This document shows positions 1-64,000 of a DNA stretch of 64,000 nucleotides, piece after piece (within the stretch, counting starts at the first letter, position 1; each line of letters starts with the position of its first letter). A program made the translations under genes and the position numbers. The notes under the pieces were generated by a model. It was not told the origin of the DNA, ran no database searches, and saw only the letters and a list, made by a program, of their open reading frames with translations. This DNA comes from Eledone cirrhosa (taxonomy: Eukaryota): NCBI GenBank assembly GCA_964016885.1, contig OZ024741.1:240188001-240252000 (forward strand), written 5' to 3'.

Positions 1-1
1 T

Positions 2-1600
2 GACAAAAACCTCAAATTTATACACATCTTGTTTCTCTCTGTCTAATGACATGGTGGCTGAAATAAAGCCATAACTGGTGATCAGAAATGGTAGATTTGA
101 TTTTTCTTTATGAATCAGAGAATATGTGAGTTGTCCAGCAGATCGAAGGTCAGGGTCAGTGGCATTGACAAAACCAATAGGGAAGTCTTTATCTTTGTTT
201 TCATAGGTCAGGAATTGGAATGTATCTTTGGTAAACTGTGGTTGTACATCATTGATATCAGTCACTTGGATAGAGAGAGTTTTAACACTTTTAAGAGGTG
301 GTAATCCTTTATCTTGACAGGAGACAGGAATGTTATAGTGTCCTTGTGTTTCTCTGTCTACTGGTTTGTTTAGAACTATTTTATATTCTTTAGATCCCAT
401 TGAATGTAGTTTGAATGTATCATGTTTGATATCACAGCTGACCTCTCCATTTTGTCCAACATCATTGTCAGTGACCATCACATAAGCAATGAAACTACCA
501 ACTTTGATCTTCTCAGAAATGGTAGCTGTGTTGTCATTGATAGCAGAAACATAATCTATATCAATAGATGGAGGGTTGTTGTGTTGGTTGATAACATTTA
601 CTAAAACTGTTGCTATGGAATTGAGTGGAGGGTTACCTCCATCTCTGGCTTCTATAAATAATTCAAAAGATGTTTTCTCATTTAAACTAGAAATTCTCGA
701 CAAAAATATTTTGCCATCTTTTTTATTTAATTCAAAATATTTCTTTGCTTGATCAGATGTTTTGGGACTGAAATGGAAAGTAATTTTACTGTTAGGTCCT
801 AAATCTTTGTCTGTTACTGACAAATTAAGAATAGGTTTGGTTTTGTCATGAGTGGTTCTAATGGAAATATTATAAAGTGGTTTTGAAAATACAGGTGGAT
901 TATCATTCTCATCTTCCACAATAATCAGAACATTTAACACACACTGTTTAGATGGGGAGCCTCCATCTTTAGCAATAACTTCTAAATTGTATTTCTCTGC
1001 TATCTCTCTATCTAATTTATCTTTTAAAACAATCTTTAATGAGGAAATACCATCAGCTCTTTTAGAAACTGACAAAGAAAATGCATCATTGGATTTTTTA
1101 AGTTTATATTCAATAAAAGAATTTTGGTAACTAATGTCATTGTCTATGGCATTTGGAATTGACTTTTTCCTTCCTTTTCCATCTCCTTCCCTAAATTGTA
1201 AAGTGATTTGTTTTTCTGGAAACTCTGGTTCATGGTCGTTAATGTCTTCTATTACTATTTTGATTTTTATGATTTTTGTAAAAGTTTCCACTTTCTTCAT
1301 TATAATTTTCACAGTTCTGGAACATTCTTTGTTGAATGTACAGAGATTTTCTGCATCCAGTGTCTGAGCAGTGTACAGTTTACCTGTTTTAGTGATATTA
1401 AATAACTGTGCCACCTTTCGTTTAAATTGGCTGAATGTTATCAATTGTTGGTCAGATGGTTTAACATTGTCTAAAAGTTTAGAATCAGCAGCAATGTCTG
1501 CTACATATGTTCCTGGACTTCTCTCTTCTTCCACATGGTAGGTAAGGTCTATGGTCAGAACACAGTGGACCATTGATAATACAATAGACGACAGTAACAT
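2..1600 (-). CDS. PCDH: Protocadherin unit 1, large ectodomain exon, partial (runs off left edge in EC5)
   Basis: ATG at 1600-1598 (MLLSSIVLSMVHCVLTIDLTYHVEEERSPG...). Colinear with unit 2 at a constant 8067-nt offset at both ends. Cadherin motifs DINDHEPEF, DENDNPPVF and DINDVQPQF. Upstream acceptor tttctgttttag| at 1661-1662. Confidence 0.93.
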   Translation of the reverse strand, partial: MLLSSIVLSMVHCVLTIDLTYHVEEERSPGTYVADIAADSKLLDNVKPSDQQLITFSQFKRKVAQLFNITKTGKLYTAQTLDAENLCTFNKECSRTVKIIMKKVETFTKIIKIKIVIEDINDHEPEFPEKQITLQFREGDGKGRKKSIPNAIDNDISYQNSFIEYKLKKSNDAFSLSVSKRADGISSLKIVLKDKLDREIAEKYNLEVIAKDGGSPSKQCVLNVLIIVEDENDNPPVFSKPLYNISIRTTHDKTKPILNLSVTDKDLGPNSKITFHFSPKTSDQAKKYFELNKKDGKIFLSRISSLNEKTSFELFIEARDGGNPPLNSIATVLVNVINQHNNPPSIDIDYVSAINDNTATISEKIKVGSFIAYVMVTDNDVGQNGEVSCDIKHDTFKLHSMGSKEYKIVLNKPVDRETQGHYNIPVSCQDKGLPPLKSVKTLSIQVTDINDVQPQFTKDTFQFLTYENKDKDFPIGFVNATDPDLRSAGQLTYSLIHKEKSNLPFLITSYGFISATMSLDREKQDVYKFEVFV

Positions 1601-2100
1601 ATTGTTGTAGTAGTTGTGTTCGTACTGGTTAAAGATGTCCTGATTAGGTAAGGAGAGAATCTAAAACAGAAATATATTTTATCTGTTATCATCATCCGAC
1701 ATAAATCACACTTTAAAGCTATATTATCTTTATAAAGATACTATTACAGAAATAATTATCATAAAAGTAAACTGAAAAATATGAATTTTGCATAAAAAAA
1801 AGGCAGAAGAGACAATCTTTTGGTTTAAGTTGAAGCAAGGTTATGGAGAAACTTAAGAAAGAAAAGGGAAGATGTGTGTAGGCTGGTCTCAGAATATTTA
1901 ATATTAGGAGGAAAATAATATTAGGAAGAAAATAAGAAAACATGTGGCAAGTTGTGTTGGAGAATTACTGTTTCCAACCTAAAGAAGGAAGGGAGTACTA
2001 ATGGAAAATATAGAATTATGTTCCTAATGAAATATAACATACTAAACTGGAATATGAAAAAATATTTGTATACATTTAAAAAAATATATCCTTTAAATTC

Positions 2101-2388
2101 TTAAAGATCTGATTGAAGATCTAGAATCTGAAATTGTTCAAACAACATACTAGAGAGACTCCATTGCTGTTGTTGTTTAGCTCCATTGGTTCCAACAATG
2201 AGTGTTGCATTTGTTTGGACTTTGAAACAGTATCCCTAAAAAAGATTTCAGGAAGTTTCAGCATTCAGTGTGTGACAAAGCTGTCCCTTTCAAATACAGG
2301 TGCAACTAATTTTTGCCAGGATTTTAGATTGATACAATTGTTTCATCTCTGTTCTACCTTGGATGTTGTATTCTTTGTTGTAGTAGCC
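2101..2388 (-). pseudogene. Fossil protocadherin juxtamembrane/cytoplasmic fragment in intron 1 of unit 1 (copies at ~9930-10224 and 19187-19478)
   Basis: 2317-2388 aligns to the coding stretch ATTTKTTAYQGRTEMKQLLYQSNNP with 1-nt deletions, then continues into unrelated sequence ending ...LDLQSDL*. Confidence 0.7.
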
Positions 2389-2439
2389 ACTCATGAAATT
2401 AATAAGTAAGTGGTTGAGTATTCCACAGACACGTGTACC

Positions 2440-2925
2440 TTTTATGGGTAGTCTTACAGTTAACTACTCCTGTGCACCTGTCATCTGTGAAGTTTATCAT
2501 CGTTATCAGCTTATCTGTGATCTTACTACATTTCCTGTGCATCAATTGTATGAACTGGTAGCAGAATTTCATCTTGTTTCCTACTTATGAAAACTTTACT
2601 CTTTGCCAATGTTTACTTTGAAGCTCTTCAATTCTAGATTTTGTTTCTATATCTGGAGGTTCTTCACAAGTTCTTTTACAGTTTCATTTTCAGGGCTAGA
2701 TTGTCAATATACAGTAACCCACATAGACAACCAGTGATGAATTTCTCTGTAATGACTTGGGGGACAATAATAAACTGGAAGGAGTTGATAACTGAACCCT
2801 AGTTGATTCCCACCTTCACTCTAAATTTGTTACTATACTCATCACCATTTCTCACCTTGTTGGGTCCACTGTGATGGAGGGAATTAATTGGTTTCTCCCA
2901 TCATTGAGTGGATATAGATTGCCTC
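2440..2925 (-). mobile_element. Old degraded RTE-clade LINE RT fragment (copies at ~10660-11140 and ~19520-20065)
   Basis: Minus-strand translation resembles GVHQGSVLSPLLFII, EFKTGCPWELLYADDL and LRMNLAKTKV of the element at 61-63 kb, with stops and indels. Confidence 0.7.
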
Positions 2926-3004
2926 AGATAATTCAACATGTGTTGCAACAATGAAACTATAACATCCATATAAAACTTGAAATAAGATTATATAAATATG
3001 TATA

Positions 3005-3160
3005 TAGGAATGTATGTACGATGGCCCCATAACTCCAGGTGGAGTCGTAATGTGGCTGTATTGACATACAGCGTTTCTTGGACAATTTTTAAGCCTGGCA
3101 GAGTCCATCTCATCTCTAGATCTGAATACAGCAAATTTCTTCCGGAGAAGGTTAGAAAAT
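3005..3160. repeat. Dispersed repeat (ggtggagtcgta...gcagagtccatc...tttcttcc), duplicated in units 1-3; older copy at ~52490-52640
   Basis: Direct similarity among 3010-3160, 11230-11375, 20640-20795 and 52490-52640. Confidence 0.55.
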
Positions 3161-5089
3161 GAGGGGGGGGGGATAGAGGAAGAATCAGCCTCAAACTGAT
3201 AAACGACAAATTTGATCCTCAAGAGGGTTTGAACTCAGTGAGTAGAGAACCAGAATGAATACTGGAAGGCATTCTGTCCGGTGTTCTAATTCACAACCTA
3301 TATAGGTATATACGAGTTATGTTCGTTCCTTAGTTCAATATATTTGTGTATGGTAAAGAATGGCAGGAGTAGGGCTCAATTTAACAGTGTACCTATTGCA
3401 TATTTGTGTACCAAAAATACCTTTTTTGAAGTGTCTATCCTAAAATACAGTCCTAATGTTTGTCAAACTGACACAATGTTTTTGTTAGGATTCTTAACAA
3501 CAGATATACAAATAATTGACTGCAGTGGATTATTTTTAATCATGACATAATATGAATGTTGTCTTCCACTATGTTATGTATTATAGAGGAAATATATTAG
3601 AGTTGGTAGAATGATGAGTTTATATTTATATTACAATATGTAACTGGTAATTGTCCCAATTTAGATGACATTAAAAGAAAAGAGAAACTCTTTCCCTGGG
3701 CATTGATAATTCTATTCTCTTGGCTCATTTGTAGATATAGAAAACTTCACTGACTCATTATGTTTCATATGACAAGTACTACTATATCACTTTCTAACCA
3801 ATATTTACAACAATATATTCACAGCATTATATTACATGAGAATTTACTCTTCACTTGTGTTTATTACAGCTATATTACCATGTATCTTTTTCTTATTAAA
3901 TGACTCCAAAGACACGATCATCATAATCATTTAATGTCTGTTTTTCATGCTACTGGTCACAAACTGGGTCAGTATTAAGGCAGAGGTCAGCCTGAGGCTA
4001 TAGTACGTACCAGACAGTGGGTTCAGATTGAACCCCAAACCATGTGGTTGAAAAGCAAACTTTTTAACAACACATCCATGCCTGTGTGTTTGTATTACTA
4101 TTTCTGAGAAGTAAGACTATCAATATATGATAACTTTAAAATTGGAACTCCATACCTTGCTAGCAGGGAAAGTGGATGTTAAATAATGATGATGAACATC
4201 TTACAGGAAACAAAAACTAAAGGATAACAGTTTACATATAGATTCAGAGCAGACATTAAATTTCAATGATTAGAGTAGCAGTGTATATAATTTATACAAT
4301 AAACATATATAGATACAGAATATTGGAAGACATATATGATGATGAACAGCTTTCCATTTAAATAGTAAACACGACTTTAATCTCTGCAAATTGTTAACTT
4401 AAATCTTATCAAAACACACCAAAGAATTCTTAACCAAATAAAGCAGAATATAGTGTAAAATATAACAGAAAATTTAGACTGAATTTATACAAATAAATAT
4501 ATTCTGAAAGCAGCAAGAGAAGGAAGATATGTTTAAAAAGAAATTACATATTACAATAACTTTCAAATTTTCTTAAGAAGTAAATACACACACAAAGTAA
4601 ATTGTATTTTTTAAATATTTTGTGAACTCCAAAAAAAATCTAACTCTTCTCATTTTACCGTCTGTCATACCATACCACCATTACCATTCAGATACTGACT
4701 GCTACAAATCTTAACATGTCTGCCATTATCCTAAACCCAGATTTCTAACACACTGTTACCTCATCACTGCTAAAAAACTACATATTATGACTAAAATAGA
4801 GAATATTTATTCATACTTTTATACCAAACATCTTTAAATATCTTTCATATAACTATCTACTATATAAACATACTACATTTTACTTACTACAAAAACAAAC
4901 ATACACTGCAACACTACATTATATAGACTGTTCTGTATTGTTACTGTTCAATATAATGTTAACAAATATTATTTACACACAAATAATATTGTTTCTATGA
5001 AATATAGTCTCAATGTTAAACATTTTAAACATCATCATGTAATCAGTTGTAAAATAAAACAATCAGCATATTATTCAAAAATATATGTA

Positions 5090-5650
5090 AATTATTGTTC
5101 AATCTCTTTGTTCTGAAGTTAATATTAATTATGTTAAAACAATATCTTACAGATTTACTGAGATTTAGTATATAAAATGAGATTATAAATTGGGATTAAA
5201 TAGAAACTTACCTCTTTAATAATTATATCATTGGTTATTCAGTGAGAATAGAAAGATGTATTGGTGTAGAAAGCTCCATTGTAAGTGCTGCTGTAATGGT
5301 GTGTGACAATGGCTGTATGTTGATAGAGTAGTGTAGCACGTCAGGCAGATAGTCTGCTGCTAGGATAGAGTTGTGTGTGTTATTGAAGTTGTATGTTTGT
5401 GGCAGTACATCCCTCTAATAATATTGTGTATGTATTTATCTTGAAATATGATGTTTGTTTACTGTTATCAATAACTATTTACATATATATAGATATATAT
5501 TTAAATAGCTACAATATTCTATATAGTTAAACATAACATGTTTGGTTTAATAACATCAGTAATGTCAATGCTTCTCTTTGTTAATGAATTCTGACTATGT
5601 TTTAGTGAGAATCTGATTGGCTAAATGACCTAAACAGAAGACCAATGACA
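5090..5650 (-). promoter_or_regulatory. Conserved promoter + non-coding exon 1 of unit 1 (donor GAG|GTAAGT at 5212/5211; CCAAT boxes 5616-5620 and 5642-5646)
   Basis: Block recurs almost unchanged upstream of all five units that have a 5' end. Consensus donor, inverted CCAAT pair, TGACGTG at 5343-5337. TSS not determinable. Confidence 0.75.
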
Positions 5651-5827
5651 TTTTCTCTTAAGTATTGATTAGCTTTTGTGAGGTGGAAGGTCTCGTATTT
5701 ATTAGGAAAGAGATGGTTTGACAATCATGCCTATCCCCAAACTAATAATACAATTAATAAATTACAATATCTATTTAATAACATTAATTAATTACAATAT
5801 TTTTCCCAATATTATTTACTACTAAAT

Positions 5828-5962
5828 AAGTTCAAATTCTAAGCTCTGCCTTTCATCCTTACGGGGTTGATAAAATAAAGTAACAGAAATAAACTGCATT
5901 TGATTTAATGGACTTTATCCACTTCCAAAAGTGTTGGCCTTCTGCATGAATCAGAAACCAAT
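5828..5962 (+). mobile_element. Degraded tRNA-derived SINE (gcctttcatccttacggggttgataaaataaag family); copies at ~14825-14957 and ~23460-23598
   Basis: Matches the body of the fuller SINE at 54277-54463. Confidence 0.65.
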
Positions 5963-6564
5963 GATATAAAGAAATTATTTTCTTGTTAAAACATAAAAAA
6001 TCTACTTTTGGCATTTTTACACTTCACCTTAAGTATAAAATCTTCACCTTAAATATAAAATCTTTAAAGGACATGGTAACCCATTTAAAATACTCCTATT
6101 TATTACACTCCATAACCTATAGACAATTAACTTTATGAATTATTATTGAACCACTGTAAATATTAGTAATTTTAAAACATGAGCCTCCAAAACAGTAGAT
6201 AACTGCAACAATGGTTAATAACTATGAATAATAGCTGAGAAAACTGAGTATATTACCCCTAATGATATTCACATTTTCCCATTTCTAAGGGTAATTTAAT
6301 CAATTTTCTCAAATATTATTTATTGGTTGACTGTTATTACAATTATTTTCTACATTCGTGATGCTGACATTTTCAGAGTCTCACATAGTAAATTATTTCA
6401 ACTACTAATTTAAAGAGATCTATAGTTTCCTTTATTAAGCCTTCTAGTTTTAAATAATGTATGTTGTTACAAAGTGTAGTTAATATAGAAGGTGTCTGTG
6501 TCTGTGATCATGTAATACTGAACAGTATATAACTTCTATTTGCTATGGCAATTCAATGAAGTAA

Positions 6565-6641
6565 TTATACATGTTTCACTGGTGTTTCTTCACTGGAATC
6601 CTTTGATGTAGATGTATCGTTGTTTTTATATATATTTTGAT
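6565..6641 (-). CDS. Unit 2 exon 4 (terminal coding exon, D-QNIYKNNDTSTSKDSSEETPVKHV*)
   Basis: Acceptor ttccag| at 6642-6643. Phase 1 matches exon 3. Open to TAA at 6567-6565. AATAAA at 6436-6431. Synonymous changes in paralogs. Confidence 0.8.
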
Positions 6642-6968
6642 CTGGAATTTAGATAGAAAATAATATCTTACACAATTATAAAGGGGACCATTCTATTATT
6701 AAATTAGGCAAGCATTCGTAATGACCATATATATATAAACATGACAAATTCCTTAATAATCAGATGGGCCAATGAAAGATTCATTCTTAACCGCAGAGAG
6801 TTTTATAAATTTGCTAAATATCAATATAAGGAAAAATGTACATTTTAGATGTTATCAAAATATAATTTTTTCTACTTTTGCCACAAGGTCAGCAATTACC
6901 ACAGTGAATTACTGATACTTTATTTTATCGACCCCTGAAAGTATAAAATAGCGAAAGTAGTTATTAAC

Positions 6969-7134
6969 CTGATATTCCTGGTAATTCTTCATAATGTTTC
7001 ATATCACCTTCATTCAATACACGTCTACTACTTCTCTTAGATGACATTGTATCTGATGTATAGTTACAAACTATAGGAGGATTATCTTCCACAGCATCAT
7101 CACTTGATGTCACCACAACAGGTTGACAATATTT
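6969..7134 (-). CDS. Unit 2 exon 3 (cytoplasmic, KYCQPVVV...HYEELPGIS)
   Basis: Acceptor caacag| at 7135-7136 (phase 0), donor CAG|GTTAAT. 166 nt. Same exon in units 2-6. Confidence 0.85.
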
Positions 7135-7297
7135 CTGTTGACAAACAAACCAGGAGAAATGTGAGGAGACATCAAACAATGCTAGTTACAATAAACATGT
7201 AGTTTACAATTTAATATTGTACTATATTATTGAAGATAAAACATTGTTTATCTTTTACATATAAAGTAGAGATAGAAAATATAATCTTTTCACTTAC

Positions 7298-9667
7298 TGG
7301 GGTAGGTTTTGGTAAAGTTCTTGACTGAACTGAAGCTTCATATTTATTCTGTAGCTGACCTTCTGAATAACATTCACTCTTTGATCTCTCAGAATATATA
7401 TTTCTTTTTATCATCTCTTCTGTATTCCTTGACATAGCAACAGGATTGTTAGACTGATACAACAATTGTTTCATCTCTGTTCTACCTTGGTATGCTGTAG
7501 TCTTTGTTGTAGTAGCTGTGTTATCTCTGTGTTTAATACATTTCATTATACACAGTGTTATAGAAACAACAATAGCCACTGATACTATTACTGCTGATGA
7601 CACAATGATAATAACCCATGTCATATGGACTCTACCTGAAGATTGTAAAGGTACACTTTTCAACATTGGTGATGTCTCATTACTAACAGCCAATACCAAA
7701 GTCACACTAGTTGTTGATGACTGAACTGGACTACCACTGTCTTTTACAACAAACTTTAGTTCATAACTTCCAGCATCATTTAGATAAACTTGTCTGGAGA
7801 ATGATAAAGCACCACTGTGTGAGTTCATAGTAAACAACTGTTTATTATTTCCTTGTATGATTCCATATGTGAGGAAAGCATTGTTTCCACTGTCACCATC
7901 AGATGATCTCAAAACTGTGATGTCACTCTTACTCTGGGGATGGTAGTGGACATTTAGGGTGTAAGGGTTAACACTAGGAAAGGTGAAATATGGAACATTG
8001 TCATTTTGATCTAAAATCTCAACAACAACATTGGCTGTGTCATTCAGAGATGGACTTCCATTATCTTTGACAAAAACCTCAAATTTATACACATCTTGTT
8101 TCTCTCTGTCTAATGACATGGTGGCTGAAATAAAGCCATAACTTGTGATCAGAAATGGTAGATTTGATTTTTCTTTATGTATCAGAGAATATGTGAGTTG
8201 TCCAGCAGATCCAAGGTCAGGGTCAGTGGCATTGACAAAACCAATAGGGAAGTCTTTATCTTTGTTTTCATAGGTCAGGAATTGGAAAGTATCTTTGGTA
8301 AATTGTGGTTGTACATCATTGATATCAGTCACTTGGATAGAGAGAGTTTTAACACTTTTAAGAGGTGGTAATCCTTTATCTTGACATGAGACAGGAATGT
8401 TATAGTGTCCTTGTGTTTCTCTGTCTACTGGTTTGTTTAGAATTATTTTATATTCTTTAGATCCCATTGACTGTAGTTTGAATGTATCATGTTTGATATC
8501 ACAGCTGACCTCTCCATTTTGTCCAACATCATTGTCAGTGACCATCACATAAGCAATGAAACTACCAACTTTGATTTTTTCAGACATGGTTCCTGAGTTA
8601 TAATTAAGAGCAGAAACATAATCTATATCAATAGATGGAGGGTTGTTGTGTTGATTGATAACATTTATCAGAACTGTTGCTATGGAACTGAATGGAGGGT
8701 TACCGCCGTCTCTGGCTTCTATAAATAATTCAAAGGAATTTTTTTCATTTAAGCTAGAAATTCTGGACAAAAATATTTTACCATCTTTTTTATTTAATTC
8801 AAAATATTTCTGTGCTAAAGCTGATGTTTTGGGACTGAAATGGAAAGTAATTTTACTGTTCGGTCCTAAATCTTTGTCTGTTACTGACAAATTAAGAATA
8901 GGTTTGGTTATATCATGAGTGGTTCTAATGGAAATATTATAAAGTGGTTTTGAAAATACAGGTGGATTATCATTCTCATCTTCCACAATAATCAGAACAT
9001 TTAACACACACTGTTTAGATGGGGAGCCTCCATCTTTAGCAATAACTTCTAAATTGTGTTTCTCTTTTATCTCTCTGTCTAATTTTTCTTTTAATAAAAT
9101 ATTTAATGAGGAAATACCATCAGCTCTTTTAGAAACTGACAAAGAAAATGCATCATTGGATTTTTTAAGTTTATATTCAATAAAAGAATTTTGGTAACTA
9201 ATGTCATTATCTATGGCATTTGGAATTGACTTTTTCATTCCTTTTCCATCTCCTTCCCTAAATTGCAAAGTGATTTGTTTTTTTGGAAACTCTGGTTCAT
9301 GGTCGTTAATGTCTTCTATTACTATTTTGACTTTTATAATTTTTGTAAAAGTTTCCACTTTCTTCATTATAATTTTCACTGTTCTAGAACATTCTTTGTT
9401 GAATGTACAGAGCTTCTCTGCATCCAGTGTCTGAGCAGTGTACAATTTACCTGTTTTGGTGATATTAAATAACTGTGCCACCTTTCGTTTAAATTGACTG
9501 AATATTATCAATTGTTGGTCAGATGGTTTAACATTGTCTAAAAGTTTAGAATCAGCAGCAATGTCTGCTACATATGTTCCTGGACTTCTCTCTTCTTCCA
9601 CATGGTAGGTAAGGTCTATGGTCAGAACACAGTGGACCATTGATAATACAATAGACGATAGTAACAT
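7298..9667 (-). CDS. PCDH: Protocadherin unit 2, large exon (signal peptide, 6 EC repeats, TM); spliced protein ~870 aa
   Basis: 818-aa ORF in track; true exon ends at CCA|GTAAGT (7298/7297), 790 codons. EC1 Cys-X5-Cys. TM WVIIIVSSAVIVSVAIVVSITLC. Acceptor at 9728-9729. Confidence 0.95.
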
Positions 9668-10225
9668 ATTGTTGTAGCAGTTGTGTTGGTACTGGATAAA
9701 AATGTCCTGATTAGGTAAGGAGTGAATCTAAAACAGAAATATATTTTATCAGTTATCATCATCTGACGTCAACATAAATCACACAAAGCTATATTATCTA
9801 TAAAAAGATACTATTACATAAACATATAGAAGTGGTTAAAGGATTATGTTCCTAATAAAATATAACATACTAAACTTGGATCGAAAAAAATCATTGTATA
9901 TATTTAAAAAAAATATATCCTTTAAAATCTTAAAGATCTGATTGAAGATCTAGAATCTGAAATTGCTCAAACAACATACTAGAGAGACTAATAACTCCAT
10001 TGCTGTTGTTGTTTAGCTCCATTGGTTCCAACAATGAGTGTTGCATTTGTTTGGACTTTGAAACAGTATCCCTAAAAAAGATTTCAGGAAGATTCAGCAT
10101 TCACAGTGTGACAAAGCTGTCCCTTTCAAATAAAGGTGCAACTAATTTTTGCCGGGATTTTTGATTGATACAAGTGTTTCATCTCTGTTCTACCTAGAAT
10201 GTTGTATTCTTTATTGCAGTAGCCA

Positions 10226-10610
10226 TCATCATCATCATCATTTCATTTTATGTCCGTTTTTTCCTGCTTGCAAGGGTGGGACGGGAACTGATTCTGGCTT
10301 GATTTCTACAGCTGGATGCCCTTCCTAACACCAACCTCATTTACAGTGAGTGCTGGGTGCTTTTTTCCCGTTGCGCCTACACGTCCACTTTACAGTGTGG
10401 GCTGGGTGCTTTTTTGCCATGGCACCTCCACGACCACTTTGCAATGGAATGATAGGGACCCCAGTCTTATCATTTCATTTCTACAGCTGAGTAAACTGGA
10501 GTAATCTGAAATAAAGTGTCTTGCTCAAAGAAACAACACATCACCCGGTCTGAGAATTGAACTCACAACCTTTCGATTGCAAAGCCAATGCTCTAACCAC
10601 TAAGCCATAT
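10226..10610 (-). mobile_element. tRNA-headed SINE with RTE-LINE-derived 3' tail, unit-2-specific insertion
   Basis: A box TGGCTTAGTGG and B box GTTCAATTC on minus strand. Tail matches the RTE 3' end at ~61165-61207. (GAT)n tail, short gcca duplication. Empty site in units 1 and 3. Confidence 0.8.
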
Positions 10611-12569
10611 GCCACTCATGAAATTAATAAGTAGGTGGTTGAGTATTCCACAGAGACGCGTACCTTTTATGGGTAGTCTTACAGTTGACTGCTCCTGTGC
10701 ACCTATCATCTGTGAAGTTTATTATCGTTATCAGCCTATCTATGATCTTACTACATCTTACTACTCCTGTGCATCAATTGTATGAACTGGTAGCAGAATT
10801 TCATCTTGTTTCCTACTTATGAAAACTTTACTCTTTGCCAATGTTTACTTTGAAGCTCTTCAATTCTAGATTTTGTTTCTATATCTGGAGGTTCTTCACA
10901 AGTTCTTTTACAGTTTCATTTTCAGGGCTAGATTGTCAATATACAGTAACCCCCATAGACAACCAGTGATGAATTTCTCTGTAATGACTTAGAGGACAAT
11001 AATAAACTGGAAGGAGTTGATAACTGAACCCTAGTGGATTCCCACCTTCACTCTAAATTTGTTACTATACTCATCACCATTTCTCACATTGCTGGGTCCA
11101 CTGTGATGGTTTCTCCCATCATTGAGTGGATATAGATTACCTCAGATAATTCAACATGTGTTGCAACAATGAAACTATAACATCCATATAAAACTTGAAA
11201 TAAGATTATATAAATATGTATATAGGAATGTATGTACGATGGCCCCATAACTCCTGGTGGAGTCGTAATGTGGCTGTATTGACATATTCTTGGACAATTT
11301 TTAAGCCTGGCAGAGTCCATCTCATCTCCAGATCTGAATACAGCAAATTTCTTCCGGAGAAGGTTAGAAAATGAGAGGGGGGGGGGGGGATAGAGGAAGA
11401 ATCAGCCTCAAACAGATGACAAATTTGATCCTCAAGAGGGTTTGAACTCAGTGAGTAGAGAACCAGAATGAATACTGGAAGGCATTCTGTCCGGTGTTCT
11501 AATTTGCAACCTATATAGGTATATACGAGTTATGTTCGTTCCTTAGTTTAATATATTTGTGTATGGTAAAGAATGGCAGGAGTAGGGCTCAATTTAACAG
11601 TGTACCTATTGCATATTTGTGCTCCAAAAATACCTTTTTTGAAGTCTGTCTATCCTAAAATACAGTCCTAATATTTGTCAAACTGACACAATGTTTTTGT
11701 TAGGATTCTTAACAACAGATATACAAATAATTGACTGCAGTGGATTATTTTTAATCATTACATAATATGAATGTTGTCTTCCACTATGTTATGTATTATA
11801 GAGGAAATATATTAGAGTTGGTAGAATGAAGAGTTTATATTTATATTACAATATGTAACTGGTAATTGTCCCAATTTAGATGACATTAAAAGAAAAGAGA
11901 AACTCTTTCCCTGGGCATTGATAATTTTGTTCTCTTGGCTCATTTGTAGATATAGAAACCTTCACTGCCTCATTATTTTTCATATGACAAGTACTACTAT
12001 ATCACTTTCTAACCAATATTTACAACAATATATTCACAGAATTATATTACATGAGAATTTACTCTTCACTTGTGTTTATTACAGCTATATTATCATGTAT
12101 CTTTTTCTTATTAAATGACTCCAAAGACACAATCATCATAATCATTTAATGTCTGTTTTTCATGCTAGTGGTCACAAACTGGGCCAGTATTAAGGCAGAG
12201 CTACTGACCTCTTACAAGGCATTGGTCAGCCTGAGGCTATAGTACGTACCAGACAGTGGGATAAGATTGAACCCCAAACCATGTGGTTGAAAAGCAAGCT
12301 TTTTAACAACACATCCATGCCTGTGTGTTTGTATTACTATTTCTGAGAAGTAAGACTATCAATATATGATAACTTTAAAATTGGAACTCCATACCTTGCT
12401 AGCAGTGAAAGTGGATGTTAAATAATGATGATGAACATCTTACAAGAAACAAAAACTAAAGGATAACAGTTTACATATAGATTCAGAGCAGACATTAAAT
12501 TTCAATGATTAGAGTAGCAGTGTATATAATTTATACAATAAACATATATAGATACAGAATATTGGAAGA

Positions 12570-13344
12570 GATTCTCCCTCAGAATGAAAGGCAGACTGTA
12601 TGATGCGTGTATCCGAACAGCAATGTTGTATGGTAGTGAGACCTGGGCGCTGAAGGTGGAAGACTTACGTAGATTAGAGAGAAACGAAGCCTGCATGCTC
12701 CGATGGATGTGTAACAGTAATATACGTGAACGACAAAGCATAAATGAATTGAGAGAGAGACTGAGCATAAGAGGAATCAAATGCTGTGTGCAGGAGAGGC
12801 GGTTGCGCTGGTAAGGACATGTGATGCGTATGAAGGATGACAGCTGCATAAAAAAGTGCAGAGCACTAGAAGTTGATGGAAACCGCGGAGTGGGGAGACC
12901 CAAGATGACCTGGGATGAGGGGATAAAAGCCAACCTTACCCAATTACACCTCTCAAAGGCAATGACACACGACCGTGACTTCTGGCGTCACGCAGTAATA
13001 CAGAGTACCCGACCTCCCATGGGTACATGCTGAAGCATATAGACAATATGCCCCCCCCCCCCCGCCCCCGCAAGGTGGTCCTGGAGGTGCCACGGTAATA
13101 AAGCACCCAGCCCACACTGTAAAGTGGACGTGTAGGCGCCACGAAAAAGCACCCAGCACTCACTGTAAATGAGGTTGGTGTTAGGAAGGGCATCCAGCTG
13201 TAGAAAACAAGCCAAATCAGTTCCTGTATGAGCAAGGCATGGTCAGCCGACCAGACACTGCCCACAACAGGACAACCCGTCTAACCCATGCTAGCGTGGA
13301 AGAACGGACGTAAAACGGTGATGATGATGATGATGGTGATGATG
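12570..13344 (+). mobile_element. 5'-truncated RTE LINE, unit-2-specific insertion in intron 1
   Basis: KGRLYDACIRTAMLYGSETW...GRPKMTW, homologous to 61169-61795. (GAT)n tail. Empty site ggaaga-catatatg in units 1 and 3. Confidence 0.9.
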
Positions 13345-14086
13345 ATATATGATGATGAACAGCTTTCCATTTAAATAGTAAACACAACTTTAATCTCTGC
13401 AAATTGTTAATTTAAATCTTATCAAAACACACCAAAGAATTCTTAACCAAATAAAGCAAAATATAGTGTAAAATATAACAGAAAATTTAGACTGAATTTA
13501 TACAAATAAATATATTCTGAAAGCAGCAAGAGAAGGAAGATATGTTTAAAAAGTAATTACATATTACAATAACTTTCAAATTTTCTTAAGAAGTAAATTG
13601 TATTTTTTAAATATTTTGTGAACTCCCCAAAAAATCTAATTTTTCTCATTTTACCGTCTGTCATACCATACCACCATTACCATTCAGATACTGACTGCTA
13701 CAAATCTTAACATGTCCGCCATTATCCTAAACCCAAATTTCTAACACACTGTTACCTCATCACTGCTAAAAAAACTAGATATTATGATTAAAATATAGAA
13801 TATTTATTCATACTTTTATATCAAACATCTTAGAATATCTTTCATATAACTATCTACTATATAAACATACTACATTATACTTACGACAAAAACAAACATA
13901 CACTGCAACACTACATTATATAGACTGTTCTGTATTGTTACTGTACAATATAATGTTAACAAATATTATTTACACACAAATAATATTGTTTCTATGAAAT
14001 ATAGTCTCAATGTTAAACATTTTAAACATCATCATGTAATCAGTTGTAATATTAAACAATCAGCATATTATTCAAAAATATATGTA

Positions 14087-14645
14087 AATTATTGTTCAAT
14101 TTCTTTGTTCTGAAGTTAATATTAAATATGTTAAAACAATATCTTACAGATTTACTAAGATTTAGTATATAAAATGAGATTATAAATTGGGATTAAATAG
14201 AAACTTACCTCTTTAATAATTATATCCTTGGTTATTCAGTGAGAATAGAAAGATGTATTGTTGTAGAAAGCTCCATTGTAAGTGCTGCTGTAATGGTGTG
14301 TGACAATGGCTGTATGTTGATGGAGTAGTGTAGCACGTCAGGCAGATAGTCTGCTGCTAGGATAGGGTTGTGTGTGTTATTGAAGTTGTATGTTTGTGGC
14401 AGTACATCCCTCTAATAATATTGTATATGTATTTATCCTTAAAGATGATGTTTGTTTACTGCTATCAATAACTATTTACATATATATAGATATATATTTA
14501 AATAGCTACAATATTCTATAGTTAAACATAACATGTTTGGTTTAATAACATCAGTAATGTCAATGTTTCTCTTTGTTAATGAATTCTGACTATGTTTTAG
14601 TGAGAATCTGATTGGCTAAATGACCTAAACAGAAGACCAATGACA
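14087..14645 (-). promoter_or_regulatory. Conserved promoter + non-coding exon 1 of unit 2 (donor at 14209/14208; CCAAT 14611-14615, 14637-14641)
   Basis: Near-identical to 5090-5650. Confidence 0.75.
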
Positions 14646-15561
14646 TTTTCGCTTAAGTATTGATTAGCTTTTGTGAGGTGGAAAGTCTCGTATTTATTAG
14701 GAAAGAGATGGTTTGACAATCATGCCTATCCCCAAACTAATAATACAATTAATAAATTACAATATCTATTTAATAACATTAATTAATTACAATATTTTTC
14801 CCAATATTATTTACTACTAAATAAGTTCAAATTCTAAGCTCTGCCTTTCATCCTTACGGGGTTGATAAAATAAAGTAACAGAAATAAACTGCATTTGATT
14901 TAATGGACTTTATCCACTTCCAAAAGTGTTGGCCTTCTGCATGAATCAGAAACCAATATGATATAAAGAAATTATTTTCTTGTTAAAACATAAAAAATCT
15001 ACTTTTGGCATTTTTACACTTCACCTTAAGTATAAAATCTTCACCTTAAACATAAAATCTTTAAAGGATGTGGTAACCCATTTAAAATATTCCTATTTAT
15101 TACACTCCATAACCTATAGTCAATTAACTTTATGAATTATTATTGAACCACTGTAAATATTAGTAATTTTAAAACATGAGCATCCAAAACAGTAGATAAC
15201 TGCAACAATGGTTAATAACTATGAATAATAGCTGGGAAAACTGAGTATATTACCCCTAATGATATTCACATTTTCCCATTTCTAAGGGTAATTTAGTCAA
15301 TTTTTTCAAATATTATTTATTGGTTGACTGTTATTACAATTATTTTCTACATTCGTGATGCTGACATTTTCAGAGTCTCACATAGTAAATTATTTCAACT
15401 ACTAATTTAAAGAGATCTATAGTTTCCTTTATTAAGCCTTCTAGTTTTAAATAATGTATGTTGTTACAAAGTGTAGTTAATATAGAAGGTGTCTGTGTCT
15501 GTGATCATGTAATACTGAACAGTATATAACTTCTATTTGCTATGGCAATTCAATGAAGTAA

Positions 15562-15638
15562 TTATACATGTTTCACTGGTGTTTCTTCACTGGAATCCTT
15601 TGATGTAGATGTATCGTTGTTTTTATATATATTTTGAT
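15562..15638 (-). CDS. Unit 3 exon 4 (terminal coding exon)
   Basis: ttccag| acceptor; D-QNIYKNNDTSTSKDSSEETPVKHV*. Confidence 0.8.
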
Positions 15639-15964
15639 CTGGAATTTAGATAGAAAATAATATCTTACACAATTATAAAGGAGACCATTCTATTATTAAA
15701 TTAGGCAAGCATTCGTAATGACCATATGTATATAAACATGACAAATTCATTAATAATCAGATGGGCCAATGAAAGATTCACTCTTAACCACAGAGAGTTT
15801 TATAAATTTGCTAAATATCAATATAAGGAAAAATGTACATTTGAGATGTTATCAAAATATAATTGTTTCTACTTTTGCACAAGGTCAGCAATTACGCCAG
15901 TGAATTACTGGTACCTTATTTTATCATCCCCGCAAAATATAATATAGCCAAAGTAGATATTAAC

Positions 15965-16130
15965 CTGATATTCCTGGTATTTCTTCATAATGTTTCATAT
16001 CACCTTCATTCAATACACGTCTACTACTTCTCTTAGATGACATTGTATCTGATGTATAGTTACAAACTATAGGAGGATTATCTTCTACAGCATCATCACT
16101 TGATGTCACCACAACAGGTTGACAGTATTT
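15965..16130 (-). CDS. Unit 3 exon 3 (cytoplasmic, ...HYEEIPGIS)
   Basis: 166 nt, same splice sites as unit 2. Confidence 0.85.
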
Positions 16131-16311
16131 CTGTTGACAAACAAACCAAGAGAAATGTGAGGAGACATTAAACAATCCTAGTTACAATAAACATGTAGTT
16201 TACAATTTAATATTGGACTATATTATTGAAGATAAAACATTGTTAAAATAATCTTATTGTTTATCTTTTACATATAAAGTAAAGAGAAAATATTTTAATC
16301 TTTTCACTTAC

Positions 16312-18687
16312 TGGAGTAGGTTTTGGTAAAGTTCTTGACTGAACTGAAGCTTCATATTTATTCTGTAGCTGACCTTCTGAATAACATTCACTCTTTGATC
16401 TCTCAGAATATATATTTCTTTTTATCATCTCTTCTGTATTCCTTGACATAGCAACAGGATTGTTAGACTGATACAACAATTGTTTCATCTCTGTTCTACC
16501 TTGGTATGCTGTAGTCTTTGTTGTAGTAGCTGTGTTATCTCTGTGTTTAATACATTTCATTATACACAGTGTTATAGAAACAACAATAGCCACTGATACT
16601 ATTACTGCTGATGATACAATGATAATAACCCATGTCATATGGACTCTACCTGAAGATTGTAAAGGTACACTTTTCAACATTGGTGATGTCTCATTACTAA
16701 CAGCCAATACCAAAGTCACACTAGTTGTTGATGACTGAACTGGACTACCACTGTCTTTTACAACAAACTTTAGTTCATAACTTCCAGCATCATTTAGATA
16801 AACTTGTCTGGAGAATGATAAAGCACCACTGTGTGAGTTCATAGTAAACAACTGTTTATTATTTCCTTGTATGATTCCATATGTGAGGAAAGCATTGTTT
16901 CCACTGTCACCATCAGATGCTCTCAAAACTGTGATGTCACTCTTACTCTGGGGATGGTAGTGGACATTTAGGGTGTAAGGGTTAACACTAGGAAAGGTGA
17001 AATATGGAACATTGTCATTTTGATCTAAAATCTCAACAACAACATTGGCTGTGTCATTCAGAGATGGACTTCCATTATCTTTGACAAAAACCTCAAATTT
17101 ATACACATCTTGTTTCTCTCTGTCTAATGACATGGTGGCTGAAATAAAGCCATAACTGGTGATCAGAAATGGTAGATTTGATTTTTCTTTATGTATCAGA
17201 GAATATGTCAGTTCTCCAGCAGATCCAAGGTCAGGGTCAGTGGCATTGACAAAACCAATAGGGAAGTCTTTATCTTTGTTTTCATAGGTCAGGAATTGGA
17301 ATGTATCTTTGGTAAACTGTGGTTGTACATCATTGATATCAGTCACTTGGATAGAGAGAGTTTTAACACTTTTAAGAGGTGGTAATCCTTTATCTTGACA
17401 TGAGACAGGAATGTTATAGTGTCCTTGTGTTTCTCTGTCTACTGGTTTGTTTAGAACTATTTTATATTCTTTAGATCCCATTGAATGTAGTTTGAATGTA
17501 TCATGTTTGATATCACAGCTGATCTCTCCATTTTGTCCAACATCATTGTCAGTGACCATCACATAAGCAATGAAACTACCAACTTTGATATCTTCAGAGA
17601 TGGTAGCTGTGTGGTCATTGATAGCAGAAACATAATCTATATCAATAGATGGAGGGTTGTTGTGTTGATTGACAATATTTATCAGAACTGTTGCTATGGA
17701 ACTGAATGGAGGGTTGCCTCCATCTCTGGCTTCTATAAATAATTCATAGGCTTTCTTTTTTCCTAAACTTGAATATTTATTTAAGAAAATCTTTCCAATG
17801 GTTTCATTTAATTGGAAATAACTTTTTGCAAGATCCGATGTCTTTGGACTGAAATGGAAAGTAATTTTACCATTTTCTCCAGAATCAGAATCTGTTACAG
17901 ATAAAATAATAATGGGTTTAGATTTGTGATGTGTACTTTGTATGGATATATTATATAGAGGTTTAGAAAATACTGGTGGGTTGTCATTCACATCTATTAT
18001 AGAGATATTTATATTTAAAATACCTTGTTTTGATGGTGAACCTCCATCTTTAGCTATGACCTGGAGTAAATATGTATCTTTGATTTCTCTGTCTAATGAT
18101 TCTTTTAAAACTATGTTAAGTGAAGAAATACCATCAGCTCTTTTCGAGACTGACAGAGAGAATGGTTCACCATTCTTGGATTTTAATTTATATTGTATTA
18201 ATGAGTTCTGAAAACCTACATCTTTGTCCATAGCATTTGGTAGTGATCTTTTTAAACCTTTGCTAATATCTTCACTAAACTGCATATTAACATTCTTTAG
18301 AGGAAACTCAGGTTGATGGTCATTGATGTCTTCTATTACTATTTTAATTTTTAATACTTTTGTAACACTTCTTCCTTTATTGACAACAACCTTCTCAGTT
18401 CTAGAACATTCTTTGTTAAATGAACAGAGTTTCTCTGCATCCAGTGTCTGAGCAGTGTACAGTTTACCTGTTTTCGTGATATTAAATAACTGTGCCACCT
18501 TTTGTTTAAATTGACTGAATGTTATCAATTGTTGGTCAGATGGTTTAACATTGTCTAAAAGTTTAGAATCAGCAGCAATGTCTGCTACATATGTTCCTGG
18601 ACTTCTCTCTTCTTCCACATGGTAGGTAAGGTCTATGGTCAGAACACAGTGGACCATTGATAATACAATAGACAATAAGAGTAACAT
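16312..18687 (-). CDS. PCDH: Protocadherin unit 3, large exon
   Basis: 792 codons to CCA|GTAAGT. Six cadherin repeats + TM. Acceptor at 18745-18746. Confidence 0.95.
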
Positions 18688-20094
18688 ATTGTTGTTGTTG
18701 TGTTGGTACTGGTTAAAAATGTCCTGATTAGGTAAGGAGTGAATCTAAAACAGAAATATATTTTATCAGACATCAACAGAAATCATACTATAAGCTATAA
18801 TTTTACATAAAAATACACAGAAATAATCATATTAAAAGATAACTGAAAGATATGTTATCTTTTCTTTATATGAATTTCGCATAAAAAAAAAGGTAGAAGA
18901 GAAAATCTTTTGGTTTAAGTTGAAGCAAGCTCATTGAAAAGCTTAAGAACGAAAAGGGAAGATATATGAAGGTTGATCTCAGAATATGTAATATTAAGAA
19001 GATAAGGTACTATAACATGTGGCAAGTTGTGTTGGAGAATTACTGTTTCCAACCAAAAGAAGGAAGGGAGTACTAATGGAAAATATAGAAATAGTTAAAG
19101 GATTATGTCCTTAATGAAATATAACATACTAAACTGGAATATGAAAAAATCAGTGTATACATTTAAAAAAATATATCCTTTAAATCTTAAAGATCTGATT
19201 GAAGATCTAGAATCTGTAATTGCTCAAACAACATACTAGAGAGACTAATAACTCCATTGCTGTTGTTGTTTAGCTCCATTGGTTCCAAAAATGATTGTAT
19301 TTGTTTGGACTTTGAAACAGTCTCCCTAAAAAAGATTTCAGGAAGATTCAGCATGTCAGTGTGTGACAAAGCTGCCACTTTCAAATACAGGTGCAACTAA
19401 TTTTTGCCGGGATTTTGATTGATACAATTGTTTCATTTCTGTTCTACCTTGGATGTTGTATTCTTTATTTTCAGTAGCCACTCATGAAATTAATAAGTAG
19501 GTGGTTGAGTATTCCACAGTACCTTTTATGGGTAGTCTGACAGTCGACTGCTCCTGTGCACCTGTCATCTGTGAAGTTTATCATCTTTATCAGCCTATCT
19601 GTGATCCTACTACATCTCCTGTGCATCCATTGTACAAACTTGTATCACATTATAGAATTCCTACCTACCCCTATTTTGCATATTGAGCATGGCCATTTTC
19701 CTGATGTAGCAGAATTTCATCTTATTTCCTACTTATTAAATCTTTAGTCATTGCTGATGTTTATTTTGAGGCCCTTCAATTCCAGGTTTTGTTCTGTCTG
19801 GAGCTTCTTCACTAGTTCTTTTATAGTTTAAGCGTTCATGGCTAGATTGTCTCTATACAGGAACTCCCACAGAATTTCTCTGTAATGGTTTTGAGGACTA
19901 TAATAAACTGGAGGAAGTTGATAACTGAACCCTAGTAGATTCCCAACTTCACACTAAATTCATCACTATACTCATCATCATCTCTCACCTTGCTGGGTCC
20001 ACTTTGATGGAGGGAATTAATTGGTTTCTCCCATCATTGAGTGGATATAGATTGCCTCAGATAATTTTGCCTTGTGTTGCAACAATGCAACTAT

Positions 20095-20587
20095 CATCAT
20101 CATCATCATCGTTTAATGTCCATCTTCCACGCTTGCATGGGTTTGGATGGGAATTTTCCCACTTGAGGCAAGATTGGTTGTCTTGCTCGTATAGGACTGT
20201 CTGGCGGGTTTTCTACGGCTGGATGCTCTTCCTAACACCAACCACGTTTACAGTGTGGACTGGGAGGTTTTTACCGTGTTACCTACACGACCACATTACA
20301 GCGTGGACTGTGTGTTTTTTTGTCGTGACACCTACACGACCTCATTTGTTGCGGACTGGATGTTGTGGTACCAACATAAATTTAGATTGGAAGGGGTGGT
20401 GTGGATGGGGTGGGGGTGTATTTTTGTTAGAGGTGCCTACTGACTGTAGGTTTCGTTTTGTACTTAGGCAAGGCGGGTCTTCTGTATTACTGTGAAGCGC
20501 CAAAGATCTCGGTCCAGTGACATTGTCTTGGAGAGGTGTAAGTGTGTGAGGTTGGAATTTATCAAGTCGGCACAGGTTTTTCTGGGT
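20095..20587 (-). mobile_element. Heavily 5'-truncated RTE LINE 3' end, unit-3-specific insertion
   Basis: RPRKTCADLINSNLTHLHLSKTMSLDRDLWR matches the RTE C-terminus. (GAT)n tail, ctat duplication. Empty site aaactataacatcc in units 1 and 2. Confidence 0.85.
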
Positions 20588-22723
20588 CTATAACATCCAT
20601 ATAAAACTTGAAGTAAGATTATATAAATATGTATATAGGAATGTATGTACAATGGTCCCATAACTCCTGGTGGAGTCGTAATGTGGCTGTATTGACATAG
20701 TGTTTCTTGGGCAATTTTTAAGCCTGGCAGAGTCCATCTCATCTCCAGATCTGAATACAGCAAATTTCTTCCGGAGAAGGTTAGAAAATGAGAGGGGGGG
20801 GGGGGGATAGAGGAAGAATCAGCCTCAAACAGATGACAAATTTGATCCTCAAGAGGGTTTGAACTCAGTGAGTAGAGAACCAGAATGAATACTGGAAGGC
20901 ATTCTGTCCGGTGTTCTAATTTGCAACCTATATAGGTATATACGAGTTATGTTCGTTCCTTAGTTCAATATATTTGTGTATGGTAAAGAATGGCAGGAGT
21001 AGGGCTCAATTTAACAGTGTACCTATTGCATATTTGTGCTCCAAAAATACCTTTTTTGAAGTCTGTCTATCCTAAAATACAGTCCTAATATTTGTCAAAC
21101 TGACACAAAGTTTTTGTTAGGATTCTTAACAACAGATATACAGCAAATAATTGACTGCAGTGGATTATTTTTAATCATTACATAATATGAATGTTGTCTT
21201 CCACTATGTTATGTATTATAGAGGAAATATATCAGAGTTGGGAGAATGATGAGTTTATATTTATATTACAATATGTAACTGGTAATTGTCCCAATTTAGA
21301 TGACATTAAAAGAAAAGAGAAACTCTTTCCCTGGGCATTGATAATTTTGTTCTCTTGGCTCATTTGTAGATATAGAAACCTTCACTGCCTCATTATGTTT
21401 CATATGACTAGTACTACTATATCACTTTCTAACCAATATTTACAACAATATATCCACAGAATTATATTACATGAGAATTTACTCTTCACTTGTGTTTATT
21501 ACAGCTATATTACCATGTATCTTTTTCTTATTAAATGACTCCAAAGACACAATCATCATAATCATTTAATGCCTGTTTTTCATGCTACTGGTCACAAACT
21601 GGGTCAGTATTAAGGCAGAGGTCAGCCTGAGGCTTTAGTACGTACCAGACAGCGGGTTTAGATTGAACCCCAAACCATGTGGTTGAAAAGCAAACTTTTT
21701 AACAACACATCCATGCCTGTGTGTTTGTATTACTATTTCTGAGAAGTAAGACTATCAATATATGATAATTTAAAATTGGAACTCCATACCTTGCTAGCAG
21801 GGAAAGTGGATGTTAAATAATGATGATGAACATCTTACAAGAAACAAAAACTAAAGGATAACAGTTTACATATAGATTCAGAGCAGACATTAAATTTCAA
21901 TGATTAGAGTAGCAGTGTATATAATTTATACAATAAACATATATAGATACAGAATATTGGAAGACATATATGATGATGAACAGCTTTCCATTTAAATAGT
22001 AAACACGACTTTAATCTCTGCAAATTGTTAATTTAAATCTTATCAAAACACACCAAAGAATTCTTAACCAAATAAAGCAGAATATAGTGTAAAATATAAC
22101 AGAAAATTTAGACTGAATTTATACAAATAAATATATTCTGAAAGCAGCAAGAGAAGGAAGATATGTTTAAAAAGAAATTACATATTACAATAACTTTCAA
22201 ATTTTCTTAAGAAGTAAATACACACACAAAGTAAATTGTATTTTTTAAATATTTTGTGAACACCAAAAAAAATCTAACTCTTCTCATTTTACCGTCTGTC
22301 ATACCATACCACTATTACCATTCAGATACTGACTGCTACAAATCTTAACATGTCCGCCATTATCCTAAACCCAAATTTCTAACACACTGTTACCTCATCA
22401 CTGCTAAAAAACTACATATTATGACTAAAATAGAGAATATTTATTCATACTTTTATACCAAACATCTTTAAATATCTTTCATATAACTATCTACTATATA
22501 AACATACTACATTTTACTTACTACAAAAACAAACATACACTGCAACACTACATTATATAGACTGTTCTGTATTGTTACTGTTCAATATAATGTTAACAAA
22601 TATTATTTACACACAAATAATATTGTTTCTATGAAATATAGTCTCAATGTTAAACATTTTAAACATCATCATGTAATCAGTTGTAATATTAAACAATCAG
22701 CATATTATTCAAAAATATATGTA

Positions 22724-23281
22724 AATTATTGTTCAATCTCTTTGTTCTGAAGTTAATATTAAAAATGTTAAAACAATATCTGACAGATTTACTAAGATTT
22801 AGTATATAAAATGAGATTATAAAATGGGATTAAATAGAAACTTACCTTTTTAATAATTATATCATTGGTTATTCAGTGAGAATAGAAAGATGTATTGTTG
22901 TAGAAAGCTCCATTGTAAGTGCTGCTGTAATGGTGTGTGACAATGGCTGTATGTTGATAGAGTAGTGTAGCACGTCAGGCAGATAGTCTGCTGCTAGGAT
23001 AGGGTTGTGTGTGTTATTGAAGTTGTATGTCTGTGGCAGTACATCCCTCTAATATTGTGTATGTATTTATAATTAAAGATGATGTTTGTTTAGTGTTATC
23101 AATAACTATTTACATATATATAGATATATATTAAAATAGCTACACAATTCTATATAGTTAAACATAACATGTTTGGTTAAATAACATCAGTAATGTCAAT
23201 GTTTCTCTTTGTTAATGAATTCTGTCTATGTTTTAGTGAGAATCTGATTGGCTGAATGACCTAAACAGAAGACCAATGACA
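22724..23281 (-). promoter_or_regulatory. Conserved promoter + non-coding exon 1 of unit 3 (donor AAG|GTAAGT at 22846/22845; CCAAT 23247-23251, 23273-23277)
   Basis: Near-identical to 5090-5650. Confidence 0.75.
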
Positions 23282-24202
23282 TTTTCGCTTAAGTATTGAT
23301 TAGCTTTTGTGAGGTGGAAGGTCTCGTATTTATTAGGAAAGAGATGGTTTGACAATCATGCCTATCCCCAAACTAATAATACAATTAATAAATTACAATA
23401 TCTATTTAATAACATTAATTAATTACAATATTTTTCCCAATATTATTTACTACTAAATGAGTTCAAATTCTAAGATAAGCTCTGCCTTTCATCCTTACGG
23501 GGTTGATAAAATAAAGTAACAGAAATAAACTGCATTTGATTTAATGGACTTTATCCACTTCCAAAAGTGTTGGCCTTCTGCATGAATCAGAAACCAATAT
23601 GATATAAAGAAATTATTTTCTTGTTAAAACATAAAAAATCTACTTTTGGCATTTTTACACTTCACCTTAAGTATAAAATCTTCACCTTAAACATAAAATC
23701 TTTAAAGGATGTGGTAACCCATTTAAAATATTCCTATTTATTACACTCCATAACCTATAGTCAATTAACTTTATGAATTATTATTGAACCACTGTAAATA
23801 TTAGTAATTTTAAAACATGAGCCTCCAAAACAGTAGATAACTGTAACAATGGTTAATAACTATGAATAATAGCTGAGAAAACTGAGTATATTACCCCTAA
23901 TGATATTCACATTTTCCCATTTCTAAGGGTAATTTAGTCAATTTTCTCAAATATTATTTATTGGTTGACTGTTATTACAATTATTTTCTACATTCGTGAT
24001 GCTGACATTTTCAGAGTCTCACATAGTAAATTATTTCAACTACTAATTTAAAGAGATCTATAGTTTCCTTTATTAAGCCTTCTAGTTTTAAATAATGTAT
24101 GTTGTTACAAAGTATAGTTAATATAGAAGGTGTCTGTGTCTGTGATCATGTAATACTGAACAGTATATAACTTCTATTTGCTATGGCAATTCAATGAAGT
24201 AA

Positions 24203-24279
24203 TTAAACATGTTTCACTGGTGTTTCTTCACTGGAATCCTTTGATGTAGATGTATCGTTGTTTTTATATGTATTTTGAT
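24203..24279 (-). CDS. Unit 4 exon 4 (terminal coding exon, D-QNTYKNN...KHV*)
   Basis: Same splice site. Last codon GTT vs GTA (synonymous Val) before the conserved TAA. Confidence 0.8.
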
Positions 24280-24606
24280 CTGGAATTTAGATAGAAAATA
24301 ATATCTTACACAATTATAAAGGAGACCATTCTACTATTAAATTAGGCAAGCATTCGTAATGACCATATGTATATAAACATGACAGATTCCCTAATAATCA
24401 GATAGGCCAATGAAAGATTCACTCTTAACCACAGAGAGTTTTATAAATTTGCTAAATATCAATACAAGGAAAAATGTACATTTGAGATGTTATCAAAATA
24501 TAATTGTTTCTACTTTTGCCACAAGGCCAGCACTTACCTTAGTGAATTACTGATACCTTATTTTATCGACCCCGCAAAGTATAAAATAGCGAAAGTAGTT
24601 ATTAAC

Positions 24607-24772
24607 CTGATATTCCTGGTATTTCTTCATAATGTTTCATATCACCTTCATTCAATACACGTCTACTACTTCTCTTAGATGACATTGTATCTGATGTATA
24701 GTTACAAACTATAGGAGGATTATCTTCCACAGCATCATCACTTGATGTCACCACAACAGGTTGACAATATTT
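24607..24772 (-). CDS. Unit 4 exon 3 (cytoplasmic, ...HYEEIPGIS)
   Basis: 166 nt, conserved splice sites. Confidence 0.85.
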
Positions 24773-24952
24773 CTGTTGACAAACAAACCAAGAGAAATGT
24801 GAGGAGACATCAAACAATCCTAGTTACAATAGACATGTAGTTTACAATTTAATATTGGACTATATTATTGAAGATAAAGCATTGTTAAAATAATCTTATT
24901 GTTTATCTTTTACATATAAAGTAAAGATAGAAAATATAATCTTTTCACTTAC

Positions 24953-27328
24953 TGGGGTAGGTTTTGGTAAAGTTCTTGACTGAACTGAAGCTTCATATTT
25001 ATTCTGTAGCTGACCTTCTGAATAACATTCACTCTTTGATCTCTCAGAATATATATTTCTTTTTATCATCTCTTCTGTATTCCTTGACATAGCAACAGGA
25101 TTGTTAGACTGATACAACAATTGTTTCATCTCTGTTCTACCTTGGTATGCTGTAGTCTTTGTTGTAGTAGCTGTGTTATCTCTGTGTTTAATACATTTCA
25201 TTATACACAGTGTTATAGAAACAACAATAGCCACTGATACTATTACTGCTGATGATACAATGATAATAACCCATGTCATATGGACTCTACCTGAAGATTG
25301 TAAAGGTACACTTTTCAACATTGGTGATGTCTCATTACTAACAGCCAATACCAAAGTCACACTAGTTGCTGATGACTGAACTGGACTACCACTGTCTTTT
25401 ACAACAAACTTTAGTTCATAACTTCCAGCATCATTTAGATAAACTTGTCTGGAGAATGATAAAGCACCACTGTGTGAGTTCATAGTAAACAACTGTTTAT
25501 TATTTCCTTGTATGATTTCATATGTGAGGAAAGCATTGTTTCCACTGTCACCATCAGATGCTCTCAAAACTGTGATGTCACTTTTACTCTGGGGATGGTA
25601 GTGGACATTTAGGGTGTAAGGGTTAACACTAGGAAAGGTGAAGTATGGAACATTGTCATTTTGATCTAAAATCTCAACAACAACATTGGCTGTGTCATTC
25701 AGAGACGGACTTCCATTATCTTTGACAAAAACCTCAAATTTATACACATCTAGTTTCTCTCTGTCTAATGACATGGTGGCTGAAATAAAGCCATAACTGG
25801 TGATCAGAAATGGTAGATTTGATTTTTCTTTATGTATCAGAGAATATGTGAGTTGTCCAGCAGATCCAAGGTCAGGGTCAGTGGCATTGACAAAACCAAT
25901 AGGGAAGTCTTTATCTTTGTTTTCATAGGTCAGGAATTGGAATGTATCTTTGGTAAACTGTGGTTGTACATCATTGATATCAGTCACTTGGATAGAGAGA
26001 GTTTTAACACTTTTAAGAGGAGGTAATCCTTTATCTTGACAGGAGACAGGAATGTTATAGTGTCCTTGTGTTTCTCTGTCTACTGGTTTATTTAGAATTA
26101 TTTTATATTCTTTAGATCCCATTGAATGTAGTTTGAATGTATCATGTTTGATATCACAGCTGACCTCTCCATTTTGTCCAACATCATTGTCAGTGACCAT
26201 CACATAAGCAATGAAACTACCAACTTTAATATCTTCAGAAATGGTAGCTGTGTGGTCATTGATAGCAGAAACATAATCTATATCAATAGATGGAGGGTTG
26301 TTGTGTTGATTGACAATATTTATCAGAACTGTTGCAATGGAACTAAATGGAGGGTTGCCTCCATCTCTGGCTTCTATAAATAATTCATAGGTTTTCTTTT
26401 TTCCCAAACTTGAATATTTATTTAAGAAAATCTTTCCACTAGTTTCATTTAATTGGAAATAACTTTTTGCAAGATCCGATGTCTTTGGACTGAAATGGAA
26501 AGTAATTTTACCATTTTCACCAGAATCAGAATCTGTTACAGATAAAATAATAATGGGTTTAGATTTGTGATGTGTACTTTGTATGGATATATTATATAGA
26601 GGTTTAGAAAATACTGGTGGGTTGTCATTCACATCTATTATAGAGATATTTATATTTAAAATACCTTGTTTTGATGGTGAACCTCCATCTTTAGCTATGA
26701 CCTGTAGTAAATATGTATCTTTGATTTCTCTGTCTAATGATTCTTTTAAAACTATGTTAAGTGAAGAAATACCATCAGCTCTTTTCGAGACAGACAGAGA
26801 GAATGGTTCGCCATTCTTGGATTTTAATTTATATTGTATTAATGAGTTTTGAAAACCAACATCTTTGTCTATGGCATTTGGTAGCGATCTTTTTGAACCT
26901 TTGCGATCATCTTCACCAAACTGTATGTTGACTTGCTTCGTAGGAAACTCAGGTTTATGATCATTGATGTCTTCTATTACTATTTTAATTTTTAGTATTT
27001 TTGTAACACTTGTTCCTTTATTAACAACAACCTTCACAGTTCTAGAACATTCTTTGTTAAATGTACAGAGTTTCTCTGCATCCAGTGTCTGAGCAGTGTA
27101 CAGTTTACCTGTTTTCGTGATATTAAATAACTGTGCCACCTTTCGTTTAAATTGACTGAATGTTATCAATTGTTGGTCAGATGGTTTAACATTGTCTAAA
27201 AGTTTAGAATCAGCAGCAATGTCTGCTACATATGTTCCTGGACTTCTCTCTTCTTCCACATGGTAGGTAAGATCTATGGTCAGAACACAGTGGACCATTG
27301 ATAATACAATAGACAATGACAGTAACAT
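24953..27328 (-). CDS. PCDH: Protocadherin unit 4, large exon
   Basis: 792 codons to CCA|GTAAGT. Acceptor at 27386-27387. Confidence 0.95.
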
Positions 27329-29109
27329 ATTGTTGCTGAAGTGTTGGTCTTGGTTAAAGACGTCCAGATATGTTAAGGATTGAATCTAAAACAGAAGTTT
27401 AAAACATATAATAATAATTGAAACATCAGAAATATAGACAAGAAAAGAAAATGTATTGATTAAAGCACAAGTTAATTGTTTAGTTTCAACATGCTATCAC
27501 TGAAGAATTAGTTGCTGTTGATTTTGGACCTCTGTGAATCCAATCAGTGAATGTGAAATTATTTTGATAAGTGGAACATTCTTTGTGGAAATGGCTGAGC
27601 TTTCCAGAAACACATGTTTCCTTAACTTAGTTCAAAGGGATATTCTCCAGGACACATTATATGACAAGCCTAGTCCTTTGATTTACATGTACAACTCATT
27701 TGGACTAGGGCAACATGAAATAAAGTTTTTTACTCCAGCACAATGATGCTGAATTAAATATCCTTAACACTGAACTACTTTCACTAAAAATTAGCATAGC
27801 ATGCTAATTGTCATATAAATAATATCCAATAACGTAATTGGTTCTTTTATATCATTAATGATATTTCATGAGATGACTAAATATACTGAGTAGTGGGGAT
27901 AGGAAAAGAGAAACAGAGTGTTAGGGATGAGAGCATGATGGAAGGGAGTTAGGTAGCCACATGGTAGCTGTGGGTAAGGAAATTAAATAGAAACAACATA
28001 AGAAGAGGAAATGTAAGTGCAAACATTATACATTCTAGTCTGGAGATATTCAACAATGATGTGTTTGGCTCATATTTTGCTATAACAGCATGATATGGAA
28101 AGGGAGGTAGAGTGATAGAAGGGTGACAGGGTGATGGAAGAGGATGTGATAGATGTCAGTCATGAGTGAAAGAAATAGGAGTAATGTGAGGGAGAGAGTG
28201 ATTGATATGTGATTATGAGAGAGTAAAGATGAAAGGGAGAACAATAAATAGCTGGGGGCAGGGAAACGTAATAGGAATGATAGCTAAAAGACTCAAATAC
28301 AGATATTAATCACAGTGTGGGTGGTAAAAGTGGAAGATGATGGAGACAGAATCAGCCTGTTTTCTATTTGCCATGGAGACAGTATCAAACTGCCTGCCAT
28401 GGACAACCATATGTAAAATAACTATTACATCTGTAACAAAGGTTGATGCAATGTAGAAAGGTCACTCTTATCTCTGGCTGACAATGCCTGATACAATCAG
28501 TTGCCATTACACCCCAACAATGTCCCTGTCCCCTAATAAATTAGCTAAGACAAAATGGGGATACTAGGTTGTTTCTATAAAACACTCTACCATGGCATAT
28601 AATGCAATCGAGACATTAACATTCCACAGTTGTCCTTATGGAGCAATACAGAGCAACACCTTTGTCTTGATATTAGAGGGAAAGTATATATTAAAATGAT
28701 ATTTCTTACCACCCTAGAGTCTATATAGACTAGAAAAGAGTAGTAGTATTGTATAACAAGTGCAGGTAAACTTTTATGGGGTGGTCCCGATTGGAAATGT
28801 TTTAATGTCTTGCAAGGCAAGGTAAATATAAAATGCAACCATGATTATACAAGGTTAAAGAAGCTGCTTATTTTAATCACTTTAATGCTTTTTCATCATA
28901 AATGATAAAAGTTAGAAAGAGAAAGAAGGAAAGCGTAGTGTAGTCGTTAGGCACATTGTTACAGTGGACATCTGATGGTGTTTGAAGAGATGCATGAGTG
29001 TAGACATAAGAATATTTGACTTTAACTGCTGAAGCATGATTGATGCAGAGAAAATGTAATTGGCTTAATTAAGTGGCCAAAGTTGCATAGTGGCTCTATA
29101 TAACTTGAT

Positions 29110-29405
29110 AGAAACGAGTTACGCCCCTTAGATCTAAAATTCTGTCTCAAGCCTCAAGGCGCATTTTGGCTGATACCTATCCTAGTTTCCTTAATCAATT
29201 GAATACAAGATTCCGCACTAGACAGGACACCAGTTCTTTGCAGGGTTAAATCCCCAGCTACGGCTGGAACTCATTTTCAGCTGAGTGTATTGGAGAAACG
29301 AGAAATGAAGTGATTTATTGAAAAAGATATCACACATCTAGTCCTGGAATCAAACCCACAACATTTATGATCTTAAGTACAACACCCTAACCATTAAGCC
29401 ACAGG
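29110..29405 (-). mobile_element. tRNA-headed SINE (head/core like 10480-10610, different tail)
   Basis: Minus strand tggcttaatggttagg...tttgattccagg head and shared cagctgagt core. Confidence 0.55.
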
Positions 29406-29754
29406 CCTTAGATCAACAGATGAAACTGGTGGTTGAAAATATTTGAGGCAATAAGGTTTACTTCAATAGTTCAACTATTCACATTTGTGCACCAAAAAAT
29501 GCTTACTATATCTTACAGGGGGTAATTCTTCCCAGTAAGATCAGTTTTCTCTTTACACATCTTACATAAGATACACAAGCAGTCTTTATCTGACAAGTAA
29601 TTATTTGTTTCTTCAGACCCTTTGTAAAAAAAATAAAAACCTAAACTTCTATTAAATGTAAGTTATAGTCATTCATTGCATCAATCATTCCTGGAGATCA
29701 AGGAAGTTTGTATAATACTGATATTTAGGAATAAGACTTTCCTCTGAGATTATT

Positions 29755-30122
29755 AGTACCAGATTTAATAAAGATATGACAAACACTTGATTTCACCAAG
29801 ATACAAAAAGCACCAGATCTAATGAAAATGTGACAAGCACTATTTCTAATAAAGATATGCTCAGCACCAGATCTCGTGAAGATATGAATAGCACTTGATC
29901 TAATGAAGATATGACTAGCACCACAGCAAATAAATATATGACCAACATTATGAAAAATGAAAATTTGACAAGCACAAGATCTAATGAAGACATGACTAGC
30001 ACAAACAACAATTAAGATATGACCAACATTATGTCTAAAGTAGATATGACAAGCAATAGGAATAATAAAGATATAACTAGCAGCAGATCTAAATTGAAAA
30101 TATGACCAGCACTAGGTCTAAA
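29755..30122. repeat. Degenerate 27-bp minisatellite (consensus ~agatctaatgaagatatgactagcacc), ~13 copies
   Basis: Recurring agatctaat..gatatgac..gcac at 27-nt spacing. Confidence 0.7.
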
Positions 30123-30709
30123 TGTTAGTTACAATCATTTTCAGAATCAGAATACCAGCTATATTCTGAAAAGTCAATCCAGAATTAAATTGTAGAATGT
30201 AACCTAGTTTCATATTGTTTAAAGTATGTTTACAATAGTCAATCTAAATATAAGTAATTATATAATTGTTTCTGAGAAGTATGACTGCTATTAACTGATG
30301 ACAGACTCTCAGATCAGGAGAGAATAAGTAACATGATTTGACTGATATAAAGATAGAACATGCTATAAGAAACAAAGTGCAAAATGTTTCAGAAGACATT
30401 CAGTGTAACTAGCAAAGTTGGTTGACTATGTTGATCATAATTAATATTAAGTTTATGTATATTATTAAAAAAAAAACAACACTACATCCTTTGACACCTC
30501 CATGCTTCTCGAAATTCACCAAGACTACACCTGATATTCCCCCTCCATACACATGCACACGTGTGTGGTGTGTGTATATCATGACACATACACTGTTCAC
30601 TTTCATAACGTTTGTACATTATACTATGTACTATACATACACTTTTGATGAATTGTAGTGTACCTGTACATAATAATAATAATAATAATTGTTTCTACTT
30701 TAGGCACAA

Positions 30710-31646
30710 TCGGGCAATGTGATCGGTGGAAACTCCACCTTGGCGTTCTATAGAGGATTAGTGGAGAGGAAGAGCGACAACGTACTTGGGGAAACTCTAG
30801 GCGTCGACGAAAATCAACTAGCCAATCTCTTCAGAAGAACTTTCGGGCCGGGGCCTATGGACAACTTCCAGAAATCCCTGGCCTGGCGGTGCTACCGAGT
30901 AGCTTTGCCAGTTCGGGATAAACTCTACAGGCATGGAGGTGCCATCAGTCGGGCATGTCCGAGATGCGCGCAGGGCGACGAAACCGTCCTGCACTCACTC
31001 GTCCAGTGTCCGAGCATTGCTGACTTGTGGGTTTATGTCGAACACCTGCTGTCACGTGTAGGGCGGATCCAGCTATCAGCTGAGTCCATCGTGAGGATTG
31101 CCCCGTCCTCTTCCTTTAGCCGGGAAGGGCAGGCAGTTTTTATCTGTCTGCTGGCCATGGCAAAAGAGATAGTATGGTGGACACATTTGAAAGGGCTGAA
31201 GACGTGTACTTACCTCTTAGGTGATGCCCTGATTAACTTTTTCAAATTTCATTTAAAAAGGAAAATCAGGGTAGAGAGGGAAGTGTTCTCTTCCCAGCAT
31301 GTTGTTAAAAGATGGGTGAGAGAGGCAAGAATGGCCCGAGTGAGTGGGCCTACTCTGAGTATGTGTCTGTAAATTAAAGGTGGAAAACTGGGAGAGGGCA
31401 CTTGCCCTGGTGGTCAGGGTCACTGTGGCTTTTAATGGGCTTTCTCCACGAATGTCCCTCGGAAGTCTACCCCGTATTGGGGAATTTTTCATTGTTATTT
31501 TTTTGTTACACCCTCTGTTTTTGTTTTTTACACGCAGAAATGCTCATTTGTACCGTCCTGTATTGTCCTGTACTGTCCTTAATGTCTACTTTATGTAAAC
31601 CCTTGTGGTTAATAAAGAAATCATTATTATTATTATTATTATTATT
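30710..31646 (+). mobile_element. 3' fragment of Tx1/L1-clade LINE (C-terminal zinc knuckle)
   Basis: ORF 30719-31372 with CPRC...ETVLHSLVQC (zf-RVT-like). AATAAA then (TTA)n tail. Confidence 0.8.
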
Positions 31647-32424
31647 GAAACATATCTAACTATGCAAAAATGAAGCTTGATGAATTGTATTTTTATTTCA
31701 TTTGTCAACTTAGTTATATATAGAATACAATTCAACTTTAATTTCTCCAGAATATTAGCTTTAAAAATGCTTCAAGACTCATAAAATATTAGATAATACA
31801 GTGTAGAATATGATAAAAAATTTACATAGAAATTATAGAAATAAATAAATTATGAAAGCAGTTGAAATACGTTTTAAATATTTGATTTTGTTGACAAATA
31901 TAAAAATATAAATTATAAGTATATTTATGCAAGCATGGAAAAATAAACGTTAAACTGTGATGATGACTTAATATTGTCTATTTTTTAAAACTCCAAATGG
32001 GCTAGGTCCTTCTAATTTTAATGTCTTCTACAACGTGCCACCAAGTTTTTATTCTCATCCTGACTGCTGTAAATCCTAACATGTCCGCCATTATCCCTAA
32101 CCCATATATACAATATATAAAACACCATTATCTTATCACTGCCAACAATCTACTTCAATGCATTGTGACATATATCTTTATATCATATACTAAACATTAT
32201 AATATCTTTTATATATCATCTAGAATATAGATACATTACATTTTACTTACAACAAAAACAAACACACATTTTAAAACAGCATTATACAGACTGTTACTGT
32301 TCAATATATGTAACAAATAATATACAGACACTGATAATACTGTTTTTATAAAATAAAGTTTGAAAATGAATCATTTTAATCAACATCATCTAAAACAATA
32401 TGCACAACTTCACTGAAAAATAAA

Positions 32425-32990
32425 TGTGAATTATTGTTCAATCTCTTTGTTCTCAAGTTAATATTAAATATGTTAAAATAATATCTTACAGATTTACTGA
32501 GATTTAGTATATAAAATGAGATTATAAAATGGGATTAAACAGAAACTTACCTCTTTAATAATTATATCATTGGTTATTCAGTGAGAATAGAAAGATGTAT
32601 TGTTGTAGAAAGCTCCATTGTAAGTGCTGCTGTAACGGTGTGTGACAATGGCTGTATGTTGATGGAGTAGTGTAGCACGTCAGGCAGATAGTCTGCTGCT
32701 AGGATAGGGTTGTGTGTGTTATTGAAGTTGTATGTTTGTGGCAGTACATCCCTCTAATAATATTGTGTATGTATTTATCCTTAAAGATGATGTTTGTTTA
32801 CTGCTATCAATAACTATTTACATATATATAGATATATATTTAAATAGCTACAATATTCTATATAGTTAAACATAACATGTTTGGTTTAATAACATCAGTA
32901 ATGTCAATGTTTTTCTTTGTTAGTGATTTCTGTCTATGTTTTAGTGAGAATTTGATTGGTTGAATTACCTAAACAGAAGACCAATGACAG
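32425..32990 (-). promoter_or_regulatory. Conserved promoter + non-coding exon 1 of unit 4 (donor at 32551/32550; CCAAT 32955-32959, 32981-32985)
   Basis: Near-identical core. Similarity to units 1-3 stops right after accaatga. Confidence 0.78.
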
Positions 32991-33944
32991 ATGTTCCTTT
33001 TCATATTGATTTGACATACCAAAATACCTTTAATTTATTCAAAGCGAGATTATATGATGTTCATCCATTCTTATATAGATTACTGATAATAATTATCTCT
33101 ATATTCCATTATATCATCCCTAAACTTCAATGTCAGTTTTCTTATTAAAAATTATCTATATTCATATTTTACTTGGAATGGTTCTATTTTGTCACAAGAA
33201 ACTATTTGACAATGTGATGTCAGATTAAATTAGAAATGTTTTTTATAGCTAAAATTAAATGAAATAAAAAAGCTATAATTACTGATATTTGTGAAATATT
33301 TATATCTTTAAATAGCAACATAATAATTGTTTCTACCTTAGGCACAAATAGCAACTTAATAATAATAATTGTTTCTACATTCGACAAAAGGCTAGCAATT
33401 TGAAGGGAGGGGAAAGTCTGCTAAATCGATCCCAGTGCGTTAAAATAAGAAGACACCTGTCTCATCCTGGTTTGGAGAAATGCAAGGTGGCCTCAGCAAC
33501 AGATTATTTTGTTCTGTTGATTCCGTCAATACAGTAGAAAGAGATAAATCCTCAGACCAATGGAACAATGTGAAATAAAGTGTCATGCTCAAAGACAACA
33601 TTTCACTTGGGGCAAGCAGAAATCAAACTCACGACCTTACAATCCTGAACTGAACATCATAACCAGTAAGCCAAACACCGCCACTGACATTTTATTTTAT
33701 CAACCCTCTAATGATAAAAAGCAAACCTAACCTCAGCAGGATATGAACTCAGAACATAATGAACTGTCACTAAAACATTTTGTTTGGCACTCAACAATTC
33801 TACCAATCCCCTGCACTTAATAAAATAAATCATGGGAAAGGAAAAAATTGGACAGAGAAGCCTGTGAGGAATCAAACTACACATCTCTCGTATGACAAGT
33901 GAGCATGCTTAACGAATACATCAAAGGGTTCCTGACATAATAGT

Positions 33945-34237
33945 AATAATAAATGAGATACGAACCACTAGCATGGAAGATAAAACATTTGTGGGCAATG
34001 AAAATGGTTAAGGTCATCCCAGTTTTAGACAGGGCGCTTGGTACAGTGAGCACCAGAATTGAAACTATTTTTTTAAAATCAAGGCCAATATCAGGGGTGG
34101 GGTCCTTACAGAAAACAACACTTCTTGGAACTGCTAGAATATTTAGAAAAGTGATTGACAATTGAATGTGTCACTGCAGTCAACTGGCATCACCACCAAC
34201 AAATGCTGTGTGACAAGTGAATAATAATAATAATAAC
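33945..34237 (+). mobile_element. R4/Dong-like non-LTR element 3' end (restriction-like endonuclease C-terminus) in a TAA tract
   Basis: RYEPLAWKIKHLW...VKVIPV...ALGTV...LQKTTLLGTARIFRKV, flanked by TAA repeats. Confidence 0.65.
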
Positions 34238-35014
34238 TTCTGGATTATTTTACCAATCTTACAACTACATGGTATATCACCTAATACTAATGAGTTTATA
34301 GTCTTTTGATGCTTCAGGTAGGGACTTGGGGGAAAATCATACAGAAGGAAGCATAAGCAAAAGATAATAATTTATAACATTAGTACAATATGAAATATTT
34401 AAAGGAAGAGTGATTATCATCCATTTTACATGTGTTTTTCCATGCTTGCATAGGCTGGATGAGATCTTTTGTGACAGGTCTGTTTGATTAAATACACACC
34501 CATTATGTCACTGGTACTTTATTTTAACAGCCTCAATAAAAGGAAACACTCAGTAGATCTTAGTTAGATTTTGGTTTTGCTTTTTATGCCTTATAAGTAA
34601 ATTACCATTCAGGAAAGCAGTTAATAAAATTGATTTTACTTCTCTTCCAGGAATTGCAGTGTTGTGCCTATGTTAGAATTGTAAAATAATATCTGACCAA
34701 CAATAGAATCATTTTTTTGTTTTAAAAATAGACACTGTGTCATGAAGTATAGATGTATTCATCTAGTTAGGCATAGAACTTTAAACATACTAAAAAAGAA
34801 AATAAAGAAGGTTAATTGACTCAAAGGAAAAAAGTACTAATTTCCAGAACTTAGTTTACTTAAAGAAACATTGCTCATTTGTTGACACCTGTTTTTATAT
34901 TGCTGTTCAGACCATATAATAAAGAATATGTATGTTGATAGTGTATGCATTACTGATTTATCTATATTTTATATTCACATACAGAGAGCTTGTTATGTCA
35001 CTTGAATAGTATAA

Positions 35015-35091
35015 TTATACATGTTTCACTGGTGTTTCTTCACTGGAATCTTTCGATGTAGATGTATCGTTGTTTTTATATATATTTTGAT
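35015..35091 (-). CDS. Unit 5 exon 4 (terminal coding exon)
   Basis: ttacag| acceptor. Conserved island in poorly alignable flanks. TCA>TCG and AAG>AAA synonymous changes. Confidence 0.82.
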
Positions 35092-35253
35092 CTGTAATTT
35101 AGATACAAAATTAGACTTTTGGCAATATATTAAACTTATTAATGTATTTATAAAAAAAAACTCCCTTATGAATTATATTCATTTTAAATAGCTGTATTTA
35201 TCTACATTTAAGACAATAAAACAAAATATAATATAAGCAAAGTAGATATTAAC

Positions 35254-35419
35254 CTGATATTCCTGGTAATTCTTCATAATGTTTCATATCACCTTCATTC
35301 AATACACGTCTACTACTTCTCTTAGATGACATTGTATCTGATGTATAGTTACAAACTATAGGAGGATTATCTTCCACAGCATCATCACTTGATGTCACCA
35401 CAACAGGTTGACAGTATTT
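35254..35419 (-). CDS. Unit 5 exon 3 (cytoplasmic, ...HYEELPGIS)
   Basis: 166 nt, conserved splice sites; absent from the ORF track. Confidence 0.85.
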
Positions 35420-35602
35420 CTGTTGACAAACAAACCAAGAGAAATGTGGGGAGACATCAAATAATCCTAGTTACAATAAACATGTAGTTTACAATTTAAT
35501 ATTGGACTATATTATTGAAGATAAAACATTGTTAAAATAATCTTATTGTTTATCTTTTATGTTTAAAGTAAAGATAGAAAAAATTTTAATCTTTTCACTT
35601 AC

Positions 35603-37978
35603 TGGGGTAGGTTTTGGTAAAGTCCTTGACTGAACTGAAGCTTCATATTTATTCTGTAGCTGACCTTCTGAATAACATTCACTCTTTGATCTCTCAGAAT
35701 ATATATTTCTTTTTATCATCTCTTCTGTATTCCTTGACATAGCAACAGGATTGTTAGACTGATACAACAATTGTTTCATCTCTGTTCTACCTTGGTATGC
35801 TGTAGTCTTTGTTGTAGTAGCTGTGTTATCTCTGTGTTTAATACATTTCATTATACACAGTGTTATAGAAACAACAATAGCCACTGATACTATTACTGCT
35901 GATGATACAATGATAATAACCCATGTCATATGGACTCTACCTGAAGATTGTAAAGGTACACTTTTCAACATTGGTGATGTCTCATTACTAACAGCCAATA
36001 CCAAAGTCACACTAGTTGTTGATGACTGAACGGGACTACCACTGTCTTTTACAACAAACTTTAGTTCATAACTTCCAGCATCATTTAGATAAACTTGTCT
36101 GGAGAATGATAAAGCACCACTGTGTGAGTTCATAGTAAACAACTGTTTATTATTTCCTTGTATGATTTCATATGTGAGGAAAGCATTGTTTCCACTGTCA
36201 CCATCAGATGCTCTCAAAACTGTGATGTCACTCTTACTCTGGGGATGGTAGTGGACATTTAGGGTGTAAGGGTTAACACTAGGAAAGGTGAAATAGGGAA
36301 CATTGTCATTTTGATCTAAAATCTCAACAACAACATTGGCTGTGTCATTTAGAGATGGACTTCCATTATCTTTGACAAACACTTCAAATTTATACACATC
36401 TAGTTTCTCTCTGTCTAATGACATGGTGGCTGAAATAAAGCCATAACTGGTGATCAGAAATGGTAGATTTGATTTTTCTTTATGAATCAGAGAATATGTG
36501 AGTTGTCCAGCAGATCCAAGGTCAGGGTCAGTGGCATTGACAAAACCAATAGGGAAGTCTTTATCTTTGTTTTCATAGGTCAGGAATTGGAATGTATCTT
36601 TGGTAAACTGTGGTTGTACATCATTGATATCAGTCACTTGGATAGAGAGAGTTTTAACACTTTTAAGAGGTGGTAATCCTTTATCTTGACATGAGACAGG
36701 AATGTTATAGTGTCCTTGTGTTTCTCTGTCTACTGGTTTGTTTAGAACTATTTTATATTCTTTAGATCCCATTGACTGCAGTTTGAATGTATTATGTTTG
36801 ATATCACAGCTGACCTCTCCATTTTGTCCAACATCATTGTCAGTGACCATCACATAAGCAATGAAACTACCAACTTTGATCTTCTCAGAAATGGTTCCTG
36901 AGTTATAATTGGTTGCAGAAACATAATCTATATCAATAGATGGAGGGTTGTTGTGTTGGTTTATAACATTTACCAGAACTGTTGCTATAGAACTATGAGG
37001 AGGGCTACCTCCATCTCTGGCCTCAATAAATAATTCATAGGTTTTCTTTTTTCCTAAACTTGAATATTTATTTAAGAAAATGTTTCCAGTAGCTTCATTT
37101 AATTGGAAATAACTTTTTGCTAGATCTGATGTCTTTGGGCTGAAATGGAAAGTAATTTTACCATTTTCACCAGAATCAGCATCTGTTACAGATAAAACAA
37201 TAATGGGTTTAGATTTGTGATGTGTACTTTGTATGGATATATTATATAGAGGTTTAGAAAATACTGGTGGGTTGTCATTCTCATCTATTATAGAGATATT
37301 TATATTTAAAATACCTTGTTTTGATGGTGAACCTCCATCTTTAGCTATGACCTGGAGTAAATATGTATCTTTGATTTCTCTATCTAATGATTCTTTTAAA
37401 ACTATTTTAAGAGAAGAAATACCATCTGCTCTTTTAGAGACTGACAGAGAGAATGGTTCTCCATTCTTGGATTTTAATTTATACTGTATTAATGAGTTTT
37501 GAAACCCTACATCCTTGTCCATGGCATTTGGTATTGATCTTCTTGTACCTTTGCTAATATCTTCACCAAACTGTATGTTGATGTTTTTTATAGGAAACTC
37601 TGGTTGATGGTCATTGATGTCTTCTATTACTATTTTGATTTTTATGATTTTTGTGAATGTTTCCACTTTCTTTATGATAATTTTAACAGTTCTAGAACAT
37701 TCTTTGTTAAATGTACAGAGCTTCTCTGCATCCAGTGTCTGAGCAGTGTACAGTTTACCTGTTTTAGTGATATTAAATAAGTGTGCCACCTTTCGTTTGA
37801 ATTGACTGAATGTTATCAATTGTTGGTCAGATAGTTTAACATTGTCTAAAAGTTTAGAATCAGCAGCAATGTCTGCTACATATGTTCCTGGACTTCTCTC
37901 TTCTTCCACATGGTAGGTAAGGTCTATGGTCAGAACACAGTGGACCATTGATAATACAATAGATAATGACAGTAACAT
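35603..37978 (-). CDS. PCDH: Protocadherin unit 5, large exon
   Basis: 792 codons to CCA|GTAAGT. Acceptor tttctgtttcag| at 38068-38069. Confidence 0.95.
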
Positions 37979-38554
37979 ATTGTTGTTGATATTGTGATGG
38001 TACTTGTTAAATATATCCGGATAAATTGATACCGGTGAAAGATGTCGAGCTATGCTGAAGTTTGAATCTGAAACAGAAATTTATGTCTATTAAACATATA
38101 TTATTAGACATTTTAATAGATTGTAACACAAAATAATATATGCATGGTTTCAGAATTGTATTATTATAAAAATTAAGAAAATATTAATCAATGGTTCATT
38201 TTCGAAAACTATATGTAACTGTAATGTTATGATTTGAAAGTCCTTACCCTGAATAATTTGTAATGCTACTTGCAGTGTTGGACATTTAGGTTCTCATACA
38301 TTATTCCCTTACAGGAAACAAAGCAGACAACCTCATATTGGAGACTTGGTCTTCTAGAAATGTTTTAAAGTGCTATATCTACTCTCAAGAATAGTACTAT
38401 TAGTTTCCACAAATGTCTTTTCTAACACATCTATATAAGGTGACACTGTTACAACATCCTAACATTTAATGGTCTCCACTATCGCCTCATACTGTAACCA
38501 GACAAACATCCAATACAGTCATTTTCTCTTTTACCTGTCTTCTCTTATCATCTG

Positions 38555-38587
38555 TTTACCCGGGCGAAGCTGGGTACGCCAGCTAGT
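38555..38587 (+). mobile_element. Helitron-like 3' terminus
   Basis: GC hairpin tacccgggcgaagctgggta followed by CTAG|T at 38583-38587; 5' end not identified. Confidence 0.55.
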
Positions 38588-38691
38588 TCATATTTAAGCT
38601 AGTGTGTGAAATATAACTTAAAAGTCCTTACAGCATATTTTGATGGAAGGTTTTTAGATAAATATTAATACTTTAACATAAACAGCTTTAA

Positions 38692-38896
38692 CCCTCTAGC
38701 ATTTAAACCGGCTGTAGCCGGCCAGAATTCGCTCACCTCTTTCTGTTCAAACCGGCTGTAACTAGCTGCTCATACATATGTTAAGGTATTATTCTCAAAA
38801 TAAATATCAAAATCTCATAGATTCGATATTATGTGAGATAAAGCCTTTACCATGAAAGTATAATAGTATATATAGAATAATGTAAATGCTAAAGGG
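38692..38896. mobile_element. piggyBac-type MITE
   Basis: TIRs ccctctagcattta / taaatgctaaaggg, flanked by TTAA on both sides (38688-38691, 38897-38900). Confidence 0.8.
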
Positions 38897-39879
38897 TTAA
38901 ATAGTTATCCAAAGTATTTAGCTTTAATACAAACAACAACTGATATATGAATATGAATACCTCCATGTATTTCTAGAATGTATTTCTAAAGCATGAAAAC
39001 ATGTTTTATATTATCAGCCTGAAGAAATGGACATTGTTTAATGCATATGGAATAATGGGATTATATTAGAAAGATGAAGATGAATAATATAATGTGAATG
39101 TTGGGGAATCTGAGAAACAGATGTAAATGTAATAGTTCAGTTCAAGTGAATATTTAAAGTAACAAAACAGATTAATGTAAACAGCAAATATGAAATCAAC
39201 CTTAAAGTAAAGTAAATTATAATCTCCAATCTTAAGTTTAATTTCCATATATTTGAAATTAAGCCCATATTTCAACAATGCAATATAAACACTTTTTCCA
39301 ATAAAAATTAAAATACTGAAAAATATGATAGAAAAATTTAAATTAAAGCTATATGGAAATAAATAAACTTAATAGTACATATTACAATTATTTAAATGCA
39401 GATATGTTTTAAAAGGAAACACAGAGTATAAATGATATATTCAATATTATAAAAAATCCAGAGATGGTCTTTCACGTCATATTATTCTCTACAACATGGC
39501 GTCATTTCTACATTTTTCCATGTCCACCATTCTCATTAACCCAAATCTACAACACATCATTAGCTCATCAGTGCTAACGCTCTTTACACTGTTACTACAT
39601 ATGATCACAATGTAGCATATTAATTCATATTTTGTATCATTATATTTTAACATTATACCATCTACAACATCTAGACACATTCATTACAACAAAACCAAAC
39701 ACACACAACAATACTATGGACTTTTCTCCATCGTTGCTAATCCAAATATGTAACATATATCTAGATATTAATAATTTTGTTTCAATGGAATACAGTCTCA
39801 ATATTAAACATTTTAACCAACATCAGCCAATTAATTGTGATATAAAACAATATGGACAACATTACTGAAAAAATATGTC

Positions 39880-40440
39880 TAAATTATTGTAAATCTCTTT
39901 GTTCTCAAGTTAATATTAAATATGTTAGAACAATATCTTACAGATTTACTAAGATTTAGTATATAAAATGAGATTATAAAATGAGATTAAATAGAAACTT
40001 ACCTCTTTAATAATTATATCATTGGTTATTCAGTGAGAATAGAAAGACGTATTGTTGTAGAAAGCTCCATTGTAAGTGCTGCTGTAATGGTGTGTGACAA
40101 TGGCTGTATGTTGATGGAGTAGTGTAGCACGTCAGGCAGATAGTCTGCTGCTAGGATAGGGTTGTGTGTGTTATTGAAGTTCTATGTTTGTGGCAGTACA
40201 TCCCTCTAATAATATTGTGTATGTATTTATCCTTAAAGATGATGTTTGTTTACTGTTATCAATAACTATTTACATATATATAGATATATATTTAAATAAC
40301 TACAATATTCTATATAGTTAAACATAACATGTTTGGTTTAATAACATCAGTAATGTCAATGTTTCTCTTTGTTAGTGATTTCTGTCTATGTTTTGGTGAG
40401 AATCTGATTGGTTGAATGACCTAAACGGAAGACCAATGAT
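39880..40440 (-). promoter_or_regulatory. Conserved promoter + non-coding exon 1 of unit 5 (donor at 40003/40002; CCAAT 40407-40411, 40433-40437)
   Basis: Near-identical core. Similarity ends just beyond the distal CCAAT. Confidence 0.78.
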
Positions 40441-41567
40441 AATGTTCCCTTTCACTATTGATTTTATAGTTTCAATTTTACAAATGAATTAAATTTAAAA
40501 TTAAATTTAAATATATATTTATTATAAATCAAAGACTTTCAAGTAAACTATGTTTATAAAAAAAAATCATATTTTGAAAACATGAATAGTTAGCCAATTT
40601 AATTCTTTCTTACAATCTTAAGACCACAATAGGGATTCTACTGGAACCTATGGTATATGTACATTGTCATTATCATCACGCTTTAGATGATAACAATGAT
40701 ATATACCACATCTGTTTATATATTTGTATAATCCCTTAGAGTTGGTGTTCTTTGACAGAATGACACTCCTTCTTTATATAATCTTAATTTCCATTTCCTG
40801 TTGTATCTAGATACAATTTGGAGTCAAGTGAATGGAATTATAAGTTATTGAAAAATCTATGCTACATGCTATAAAGCCTCAAAATACATTTTCTACTCAA
40901 CAACCCTTTTCTTAGTTTTACTTTCCTCAACATTATGCTCAGTAGACTGTACACCATGTGTTTAGGTAAAATCTCCAAACATAGAAAACTATGAACCACA
41001 GTTATAGTTTCATTTTAAATCTTCTACAATAGCTCTTCATTATAGCATAGCATATTGAATTGATGTGTGCACCTATTTGAGCAGTTATCTGTGCTTTATA
41101 CAAATGCAGGCATGACTGAATGTTTAAAAAGTTTACTTCACAATTATGAAGTTCCCGGTTTGATCACTCTATGATATCTTTTAGTAAAGCTTCATGATTG
41201 AAATTAGCCAGAAACTGTTTAGAAGCCCAGGGAATGAAGAGTACCTATATTTTCAAAGGTCCAGTCTTGTCACACACTGTGTCGTGCTGAATCTTCTTGA
41301 AAATCATATTAAGAGTGTAGTGTAGAATAGAAGGCATGTGCCTATAGAATACAAAGCCATTTACAGAGTAATTAAATGAGGATGTAGTTCTGTTAATTGA
41401 ACAACTCATTGTCAAAACCAATAGAGGTGCATTCATTTACATTATTTTATACATGCACATATACATATAAAGATGTGACCTATTTGGCATGTTGACATAT
41501 TTATATACAGTAAATGAGTAAATTTATATACACATTCTGTGTATATACAGAAATAACTTTATTATAT

Positions 41568-41596
<29 letters not shown>

Positions 41597-41603
<7 letters not shown>

Positions 41604-41780
41604 TATCAGCATCGTTTAACGTCTATGTTCCATGCCATCATGGGTAGGATAGGCTGTGCCTTTGTGAGAGATCAGGTCAGAGGATCTTGTTTCACTCAGA
41701 CAGAAGTGATTTGGGCTTGGTTTCTATGGCTGGATGCACTTCCTAACGCCAACCACATTTTCAGTGTGTGTGCTGGGTAT
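41597..41780 (-). mobile_element. RTE/SINE 3'-end fragment inside an (AT)n tract
   Basis: gtttaacgtctatgttccatg...tttctatggctggatgcacttcctaacgccaacc, same family as 20110-20250. Confidence 0.6.
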
Positions 41781-42074
41781 ATATATATATCTATATGTCA
41801 TATTAGAACTAAAAAAATGATGCCCTTTCAATTTGTTTACTAAGCCTGTTTATAATCATAGCATGTTAACATTAATTTAACTAATCCAATCTGTTAATAT
41901 TGTAATTTTGTTTTGTTTTTTAAGTATCAAATAAGGAAAATAACTGATTCTTATTTTGATTATTTTATTGAAAACATCAAATATCCATTCTCATTTAAAT
42001 GAACACTACAAAAAACATAAACTGGGCATGAACTAATCTTGACTGTACAGAGTACACACACACACATATATATA

Positions 42075-42160
42075 TACAAAGAGTGTCCCCAAAGAATGTA
42101 TACACATATATATTAGAATACTATTGTAGTGTGTATATATTTTTTTTAGGTCAGCCTGTA
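42075..42160. mobile_element. Degenerate Tc1/mariner-type MITE
   Basis: Imperfect TIRs tacaaagagtgtccccaaagaatgtatacac / gtgtatatattttttttaggtcagcctgta with TA ends. Confidence 0.4.
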
Positions 42161-42546
42161 AATATATATATATTCTACAATGTGCAATGAAATGTTCAGC
42201 AGAATTTATTAACCTGAAGAAAGCGAGAAGCTTTTCAAACTAAGTGCAGTTTTTGTATGTAAATTATTTGAAAATAACAAGCTGAAACTTGTTATAATAT
42301 AGCTTAAATAAAAAAACTAACATAGTATTTATGAATGTTGATAGTTACAAGAGTTGAGAAGGTAGCAAAACTATAGGGATTTTCAGGAATTGACTGAAGA
42401 AAAGGGACTGTTTTTCTGTTGACTTTGTCTTATGTGCACCCTGCCCTTTTTGATTCATATTATAAATATATATACAAGTAAGTTTGTTTTAAAACAGCGA
42501 GTGAAGTTGAAAATAGAAATAGAAGCTTTTATTATATTTTTTTTTA

Positions 42547-42610
42547 CTAAAGAAATGGAAAAAAGATGAGTATTGACATATGTCAATACTCATCTTTTTT
42601 CATTTCTTAG
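42547..42610. repeat. Spacer-less palindrome (44-bp perfect core 42558-42601)
   Basis: gaaaaaagatgagtattgacat|atgtcaatactcatcttttttc, extended by agaaatg/catttct. Confidence 0.9.
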
Positions 42611-42854
42611 AGGGCTCTAAACCCCACTACCAGGCTAATATATATATATATATAACACACACACATCTCATCATTATTTAACATCTGTTTTCTCTAAGGG
42701 TTGTATGTATGTACACGTACACATACACAAACATGTATACATACATACACATATATATATTTAAGAAAAATACACATCTGAGACCAAGGTTAACATATTT
42801 ATCTCTGAATCTATGTACACTAATATATTATATTATGGTAACTTTCATATGTAG

Positions 42855-42925
42855 TTACACATAATTTATGTATGCTTCTTCATAGGATTCCTTTGAATCA
42901 AGTAGTTCTTTATATATAGTTTGAT
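42855..42925 (-). CDS. Unit 6 divergent exon 4 (D-QTIYKELLDSKESYEEAYINYV*)
   Basis: Strong acceptor ttttttcctttttgacttccag|, phase 1, open frame homologous to exon 4 of units 2-5; expression unknown. Confidence 0.65.
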
Positions 42926-43398
42926 CTGGAAGTCAAAAAGGAAAAAATAGAAATTCACACATTCATCACAATTAGGTATATACATTTTCTTGATCTAAAA
43001 ATATGACAAAGTATAGACATTACACCAAACTACACAGTATATAATATAATTTTCTTCAAAACCATAAGAATTTATTATAATGTGCTTAGCCAGTTGACCT
43101 AATACTTATATAAGACAGGAAAATGAACTGACTGATTTAAATCAATGTATACTACTCAAATACATTAAGGTACCTCCAATGGATTTACATGTAAATTATG
43201 CAGTAAGATACCTGGATTTTATTTCAACTTAATAAGAGATGAAAAATGTTTGCCTTGGAAAACAATGAACAGTGGAAGTAATTTACTTTTTAAAAAGCAA
43301 TTTAGAATGATTTTTAAGAGCTATTAACTGAAAACAAAAAATATCTGTCACCACTCGGGATGATAACAAAATAAAATATAACCAAAGAAGTTATTAAC

Positions 43399-43564
43399 CT
43401 GATATTCCTGGTATTTCTTCATAATGTTTCATATCACCTTCATTCAATACACGTCTACTACTTCTCTTAGATGACATTGTATCTGATGTATAGTTACAAA
43501 CTATAGGAGGATTATCTTCCACAGCATCATCACTTGATGTCACCACAACAGGTTGACAATATTT
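43399..43564 (-). CDS. Unit 6 exon 3 (intact, ...HYEEIPGIS)
   Basis: 166 nt, both splice sites intact. Confidence 0.65.
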
Positions 43565-43747
43565 CTGTTGACAAATAAACCAAGAGAAATGTGAGGAGAC
43601 ATCAAACAATCCTAGTTACAATAAACATGTAGTTTACAATTTAATATTGGACTATATTATTGAAGATAAAACATTGTTAAAATAATCGTATTGTTTATCT
43701 TTTACATATAAAGTGAAGATAGAAAATATTTTAATCTTTTCACTTAC

Positions 43748-44719
43748 TGGGGTAGGTTTTGGTAAAGTTCTTGACTGAACTGAAGCTTCATATTTATTCT
43801 GTAGCTGACCTTCTGAATAACATTCACTCTTTGATCTCTCAGAATATATATTTCTTTTTATCATCTCTTCTGTATTCCTTGACATAGCAACAGGATTGTT
43901 AGACTGATACAACAATTGTTTCATCTCTGTTCTACCTTGGTATGCTGTAGTCTTTGTTGTAGTAGCTGTGTTATCTCTGTGTTTAATACATTTCATTATA
44001 CACAGTGTTATAGAAACAACAATAGCCACTGATACTATTACTGCTGATGATACAATGATAATAACCCATGTCATATGGACTCTACCTGAAGATTGTATAG
44101 GTACACTTTTCAACATTGGTGATGTCTCATTACTAACAGCCAATACCAAAGTCACACTAGTTGTTGATGACTGAACTGGACTACCACTGTCTTTTACAAC
44201 AAACTTTAGTTCATAACTTCCAGCATCATTTAGATAAACTTGTCTGGAGAATGATAAAGCACCACTGTGTGAGTTCATAGTAAACAACTGTTTATTATTT
44301 CCTTGTATGATTCCATATGAGGAAAGCATTGTTTCCACTGTCACCATCAGATGCTCTCAAAACTGTGATGTCACTCTTACTCTGGGGATGGTAGTGGACA
44401 TTTAGGGTGTAAGGGTTAACACTAGGAAAGGTGAAATATGGAACATTGTCATTTTGATCTAAAATCTCAACAACAACATTGGCTGTCATTCAGAGATGGA
44501 CTTCCATTATCTTTGACAAAAACAAATTTATACACATCTTGTCTAATGAAATAAAGCCATAACTGGTGATCTTTATGTAGCAGAGAATATGTGAGTTGTC
44601 CAGCAGATCCAAGATGAGGGTCAGTGGCATTGACAAAACCAATAGGAAAGTCTTTATCTTTGCTTTCATAGGTCAGGAATAGGAATGTATCTTTGGTAAA
44701 CTATGGTTATACATCATTG
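43748..44719 (-). pseudogene. Protocadherin unit 6, 5'-truncated and frameshifted large exon (EC5-EC6-TM only)
   Basis: Homology ends at ~44719 (EC4/EC5 linker). Six small deletions between ~44315 and 44575. 43748-44315 nearly identical to the intact units. Confidence 0.88.
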
Positions 44720-45979
44720 GATAAAGTTTAAAGGGTAGGAATGGAAGTTGACATTGTAATACCAAATACTACTGGCTTAAGGACTCAACATGTCGAAAAC
44801 TGATTGTATATAATCGATCTGATATAATAAACTTCAAAAAACAAAAAGTAACTGTCTGAATGTGGAGAATCCACTCCTCATGAAACAACCGTACAATTGA
44901 AGAATTTTTGAAGAGTTATCTCCCTTATTTTTGTTAATAGTGAATAGTTGAGAATTAATTATTCCGTGCGTGATTATTTTACTAAACCTTTTGTAAAATA
45001 TCTAAAATTGGGAAACCCCTTTTATAAGTTCTTTTTAAACACAGTTTTTTTTTTCTTGCTTTTCATATGCATTTTGGCTTTAGTTAATTTTTTTTTCCGA
45101 TTGATAGCACAATTTTGAAATGTAGCCGTCCCAAACGATTCTAGTAATAGTCAATCACTATAAATAAATAGTTGAAAAATTCGATAAAGTACTCTTGGAG
45201 ACGGAAAAAGGTGGACAGACGCACCTGCAAGGAATCGAATCACACATCTCTAGGTTTCTGTACGAGTGCATTAGCTGTTATGCAAAGTGGCCCCTGGTCA
45301 CTGATTTACCATCTTTTAAAAGATTTTAAGTTTACTATTTATAGTGATCAGCTGTTACTATAGTCATTTACATTCAGGTCGACAATTTCCCAATGAATCT
45401 CACATCAACTGCATGATACTATAATTTTATTTATTAGATAAAAATTCATATAGTAAATGGTATAGAGATATAGTCAAGTCATTTCACTGCATTATATTAT
45501 GATGAATTATTTTCTTGACCATAAGTTGTAAAAGATTCCTGCTGAGATTAGGAAACATACTTTAAACTAGATTTTTGTTCTAAGTGAAAACGACTTTTAC
45601 AATTAGCATTTCAACCATTGTCATCTCATCTTCATAGTAAGGTATATCTTGTATTTTTTTTAAAGAGGGTATTACTCAATGCAACAAATAATTAAACAAA
45701 GATGAAAAGATTGAAATTGTTTTAAACCAACATTTTAAATATCATAGTTAAAGTCCATCCCAAGTACAGAGGATGAACAGGTCAGTGCTATCCCAGTTTT
45801 ATTGGCATTAAACAACTAAGAATTCAAAACTTCCCCCCTGGACAGGACACCACTCCATTGCAGAGTTAACTCCAAGCTACTATTTGTATTCATTTGATAT
45901 AATTATTTCTGCTAAAAATACATATCTTAACAATCTAATATTGACATTATTATTTCTACAAGCGTGGTGAATTGACATA

Positions 45980-48900
45980 TCAAATTGTTTTCTCTCAGCC
46001 TAGTCACATGGTTCATGTGGGCCAAGGGCAGCACCTTCCTCTTTACCTTTACTTTTCTCCTCATATGGTATTTGAAGAAGTTGATAAGGGCTTGTCCTGA
46101 AAAGAAAAGCTATGTTCTCAAACCTTTCAGCTGTGCCCACCAAACAACTTCCTTTGCCATAGTAACCAGAGGAAAACTGCCTGCTTTTCCCTGTTAGTTG
46201 TACTACCCATCATGCATCTCCAGCTGGTTATCTCCAACAAGCAAAGCCCCCAGTCGTGCCAGGAACTTCTGGAAATTATACATGAAACCTGACTTGAAAG
46301 TTCTTCAGATGCTGCTCAGACAGTTCTTGTAGATACCCAACATTGCTCCCAGGTCATTATTGCTCCTATCTTCTACAAGCCCTCTATAAAATGTAAAGAC
46401 TGAATTTCTGCTGACTACATAGTCCATTTGGTAGAGTGCTGTGAGCACCTGACTTTGGAATGCAGTTCAGTCAATGGGACAATCTGCAGAAAATTGTCAC
46501 ACAAAAGGTAACCACACCTGTTCATCATCATCTGCTAAGAATGTCTGCAGATGTGTCAACCTCAGCACATACCTGCACATCATCAGTAATGGTGTCCTGA
46601 GATTCCCTTGCAGTAAGGTCTAGGCAGATATACCTTCTAACCAGTGGGATCTGTCCCTTTCACAAGAAATGAAACAGCATCTACTTAGGTGTTTCCTGGG
46701 ACAAGACACAGTGACAAGCTAGTAATACATCACTGGAGCAATATATAAATTAGCTACTTCTGCCCAGTTTTCCTCTCATCCTACTTCTAACTAAATGGTT
46801 GATAGGTGGCCATTTATATTTACCACTGAGCAGATGCTGCTGTACATTATTATAATTCATCCTCCGAAGATGAGGCCGAAACTAACTGATCTTGGAGCAG
46901 TTGCTATGTAGTGATGGTTAATCTTTTTACAAGCTTTAGACTGATCAAATCTGAACAGGGGCCCATCAAAGCCAGACATAGTACTGACCTGCTGAACAAT
47001 ATATTATACGAGTTGAAGATTGTCATGGATAGATCTGCACACACCTGTCTGTCTCTGACTAGATTCGTGACACCAAGCCCAATCTTTTGGTAAGTATTTT
47101 TCCTAAAATGTGTAACTGCATTGAGCAGTGTCATGGGCTTGAAACTATTAATTATGTTCTTGTTCGGGTTCATCCTCAGCAAGATATCCAATCCGTGTCT
47201 CACATAACCTGGAATGTTCTCAGTCTGCTGTCTAGACATTAGCAAACTAGTCTGGCATGTAAGAGTAGACCATCCAGTCCTGGCAATTTGTCCATAGCAC
47301 AGCACGTCTGTTCTCACAGCACTTGTCCTCTCTGGTTGAGAGTCATATAAGACCATCTAGATAAGTATTCAAGTCCAATGTTTCCAATTTGTTGTTTCTA
47401 GCAAACAGCTCAGTGAAGTCAGGCAAAATGCCACAAACATCTGATTGAAATTGGATAACACACACCTACTAAGATCCATGTTGCACCTTCACTGCTGGTT
47501 TGTCTAAGTTCACATTGGTGGTGAATGTGAAAAATCCAACCATGTATTGGCTAAATGAAAACATCTGAGCAGGTTGGCAAAGCTTATACACTTCTCTCTG
47601 TTTTACTGCATATGTACATCTGTCTAAGATGCCATTCTAGATACATATTTGAGTGGGATTTTCCTTGGAAGGGTTCTAAACATCAGAAGAGTTTCGATCT
47701 TCCAGCCTTGGTTGGATCATTAGTGGCTATCAGACTAAAAGTAGTACCACTTCCACTGCTACACATGTCAAGGACCATCAGCCTCCCCACAAAATCTAGG
47801 AAGATTGTGCTTAGCTCTGAATCTATGCCTTTCTGAAAAAGCACTACTCCACCACACAACCCAACCTGACTGGAAAAGGTGTAAACCTTGTGGCTAGTTA
47901 GGAGAATGAGCAAGTGTGTCTAGATTTAGTGACCTGAGATAATTGAGCAGGAGTCCTTAATTTTATGCTGACATGCATTGTTACATCTTATTCATAACTG
48001 GCTAGTAAAAGGGTGAGAAAAGTTACTTACCTTGTTTTAAGTGTTGGTAATCGAAAGCTTTAGGATTGTTTTTTTTTCTGGGAATGTTAAATGTCCCTGC
48101 AGCGTCCTCAATTTGGGATTCTTCCAAAAATCTTCTACGTCATATGGAAACCTTCTCAAGAGTTCTGAACAAACACCTTGATTTTGTTTCTATCAGCAGT
48201 CTGTCTATTTTTATTTTCAGGAGGAATTCATTTAAATCTGTCCAACCTACTATGTCTTTGTACAAACTCCATTAACACACTGTTGCTCTTCTCAGTAAAT
48301 ATGAAATTGTAGAGAGCAATTTGTTGCTATTGCAATATTCTTCTGCTTTTAATGTTGTTGCTAGTTTGGTTGCTGCTATTGTTGTTTCTGGTCTTGATTT
48401 TGTTGTTGTTAGCCAGCTGGCTAATTCATTTGATTTGCCACACTTTTTGTTGTTTGGGTGATTTCAGGCTTAGAGATATGGCAATGTGTTTTATCTCACA
48501 CCCACCACTCTCCAATTCTGTCGTCCTATTTATTATTTGCCATATCTCCAACTCTTGTTTGTTATCCTTATGCTATTCATTTGACGTGTTGGAAGGTGTC
48601 ATGATTATGTCTGAATATCTGAACTGGTTCTTGTGTCTGTAGTTGTGTGAATATTGTTTAGTTTTAAGGAGCACTTCATCATGAGCTCCTTCACAGGTAT
48701 TGTTTGTCAGTCTTGTAGTTCTTTTTCAGATTGTTGTTGCTGTTAATTCCATTGGGGTTTAGAAAGCAAAGGGCATCCTCACTTATATTCCTCCTCTCAA
48801 GTGCCATGGTTCTGCTGAAGATGTGGCATTTGAGCTTTCTACCTTCATACACCAATCATATTTGCTTACATTTTTCAACACACAGCCATTCAGGAAAATT

Positions 48901-49480
48901 ACTGATTTTCAGCTGCAATTAAAACCTCAAACTCCATAGATATTTCCATCTGATTTTTCAAGGGGTGTATTTCAGTCCAATGATCTCCCTGTATTCTTTA
49001 ACCATTGCCATTACTTTGACTTGGCCTTAGTGGGGTAGTCCCAGTTACTTTTGTGACACATCCTCCCATTGTATATTCTTGCATGGTGCAGGTTTTAGTA
49101 AAGACTCTGTAAGCTTCCTGCACTCTATGACAAATTGCTCCAACAGTTCCATACTTTCTATCGCTTGCTACTTTACCTACAACATCCCATGTCTCTGCCT
49201 GTGAAGACATGAGAAATTCTAATTTTCGATTTTTTCTGTTAATACATTTGTATTCTACATTTCTTCTGATGGTGCCACCAACATCTTTTACCAACACCAT
49301 GACACCAAGTTGGAAAATATTGCCCTTATATTTTCCTATAGCCTCGTTTTTCCCCTCATGTGAGTGTTGAGACCATGTGTTGGTTCTATTGGCAAATGAG
49401 AGCTGATTCTTTATCACATTACGTTAGTATCATTACTGACATTAGTTTTATTACTTTTGAAGCTATTATTGCAGTAGTGG
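45980..49480 (-). mobile_element. Long degraded Tx1/L1-like LINE
   Basis: 46360-46420 aligns to the 30719 element (FYRGLVE region). Endonuclease-like remnants at 47400-47950 (GGVVL, LIATN). Possible ORF1 remnants above 48 kb. Many stops; boundaries approximate. Confidence 0.55.
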
Positions 49481-49854
49481 TAGCTGTTGTTGCTTTCTTG
49501 ACTATCTTCTATAGCTGCTGAAGAAGGATTGGTATTTGTGACACAATAAACAGTATAGTCTCTCACTTTTCATGACATTATATAACAGCATTTATTTTCT
49601 TTTTAGTTGATTGGATATAATTAGTTTGTTTTTTATTTTAAAGACAACTTCAGAGCAACTAAAACACTGATGCCAACAGTAATGCCAACCATATATGGTT
49701 ACAGAGTGTCTTTTCTTCTAGATAGAGGTTGAAAACTAGCCTAAAACAACAATAAACATCTGAAAATAGTAAACATACATATTATTAAAACATACTCTTG
49801 TTTAATACCATATGATAATGAACAATTCAATTGAAACAGAAATACTAAAATAAT

Positions 49855-50070
49855 GATTTCTAGTTAGGCGCAAGGCCAGTAATTTGGGGGGAGGGGAAAG
49901 TTGATCAAATCAACCCCAGTACGTTACTGGTGCTTTATTTTATCGACCCCGTAAGGATGAAAGGCAAAGTTAACCTCGGCAGGATTTGAACCCAGACCAT
50001 AAAGGGCCGTAACTCTATGCTGCAAAGCATAGTGTCCGACTCTCTACCAATACTGCCAATCCACCACCCT
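49855..50070 (-). mobile_element. tRNA-derived SINE, near full length
   Basis: Reverse complement of the family at 54277-54463; B box GGTTCAAATCC. Confidence 0.8.
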
Positions 50071-50904
50071 GAAATAATAAGAACAGGCATACACAAAAAT
50101 TTTACAAAAGTTCTACATTTTAGAGATAATGTTTATCACTGGTGTTTTGAAACCAGTGCTGGAAATAGGGGTGGTTATGCAGGGGGGATACTGTTTCTCT
50201 ACTTTTTAGTTTTACATGGGATCTCCCCTCCTCTTTCCCAAAATCAGCCTCATGGACCTTAGCATACTCCTGATTCATAACTCCCATTTCCATCACTGCT
50301 ACATTTTGACACTTAGTACTGACAGAGCAGATCTATGATGAAAAGTGTTGAACCTGTGATCACTCCACCTTTATTTCATGTGTTAATATTTCTAGAACTA
50401 CATTACCTTGTATAAATGCCTCCATTTCTTTACTACATTAAGGTGTGATTTGTGTGAGACTTAGTTGCTATTTCTAACATGTCAAGCAACAATATAGAGG
50501 CTGCCCGTTCTCTTTGGCTAGTAGGACAATGATTAAAAGTGTGACCAGTAAATGATCATATCTGACCTTTTATCAATCCAGTGATAGTGAAAATGCACTC
50601 AGTAAAGTATGTGAGATACAGCTGTAGAATATATCAAAACTTGAAGTGAGGTAGTTGTGTTACTGATAGAATAAATGGTGAGAGCCACTTTTGTCATCAT
50701 CACTGTTTTATGTTTAGTTTCCACGGATGTATGGGTTAGACAGTTGTCATGTTCTGAGACTAGGGGAAGTCAGATGACTGTTTCTCATTCATACATTCCA
50801 TTTTAGCATGGTTTCTATGGTTGGATGCCCTTCCTAATGCCAACCACTTCATGACGTGTACCAGGTTTATTTTCTCATGGCATTACCACTATCACTGCAA
50901 AGGG

Positions 50905-51560
50905 TGGACTGGATGCTTTTTTCATGATGCCAACACTATCACTTTACAGTGAGAGCAGGATGCATTTTATCATGACACAAGCACTACCACTTTACTGTGG
51001 GTTGGATGCATTTTATCATGACACAAGCACTACCACTTTACTGTGTGGGTTGGATGCATTTTATCATGGCACGAGCACTACCACTTTACTGTGTGGGTTG
51101 GATGCATTTTATCATGGCACCAGCACTACCACTTTACTGTGTGGGTTGTATGCATTTTATCATGGCACCAGCACTACCACTTTACTGTGTGGGTTGTATG
51201 CATTTTATCATGGCACCAGCACTACCACTTTACTGTGTGGGTTGGATGCATTTTATCATGGCACCAGCACTACCACTTTACTGTGTGGGTTGGATGCATT
51301 TTATCATGGCACCAGCACTACCACTTTACTGTGTGGGTTGTATGCATTTTATCATGGCACGAGCACTACCACTTTACTGTGGGTTGGATGCATTTTATCA
51401 TGGCACGAACACTACCACTTTACTGTGTGGGTTGGATGCATTTTATCATGGCACCAGCACTACCACTTTACTGTGTGGGTTGGATGCATTTTATCATGGC
51501 ACGAGCACTACCACTTTACTGTGTGGGTTGGATGCATTTTATCATGGCACCAGCACTATC
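50905..51560. repeat. 48-bp minisatellite (tggatgcattttatcatggcaccagcactaccactttactgtgtgggt), ~13 copies
   Basis: Direct tandem repeats without spacers; most diverged at the left end, where it joins a retroelement 3'-UTR fragment (50690-50900). Confidence 0.95.
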
Positions 51561-54276
51561 AGTATATTGACTAGTTATGTTAAACAGTGATAATGATGAA
51601 GAAGGTTATTTTAACATGGACCTATTACTGAAATATTTCCCATCTTCAAATGAATGTTAAATGTTATTCCTTTCAGAATTATCAATATGAGACAATGCAT
51701 AGAATATGTCTATAACAATAATTTCATTGAAAAATTCTGCAACTGGCATAACATTTGGAAATTAAGTCCTTAGAATTGGCAAAACCGTTGAAAACACAAT
51801 TAACAATTAACAGGTTAAACTTCACTTGTTCCTTTACATGGTATATCTGGAGTAACGACTCCACTGAGTTACGGATCCATACGTACGTATGACGGGGTGG
51901 AGTAACATCACTTACACCATCTCCATAAACAGTGTTCATACGTTTTGTGACAAGTCACATAAGTCAGCTTGATTTTTGGAAATATGAAAAAAACATAATA
52001 TAATAGAAGCATAGGGCTCTTAACTCCTAATTAAGTAGTAACGGAGCAGTCATCACACACGGCGTTTTGGACATTTAAAATCAGACGAAGCCCATCCCTC
52101 TCCAGGTCGGAACAGCCAATTTCTTCAAGGTAAAAAAGATGTACTTTATTTATCGACCACAAAAGGATGAAAATTAAAGTTTACCTCGGCGGGATTTGAG
52201 CTCAGAGAACAATGAACTGGAATACCGAAACATTTTTTTTTTATTTGACGGCCTAACTTTTTTATATAAATTAGTTTCTAATAACAGTTATCAAAAATAA
52301 TTCAAAAGTTCTCATTAGCAAATTTAAGAAAAGTTTTAATTTGAAGAACGACGATATATTCTTTAGCAGATACGATTGCTGTCACATAGATTTAAATAGA
52401 AATTCTAAAATCCACGTGGTGTGTTGTGGATATATAACCTACTAAATTACCTCACAGAAGCTGAACGAAGTATGGCTCGTTACCGCATACGTTGTGTATG
52501 TATGCACGGACCTTAACCCCTGGTGGAGTCGTAGAGGCGTAGTAGTGACATACGACATGTCTTGGGTAATTAAAACCTAGCAGAGCCCATCCATCTTCAT
52601 GTGTCAACACAGCCGATTTCTTCCAGACGAGAGCGAGGAATGGGAAAGAGACATTGAGAATTGACAGACACCCTGTACTGGATTGGTACTTTTTTTTATC
52701 GACCTCGGCGGGATTCGAACTCAGGACACTGAGCCGGTTCGAATACCGTTCTAACAACTGTCAATCGGCCTCTCATACATCGTGTAAACATATTTAAAAC
52801 ATTCAATATACAAACATTCAAAAGTTGCCTCTAAGAGACAATCCATTGGTTTAGTTTCTGTATACCAATCAAAGGCTAACATTTTTATAGCCGCCAAAAT
52901 TGAATTTTTCTTACAGCCAGTCAGAAAAAATCGATTATGCCAATATATTGTTCATCTGAGGCCGCTTAAACTGCTAGAAATTGCTCTGAAATAGCTTTTA
53001 AAAGCGCACATAAGACATTTTATTTCTAAACTATATGAAAATAAAAGAGGATGGTCGTAGGTAAAACGCTTTTAGTAAACAATAGCTAGTTTAGATCAGT
53101 ATATATACACACACATATATACATATACTCACATAAAGTCTATTAAAAGGCGGGATAGTGTTGAAAATTAATTTTTTTGCATATCTAAACAAAAAAAACA
53201 GTAAAATTTTCATGGAATTTGCTTCTAGATTACATCTTTATTACATACTTTTTTTTTTTTAGATTGAAATAAAACTTACAATTAAATTATTTGATAGGCA
53301 AGATGTTCACATTCAGAGGAAGGCCGACGCAGAAAGTTTTCCAACTTTACATTATCAACAATACAATTCAGACCATAACATTTTCTGATAATCACTTCAT
53401 TGTGGAAGGATCACAATAGAAGTAAACGATCACTACCGGCTTCGCAGTTTTAAAGAAGATAATTTCACAAAAAAGTAAAAAACGGAGCAAATATGAAACA
53501 CATGGTTTTATATATTGCAAACTTTGCGTCTTAACAACATGAGAAATAACCCGGTGACCGGTGTTGGGTGTAATTTGTATTTATTTGTAGCCCGGTACCC
53601 GGTGTTAATTATAATTATACCAATTATTATTTTACGAGTTACTTCCCTTTGTTAATAATTTTTTTTCAATACGTTTCTTGATATTTATTTAGTATCGTTA
53701 GCGTACATTTCAGCTCAATATCATTCGTTGTTTCGTTCTTTCAAACATAATTAGAACGTTGCTAGTTTTTTGTTAATGATTAGTGTTAAAGATATATTTA
53801 AAATATACATTATTTACGAGGAATAAAAAAAAATCAAGTCACGGATTTGGACATGGGTTAACATTTTCTTGCTGTGTATAGTGGTGGTTAATAATCATAG
53901 ATTTTTAAAAAATTTAATATTTAGAATTAAATGTTGTTTGAATTTATCTTTAACGTTAAATATTAACGATTAATAAAAGAAGAACCAGCAAAATCATTAG
54001 GCTTTAAAGAACGACCATTTAATCATTAAAGTTAAATATATAATAAAATGTTACTATAAACATTTAATTTTATTCATAGTTGTATAAATAACATTACAAA
54101 TCGTTTGCAATTCTTTCAGAATGAAAATATAAACGGAGCATATAAATAAATTTACAGTAGAATAACAATAAATATGTTTTAAATATATACATAAATAACA
54201 TTACAAATGCATCGATAGCATTATAAATAGCTCGCGATTCATTCAGAAAGATATATTCTTTTAATGTTACAATATT

Positions 54277-54463
54277 CGGTGGATTGGCAGTATCGGTAGA
54301 GGGTCGGACGCCATGCTTTCCAGCATAGTTAGGTCCCTTTACGATCTGAGTTCAAATCCCGCCGAGGTTGACTTTGCCTTTCATCCTTACGGGGTCGATA
54401 AAATAAAGTACCAGTAATGCACTGGATAATTGCTGGCCTTGTGCCTAAAGTAGAAACAAATAT
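54277..54463 (+). mobile_element. tRNA-derived SINE
   Basis: ggtggattggcagtatcggtaga...gagttcaaatcccgccgaggttgactttgcctttcatccttacggggtcgataaaataaag...gtgcctaaagtagaaac; many copies in window. Confidence 0.8.
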
Positions 54464-54469
54464 TAAAGA

Positions 54470-55450
54470 AAATGTAAAGGAAGGGGTGAACAACCGAGCC
54501 AACACCAGAGCAAAAGACAACGTCACGAGCAGTACTGGGCAACCTCTCTAATGATTTTTGAGGCAAGCCAGCACACTCGCAGCATTGCATCGGGTGATGG
54601 CGAAGCTGATGCGCTGAAACAGCCAAGCGCCCTCTATTAGGCCGCCAGTGAAGAGAGGAACCTCACAGTCGGACTCCCCCAAACGTTTCGAAAGTCACAG
54701 GCTGAAAAATGTAGCTGGCCAACAGATCGGAGTATTTGAGGGTCTTACTCTGCTTGGCTGCAGAAGCTGTGGCTCTCGTCCTAACCGCAGCATCCAGGAT
54801 ATGGGAAAGAGCAAAAGAGTCACTAACAGTGACGTCCCAGACAAGGCACCTGCCTCTCAACCAGGGGCTCAGGGTAAGGCCGTCACTTCTGGACAACCCA
54901 GATGCTTCCAAGACTGAGGGCATATTCGCCCGGGCCAAAGCTCTCTTCAGAATGAGGTTTAGCTCCGAGTGACGCACGAAGCGGCCGGCATTCAGACGGC
55001 AAGAAAGACCGTGGAGGCCTGTGGAGTCGAGGAGTTTGCCGCATTGGCACCTCAAACCCATGCAGACGTCTGGTCCCACTCTGAGGGCGATGGAGACATG
55101 AAGTTCATCCAGGCTGAGTAGGCCACCAACGTTGGCCACGAGTAGGGCATCAACCCAGTCGCCTGAGTATTTGGCGATGGCAGATAGTAAGCGGCACCTT
55201 GCAAACTGATCTGACTGGATGAAGAGGGAGTCGAAGGTGGCCTTCGAACTTATGCTGTCCTAAGTTCTCTGACTTTGACTGTCCTCCACCTTCTCAGGAA
55301 GAGACAAGCCCAACTCACTCCATTGCTGGAGAGCTTCACCCAACTCCCTGTTGGAACTAGTCCATGCTGGAGAGGGCGAGGATGATGCTCACCAGAGTGG
55401 AGCAAGCGTGGGTGGAGGAAAGGAAGCAGGGGAGAAAGAGGGACGAACAC
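54470..55450 (-). mobile_element. CRE-clade-like non-LTR retrotransposon 3' part (zinc finger + restriction-like endonuclease)
   Basis: CQCG...HGLSC...RHSELNLILKRAL...DGLTLSPW...LVWDVTV...KYSDL...FETFG; GC-rich island. Confidence 0.75.
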
Positions 55451-55924
55451 TTACGAAGACATGGAAAACTTTGAATTACCTAATGCTTCAGCCGAAACTG
55501 TTTGGCCATTTTAATTCCTTTAACATTAACTCTTAATGTACCACACAAAACCGCATTAGTAAGGCATTTAAAAAAATACAAAACACCACTATGGCTGCAT
55601 CACATTAAATGATAAACTCTTTACTATAGTTTACAGCAATTTTCACGATTTATCCATTAGTAAAGATACTATAAACATTTGAATTAACAAATCATTTTAT
55701 GGTAAATTTGAATTAAATGTACGGTTTTTTCAATTAGGTCTCTTTGCTGTGAAAAGCATGACTTGTGAAATGTAATCACTTTTAACTATTTCTCCATACC
55801 TAGAAACCCCCAAAATTTTTCTTATGCATTTCAGATATTGTATCCTCGTCAGAGAATAATTACCCTTATGGACACTTGTACAGGGGTAATATTACAATAG
55901 CAACAATATATATGTCATTCAGAA

Positions 55925-57810
55925 TATATTCTCTGATGATTTGGTTGAGTGGTGGACAGCTTTCATCTTTGATGTTTTTCTCCAGCTGCCGCCTTCCTTG
56001 CCTCCTCAAAGCTGGCTGCAGCTGTTTTAATGATCGCTCTCTATTTCTCTCTGTCATCTGCCAGGTGTTCCCATTCCCTGTGATCAATATTGCCTTGGAC
56101 CAGCTGGCACCTGAGTTGGTCCTTGAAACATTGGGGGGGGGGGCCCTTGGTTTTGTTTGTCTTGACGTAGTTCCCTGTATAAAACTGCCTTTGGCATCCT
56201 AGAGTGGTTCATGTGTGAGGCATGGCTTACACAGCGGAGCTGTCTCAGCATCAGCATGCTCTTAATGCTTGTGATATTGGCCCTCTTGAGAACTTCCTTG
56301 TTTGTTACATAGTCTTGCTGGTACAGGACCCAGATTTCAGTTCTGTAGAGGAGGGTAATGATTACAACAGCCCCGTAGACTCTGATCTTTATGGTGAGGC
56401 ATGGAGAGTGGTTTTACCACATGTGTTTCTGCAAGTGTCCGAATGAGCTGCAGGCCTTGGCAATGCAGTTGTTAATGTCCTTTGTTGAAGTACCGTCGTT
56501 GGTAATGACACTTCCCAAGTATATGAAGTGCTCCACTGCACTGAGGGGGTGCCCATCAATGTTAATCTGCAGAGGGTGGTACTCTTCATTTGCTGGCTTC
56601 TGGGACATGGCTTCAGTTTCCTTGAGGCTGATGGTCAAGCCAAATGCCTTGGCTGCTTGAGCAAAGCTGCTGACGGCTACCTGGAAATCTTCCTGTGTGT
56701 GTGCCAGAAGGGCACAGTCGTCTGTGAACAGTAGATCCAGGATCAACTCCTCTAGTGTTTTGGTGTAGGCAAGTAGTTGTTGCAAGTTAAACATGTAAAT
56801 GCCCTCCCACAGATCTTTCCTTGCTTTACCAAGCATCATACTGAATAAGATTGCAAATAGCATTGGGGAAAGGACACGGCCTTGTTTTACACCATTCTCA
56901 ATGGGGAGGAGTTGATTGGAGAGACCACCATTGTGCATCACCTGTCCCTGCTATCATGTGTGGAGTAGCTGGAGCATGGTCAGGAACTTTGGCGGACACC
57001 CAAGTCTGCTGAGGATCTTCCACAGTCCATCAGGTCAATGAAGGCAGCATACAGGGCCATATTTTGTTCTCTACATTTTTCTTGGTAAAATCAGAAGAGG
57101 ATGTTACAGGACACAACAGCAGAAGTTGTGGGTTTTTCTACAAGGAAGAACAAAGACTGGTTTGACGAGAATGATGGATGAGATCCAAAAGTTCATTGAC
57201 GAGAAATGGTCTGCACACCAAAAAGTGCTGTCAAACTTGAATAGCCAGTCAGCAAAGTTGACTTACAGGAAAACCTGCAACAACCTACAGAAGAAGCTCA
57301 GGGAGATCCAGAATAACTGGTGGGCAGAACAGGCTGAGAAAATACAACACTATGCGGATACTGGCAAAACCAGAGCCGTCTATGAGGCACTCAGGGAAGT
57401 CTGTGGCTCCATTCACCAAACACAAGCCCTTCTTCATTTAGCAGATGTGTCAGCACTACTCATAGGCAAAAGGGCCATTCTGAACTGCTGGACCAAATAC
57501 TATGGCAACTTGTTTAGAGATGAACGCTCAGTAGCAGACGCTTCAATCAACAACATCTCACAGCAGCAAGTCAAAAGTGAGCTGGATGAACCACCCTCCC
57601 TAGAGGAGGTAAAGACTGAAAACACACAAGGCTCCTGGTGTTGACAGTATTTCTGCTGAGGTGTACAAATATGGTGGTGGTTCACTCCTTGAGAAGCTCT
57701 TGGACCTCTTTGTACAGTGTTTGTCGAAGGGAGAGATACCAAGAGACCTCTGAAATGCTGTGATAGTGTCCCTGTACAAGAACAAAGGCCAAAAAATTAG
57801 AGTGCTTCTG
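55925..57810 (-). mobile_element. RTE/BovB-like LINE with inverted 5' segment (minus strand ~55925-57085, plus strand ~57090-57810)
   Basis: GVKQGRVLSPMLF, LLFTDDCAL and FIYLGS on minus. LDEPPSLEEV, PGVDSISAEVYKYGG and VSLYKNKG on plus. Confidence 0.8.
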
Positions 57811-60100
57811 TACTGATATGTTAGCAGCATATATTGTAAGATCTAATTCAATTTCCTTGCCTTGTGTTGGTTGTACTCTTGATAAATAAACTGGAACTCT
57901 CATTTCTTTACCTGGTTTGTATATTATTTGAACATATGGTTGTAGCCTTAACAACATTCTTTGCAGTCTTGTGGGTGCTTGGGCAATGTTTTTACTCTGA
58001 ATATTTTGCAATGGTTTGTGGTCTGATTCAATTTAGAACTCTTTCCCATACACATATATAAAAGGAGTTTTGCAACCAAACATCACTGCAAGTAGCTCTC
58101 TTTCTGTTTGCCAATCTTGACTTAGCATCAGTCAGTCTTTTACTAGCAAATACAACAATTTTGCCATCATTGATTAGTGTTGCACCTAGGCCTAACATGC
58201 TTGAATCTACTTGGATCAATATCTTTGTAATATGTTTAAAATAGGTGAGACAGATGTTTTCATGAACACAGTCTTTCAATTTTTGAAAAGATTTTCTATA
58301 TGTATTACTCCATTCCATTCAGTGTCTTTCTTGAGTAGTGATCTCAGTGGAGCTGTTTGATAACTATGTTCTGATATGAAAGGGCATAGGTATTGGATCA
58401 TACCTAGAAATTGCTGGAGTTCTTCACAGTTTGTAGGTGTGGGCTTTGATTTGATTCTGTCTCATTTTTCTGGATCTAGGTGAGAACCATTTTCATCCCA
58501 GATAAGAGCATAACAATTGATCTGTTTTGTCAAACTTTTGCATATGTCAATTGTTTTGCGATATATGAAAATATCATTAGCTATACACAATTGCTTCTGT
58601 GCAGTCTTTACTATCTGGTCCATATTTTGCTGATAAATGTCCTGAGTCATCTTCAGCCCAAAAGGACACTTTAAATATTTGTATCTAGCAAAAGGTGAAA
58701 CATATAAGCAAACTTGATTCCTTATGAAGATGTATTTCCCAGTATCCAGGTTTTACATCTAATTTTGTAAAATATTTAGCACCAGCTAGTTTGTGGGAAA
58801 TTTCCTCAAGAGTTATGGTAAATTCTTTTACTGCATTTATTCAGTGGTTTTGGATCTAAACACATACATAACTCACCATTTTTCTTTCTGCTACATGCAA
58901 TTGCATTCATCTAGTCTGTTGGTTCATTTACTTTTGTGATCACATCAATCTTCCATTTTGTCTATTCTTCATTTCATCTTTCAAATGCACTGGATGTTTT
59001 CTTGGACCTCTGGTGTTGCATTTTTAACACATATTTTTTTGTTTCCTTGGAAAATTTCCAATACCCTGAAATACAAGTATATCAGGACATTCACATTCAA
59101 GGTCTTCTATACTTGGCAGTTTTTCTTTTTTTATTTGATGATGTACCACAGTTGATTTGCATAAAGCTCAACTTTATACATCACTGTCAGACACAAAACA
59201 TTTGGCTGATATGGTGTCAGAATATTTGTGATTAATACTGAGGACCATCAAACCATATTGTGGTATCCTGGTGCCAATCACTGACAATAGGGTAATCTGT
59301 TCTCTTTTGAGACTTACTAGTTTGTCATATGTTCGTAACTATTTTATGGGTATATCTGTTTATATAGCCTGAGTGGTAGTATGTTTCCTTCAACCCCAGT
59401 ATCTACTCTCATTTATATTTTGTACTTTTTTTTATATGAGTCTTTACAATTTATGGTAGCAAATATTTACTTACTGTTACTGTTATTAAGACTTTTGTCT
59501 TCTTTGTTTTCTGTAGTCTTCTTGGTTTGAATCATATTCTGATTTGTAAGTGGCATTCACATTTTTCTTCTCTTTATTTTGTTTTCTGGACCTATGCAGG
59601 GTGGAATTTTTGTTTTGGTATGTGCTTTCATTTGTAAGATACAATCTTTTTCAAAAAATTGTTTAGTTTATGGCATTTTCTGCATCCTCTGTTAAATGCA
59701 TAAGTCTTCTTTTCTTTTTCCATGAACTTTCCCATAACTTCTACACTGTCTGGTATTTTTCATTGTTAGTTCATGACATGTACCTGTTTTTCTTTTGCTG
59801 GCATCATGTAGTGTTTTATCGTGGCTTCATATGTTCATATGCTTCTAACGTAAGACTTAGTTTGTTTATAAGATTTCTATTTTTCATCTGTCCTCTTCAG
59901 TCCTTTTATTATTTGTTCAGGGATTCTTTTCTCCTTGTTTGTGCCGAAGTCACATCTTTCTGATGCTCGTGAGGGCGCTTGGCTGTTCCAGCACATCAGC
60001 CTCACCATCACCTGAGGTAACGCTGCAAGCGTGCTGGCTTGCCTCAAAAATTATTAGAGAGGTTTCCCAGCTCTCTTTGCGATATTGTTATCTTTTGTTC
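57810..60100 (-). mobile_element. Degraded Ty3/Gypsy LTR retrotransposon gag-pol remnant
   Basis: APTRLQRMLLRLQPY..IIYKPGKEM, ILIQVDSSMLGLGATL and VFASKRLT (RNase H), plus RT remnants; many stops. LTRs not identified. Confidence 0.8.
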
Positions 60101-60887
60101 TGGCAGTGGTTCCTTTGTCTACCTTTTTCACCTGCCCTTTGTTGTATGTTGTCCTGGATGTGAGTATTACCTGCTTGTGTGCTTTTTTTCTCTTTCTTTT
60201 TTCCTTTCCCTTTCCTTTCTTTTTTTTCTCTTTCTATTTTTAATATTATGTTGCTGGTTATGCCTTAGTAAAATTATATTCATTATCAAAATAAAAAAAA
60301 AGACTAAGATTTAAGTCTAGCTAAATATTCATCAATAGATTTTTCAGTTTGTTGTATTGATGGGAACTCTAATCATTCAACCCATTTGTTTGGGTTTTGT
60401 ATCAGAGAGGATTAAAATTTTTAAAAATACTTTTGTTGATTAATACTTTTTGTTCAGCCGTAAAATTTGTATTTTGTATTATTTTTCAATGAGTTTATAA
60501 AATCAACCCATTTGTTATAAGCTTCGCACTTGTTTTTGTTCAACCAGTCCAAATTTGGTAATGAGATTATTGATGACATTATCTTTGGTGTTAGCACTTC
60601 AATTCAGCTAACTTGGACAGGTTTGTAAAAATAAAAAAACAAAATTACTGTATTGTTATCACATTTGTGAATGATTGACTTTCAATTTTCATTTTAGTCT
60701 TTATGCATGACTGACATATCACTGTTTTGCTGCTAACATGACATGTTTTACACCAAAGGTTCTCAAACTTTTTGCTCCCCACGGCCAAGTAATACCTTCA
60801 GTGCCTCACACACCTATTTCCAGAGAGACCTGCCTATACACAAATTGTAAATAATATATAATAAATAAAATCGTTAATTGATATATA

Positions 60888-61090
60888 ATGATTTCTACTA
60901 TAGACACAAGGCTAAAACTTTGGGGCAGGGAAAAGTCGATTAAATCGACCCCAGTGCACAAATGGTGCTTTATTTTATTGAACCTGTAAGGATGAAAGGC
61001 AAAGCTAACCTTGGCGGGATTTGAACTCAGAACACAAAAGGCTGTAACTCTATGCCGCAAATCATGGTGCACGGCACTCTACCACTGCTT
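60888..61090 (-). mobile_element. tRNA-derived SINE
   Basis: Same family as 49855-50070. Confidence 0.75.
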
Positions 61091-61148
61091 AAATAATATA
61101 ATATATACTATGTATAAATAAATATTATATATTTTTTTATTTTACTAT

Positions 61149-63712
61149 CATCATTCATCATCATCATTTTACGTCCGCTTTTCCCTGCTTGCAAGGGTGG
61201 GACGGGTCTTATTCAGCACAGCATCTCTCCACTCATCACGGTCCCTCGTCATCTCCATCGTGAGCTTCAATGATCTGAGGTCTGTTCTCACCACCTCCGC
61301 CCATGTTTTTCGTGGTCTACCTCTACCACGTCTTCCTTCAACTGGCAATTCCTGGCACTTCTTCACCCATTGGTCATCCTCCATGCGCATCACATGTCCA
61401 TACCACCTCAGTCTCCTCTCCCGTACACTACATTCTATCCCTCTCAGACACAGTTTCTCTCTCAACACATTTATGCTGGGTCGTTCACGCACATTTACAC
61501 TGCACATCCAACGGAGCATGCTTGCCTCATTTCTCTCCAGCCGTCGCATATCCTCTGCAGTTGCTGCCCATGTCTCACTACCATGCAGCATCGCGCTCCT
61601 CACACAGGCATCATACAACCGGCCTTTCGTACGCAGGGAGAAACCCTTCTTCGTCAACAGAGGAAGCAGCTCCCTAAACTTCTTCCAACCCGTCCTTAAT
61701 CTAGATACTATGGCCTCGGAACACCCTCCTCCCATGCTAATCTGATCTCCTCGGTACCGGAAGCTATCCACCACTTCTATAGTGCCCTCTTGCATTTGAA
61801 AAATGTGTCTATCAGTGCGACTTCTACTGTCTAATTTCCCTGTACATCTACTGCATACATATTTCTCCCTACCTATTAGTTTGCCTGCTATCCCGCTACA
61901 TCTCTTGTGTACCCAGGATCTGCATTGTGTGCATTTTATAGAATTTATGCCAGTTCCTTTTCTGCATATCGAACATGGCTATTTCCCTGACGGAATCAGG
62001 GTTTTGTCCTCTTTTCTACTCATCAACACTTTTGTCTTAGCTAGATTCATTCTCAGTCCTCTTGCTTCTAACTGCTGTTTCCATAGCCAGAATTTATTCT
62101 CTAGCTCCTCTACTGATTCTGCTATAAGAACCAGATCGTCAGCGTAGAGAAGTTCCCATGGACAGCCAGTCTTAAACTCCTCTGTTATGGCTTGGAGGAC
62201 TATAATGAACAAGAGCGGGCTGAGGACCGAACCCTGATGTACTCCTACTTGTATCTGGAATTCCTCACTAAACTCCATTCCTACCCTGACTTTACTGAGA
62301 GTACCTCTGTACAAAGTTTGCACTGTCCTCACAAGCCATTCCTCAACACCTAGCTTCCTTAGGGACCACCAGATGACAGATCGGGGTACCCTATCAAAGG
62401 CCTTCTCTAGGTCAACAAAGGCTAAGTATTGTGGCTTATTCTTCTCTAAGAACCTCTCTTGCAATTGTCTCACCAAGAAGAGGGCATCTGTTGTACTCTT
62501 CCCAGGCACAAAACCAAACTGCATCTCATCTAGTTTGACCCTTTCTCTAATTAGTTGTGCTAAAATCCTTTCTGCCACTTTCATAACCTGATCTATCAGT
62601 TTTATACCCCTATAATTGCTCCTCTCCAAAGCATCCCCTTTACCTTTGTAGCAATTTATGAGAATACTGCTGCACCAGTCTTTGGGTATGACACCACCAT
62701 ATATAGCCTGATTGATGATGCGTGCAACCAGTTTAGTGCCTACATCCCCTGATGCCTTCAGCATCTCAGCAACTATTCCCGATGGTCCGGCAGCCTTACC
62801 ATTTTTCATTTCCCTAATCGCCTCTTGGACCCTATATTCGTCAATCTCAATAGCTGGTCCCTCTGTCGGATCCACCAAGGGTAATTTCTCTCTCTCCCAT
62901 TCGTTCTCCACATTCATCAGTCTCTCATAATGACATTTCCAGGCCTCCTTTTTCTGATCATTCGTGACACTAAGTACACCGGCATCATCCCGGACACATT
63001 TATCTCCAACAACATCCTGATTTGCATTGACACACTGCCTTGCAATGTGGAACACTGCATGCCTCTGATCTTCCCGTCGCAGAACATTGGCAAACCTCCT
63101 ACTCTCTGCCTCCCTGCGTGCTAAGTACACCTGACGTCTAGCTTCTCTCTTAGTGGCTGTATATTCTTCCCTACTCCCACCCTTTTTCCAAGCCTTCCAT
63201 GTTAGTCTTTTGTCTCTAATAGCCTTATCTACTGTGCTGTTCCACCACCAGGTCACTCTCTGTCTGGTTGGAGCTCTGCTCCAGCCACAGGTTTCATCAG
63301 TAGCCTGCAGCAAGTTGTCACGTAAGAAATTCCAGTTATTATCTATGTCATACGTCTCTAAATCGTCTTCTTTTTCGTCATATACATCTTGAAGGGCTTT
63401 CCTAAATTTGTATTTTAGTGAAAGGTCTTTTAGCTTCCAGACCTTTCTTCTCCACACCTTCCTATATGTCTCATTCCATCTCTTGCTTACTGAGATATCA
63501 CTAACAACTAACCTATGCTGTGGGGTACATTCTTCCCCAGGGTATGCCTTGGTATTAGACACTATCTGCCTGTCCTGCTGCCTAACTAGCAGGAAGTCAA
63601 TCTGGCTTATGTGCTCACCAGATTAGTAGGTTATTAGGTGATTGGCAGGTTTCTGGAAGTTTGTGTTGCAAATAGTCAATGTAGCTGCATCACAAAATTC
63701 AAGAAGTCTATA
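61149..63712 (-). mobile_element. Young 5'-truncated RTE-clade LINE (partial APE endonuclease, RT, PHD-like finger)
   Basis: One reading frame broken by two stops (~63625 and 61981-61979). YADD and GVHQGSVLSP. (GAT)n tail. TSD tttactat (61141-61148 / 63713-63720). Confidence 0.93.
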
Positions 63713-63771
63713 TTTACTATATTTATATATAATATGTATCATTTGATATTTAATATACTATTATATCATTT

Positions 63772-64000
63772 ATCTATATACTACTAAAACTCTGTGATTG
63801 ATTGCTTGCTTGTCTGTAATGTAATACAACCAAAAGGGCGCATAATGGGAAAATACTTTGAAAGAAAGTTGACCCTGAAATGGGAATACAAATGGAATAA
63901 AACAAGTTTCGAGTAAATCGGACCATGGGTTCCCGAGATATGGGGTTTTTCCGGGTACATTCATAAACAAAACGAGAGAAAGATACAGAGGAAGAGATAG
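63772..64000 (+). mobile_element. Possible Helitron/Helentron-like element 5' part
   Basis: Begins tctatatactactaaaact, followed by short (gatt)/(gctt) repeats and aaatcggaccatgggttcccgagatat; runs off the window. Confidence 0.35.

Follow-up and report, generated by a model that had tools for sequence, protein, structure and literature searches.

How a neuron chooses among the 150–290 protocadherin (Pcdh) genes of a cephalopod is the question raised by a locus at which a nearly unchanging non-coding block stands ahead of each gene. The window (i.e. the whole stretch of DNA analysed; 64,000 nt of Eledone cirrhosa, GCA_964016885.1, OZ024741.1, 240,188,001–240,252,000, forward strand) overlaps an octopod protocadherin sub-array of 30 genes, arranged head-to-tail on one strand over 275 kb. 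An earlier note on this DNA had proposed that a promoter/leader cassette precedes these genes, and all five of its blocks were located: 5090..5670 (copy 1, gene 26 of 30), 14087..14665 (copy 2), 22724..23301 (copy 3), 32429..33011 (copy 4) and 39882..40463 (copy 5, of the array's first intact gene), all on the minus strand, as are the features below unless indicated otherwise. They are indeed near-identical, with pairwise differences of 2.3–4.5%, and of 3.0% between units 4 and 5 despite their diverged flanks. The claimed pairing with protocadherin genes turned out to be one-to-one over the whole sub-array (30 blocks for 30 intact genes, on the same strand), and a gene copy that is truncated at its 5′ end (43365..44719) has no block ahead. 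Each block likely comprises the promoter and non-coding exon 1 of the gene that follows, together with the beginning of its intron 1 (the first ~120 bp in copy 1).

The genes are self-contained and consist of four exons. For gene 26, non-coding exon 1 (5212..5465, with its 3′ end set by the donor and its 5′ end presumably at one of the candidate starts ~5386 and ~5463) precedes an intron of 3551 nt (1661..5211; 1.9–6.9 kb across the array) and exon 2 (1..1660, ATG at 1600), which extends past the window. In gene 27, exon 2 (7298..9727) encodes the signal peptide, EC1–EC6, the TM segment and the cytoplasmic start, followed by exon 3 (6969..7134) and the coding part of exon 4 up to the stop codon (6565..6641). 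Exon 2 of genes 28, 29 and 30 is at 16312..18744, 24953..27385 and 35603..38067, respectively; these three are of EC2-3 class II and gene 27 is of class I. The encoded protein contains a Cadherin_2 and five Cadherin stretches (Pfam), its top named matches are protocadherins of Argonauta (82–87%) and Octopus, and its PDB matches include protocadherins; the proteins likely serve in recognition between nerve cells. Constant exons common to several genes were sought and rejected, as the tail exons belong to the individual genes: exons 3 and 4 are present in 29 of the 30 genes (altered in exon 4 in one of the 29). The genes are duplicated as wholes, last exons included, so there is no variable-to-constant splicing. 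Thirteen homologues (10 from Argonauta, 3 others) begin at or near the methionine of the array genes and have the predicted exon 3 tail at their end, most of them with exon 4 as well.

The consensus donor and the splice coordinates of the earlier note could be confirmed in the sequence, with the donor GT at 5211, the acceptor AG at 1662-1661 and exon 2 starting from 1660; the donor G of copies 2 to 5 is at 14208, 22845, 32550 and 40002. Contigs assembled from four sequencing runs (X1–X4) bear on the use of this donor, where X1 is from a related species and only guessed to be RNA. Three X1 contigs depart from the genome at the donor of copy 4 (32549) and continue, after the shared GT, with TCAATC, a continuation that resembles the exon 2 starts of the array. 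It appears, then, that the block donor is used in a related species, and exon 1 would be spliced to exon 2, with transcription presumably starting inside the block. The exact 5212-1660 junction was absent among the 15 listed of 196 joints, while the joint of the next intron (7134/7298, CT..AC) was found in X1 and in none of X2–X4. On the intron side of the donor the X1 contigs have no depth, and their depth drops between 32705 and 32754 (~5366-5415 in copy 1); this is not counted as evidence, as neither a start nor a level can be read from contigs.

Within the block, the TGACGTG word described earlier (5337..5343), a bZIP-like site, is present in 30/30 copies, and the two opposed CCAAT boxes are 21 nt apart in 29/30, the distal box of the last gene having a one-base change. 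The proximal box (5616..5620) is invariant in all 30; the distal box (5642..5646, plus strand) matches RRCCAATSR, which we take to be the extended NF-Y word. Both boxes fit this word, which occurs in 30/30 copies, and the corresponding CCAAT words are at 14609-14617 and 14635-14643 (copy 2), 23245-23253 and 23271-23279 (copy 3), 32953-32961 and 32979-32987 (copy 4), and 40405-40413 and 40431-40439 (copy 5). Judged by these words, NF-Y may bind the CCAAT pair. Relative to the spacer, the extra conservation of the boxes is weak (1/10 versus 9/21 variable sites, p=0.07). CCAAT words are more frequent in the window than expected (24 observed, 8.8 expected); duplications inflate this figure, which is not used as a significance test. 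Columns 5301-5350 are invariant across copies at 47 of 50 positions and include a 24-bp core motif inside exon 1 (5303..5326) that is common to two sub-arrays and to single genes; it is kept in sub-array B, where the proteins are only 60% identical. A short core of the block is thus likely under selection. The bZIP-like site varies outside the array, reading TGACATG in 11 X1 contigs, with TGACTCA at the corresponding position in the sub-array next to this one and in the nearest single paralogue.

As to the edges, identity does fall sharply past the distal CCAAT box, as had been claimed (p-distance 0.058 over 5611-5650, 0.32 over 5651-5700), but conservation does not end there: an AATCAAT word (5664..5670), presumably Onecut/Cut-like, is kept ~20–30 nt past the distal box, with AAATCAAT found exactly or with one mismatch in 29/30 copies, and marks the true upstream limit. 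On the intron side the edge is gradual (p-distance 0.065, 0.115, 0.22, 0.25). Several other candidates were dropped. A 14-codon upstream ORF in a strong start context (5235..5279) has its ATG in 30/30 copies, and no function is claimed for it because ATGs occur by chance in AT-rich leaders; an in-block poly(A) signal (ATTAAA, 5546-5551) was rejected because X1 contigs run across it; and the idea of a conserved exon 1 hairpin was abandoned, since the five leaders folded no better than their shuffles (z −0.55 to +1.9). A search of the leader against Rfam gave no match at E<=0.1.

The CCAAT pair is not a family-wide element, because the extended NF-Y word occurs in 0/33 and 0/15 blocks of two other sub-arrays. 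The most widely shared element is instead the 24-bp motif, which has 82 matches in the genome, 77 of them within this Pcdh region. A consensus scan (<=2 mismatches; not a binding assay) with what we take to be the CTCF core word found no CTCF-like site in the 30 blocks here or in the 33 and 15 of the two other sub-arrays, CGCT is scattered over 8 of the 30 blocks, and two counted blocks contain 1 and 3 CpG. By sequence, the block is not a CTCF/CSE element.

Why the blocks are so alike becomes clearer from the divergence along the genes. Block copies are 5.7% apart, compared to 15–20% for EC2-EC3 and 1–3% from EC4 to the tail. The block is more alike than EC2-EC3, as the earlier note had it, in 10/10 pairs in the window and in 424/435 pairs of the 30 copies; it is, however, surpassed by another part of the genes, EC4 to the cytoplasmic tail, in 433/435 pairs. 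Four-fold sites differ by 0.32–0.33 in EC2-3 versus 0.012–0.055 in EC4-tail, and all 30 EC2-3 proteins are distinct. Between the two deep EC2-3 classes (176 pairs, four-fold 0.51) the block distance is 0.059, against 0.055–0.058 within a class. The class split is also found in Argonauta, while EC4-tail clusters by species (TM plus tail distance 0.013 within species and 0.130 between, versus Argonauta); EC2-3 lineages common with Argonauta next to an EC4-tail grouped by species mean that gene conversion is at work. Trees of the block, EC2-3 and EC4-tail are mutually rejected (2000 replicates, star-like trees), the four-gamete test fails for 222 of the 435 pairs of informative sites within the block, and block identity does not decay with distance along the array (rho −0.01). 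Gene conversion, which had been offered as the alternative cause of the identity, is thereby the better supported one (from the four-fold, tree, four-gamete and Argonauta comparisons), and it likely homogenises the block as well, on the basis of one genome and contigs. Two other sub-arrays show the same pattern, each with its own homogenised block. Concerted evolution of tandem multigene families makes members more identical within than between species, with tracts that take in introns and silent sites; in the octopod genes, by comparison, homogenisation affects only some parts, and the variable module EC2-3, which is old and trans-species, has escaped it.

Following these results, it is probable that repeated gene conversion keeps the likely promoter, exon 1 and intron start of each gene near-identical, around a short core that is likely selected. 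Conversion would be tolerated where copies should match (promoter, EC1, EC4-tail) and purged in EC2-EC3, and the members of the sub-array would answer to the same transcription factors. With near-identical promoter copies, the genes would therefore be switched on by common signals, and what sets them apart would mainly be two binding domains. If neurons differed, the cause would be random firing of equal promoters, array position or gene-specific flanks, rather than CTCF-anchored choice.

Other origins of the block fit less well. That it is a dispersed repeat or transposon fragment lying in the array by chance can practically be dismissed, as nothing more than the repetition itself speaks for it. 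Searching the 3-Gb genome, in line with a check the earlier note had proposed, tied the matches to the Pcdh array: no full-length block was found outside the sub-array, and of 40 scored matches the 30 full-length ones are in the array while the remaining 10 are low-complexity pieces of 56–117 bp. The double-CCAAT-box pattern gave 30 matches, compared to 0 for a control pattern, diverged homologues of the block stand ahead of other Pcdh genes, and the 24-bp motif is largely confined to the Pcdh region. Very improbable, too, is identity through recent whole-gene duplication or strict purifying selection over all 560 bp in the absence of conversion. Window copies 1–3 do have long flanks in common, and a burst at 8–14 Ma is reported for one octopod Pcdh group in the available part of PMC9795677. 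Nevertheless, flanks are 0.22–0.46 apart, the AT/TATA-rich spacer (5451..5550) differs by only 4–5% between copies in the genome and is unalignable in the bridging X1 contigs, eight X1 alleles within the block are absent from 30/30 copies, and EC2-3 classes older than the split from Argonauta largely refute this explanation. Somewhat less remote, yet still improbable, is that the CCAAT-bearing half is the 3′ end or boundary of the preceding gene, with transcription beginning elsewhere or reading through. The upstream stop codon is only 333–2029 bp from the distal box (median 556; 29 intervals), the CCAAT region is joined to exon 1 in X1 contigs, and Pcdh read-through fusions are mentioned in the accessible text of PMC9712504. 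On the other hand, 28 of the 29 intervals have an AATAAA between stop and block, these 3′ UTRs, unlike the block, have diverged (0.40), both boxes match the extended NF-Y word, a diverged leader downstream of the array retains a CCAAT in a similar context, and a contig spanning two genes shows no single transcript.

A different matter is whether, as the earlier note proposed, the promoters are equal in order to serve stochastic choice, with competition for common distant enhancers leaving each neuron with a few members. Interchangeable promoters in a tight head-to-tail array would suit such a mechanism, as would the distinctness of all EC2-3 proteins and variation limited to EC2-3, which in vertebrate clustered Pcdhs are the domains that set specificity. 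We consider it unlikely, given the lack of CTCF-like sites and the low CpG counts, silent coding sites that are even more identical through conversion alone, and the ~21 Pcdh genes per octopus neuron, some ubiquitous and some cell-type-enriched, in the portion of PMC9712504 available to us. A broader version is only slightly less doubtful and remains speculative: octopods may have rebuilt the vertebrate variable/constant design without constant exons or CTCF, where a promoter type per sub-array, a shared 24-bp leader motif, conversion leaving only EC2-3 variable, and chance firing or read-through exclusion (promoters being ~0.5 kb behind the previous gene) would give each neuron a random barcode. 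As for the promoter types that this barcode supposes, the CCAAT pair occurs here and in neither sub-array B nor C.

In the coleoid Pcdh sub-arrays of Albertin et al. 2022 (PMC9068888, as far as the text at hand describes them), the same six-EC protocadherins, with octopods as closest relatives, the same head-to-tail whole multi-exonic genes and the same homogenisation by gene conversion are found; relative to that text, the promoter, the leader exon and the domain-level conversion map are additions. Vertebrate clustered Pcdhs, according to the sections available of PMC7811963 and PMC4978886, likewise have a conserved element near each 5′ end with cluster-specific flanks (30/30 here), and conversion that spares EC2-EC3 and is strongest in EC5-EC6. 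Unlike their CSE/CTCF promoters, the octopod block has no CGCT box or CTCF-like site and is AT-rich and CpG-poor. Furthermore, the CSE is ~200 bp upstream of the ATG of the variable first exon, whereas the octopod element is 2–7 kb away behind a non-coding exon, and homogenisation extends over hundreds of bases instead of a single short motif. Vertebrate variable exons are spliced to shared constant exons, which the octopod genes do not have, and the families are not orthologous. The tandem cassettes of chelicerate sDscam (PMC4835542, from the part at hand) also form an invertebrate neuronal recognition family with an own promoter per unit, so that among invertebrates a counterpart of the Pcdh promoter array was already known. 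These are Ig-family genes with variable cassettes spliced to common exons, as opposed to whole cadherin genes in which the common part is equalised by conversion.

For the choice among protocadherins, defined cis-elements (the CCAAT pair, the bZIP-like site and the 24-bp leader motif at its regional places) are now testable, and the block model predicts co-regulation by sub-array. In addition, dates for these expansions that derive from distances (such as 8–14 Ma) may underestimate their age, and a short read that falls at the 5′ end or in the tail is not assignable to a single gene. In octopods, the vertebrate pattern of conversion sparing EC2-EC3 has evolved again.

The window carries five protocadherin (Pcdh) reading frames and one truncated copy on the minus strand, with Argonauta protocadherins as the closest named relatives (82-87%; Octopus lower), which identifies the genome as that of an octopod, and the window covers the upstream end of sub-array A, whose 30 intact genes extend across 275 kb (C2:239.95-240.23 Mb, C2 denoting coordinates on the same contig). 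Additional sub-arrays were found on this contig by the family search, i.e. B, which neighbours A (C2:239.26-239.67 Mb; 33 genes sampled), and the distant C (C2:252.35-252.52 Mb; 17 genes sampled). The five near-identical blocks of the earlier note are indeed present (copy 1 at 5090-5670, minus strand), and a genome search, with 40 of 50 candidates scored, returned 30 full-length copies (87-100%), all in A and on a single strand, the other 10 scored matches being short low-complexity pieces outside A. Blocks alternate one-to-one with genes throughout A, the truncated copy (43365-44719) is without a block, and searching the genome for the double-CCAAT pattern gives exactly 30 hits (none for the control). 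The cassette is real and array-specific, and is probably a promoter/leader unit. Upstream of A, a minus-strand LINE-like reverse-transcriptase (RVT_1) element and a tandem repeat (roughly 48-bp units, about 95-bp offsets) lie at 61169-63622 and 50869-51569.

Exon 1 of each A gene is non-coding and ends at a GTAAG donor within the block; next come a 1.9-6.9 kb intron and exon 2, a large exon that spans signal peptide to cytoplasm. Own exons 3 and 4 were located for 29 of the 30 genes, and gene 11 (C2:240.05 Mb) has an exon 4 that is interrupted a few codons in, so that its tail is altered and shorter. Annotated homologous proteins share the exon 3 tail, in most cases exon 4 as well, and a start methionine at or close to the same place. 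Contigs of X1 (a sequencing run, guessed to be RNA, from another, related organism) contain the joint between exons 2 and 3, bounded by CT..AC, which was not found in three runs of unknown kind (X2-X4); three X1 contigs depart from the genome at the block donor and then read like an exon-2 start. Candidate transcription starts lie near 5386, at a word aligning with TCAGT in B, and near 5463, at a word behind a TATA-rich spacer, both judged by the initiator word. A repeat fragment in intron 3 (6901-6934) has an acceptor-like site and could serve as a cryptic exon. Just downstream of A, at C2:239,947,050-229, lies a diverged leader that contains CCAAT words and a donor but adjoins no intact gene; it is possibly an alternative first exon or a lost gene's relic. 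The leader also holds a 14-codon uORF in a strong start context (5235-5279), its ATG being present in 30/30 leaders, and the B consensus has a 15-codon uORF. At 32598 (5259 in copy 1) the transcribed strand shows A-to-G at 41% of X1 contig depth, turning ATA into ATG in the uORF, which could be either a species difference or RNA editing.

Over all 435 gene pairs of A, the mean p-distance is 0.057 in the block and 0.067 in EC1, rises to 0.195 in EC2 and 0.154 in EC3, and falls to 0.030, 0.017 and 0.013 in EC4, EC5 and EC6 and 0.009 in the transmembrane region and tail. Four-fold silent sites match this pattern (EC2-3 0.33 and 0.32; downstream 0.012-0.055), the distance is as low as 0.037 across the final 100 nt of intron 2, and the block's flanks reach 0.22-0.30 on the intron side and 0.32-0.46 upstream. 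In EC2-3 the genes split deeply into two classes, with 8 and 22 members, between which the block (0.059) is as alike as within them. These ancient classes differ at 31% of amino acids, are interspersed along A (e.g. 7298-9727 versus 16312-18744) and are shared with Argonauta; they are candidates for two adhesion-specificity groups. Among 14 aligned of 120 listed homologues, three Argonauta proteins go with class I in EC2-3, six lie closer to class II and one falls in between, whereas EC4-tail groups strictly by species, so that the gene lineages predate the species split and were homogenised afterwards. For the block we infer the same post-split homogenisation from conflict between the block, EC2-3 and EC4-tail trees, from the four-gamete test, which fails for 222 of 435 informative site pairs, and from eight of 16 checked X1 alleles that are missing from all 30 copies (a weak indication, since contigs are not genes). 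The pattern recurs in B (EC2-3 0.16-0.19; EC4-tail about 0.02; block, between -350 and the donor, 0.007-0.07) and, less sharply, in C. Gene conversion probably accounts for most of the block's uniformity.

Within the block, the stretch 5301-5350 is likely under selection, 47 of its 50 columns being invariant. Its 24-bp core motif (5303-5326, minus strand, in copy 1) has 82 genome matches at ≤1 mismatch (control 1). On the Pcdh strand, the interval C2:239.14-240.23 Mb accounts for 77 of them (A 30, B 45 overall, single genes 2), and the remaining 5 are elsewhere. A and B proteins are just 60% identical and their upstream regions differ; the uORF of B begins within this motif. Three further single genes are preceded by more diverged leaders, and the A-block profile found no match in C. 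On the opposite strand the motif resembles TALE-class (Pbx/Meis) sites, and as RNA it is A/C-rich and splicing-enhancer-like; both are candidate readings. About 130 nt before the donor, TGACGTG occurs in 30/30 A blocks and TGACTCA in 32/33 of B and in A's nearest single paralogue, which suggests that the CRE-like site of A likely derived from an AP-1-like form; 11 X1 contigs have TGACATG. As for the NF-Y-type promoter proposed in the earlier note, the extended CCAAT word is found in 30/30 A blocks, 0/33 B blocks and 0/15 C blocks (15 of 17 C donors located), which makes the putative NF-Y part local to one sub-array. In X1 contigs both CCAAT boxes align with no listed change, the match ending 2 nt beyond the distal box. 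In B a separate block is homogenised; it carries TCAGT at -180 and TGACTCA at -130, and its upstream region is CT/GA-rich. The leader of C is unrelated: it contains CAG/CAA repeats, has ATGs immediately ahead of the donor and is homogenised chiefly within 100 nt of that donor.

A shared 5' element and conversion sparing EC2-3 recall the vertebrate clustered Pcdh array (PMC4978886), whereas A has no CTCF site by sequence scan, the element's position differs and constant exons are absent; for squid, CTCF and cohesin are reported in PMC9023564. An invertebrate promoter array is already known from chelicerate sDscam (PMC4835542), and whole-gene Pcdh sub-arrays with suggested conversion have been published for coleoids (PMC9068888). 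The cassette itself was apparently undescribed before, and its novelty is probable; titles and abstract openings of the literature searched, with some key papers outside coverage, yielded no account of Pcdh promoters or leader exons in cephalopods.

Most likely, the block represents an ordinary promoter plus leader that was copied along with each gene, conversion having kept the copies equal since. Since the preceding gene's stop codon lies a median of 556 bp from the distal CCAAT box, read-through interference between neighbouring genes is possible. Competition of the promoters for enhancers is a further possibility. Single-cell data put about 21 Pcdh genes in each neuron, some ubiquitous and some cell-type-enriched (PMC9712504), which does not decide among mechanisms. 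Equal promoters would make A a single regulatory class, with B and C as other classes, and neuron-to-neuron differences would then reflect chance firing, a gene's place in the array or the diverged flanks.
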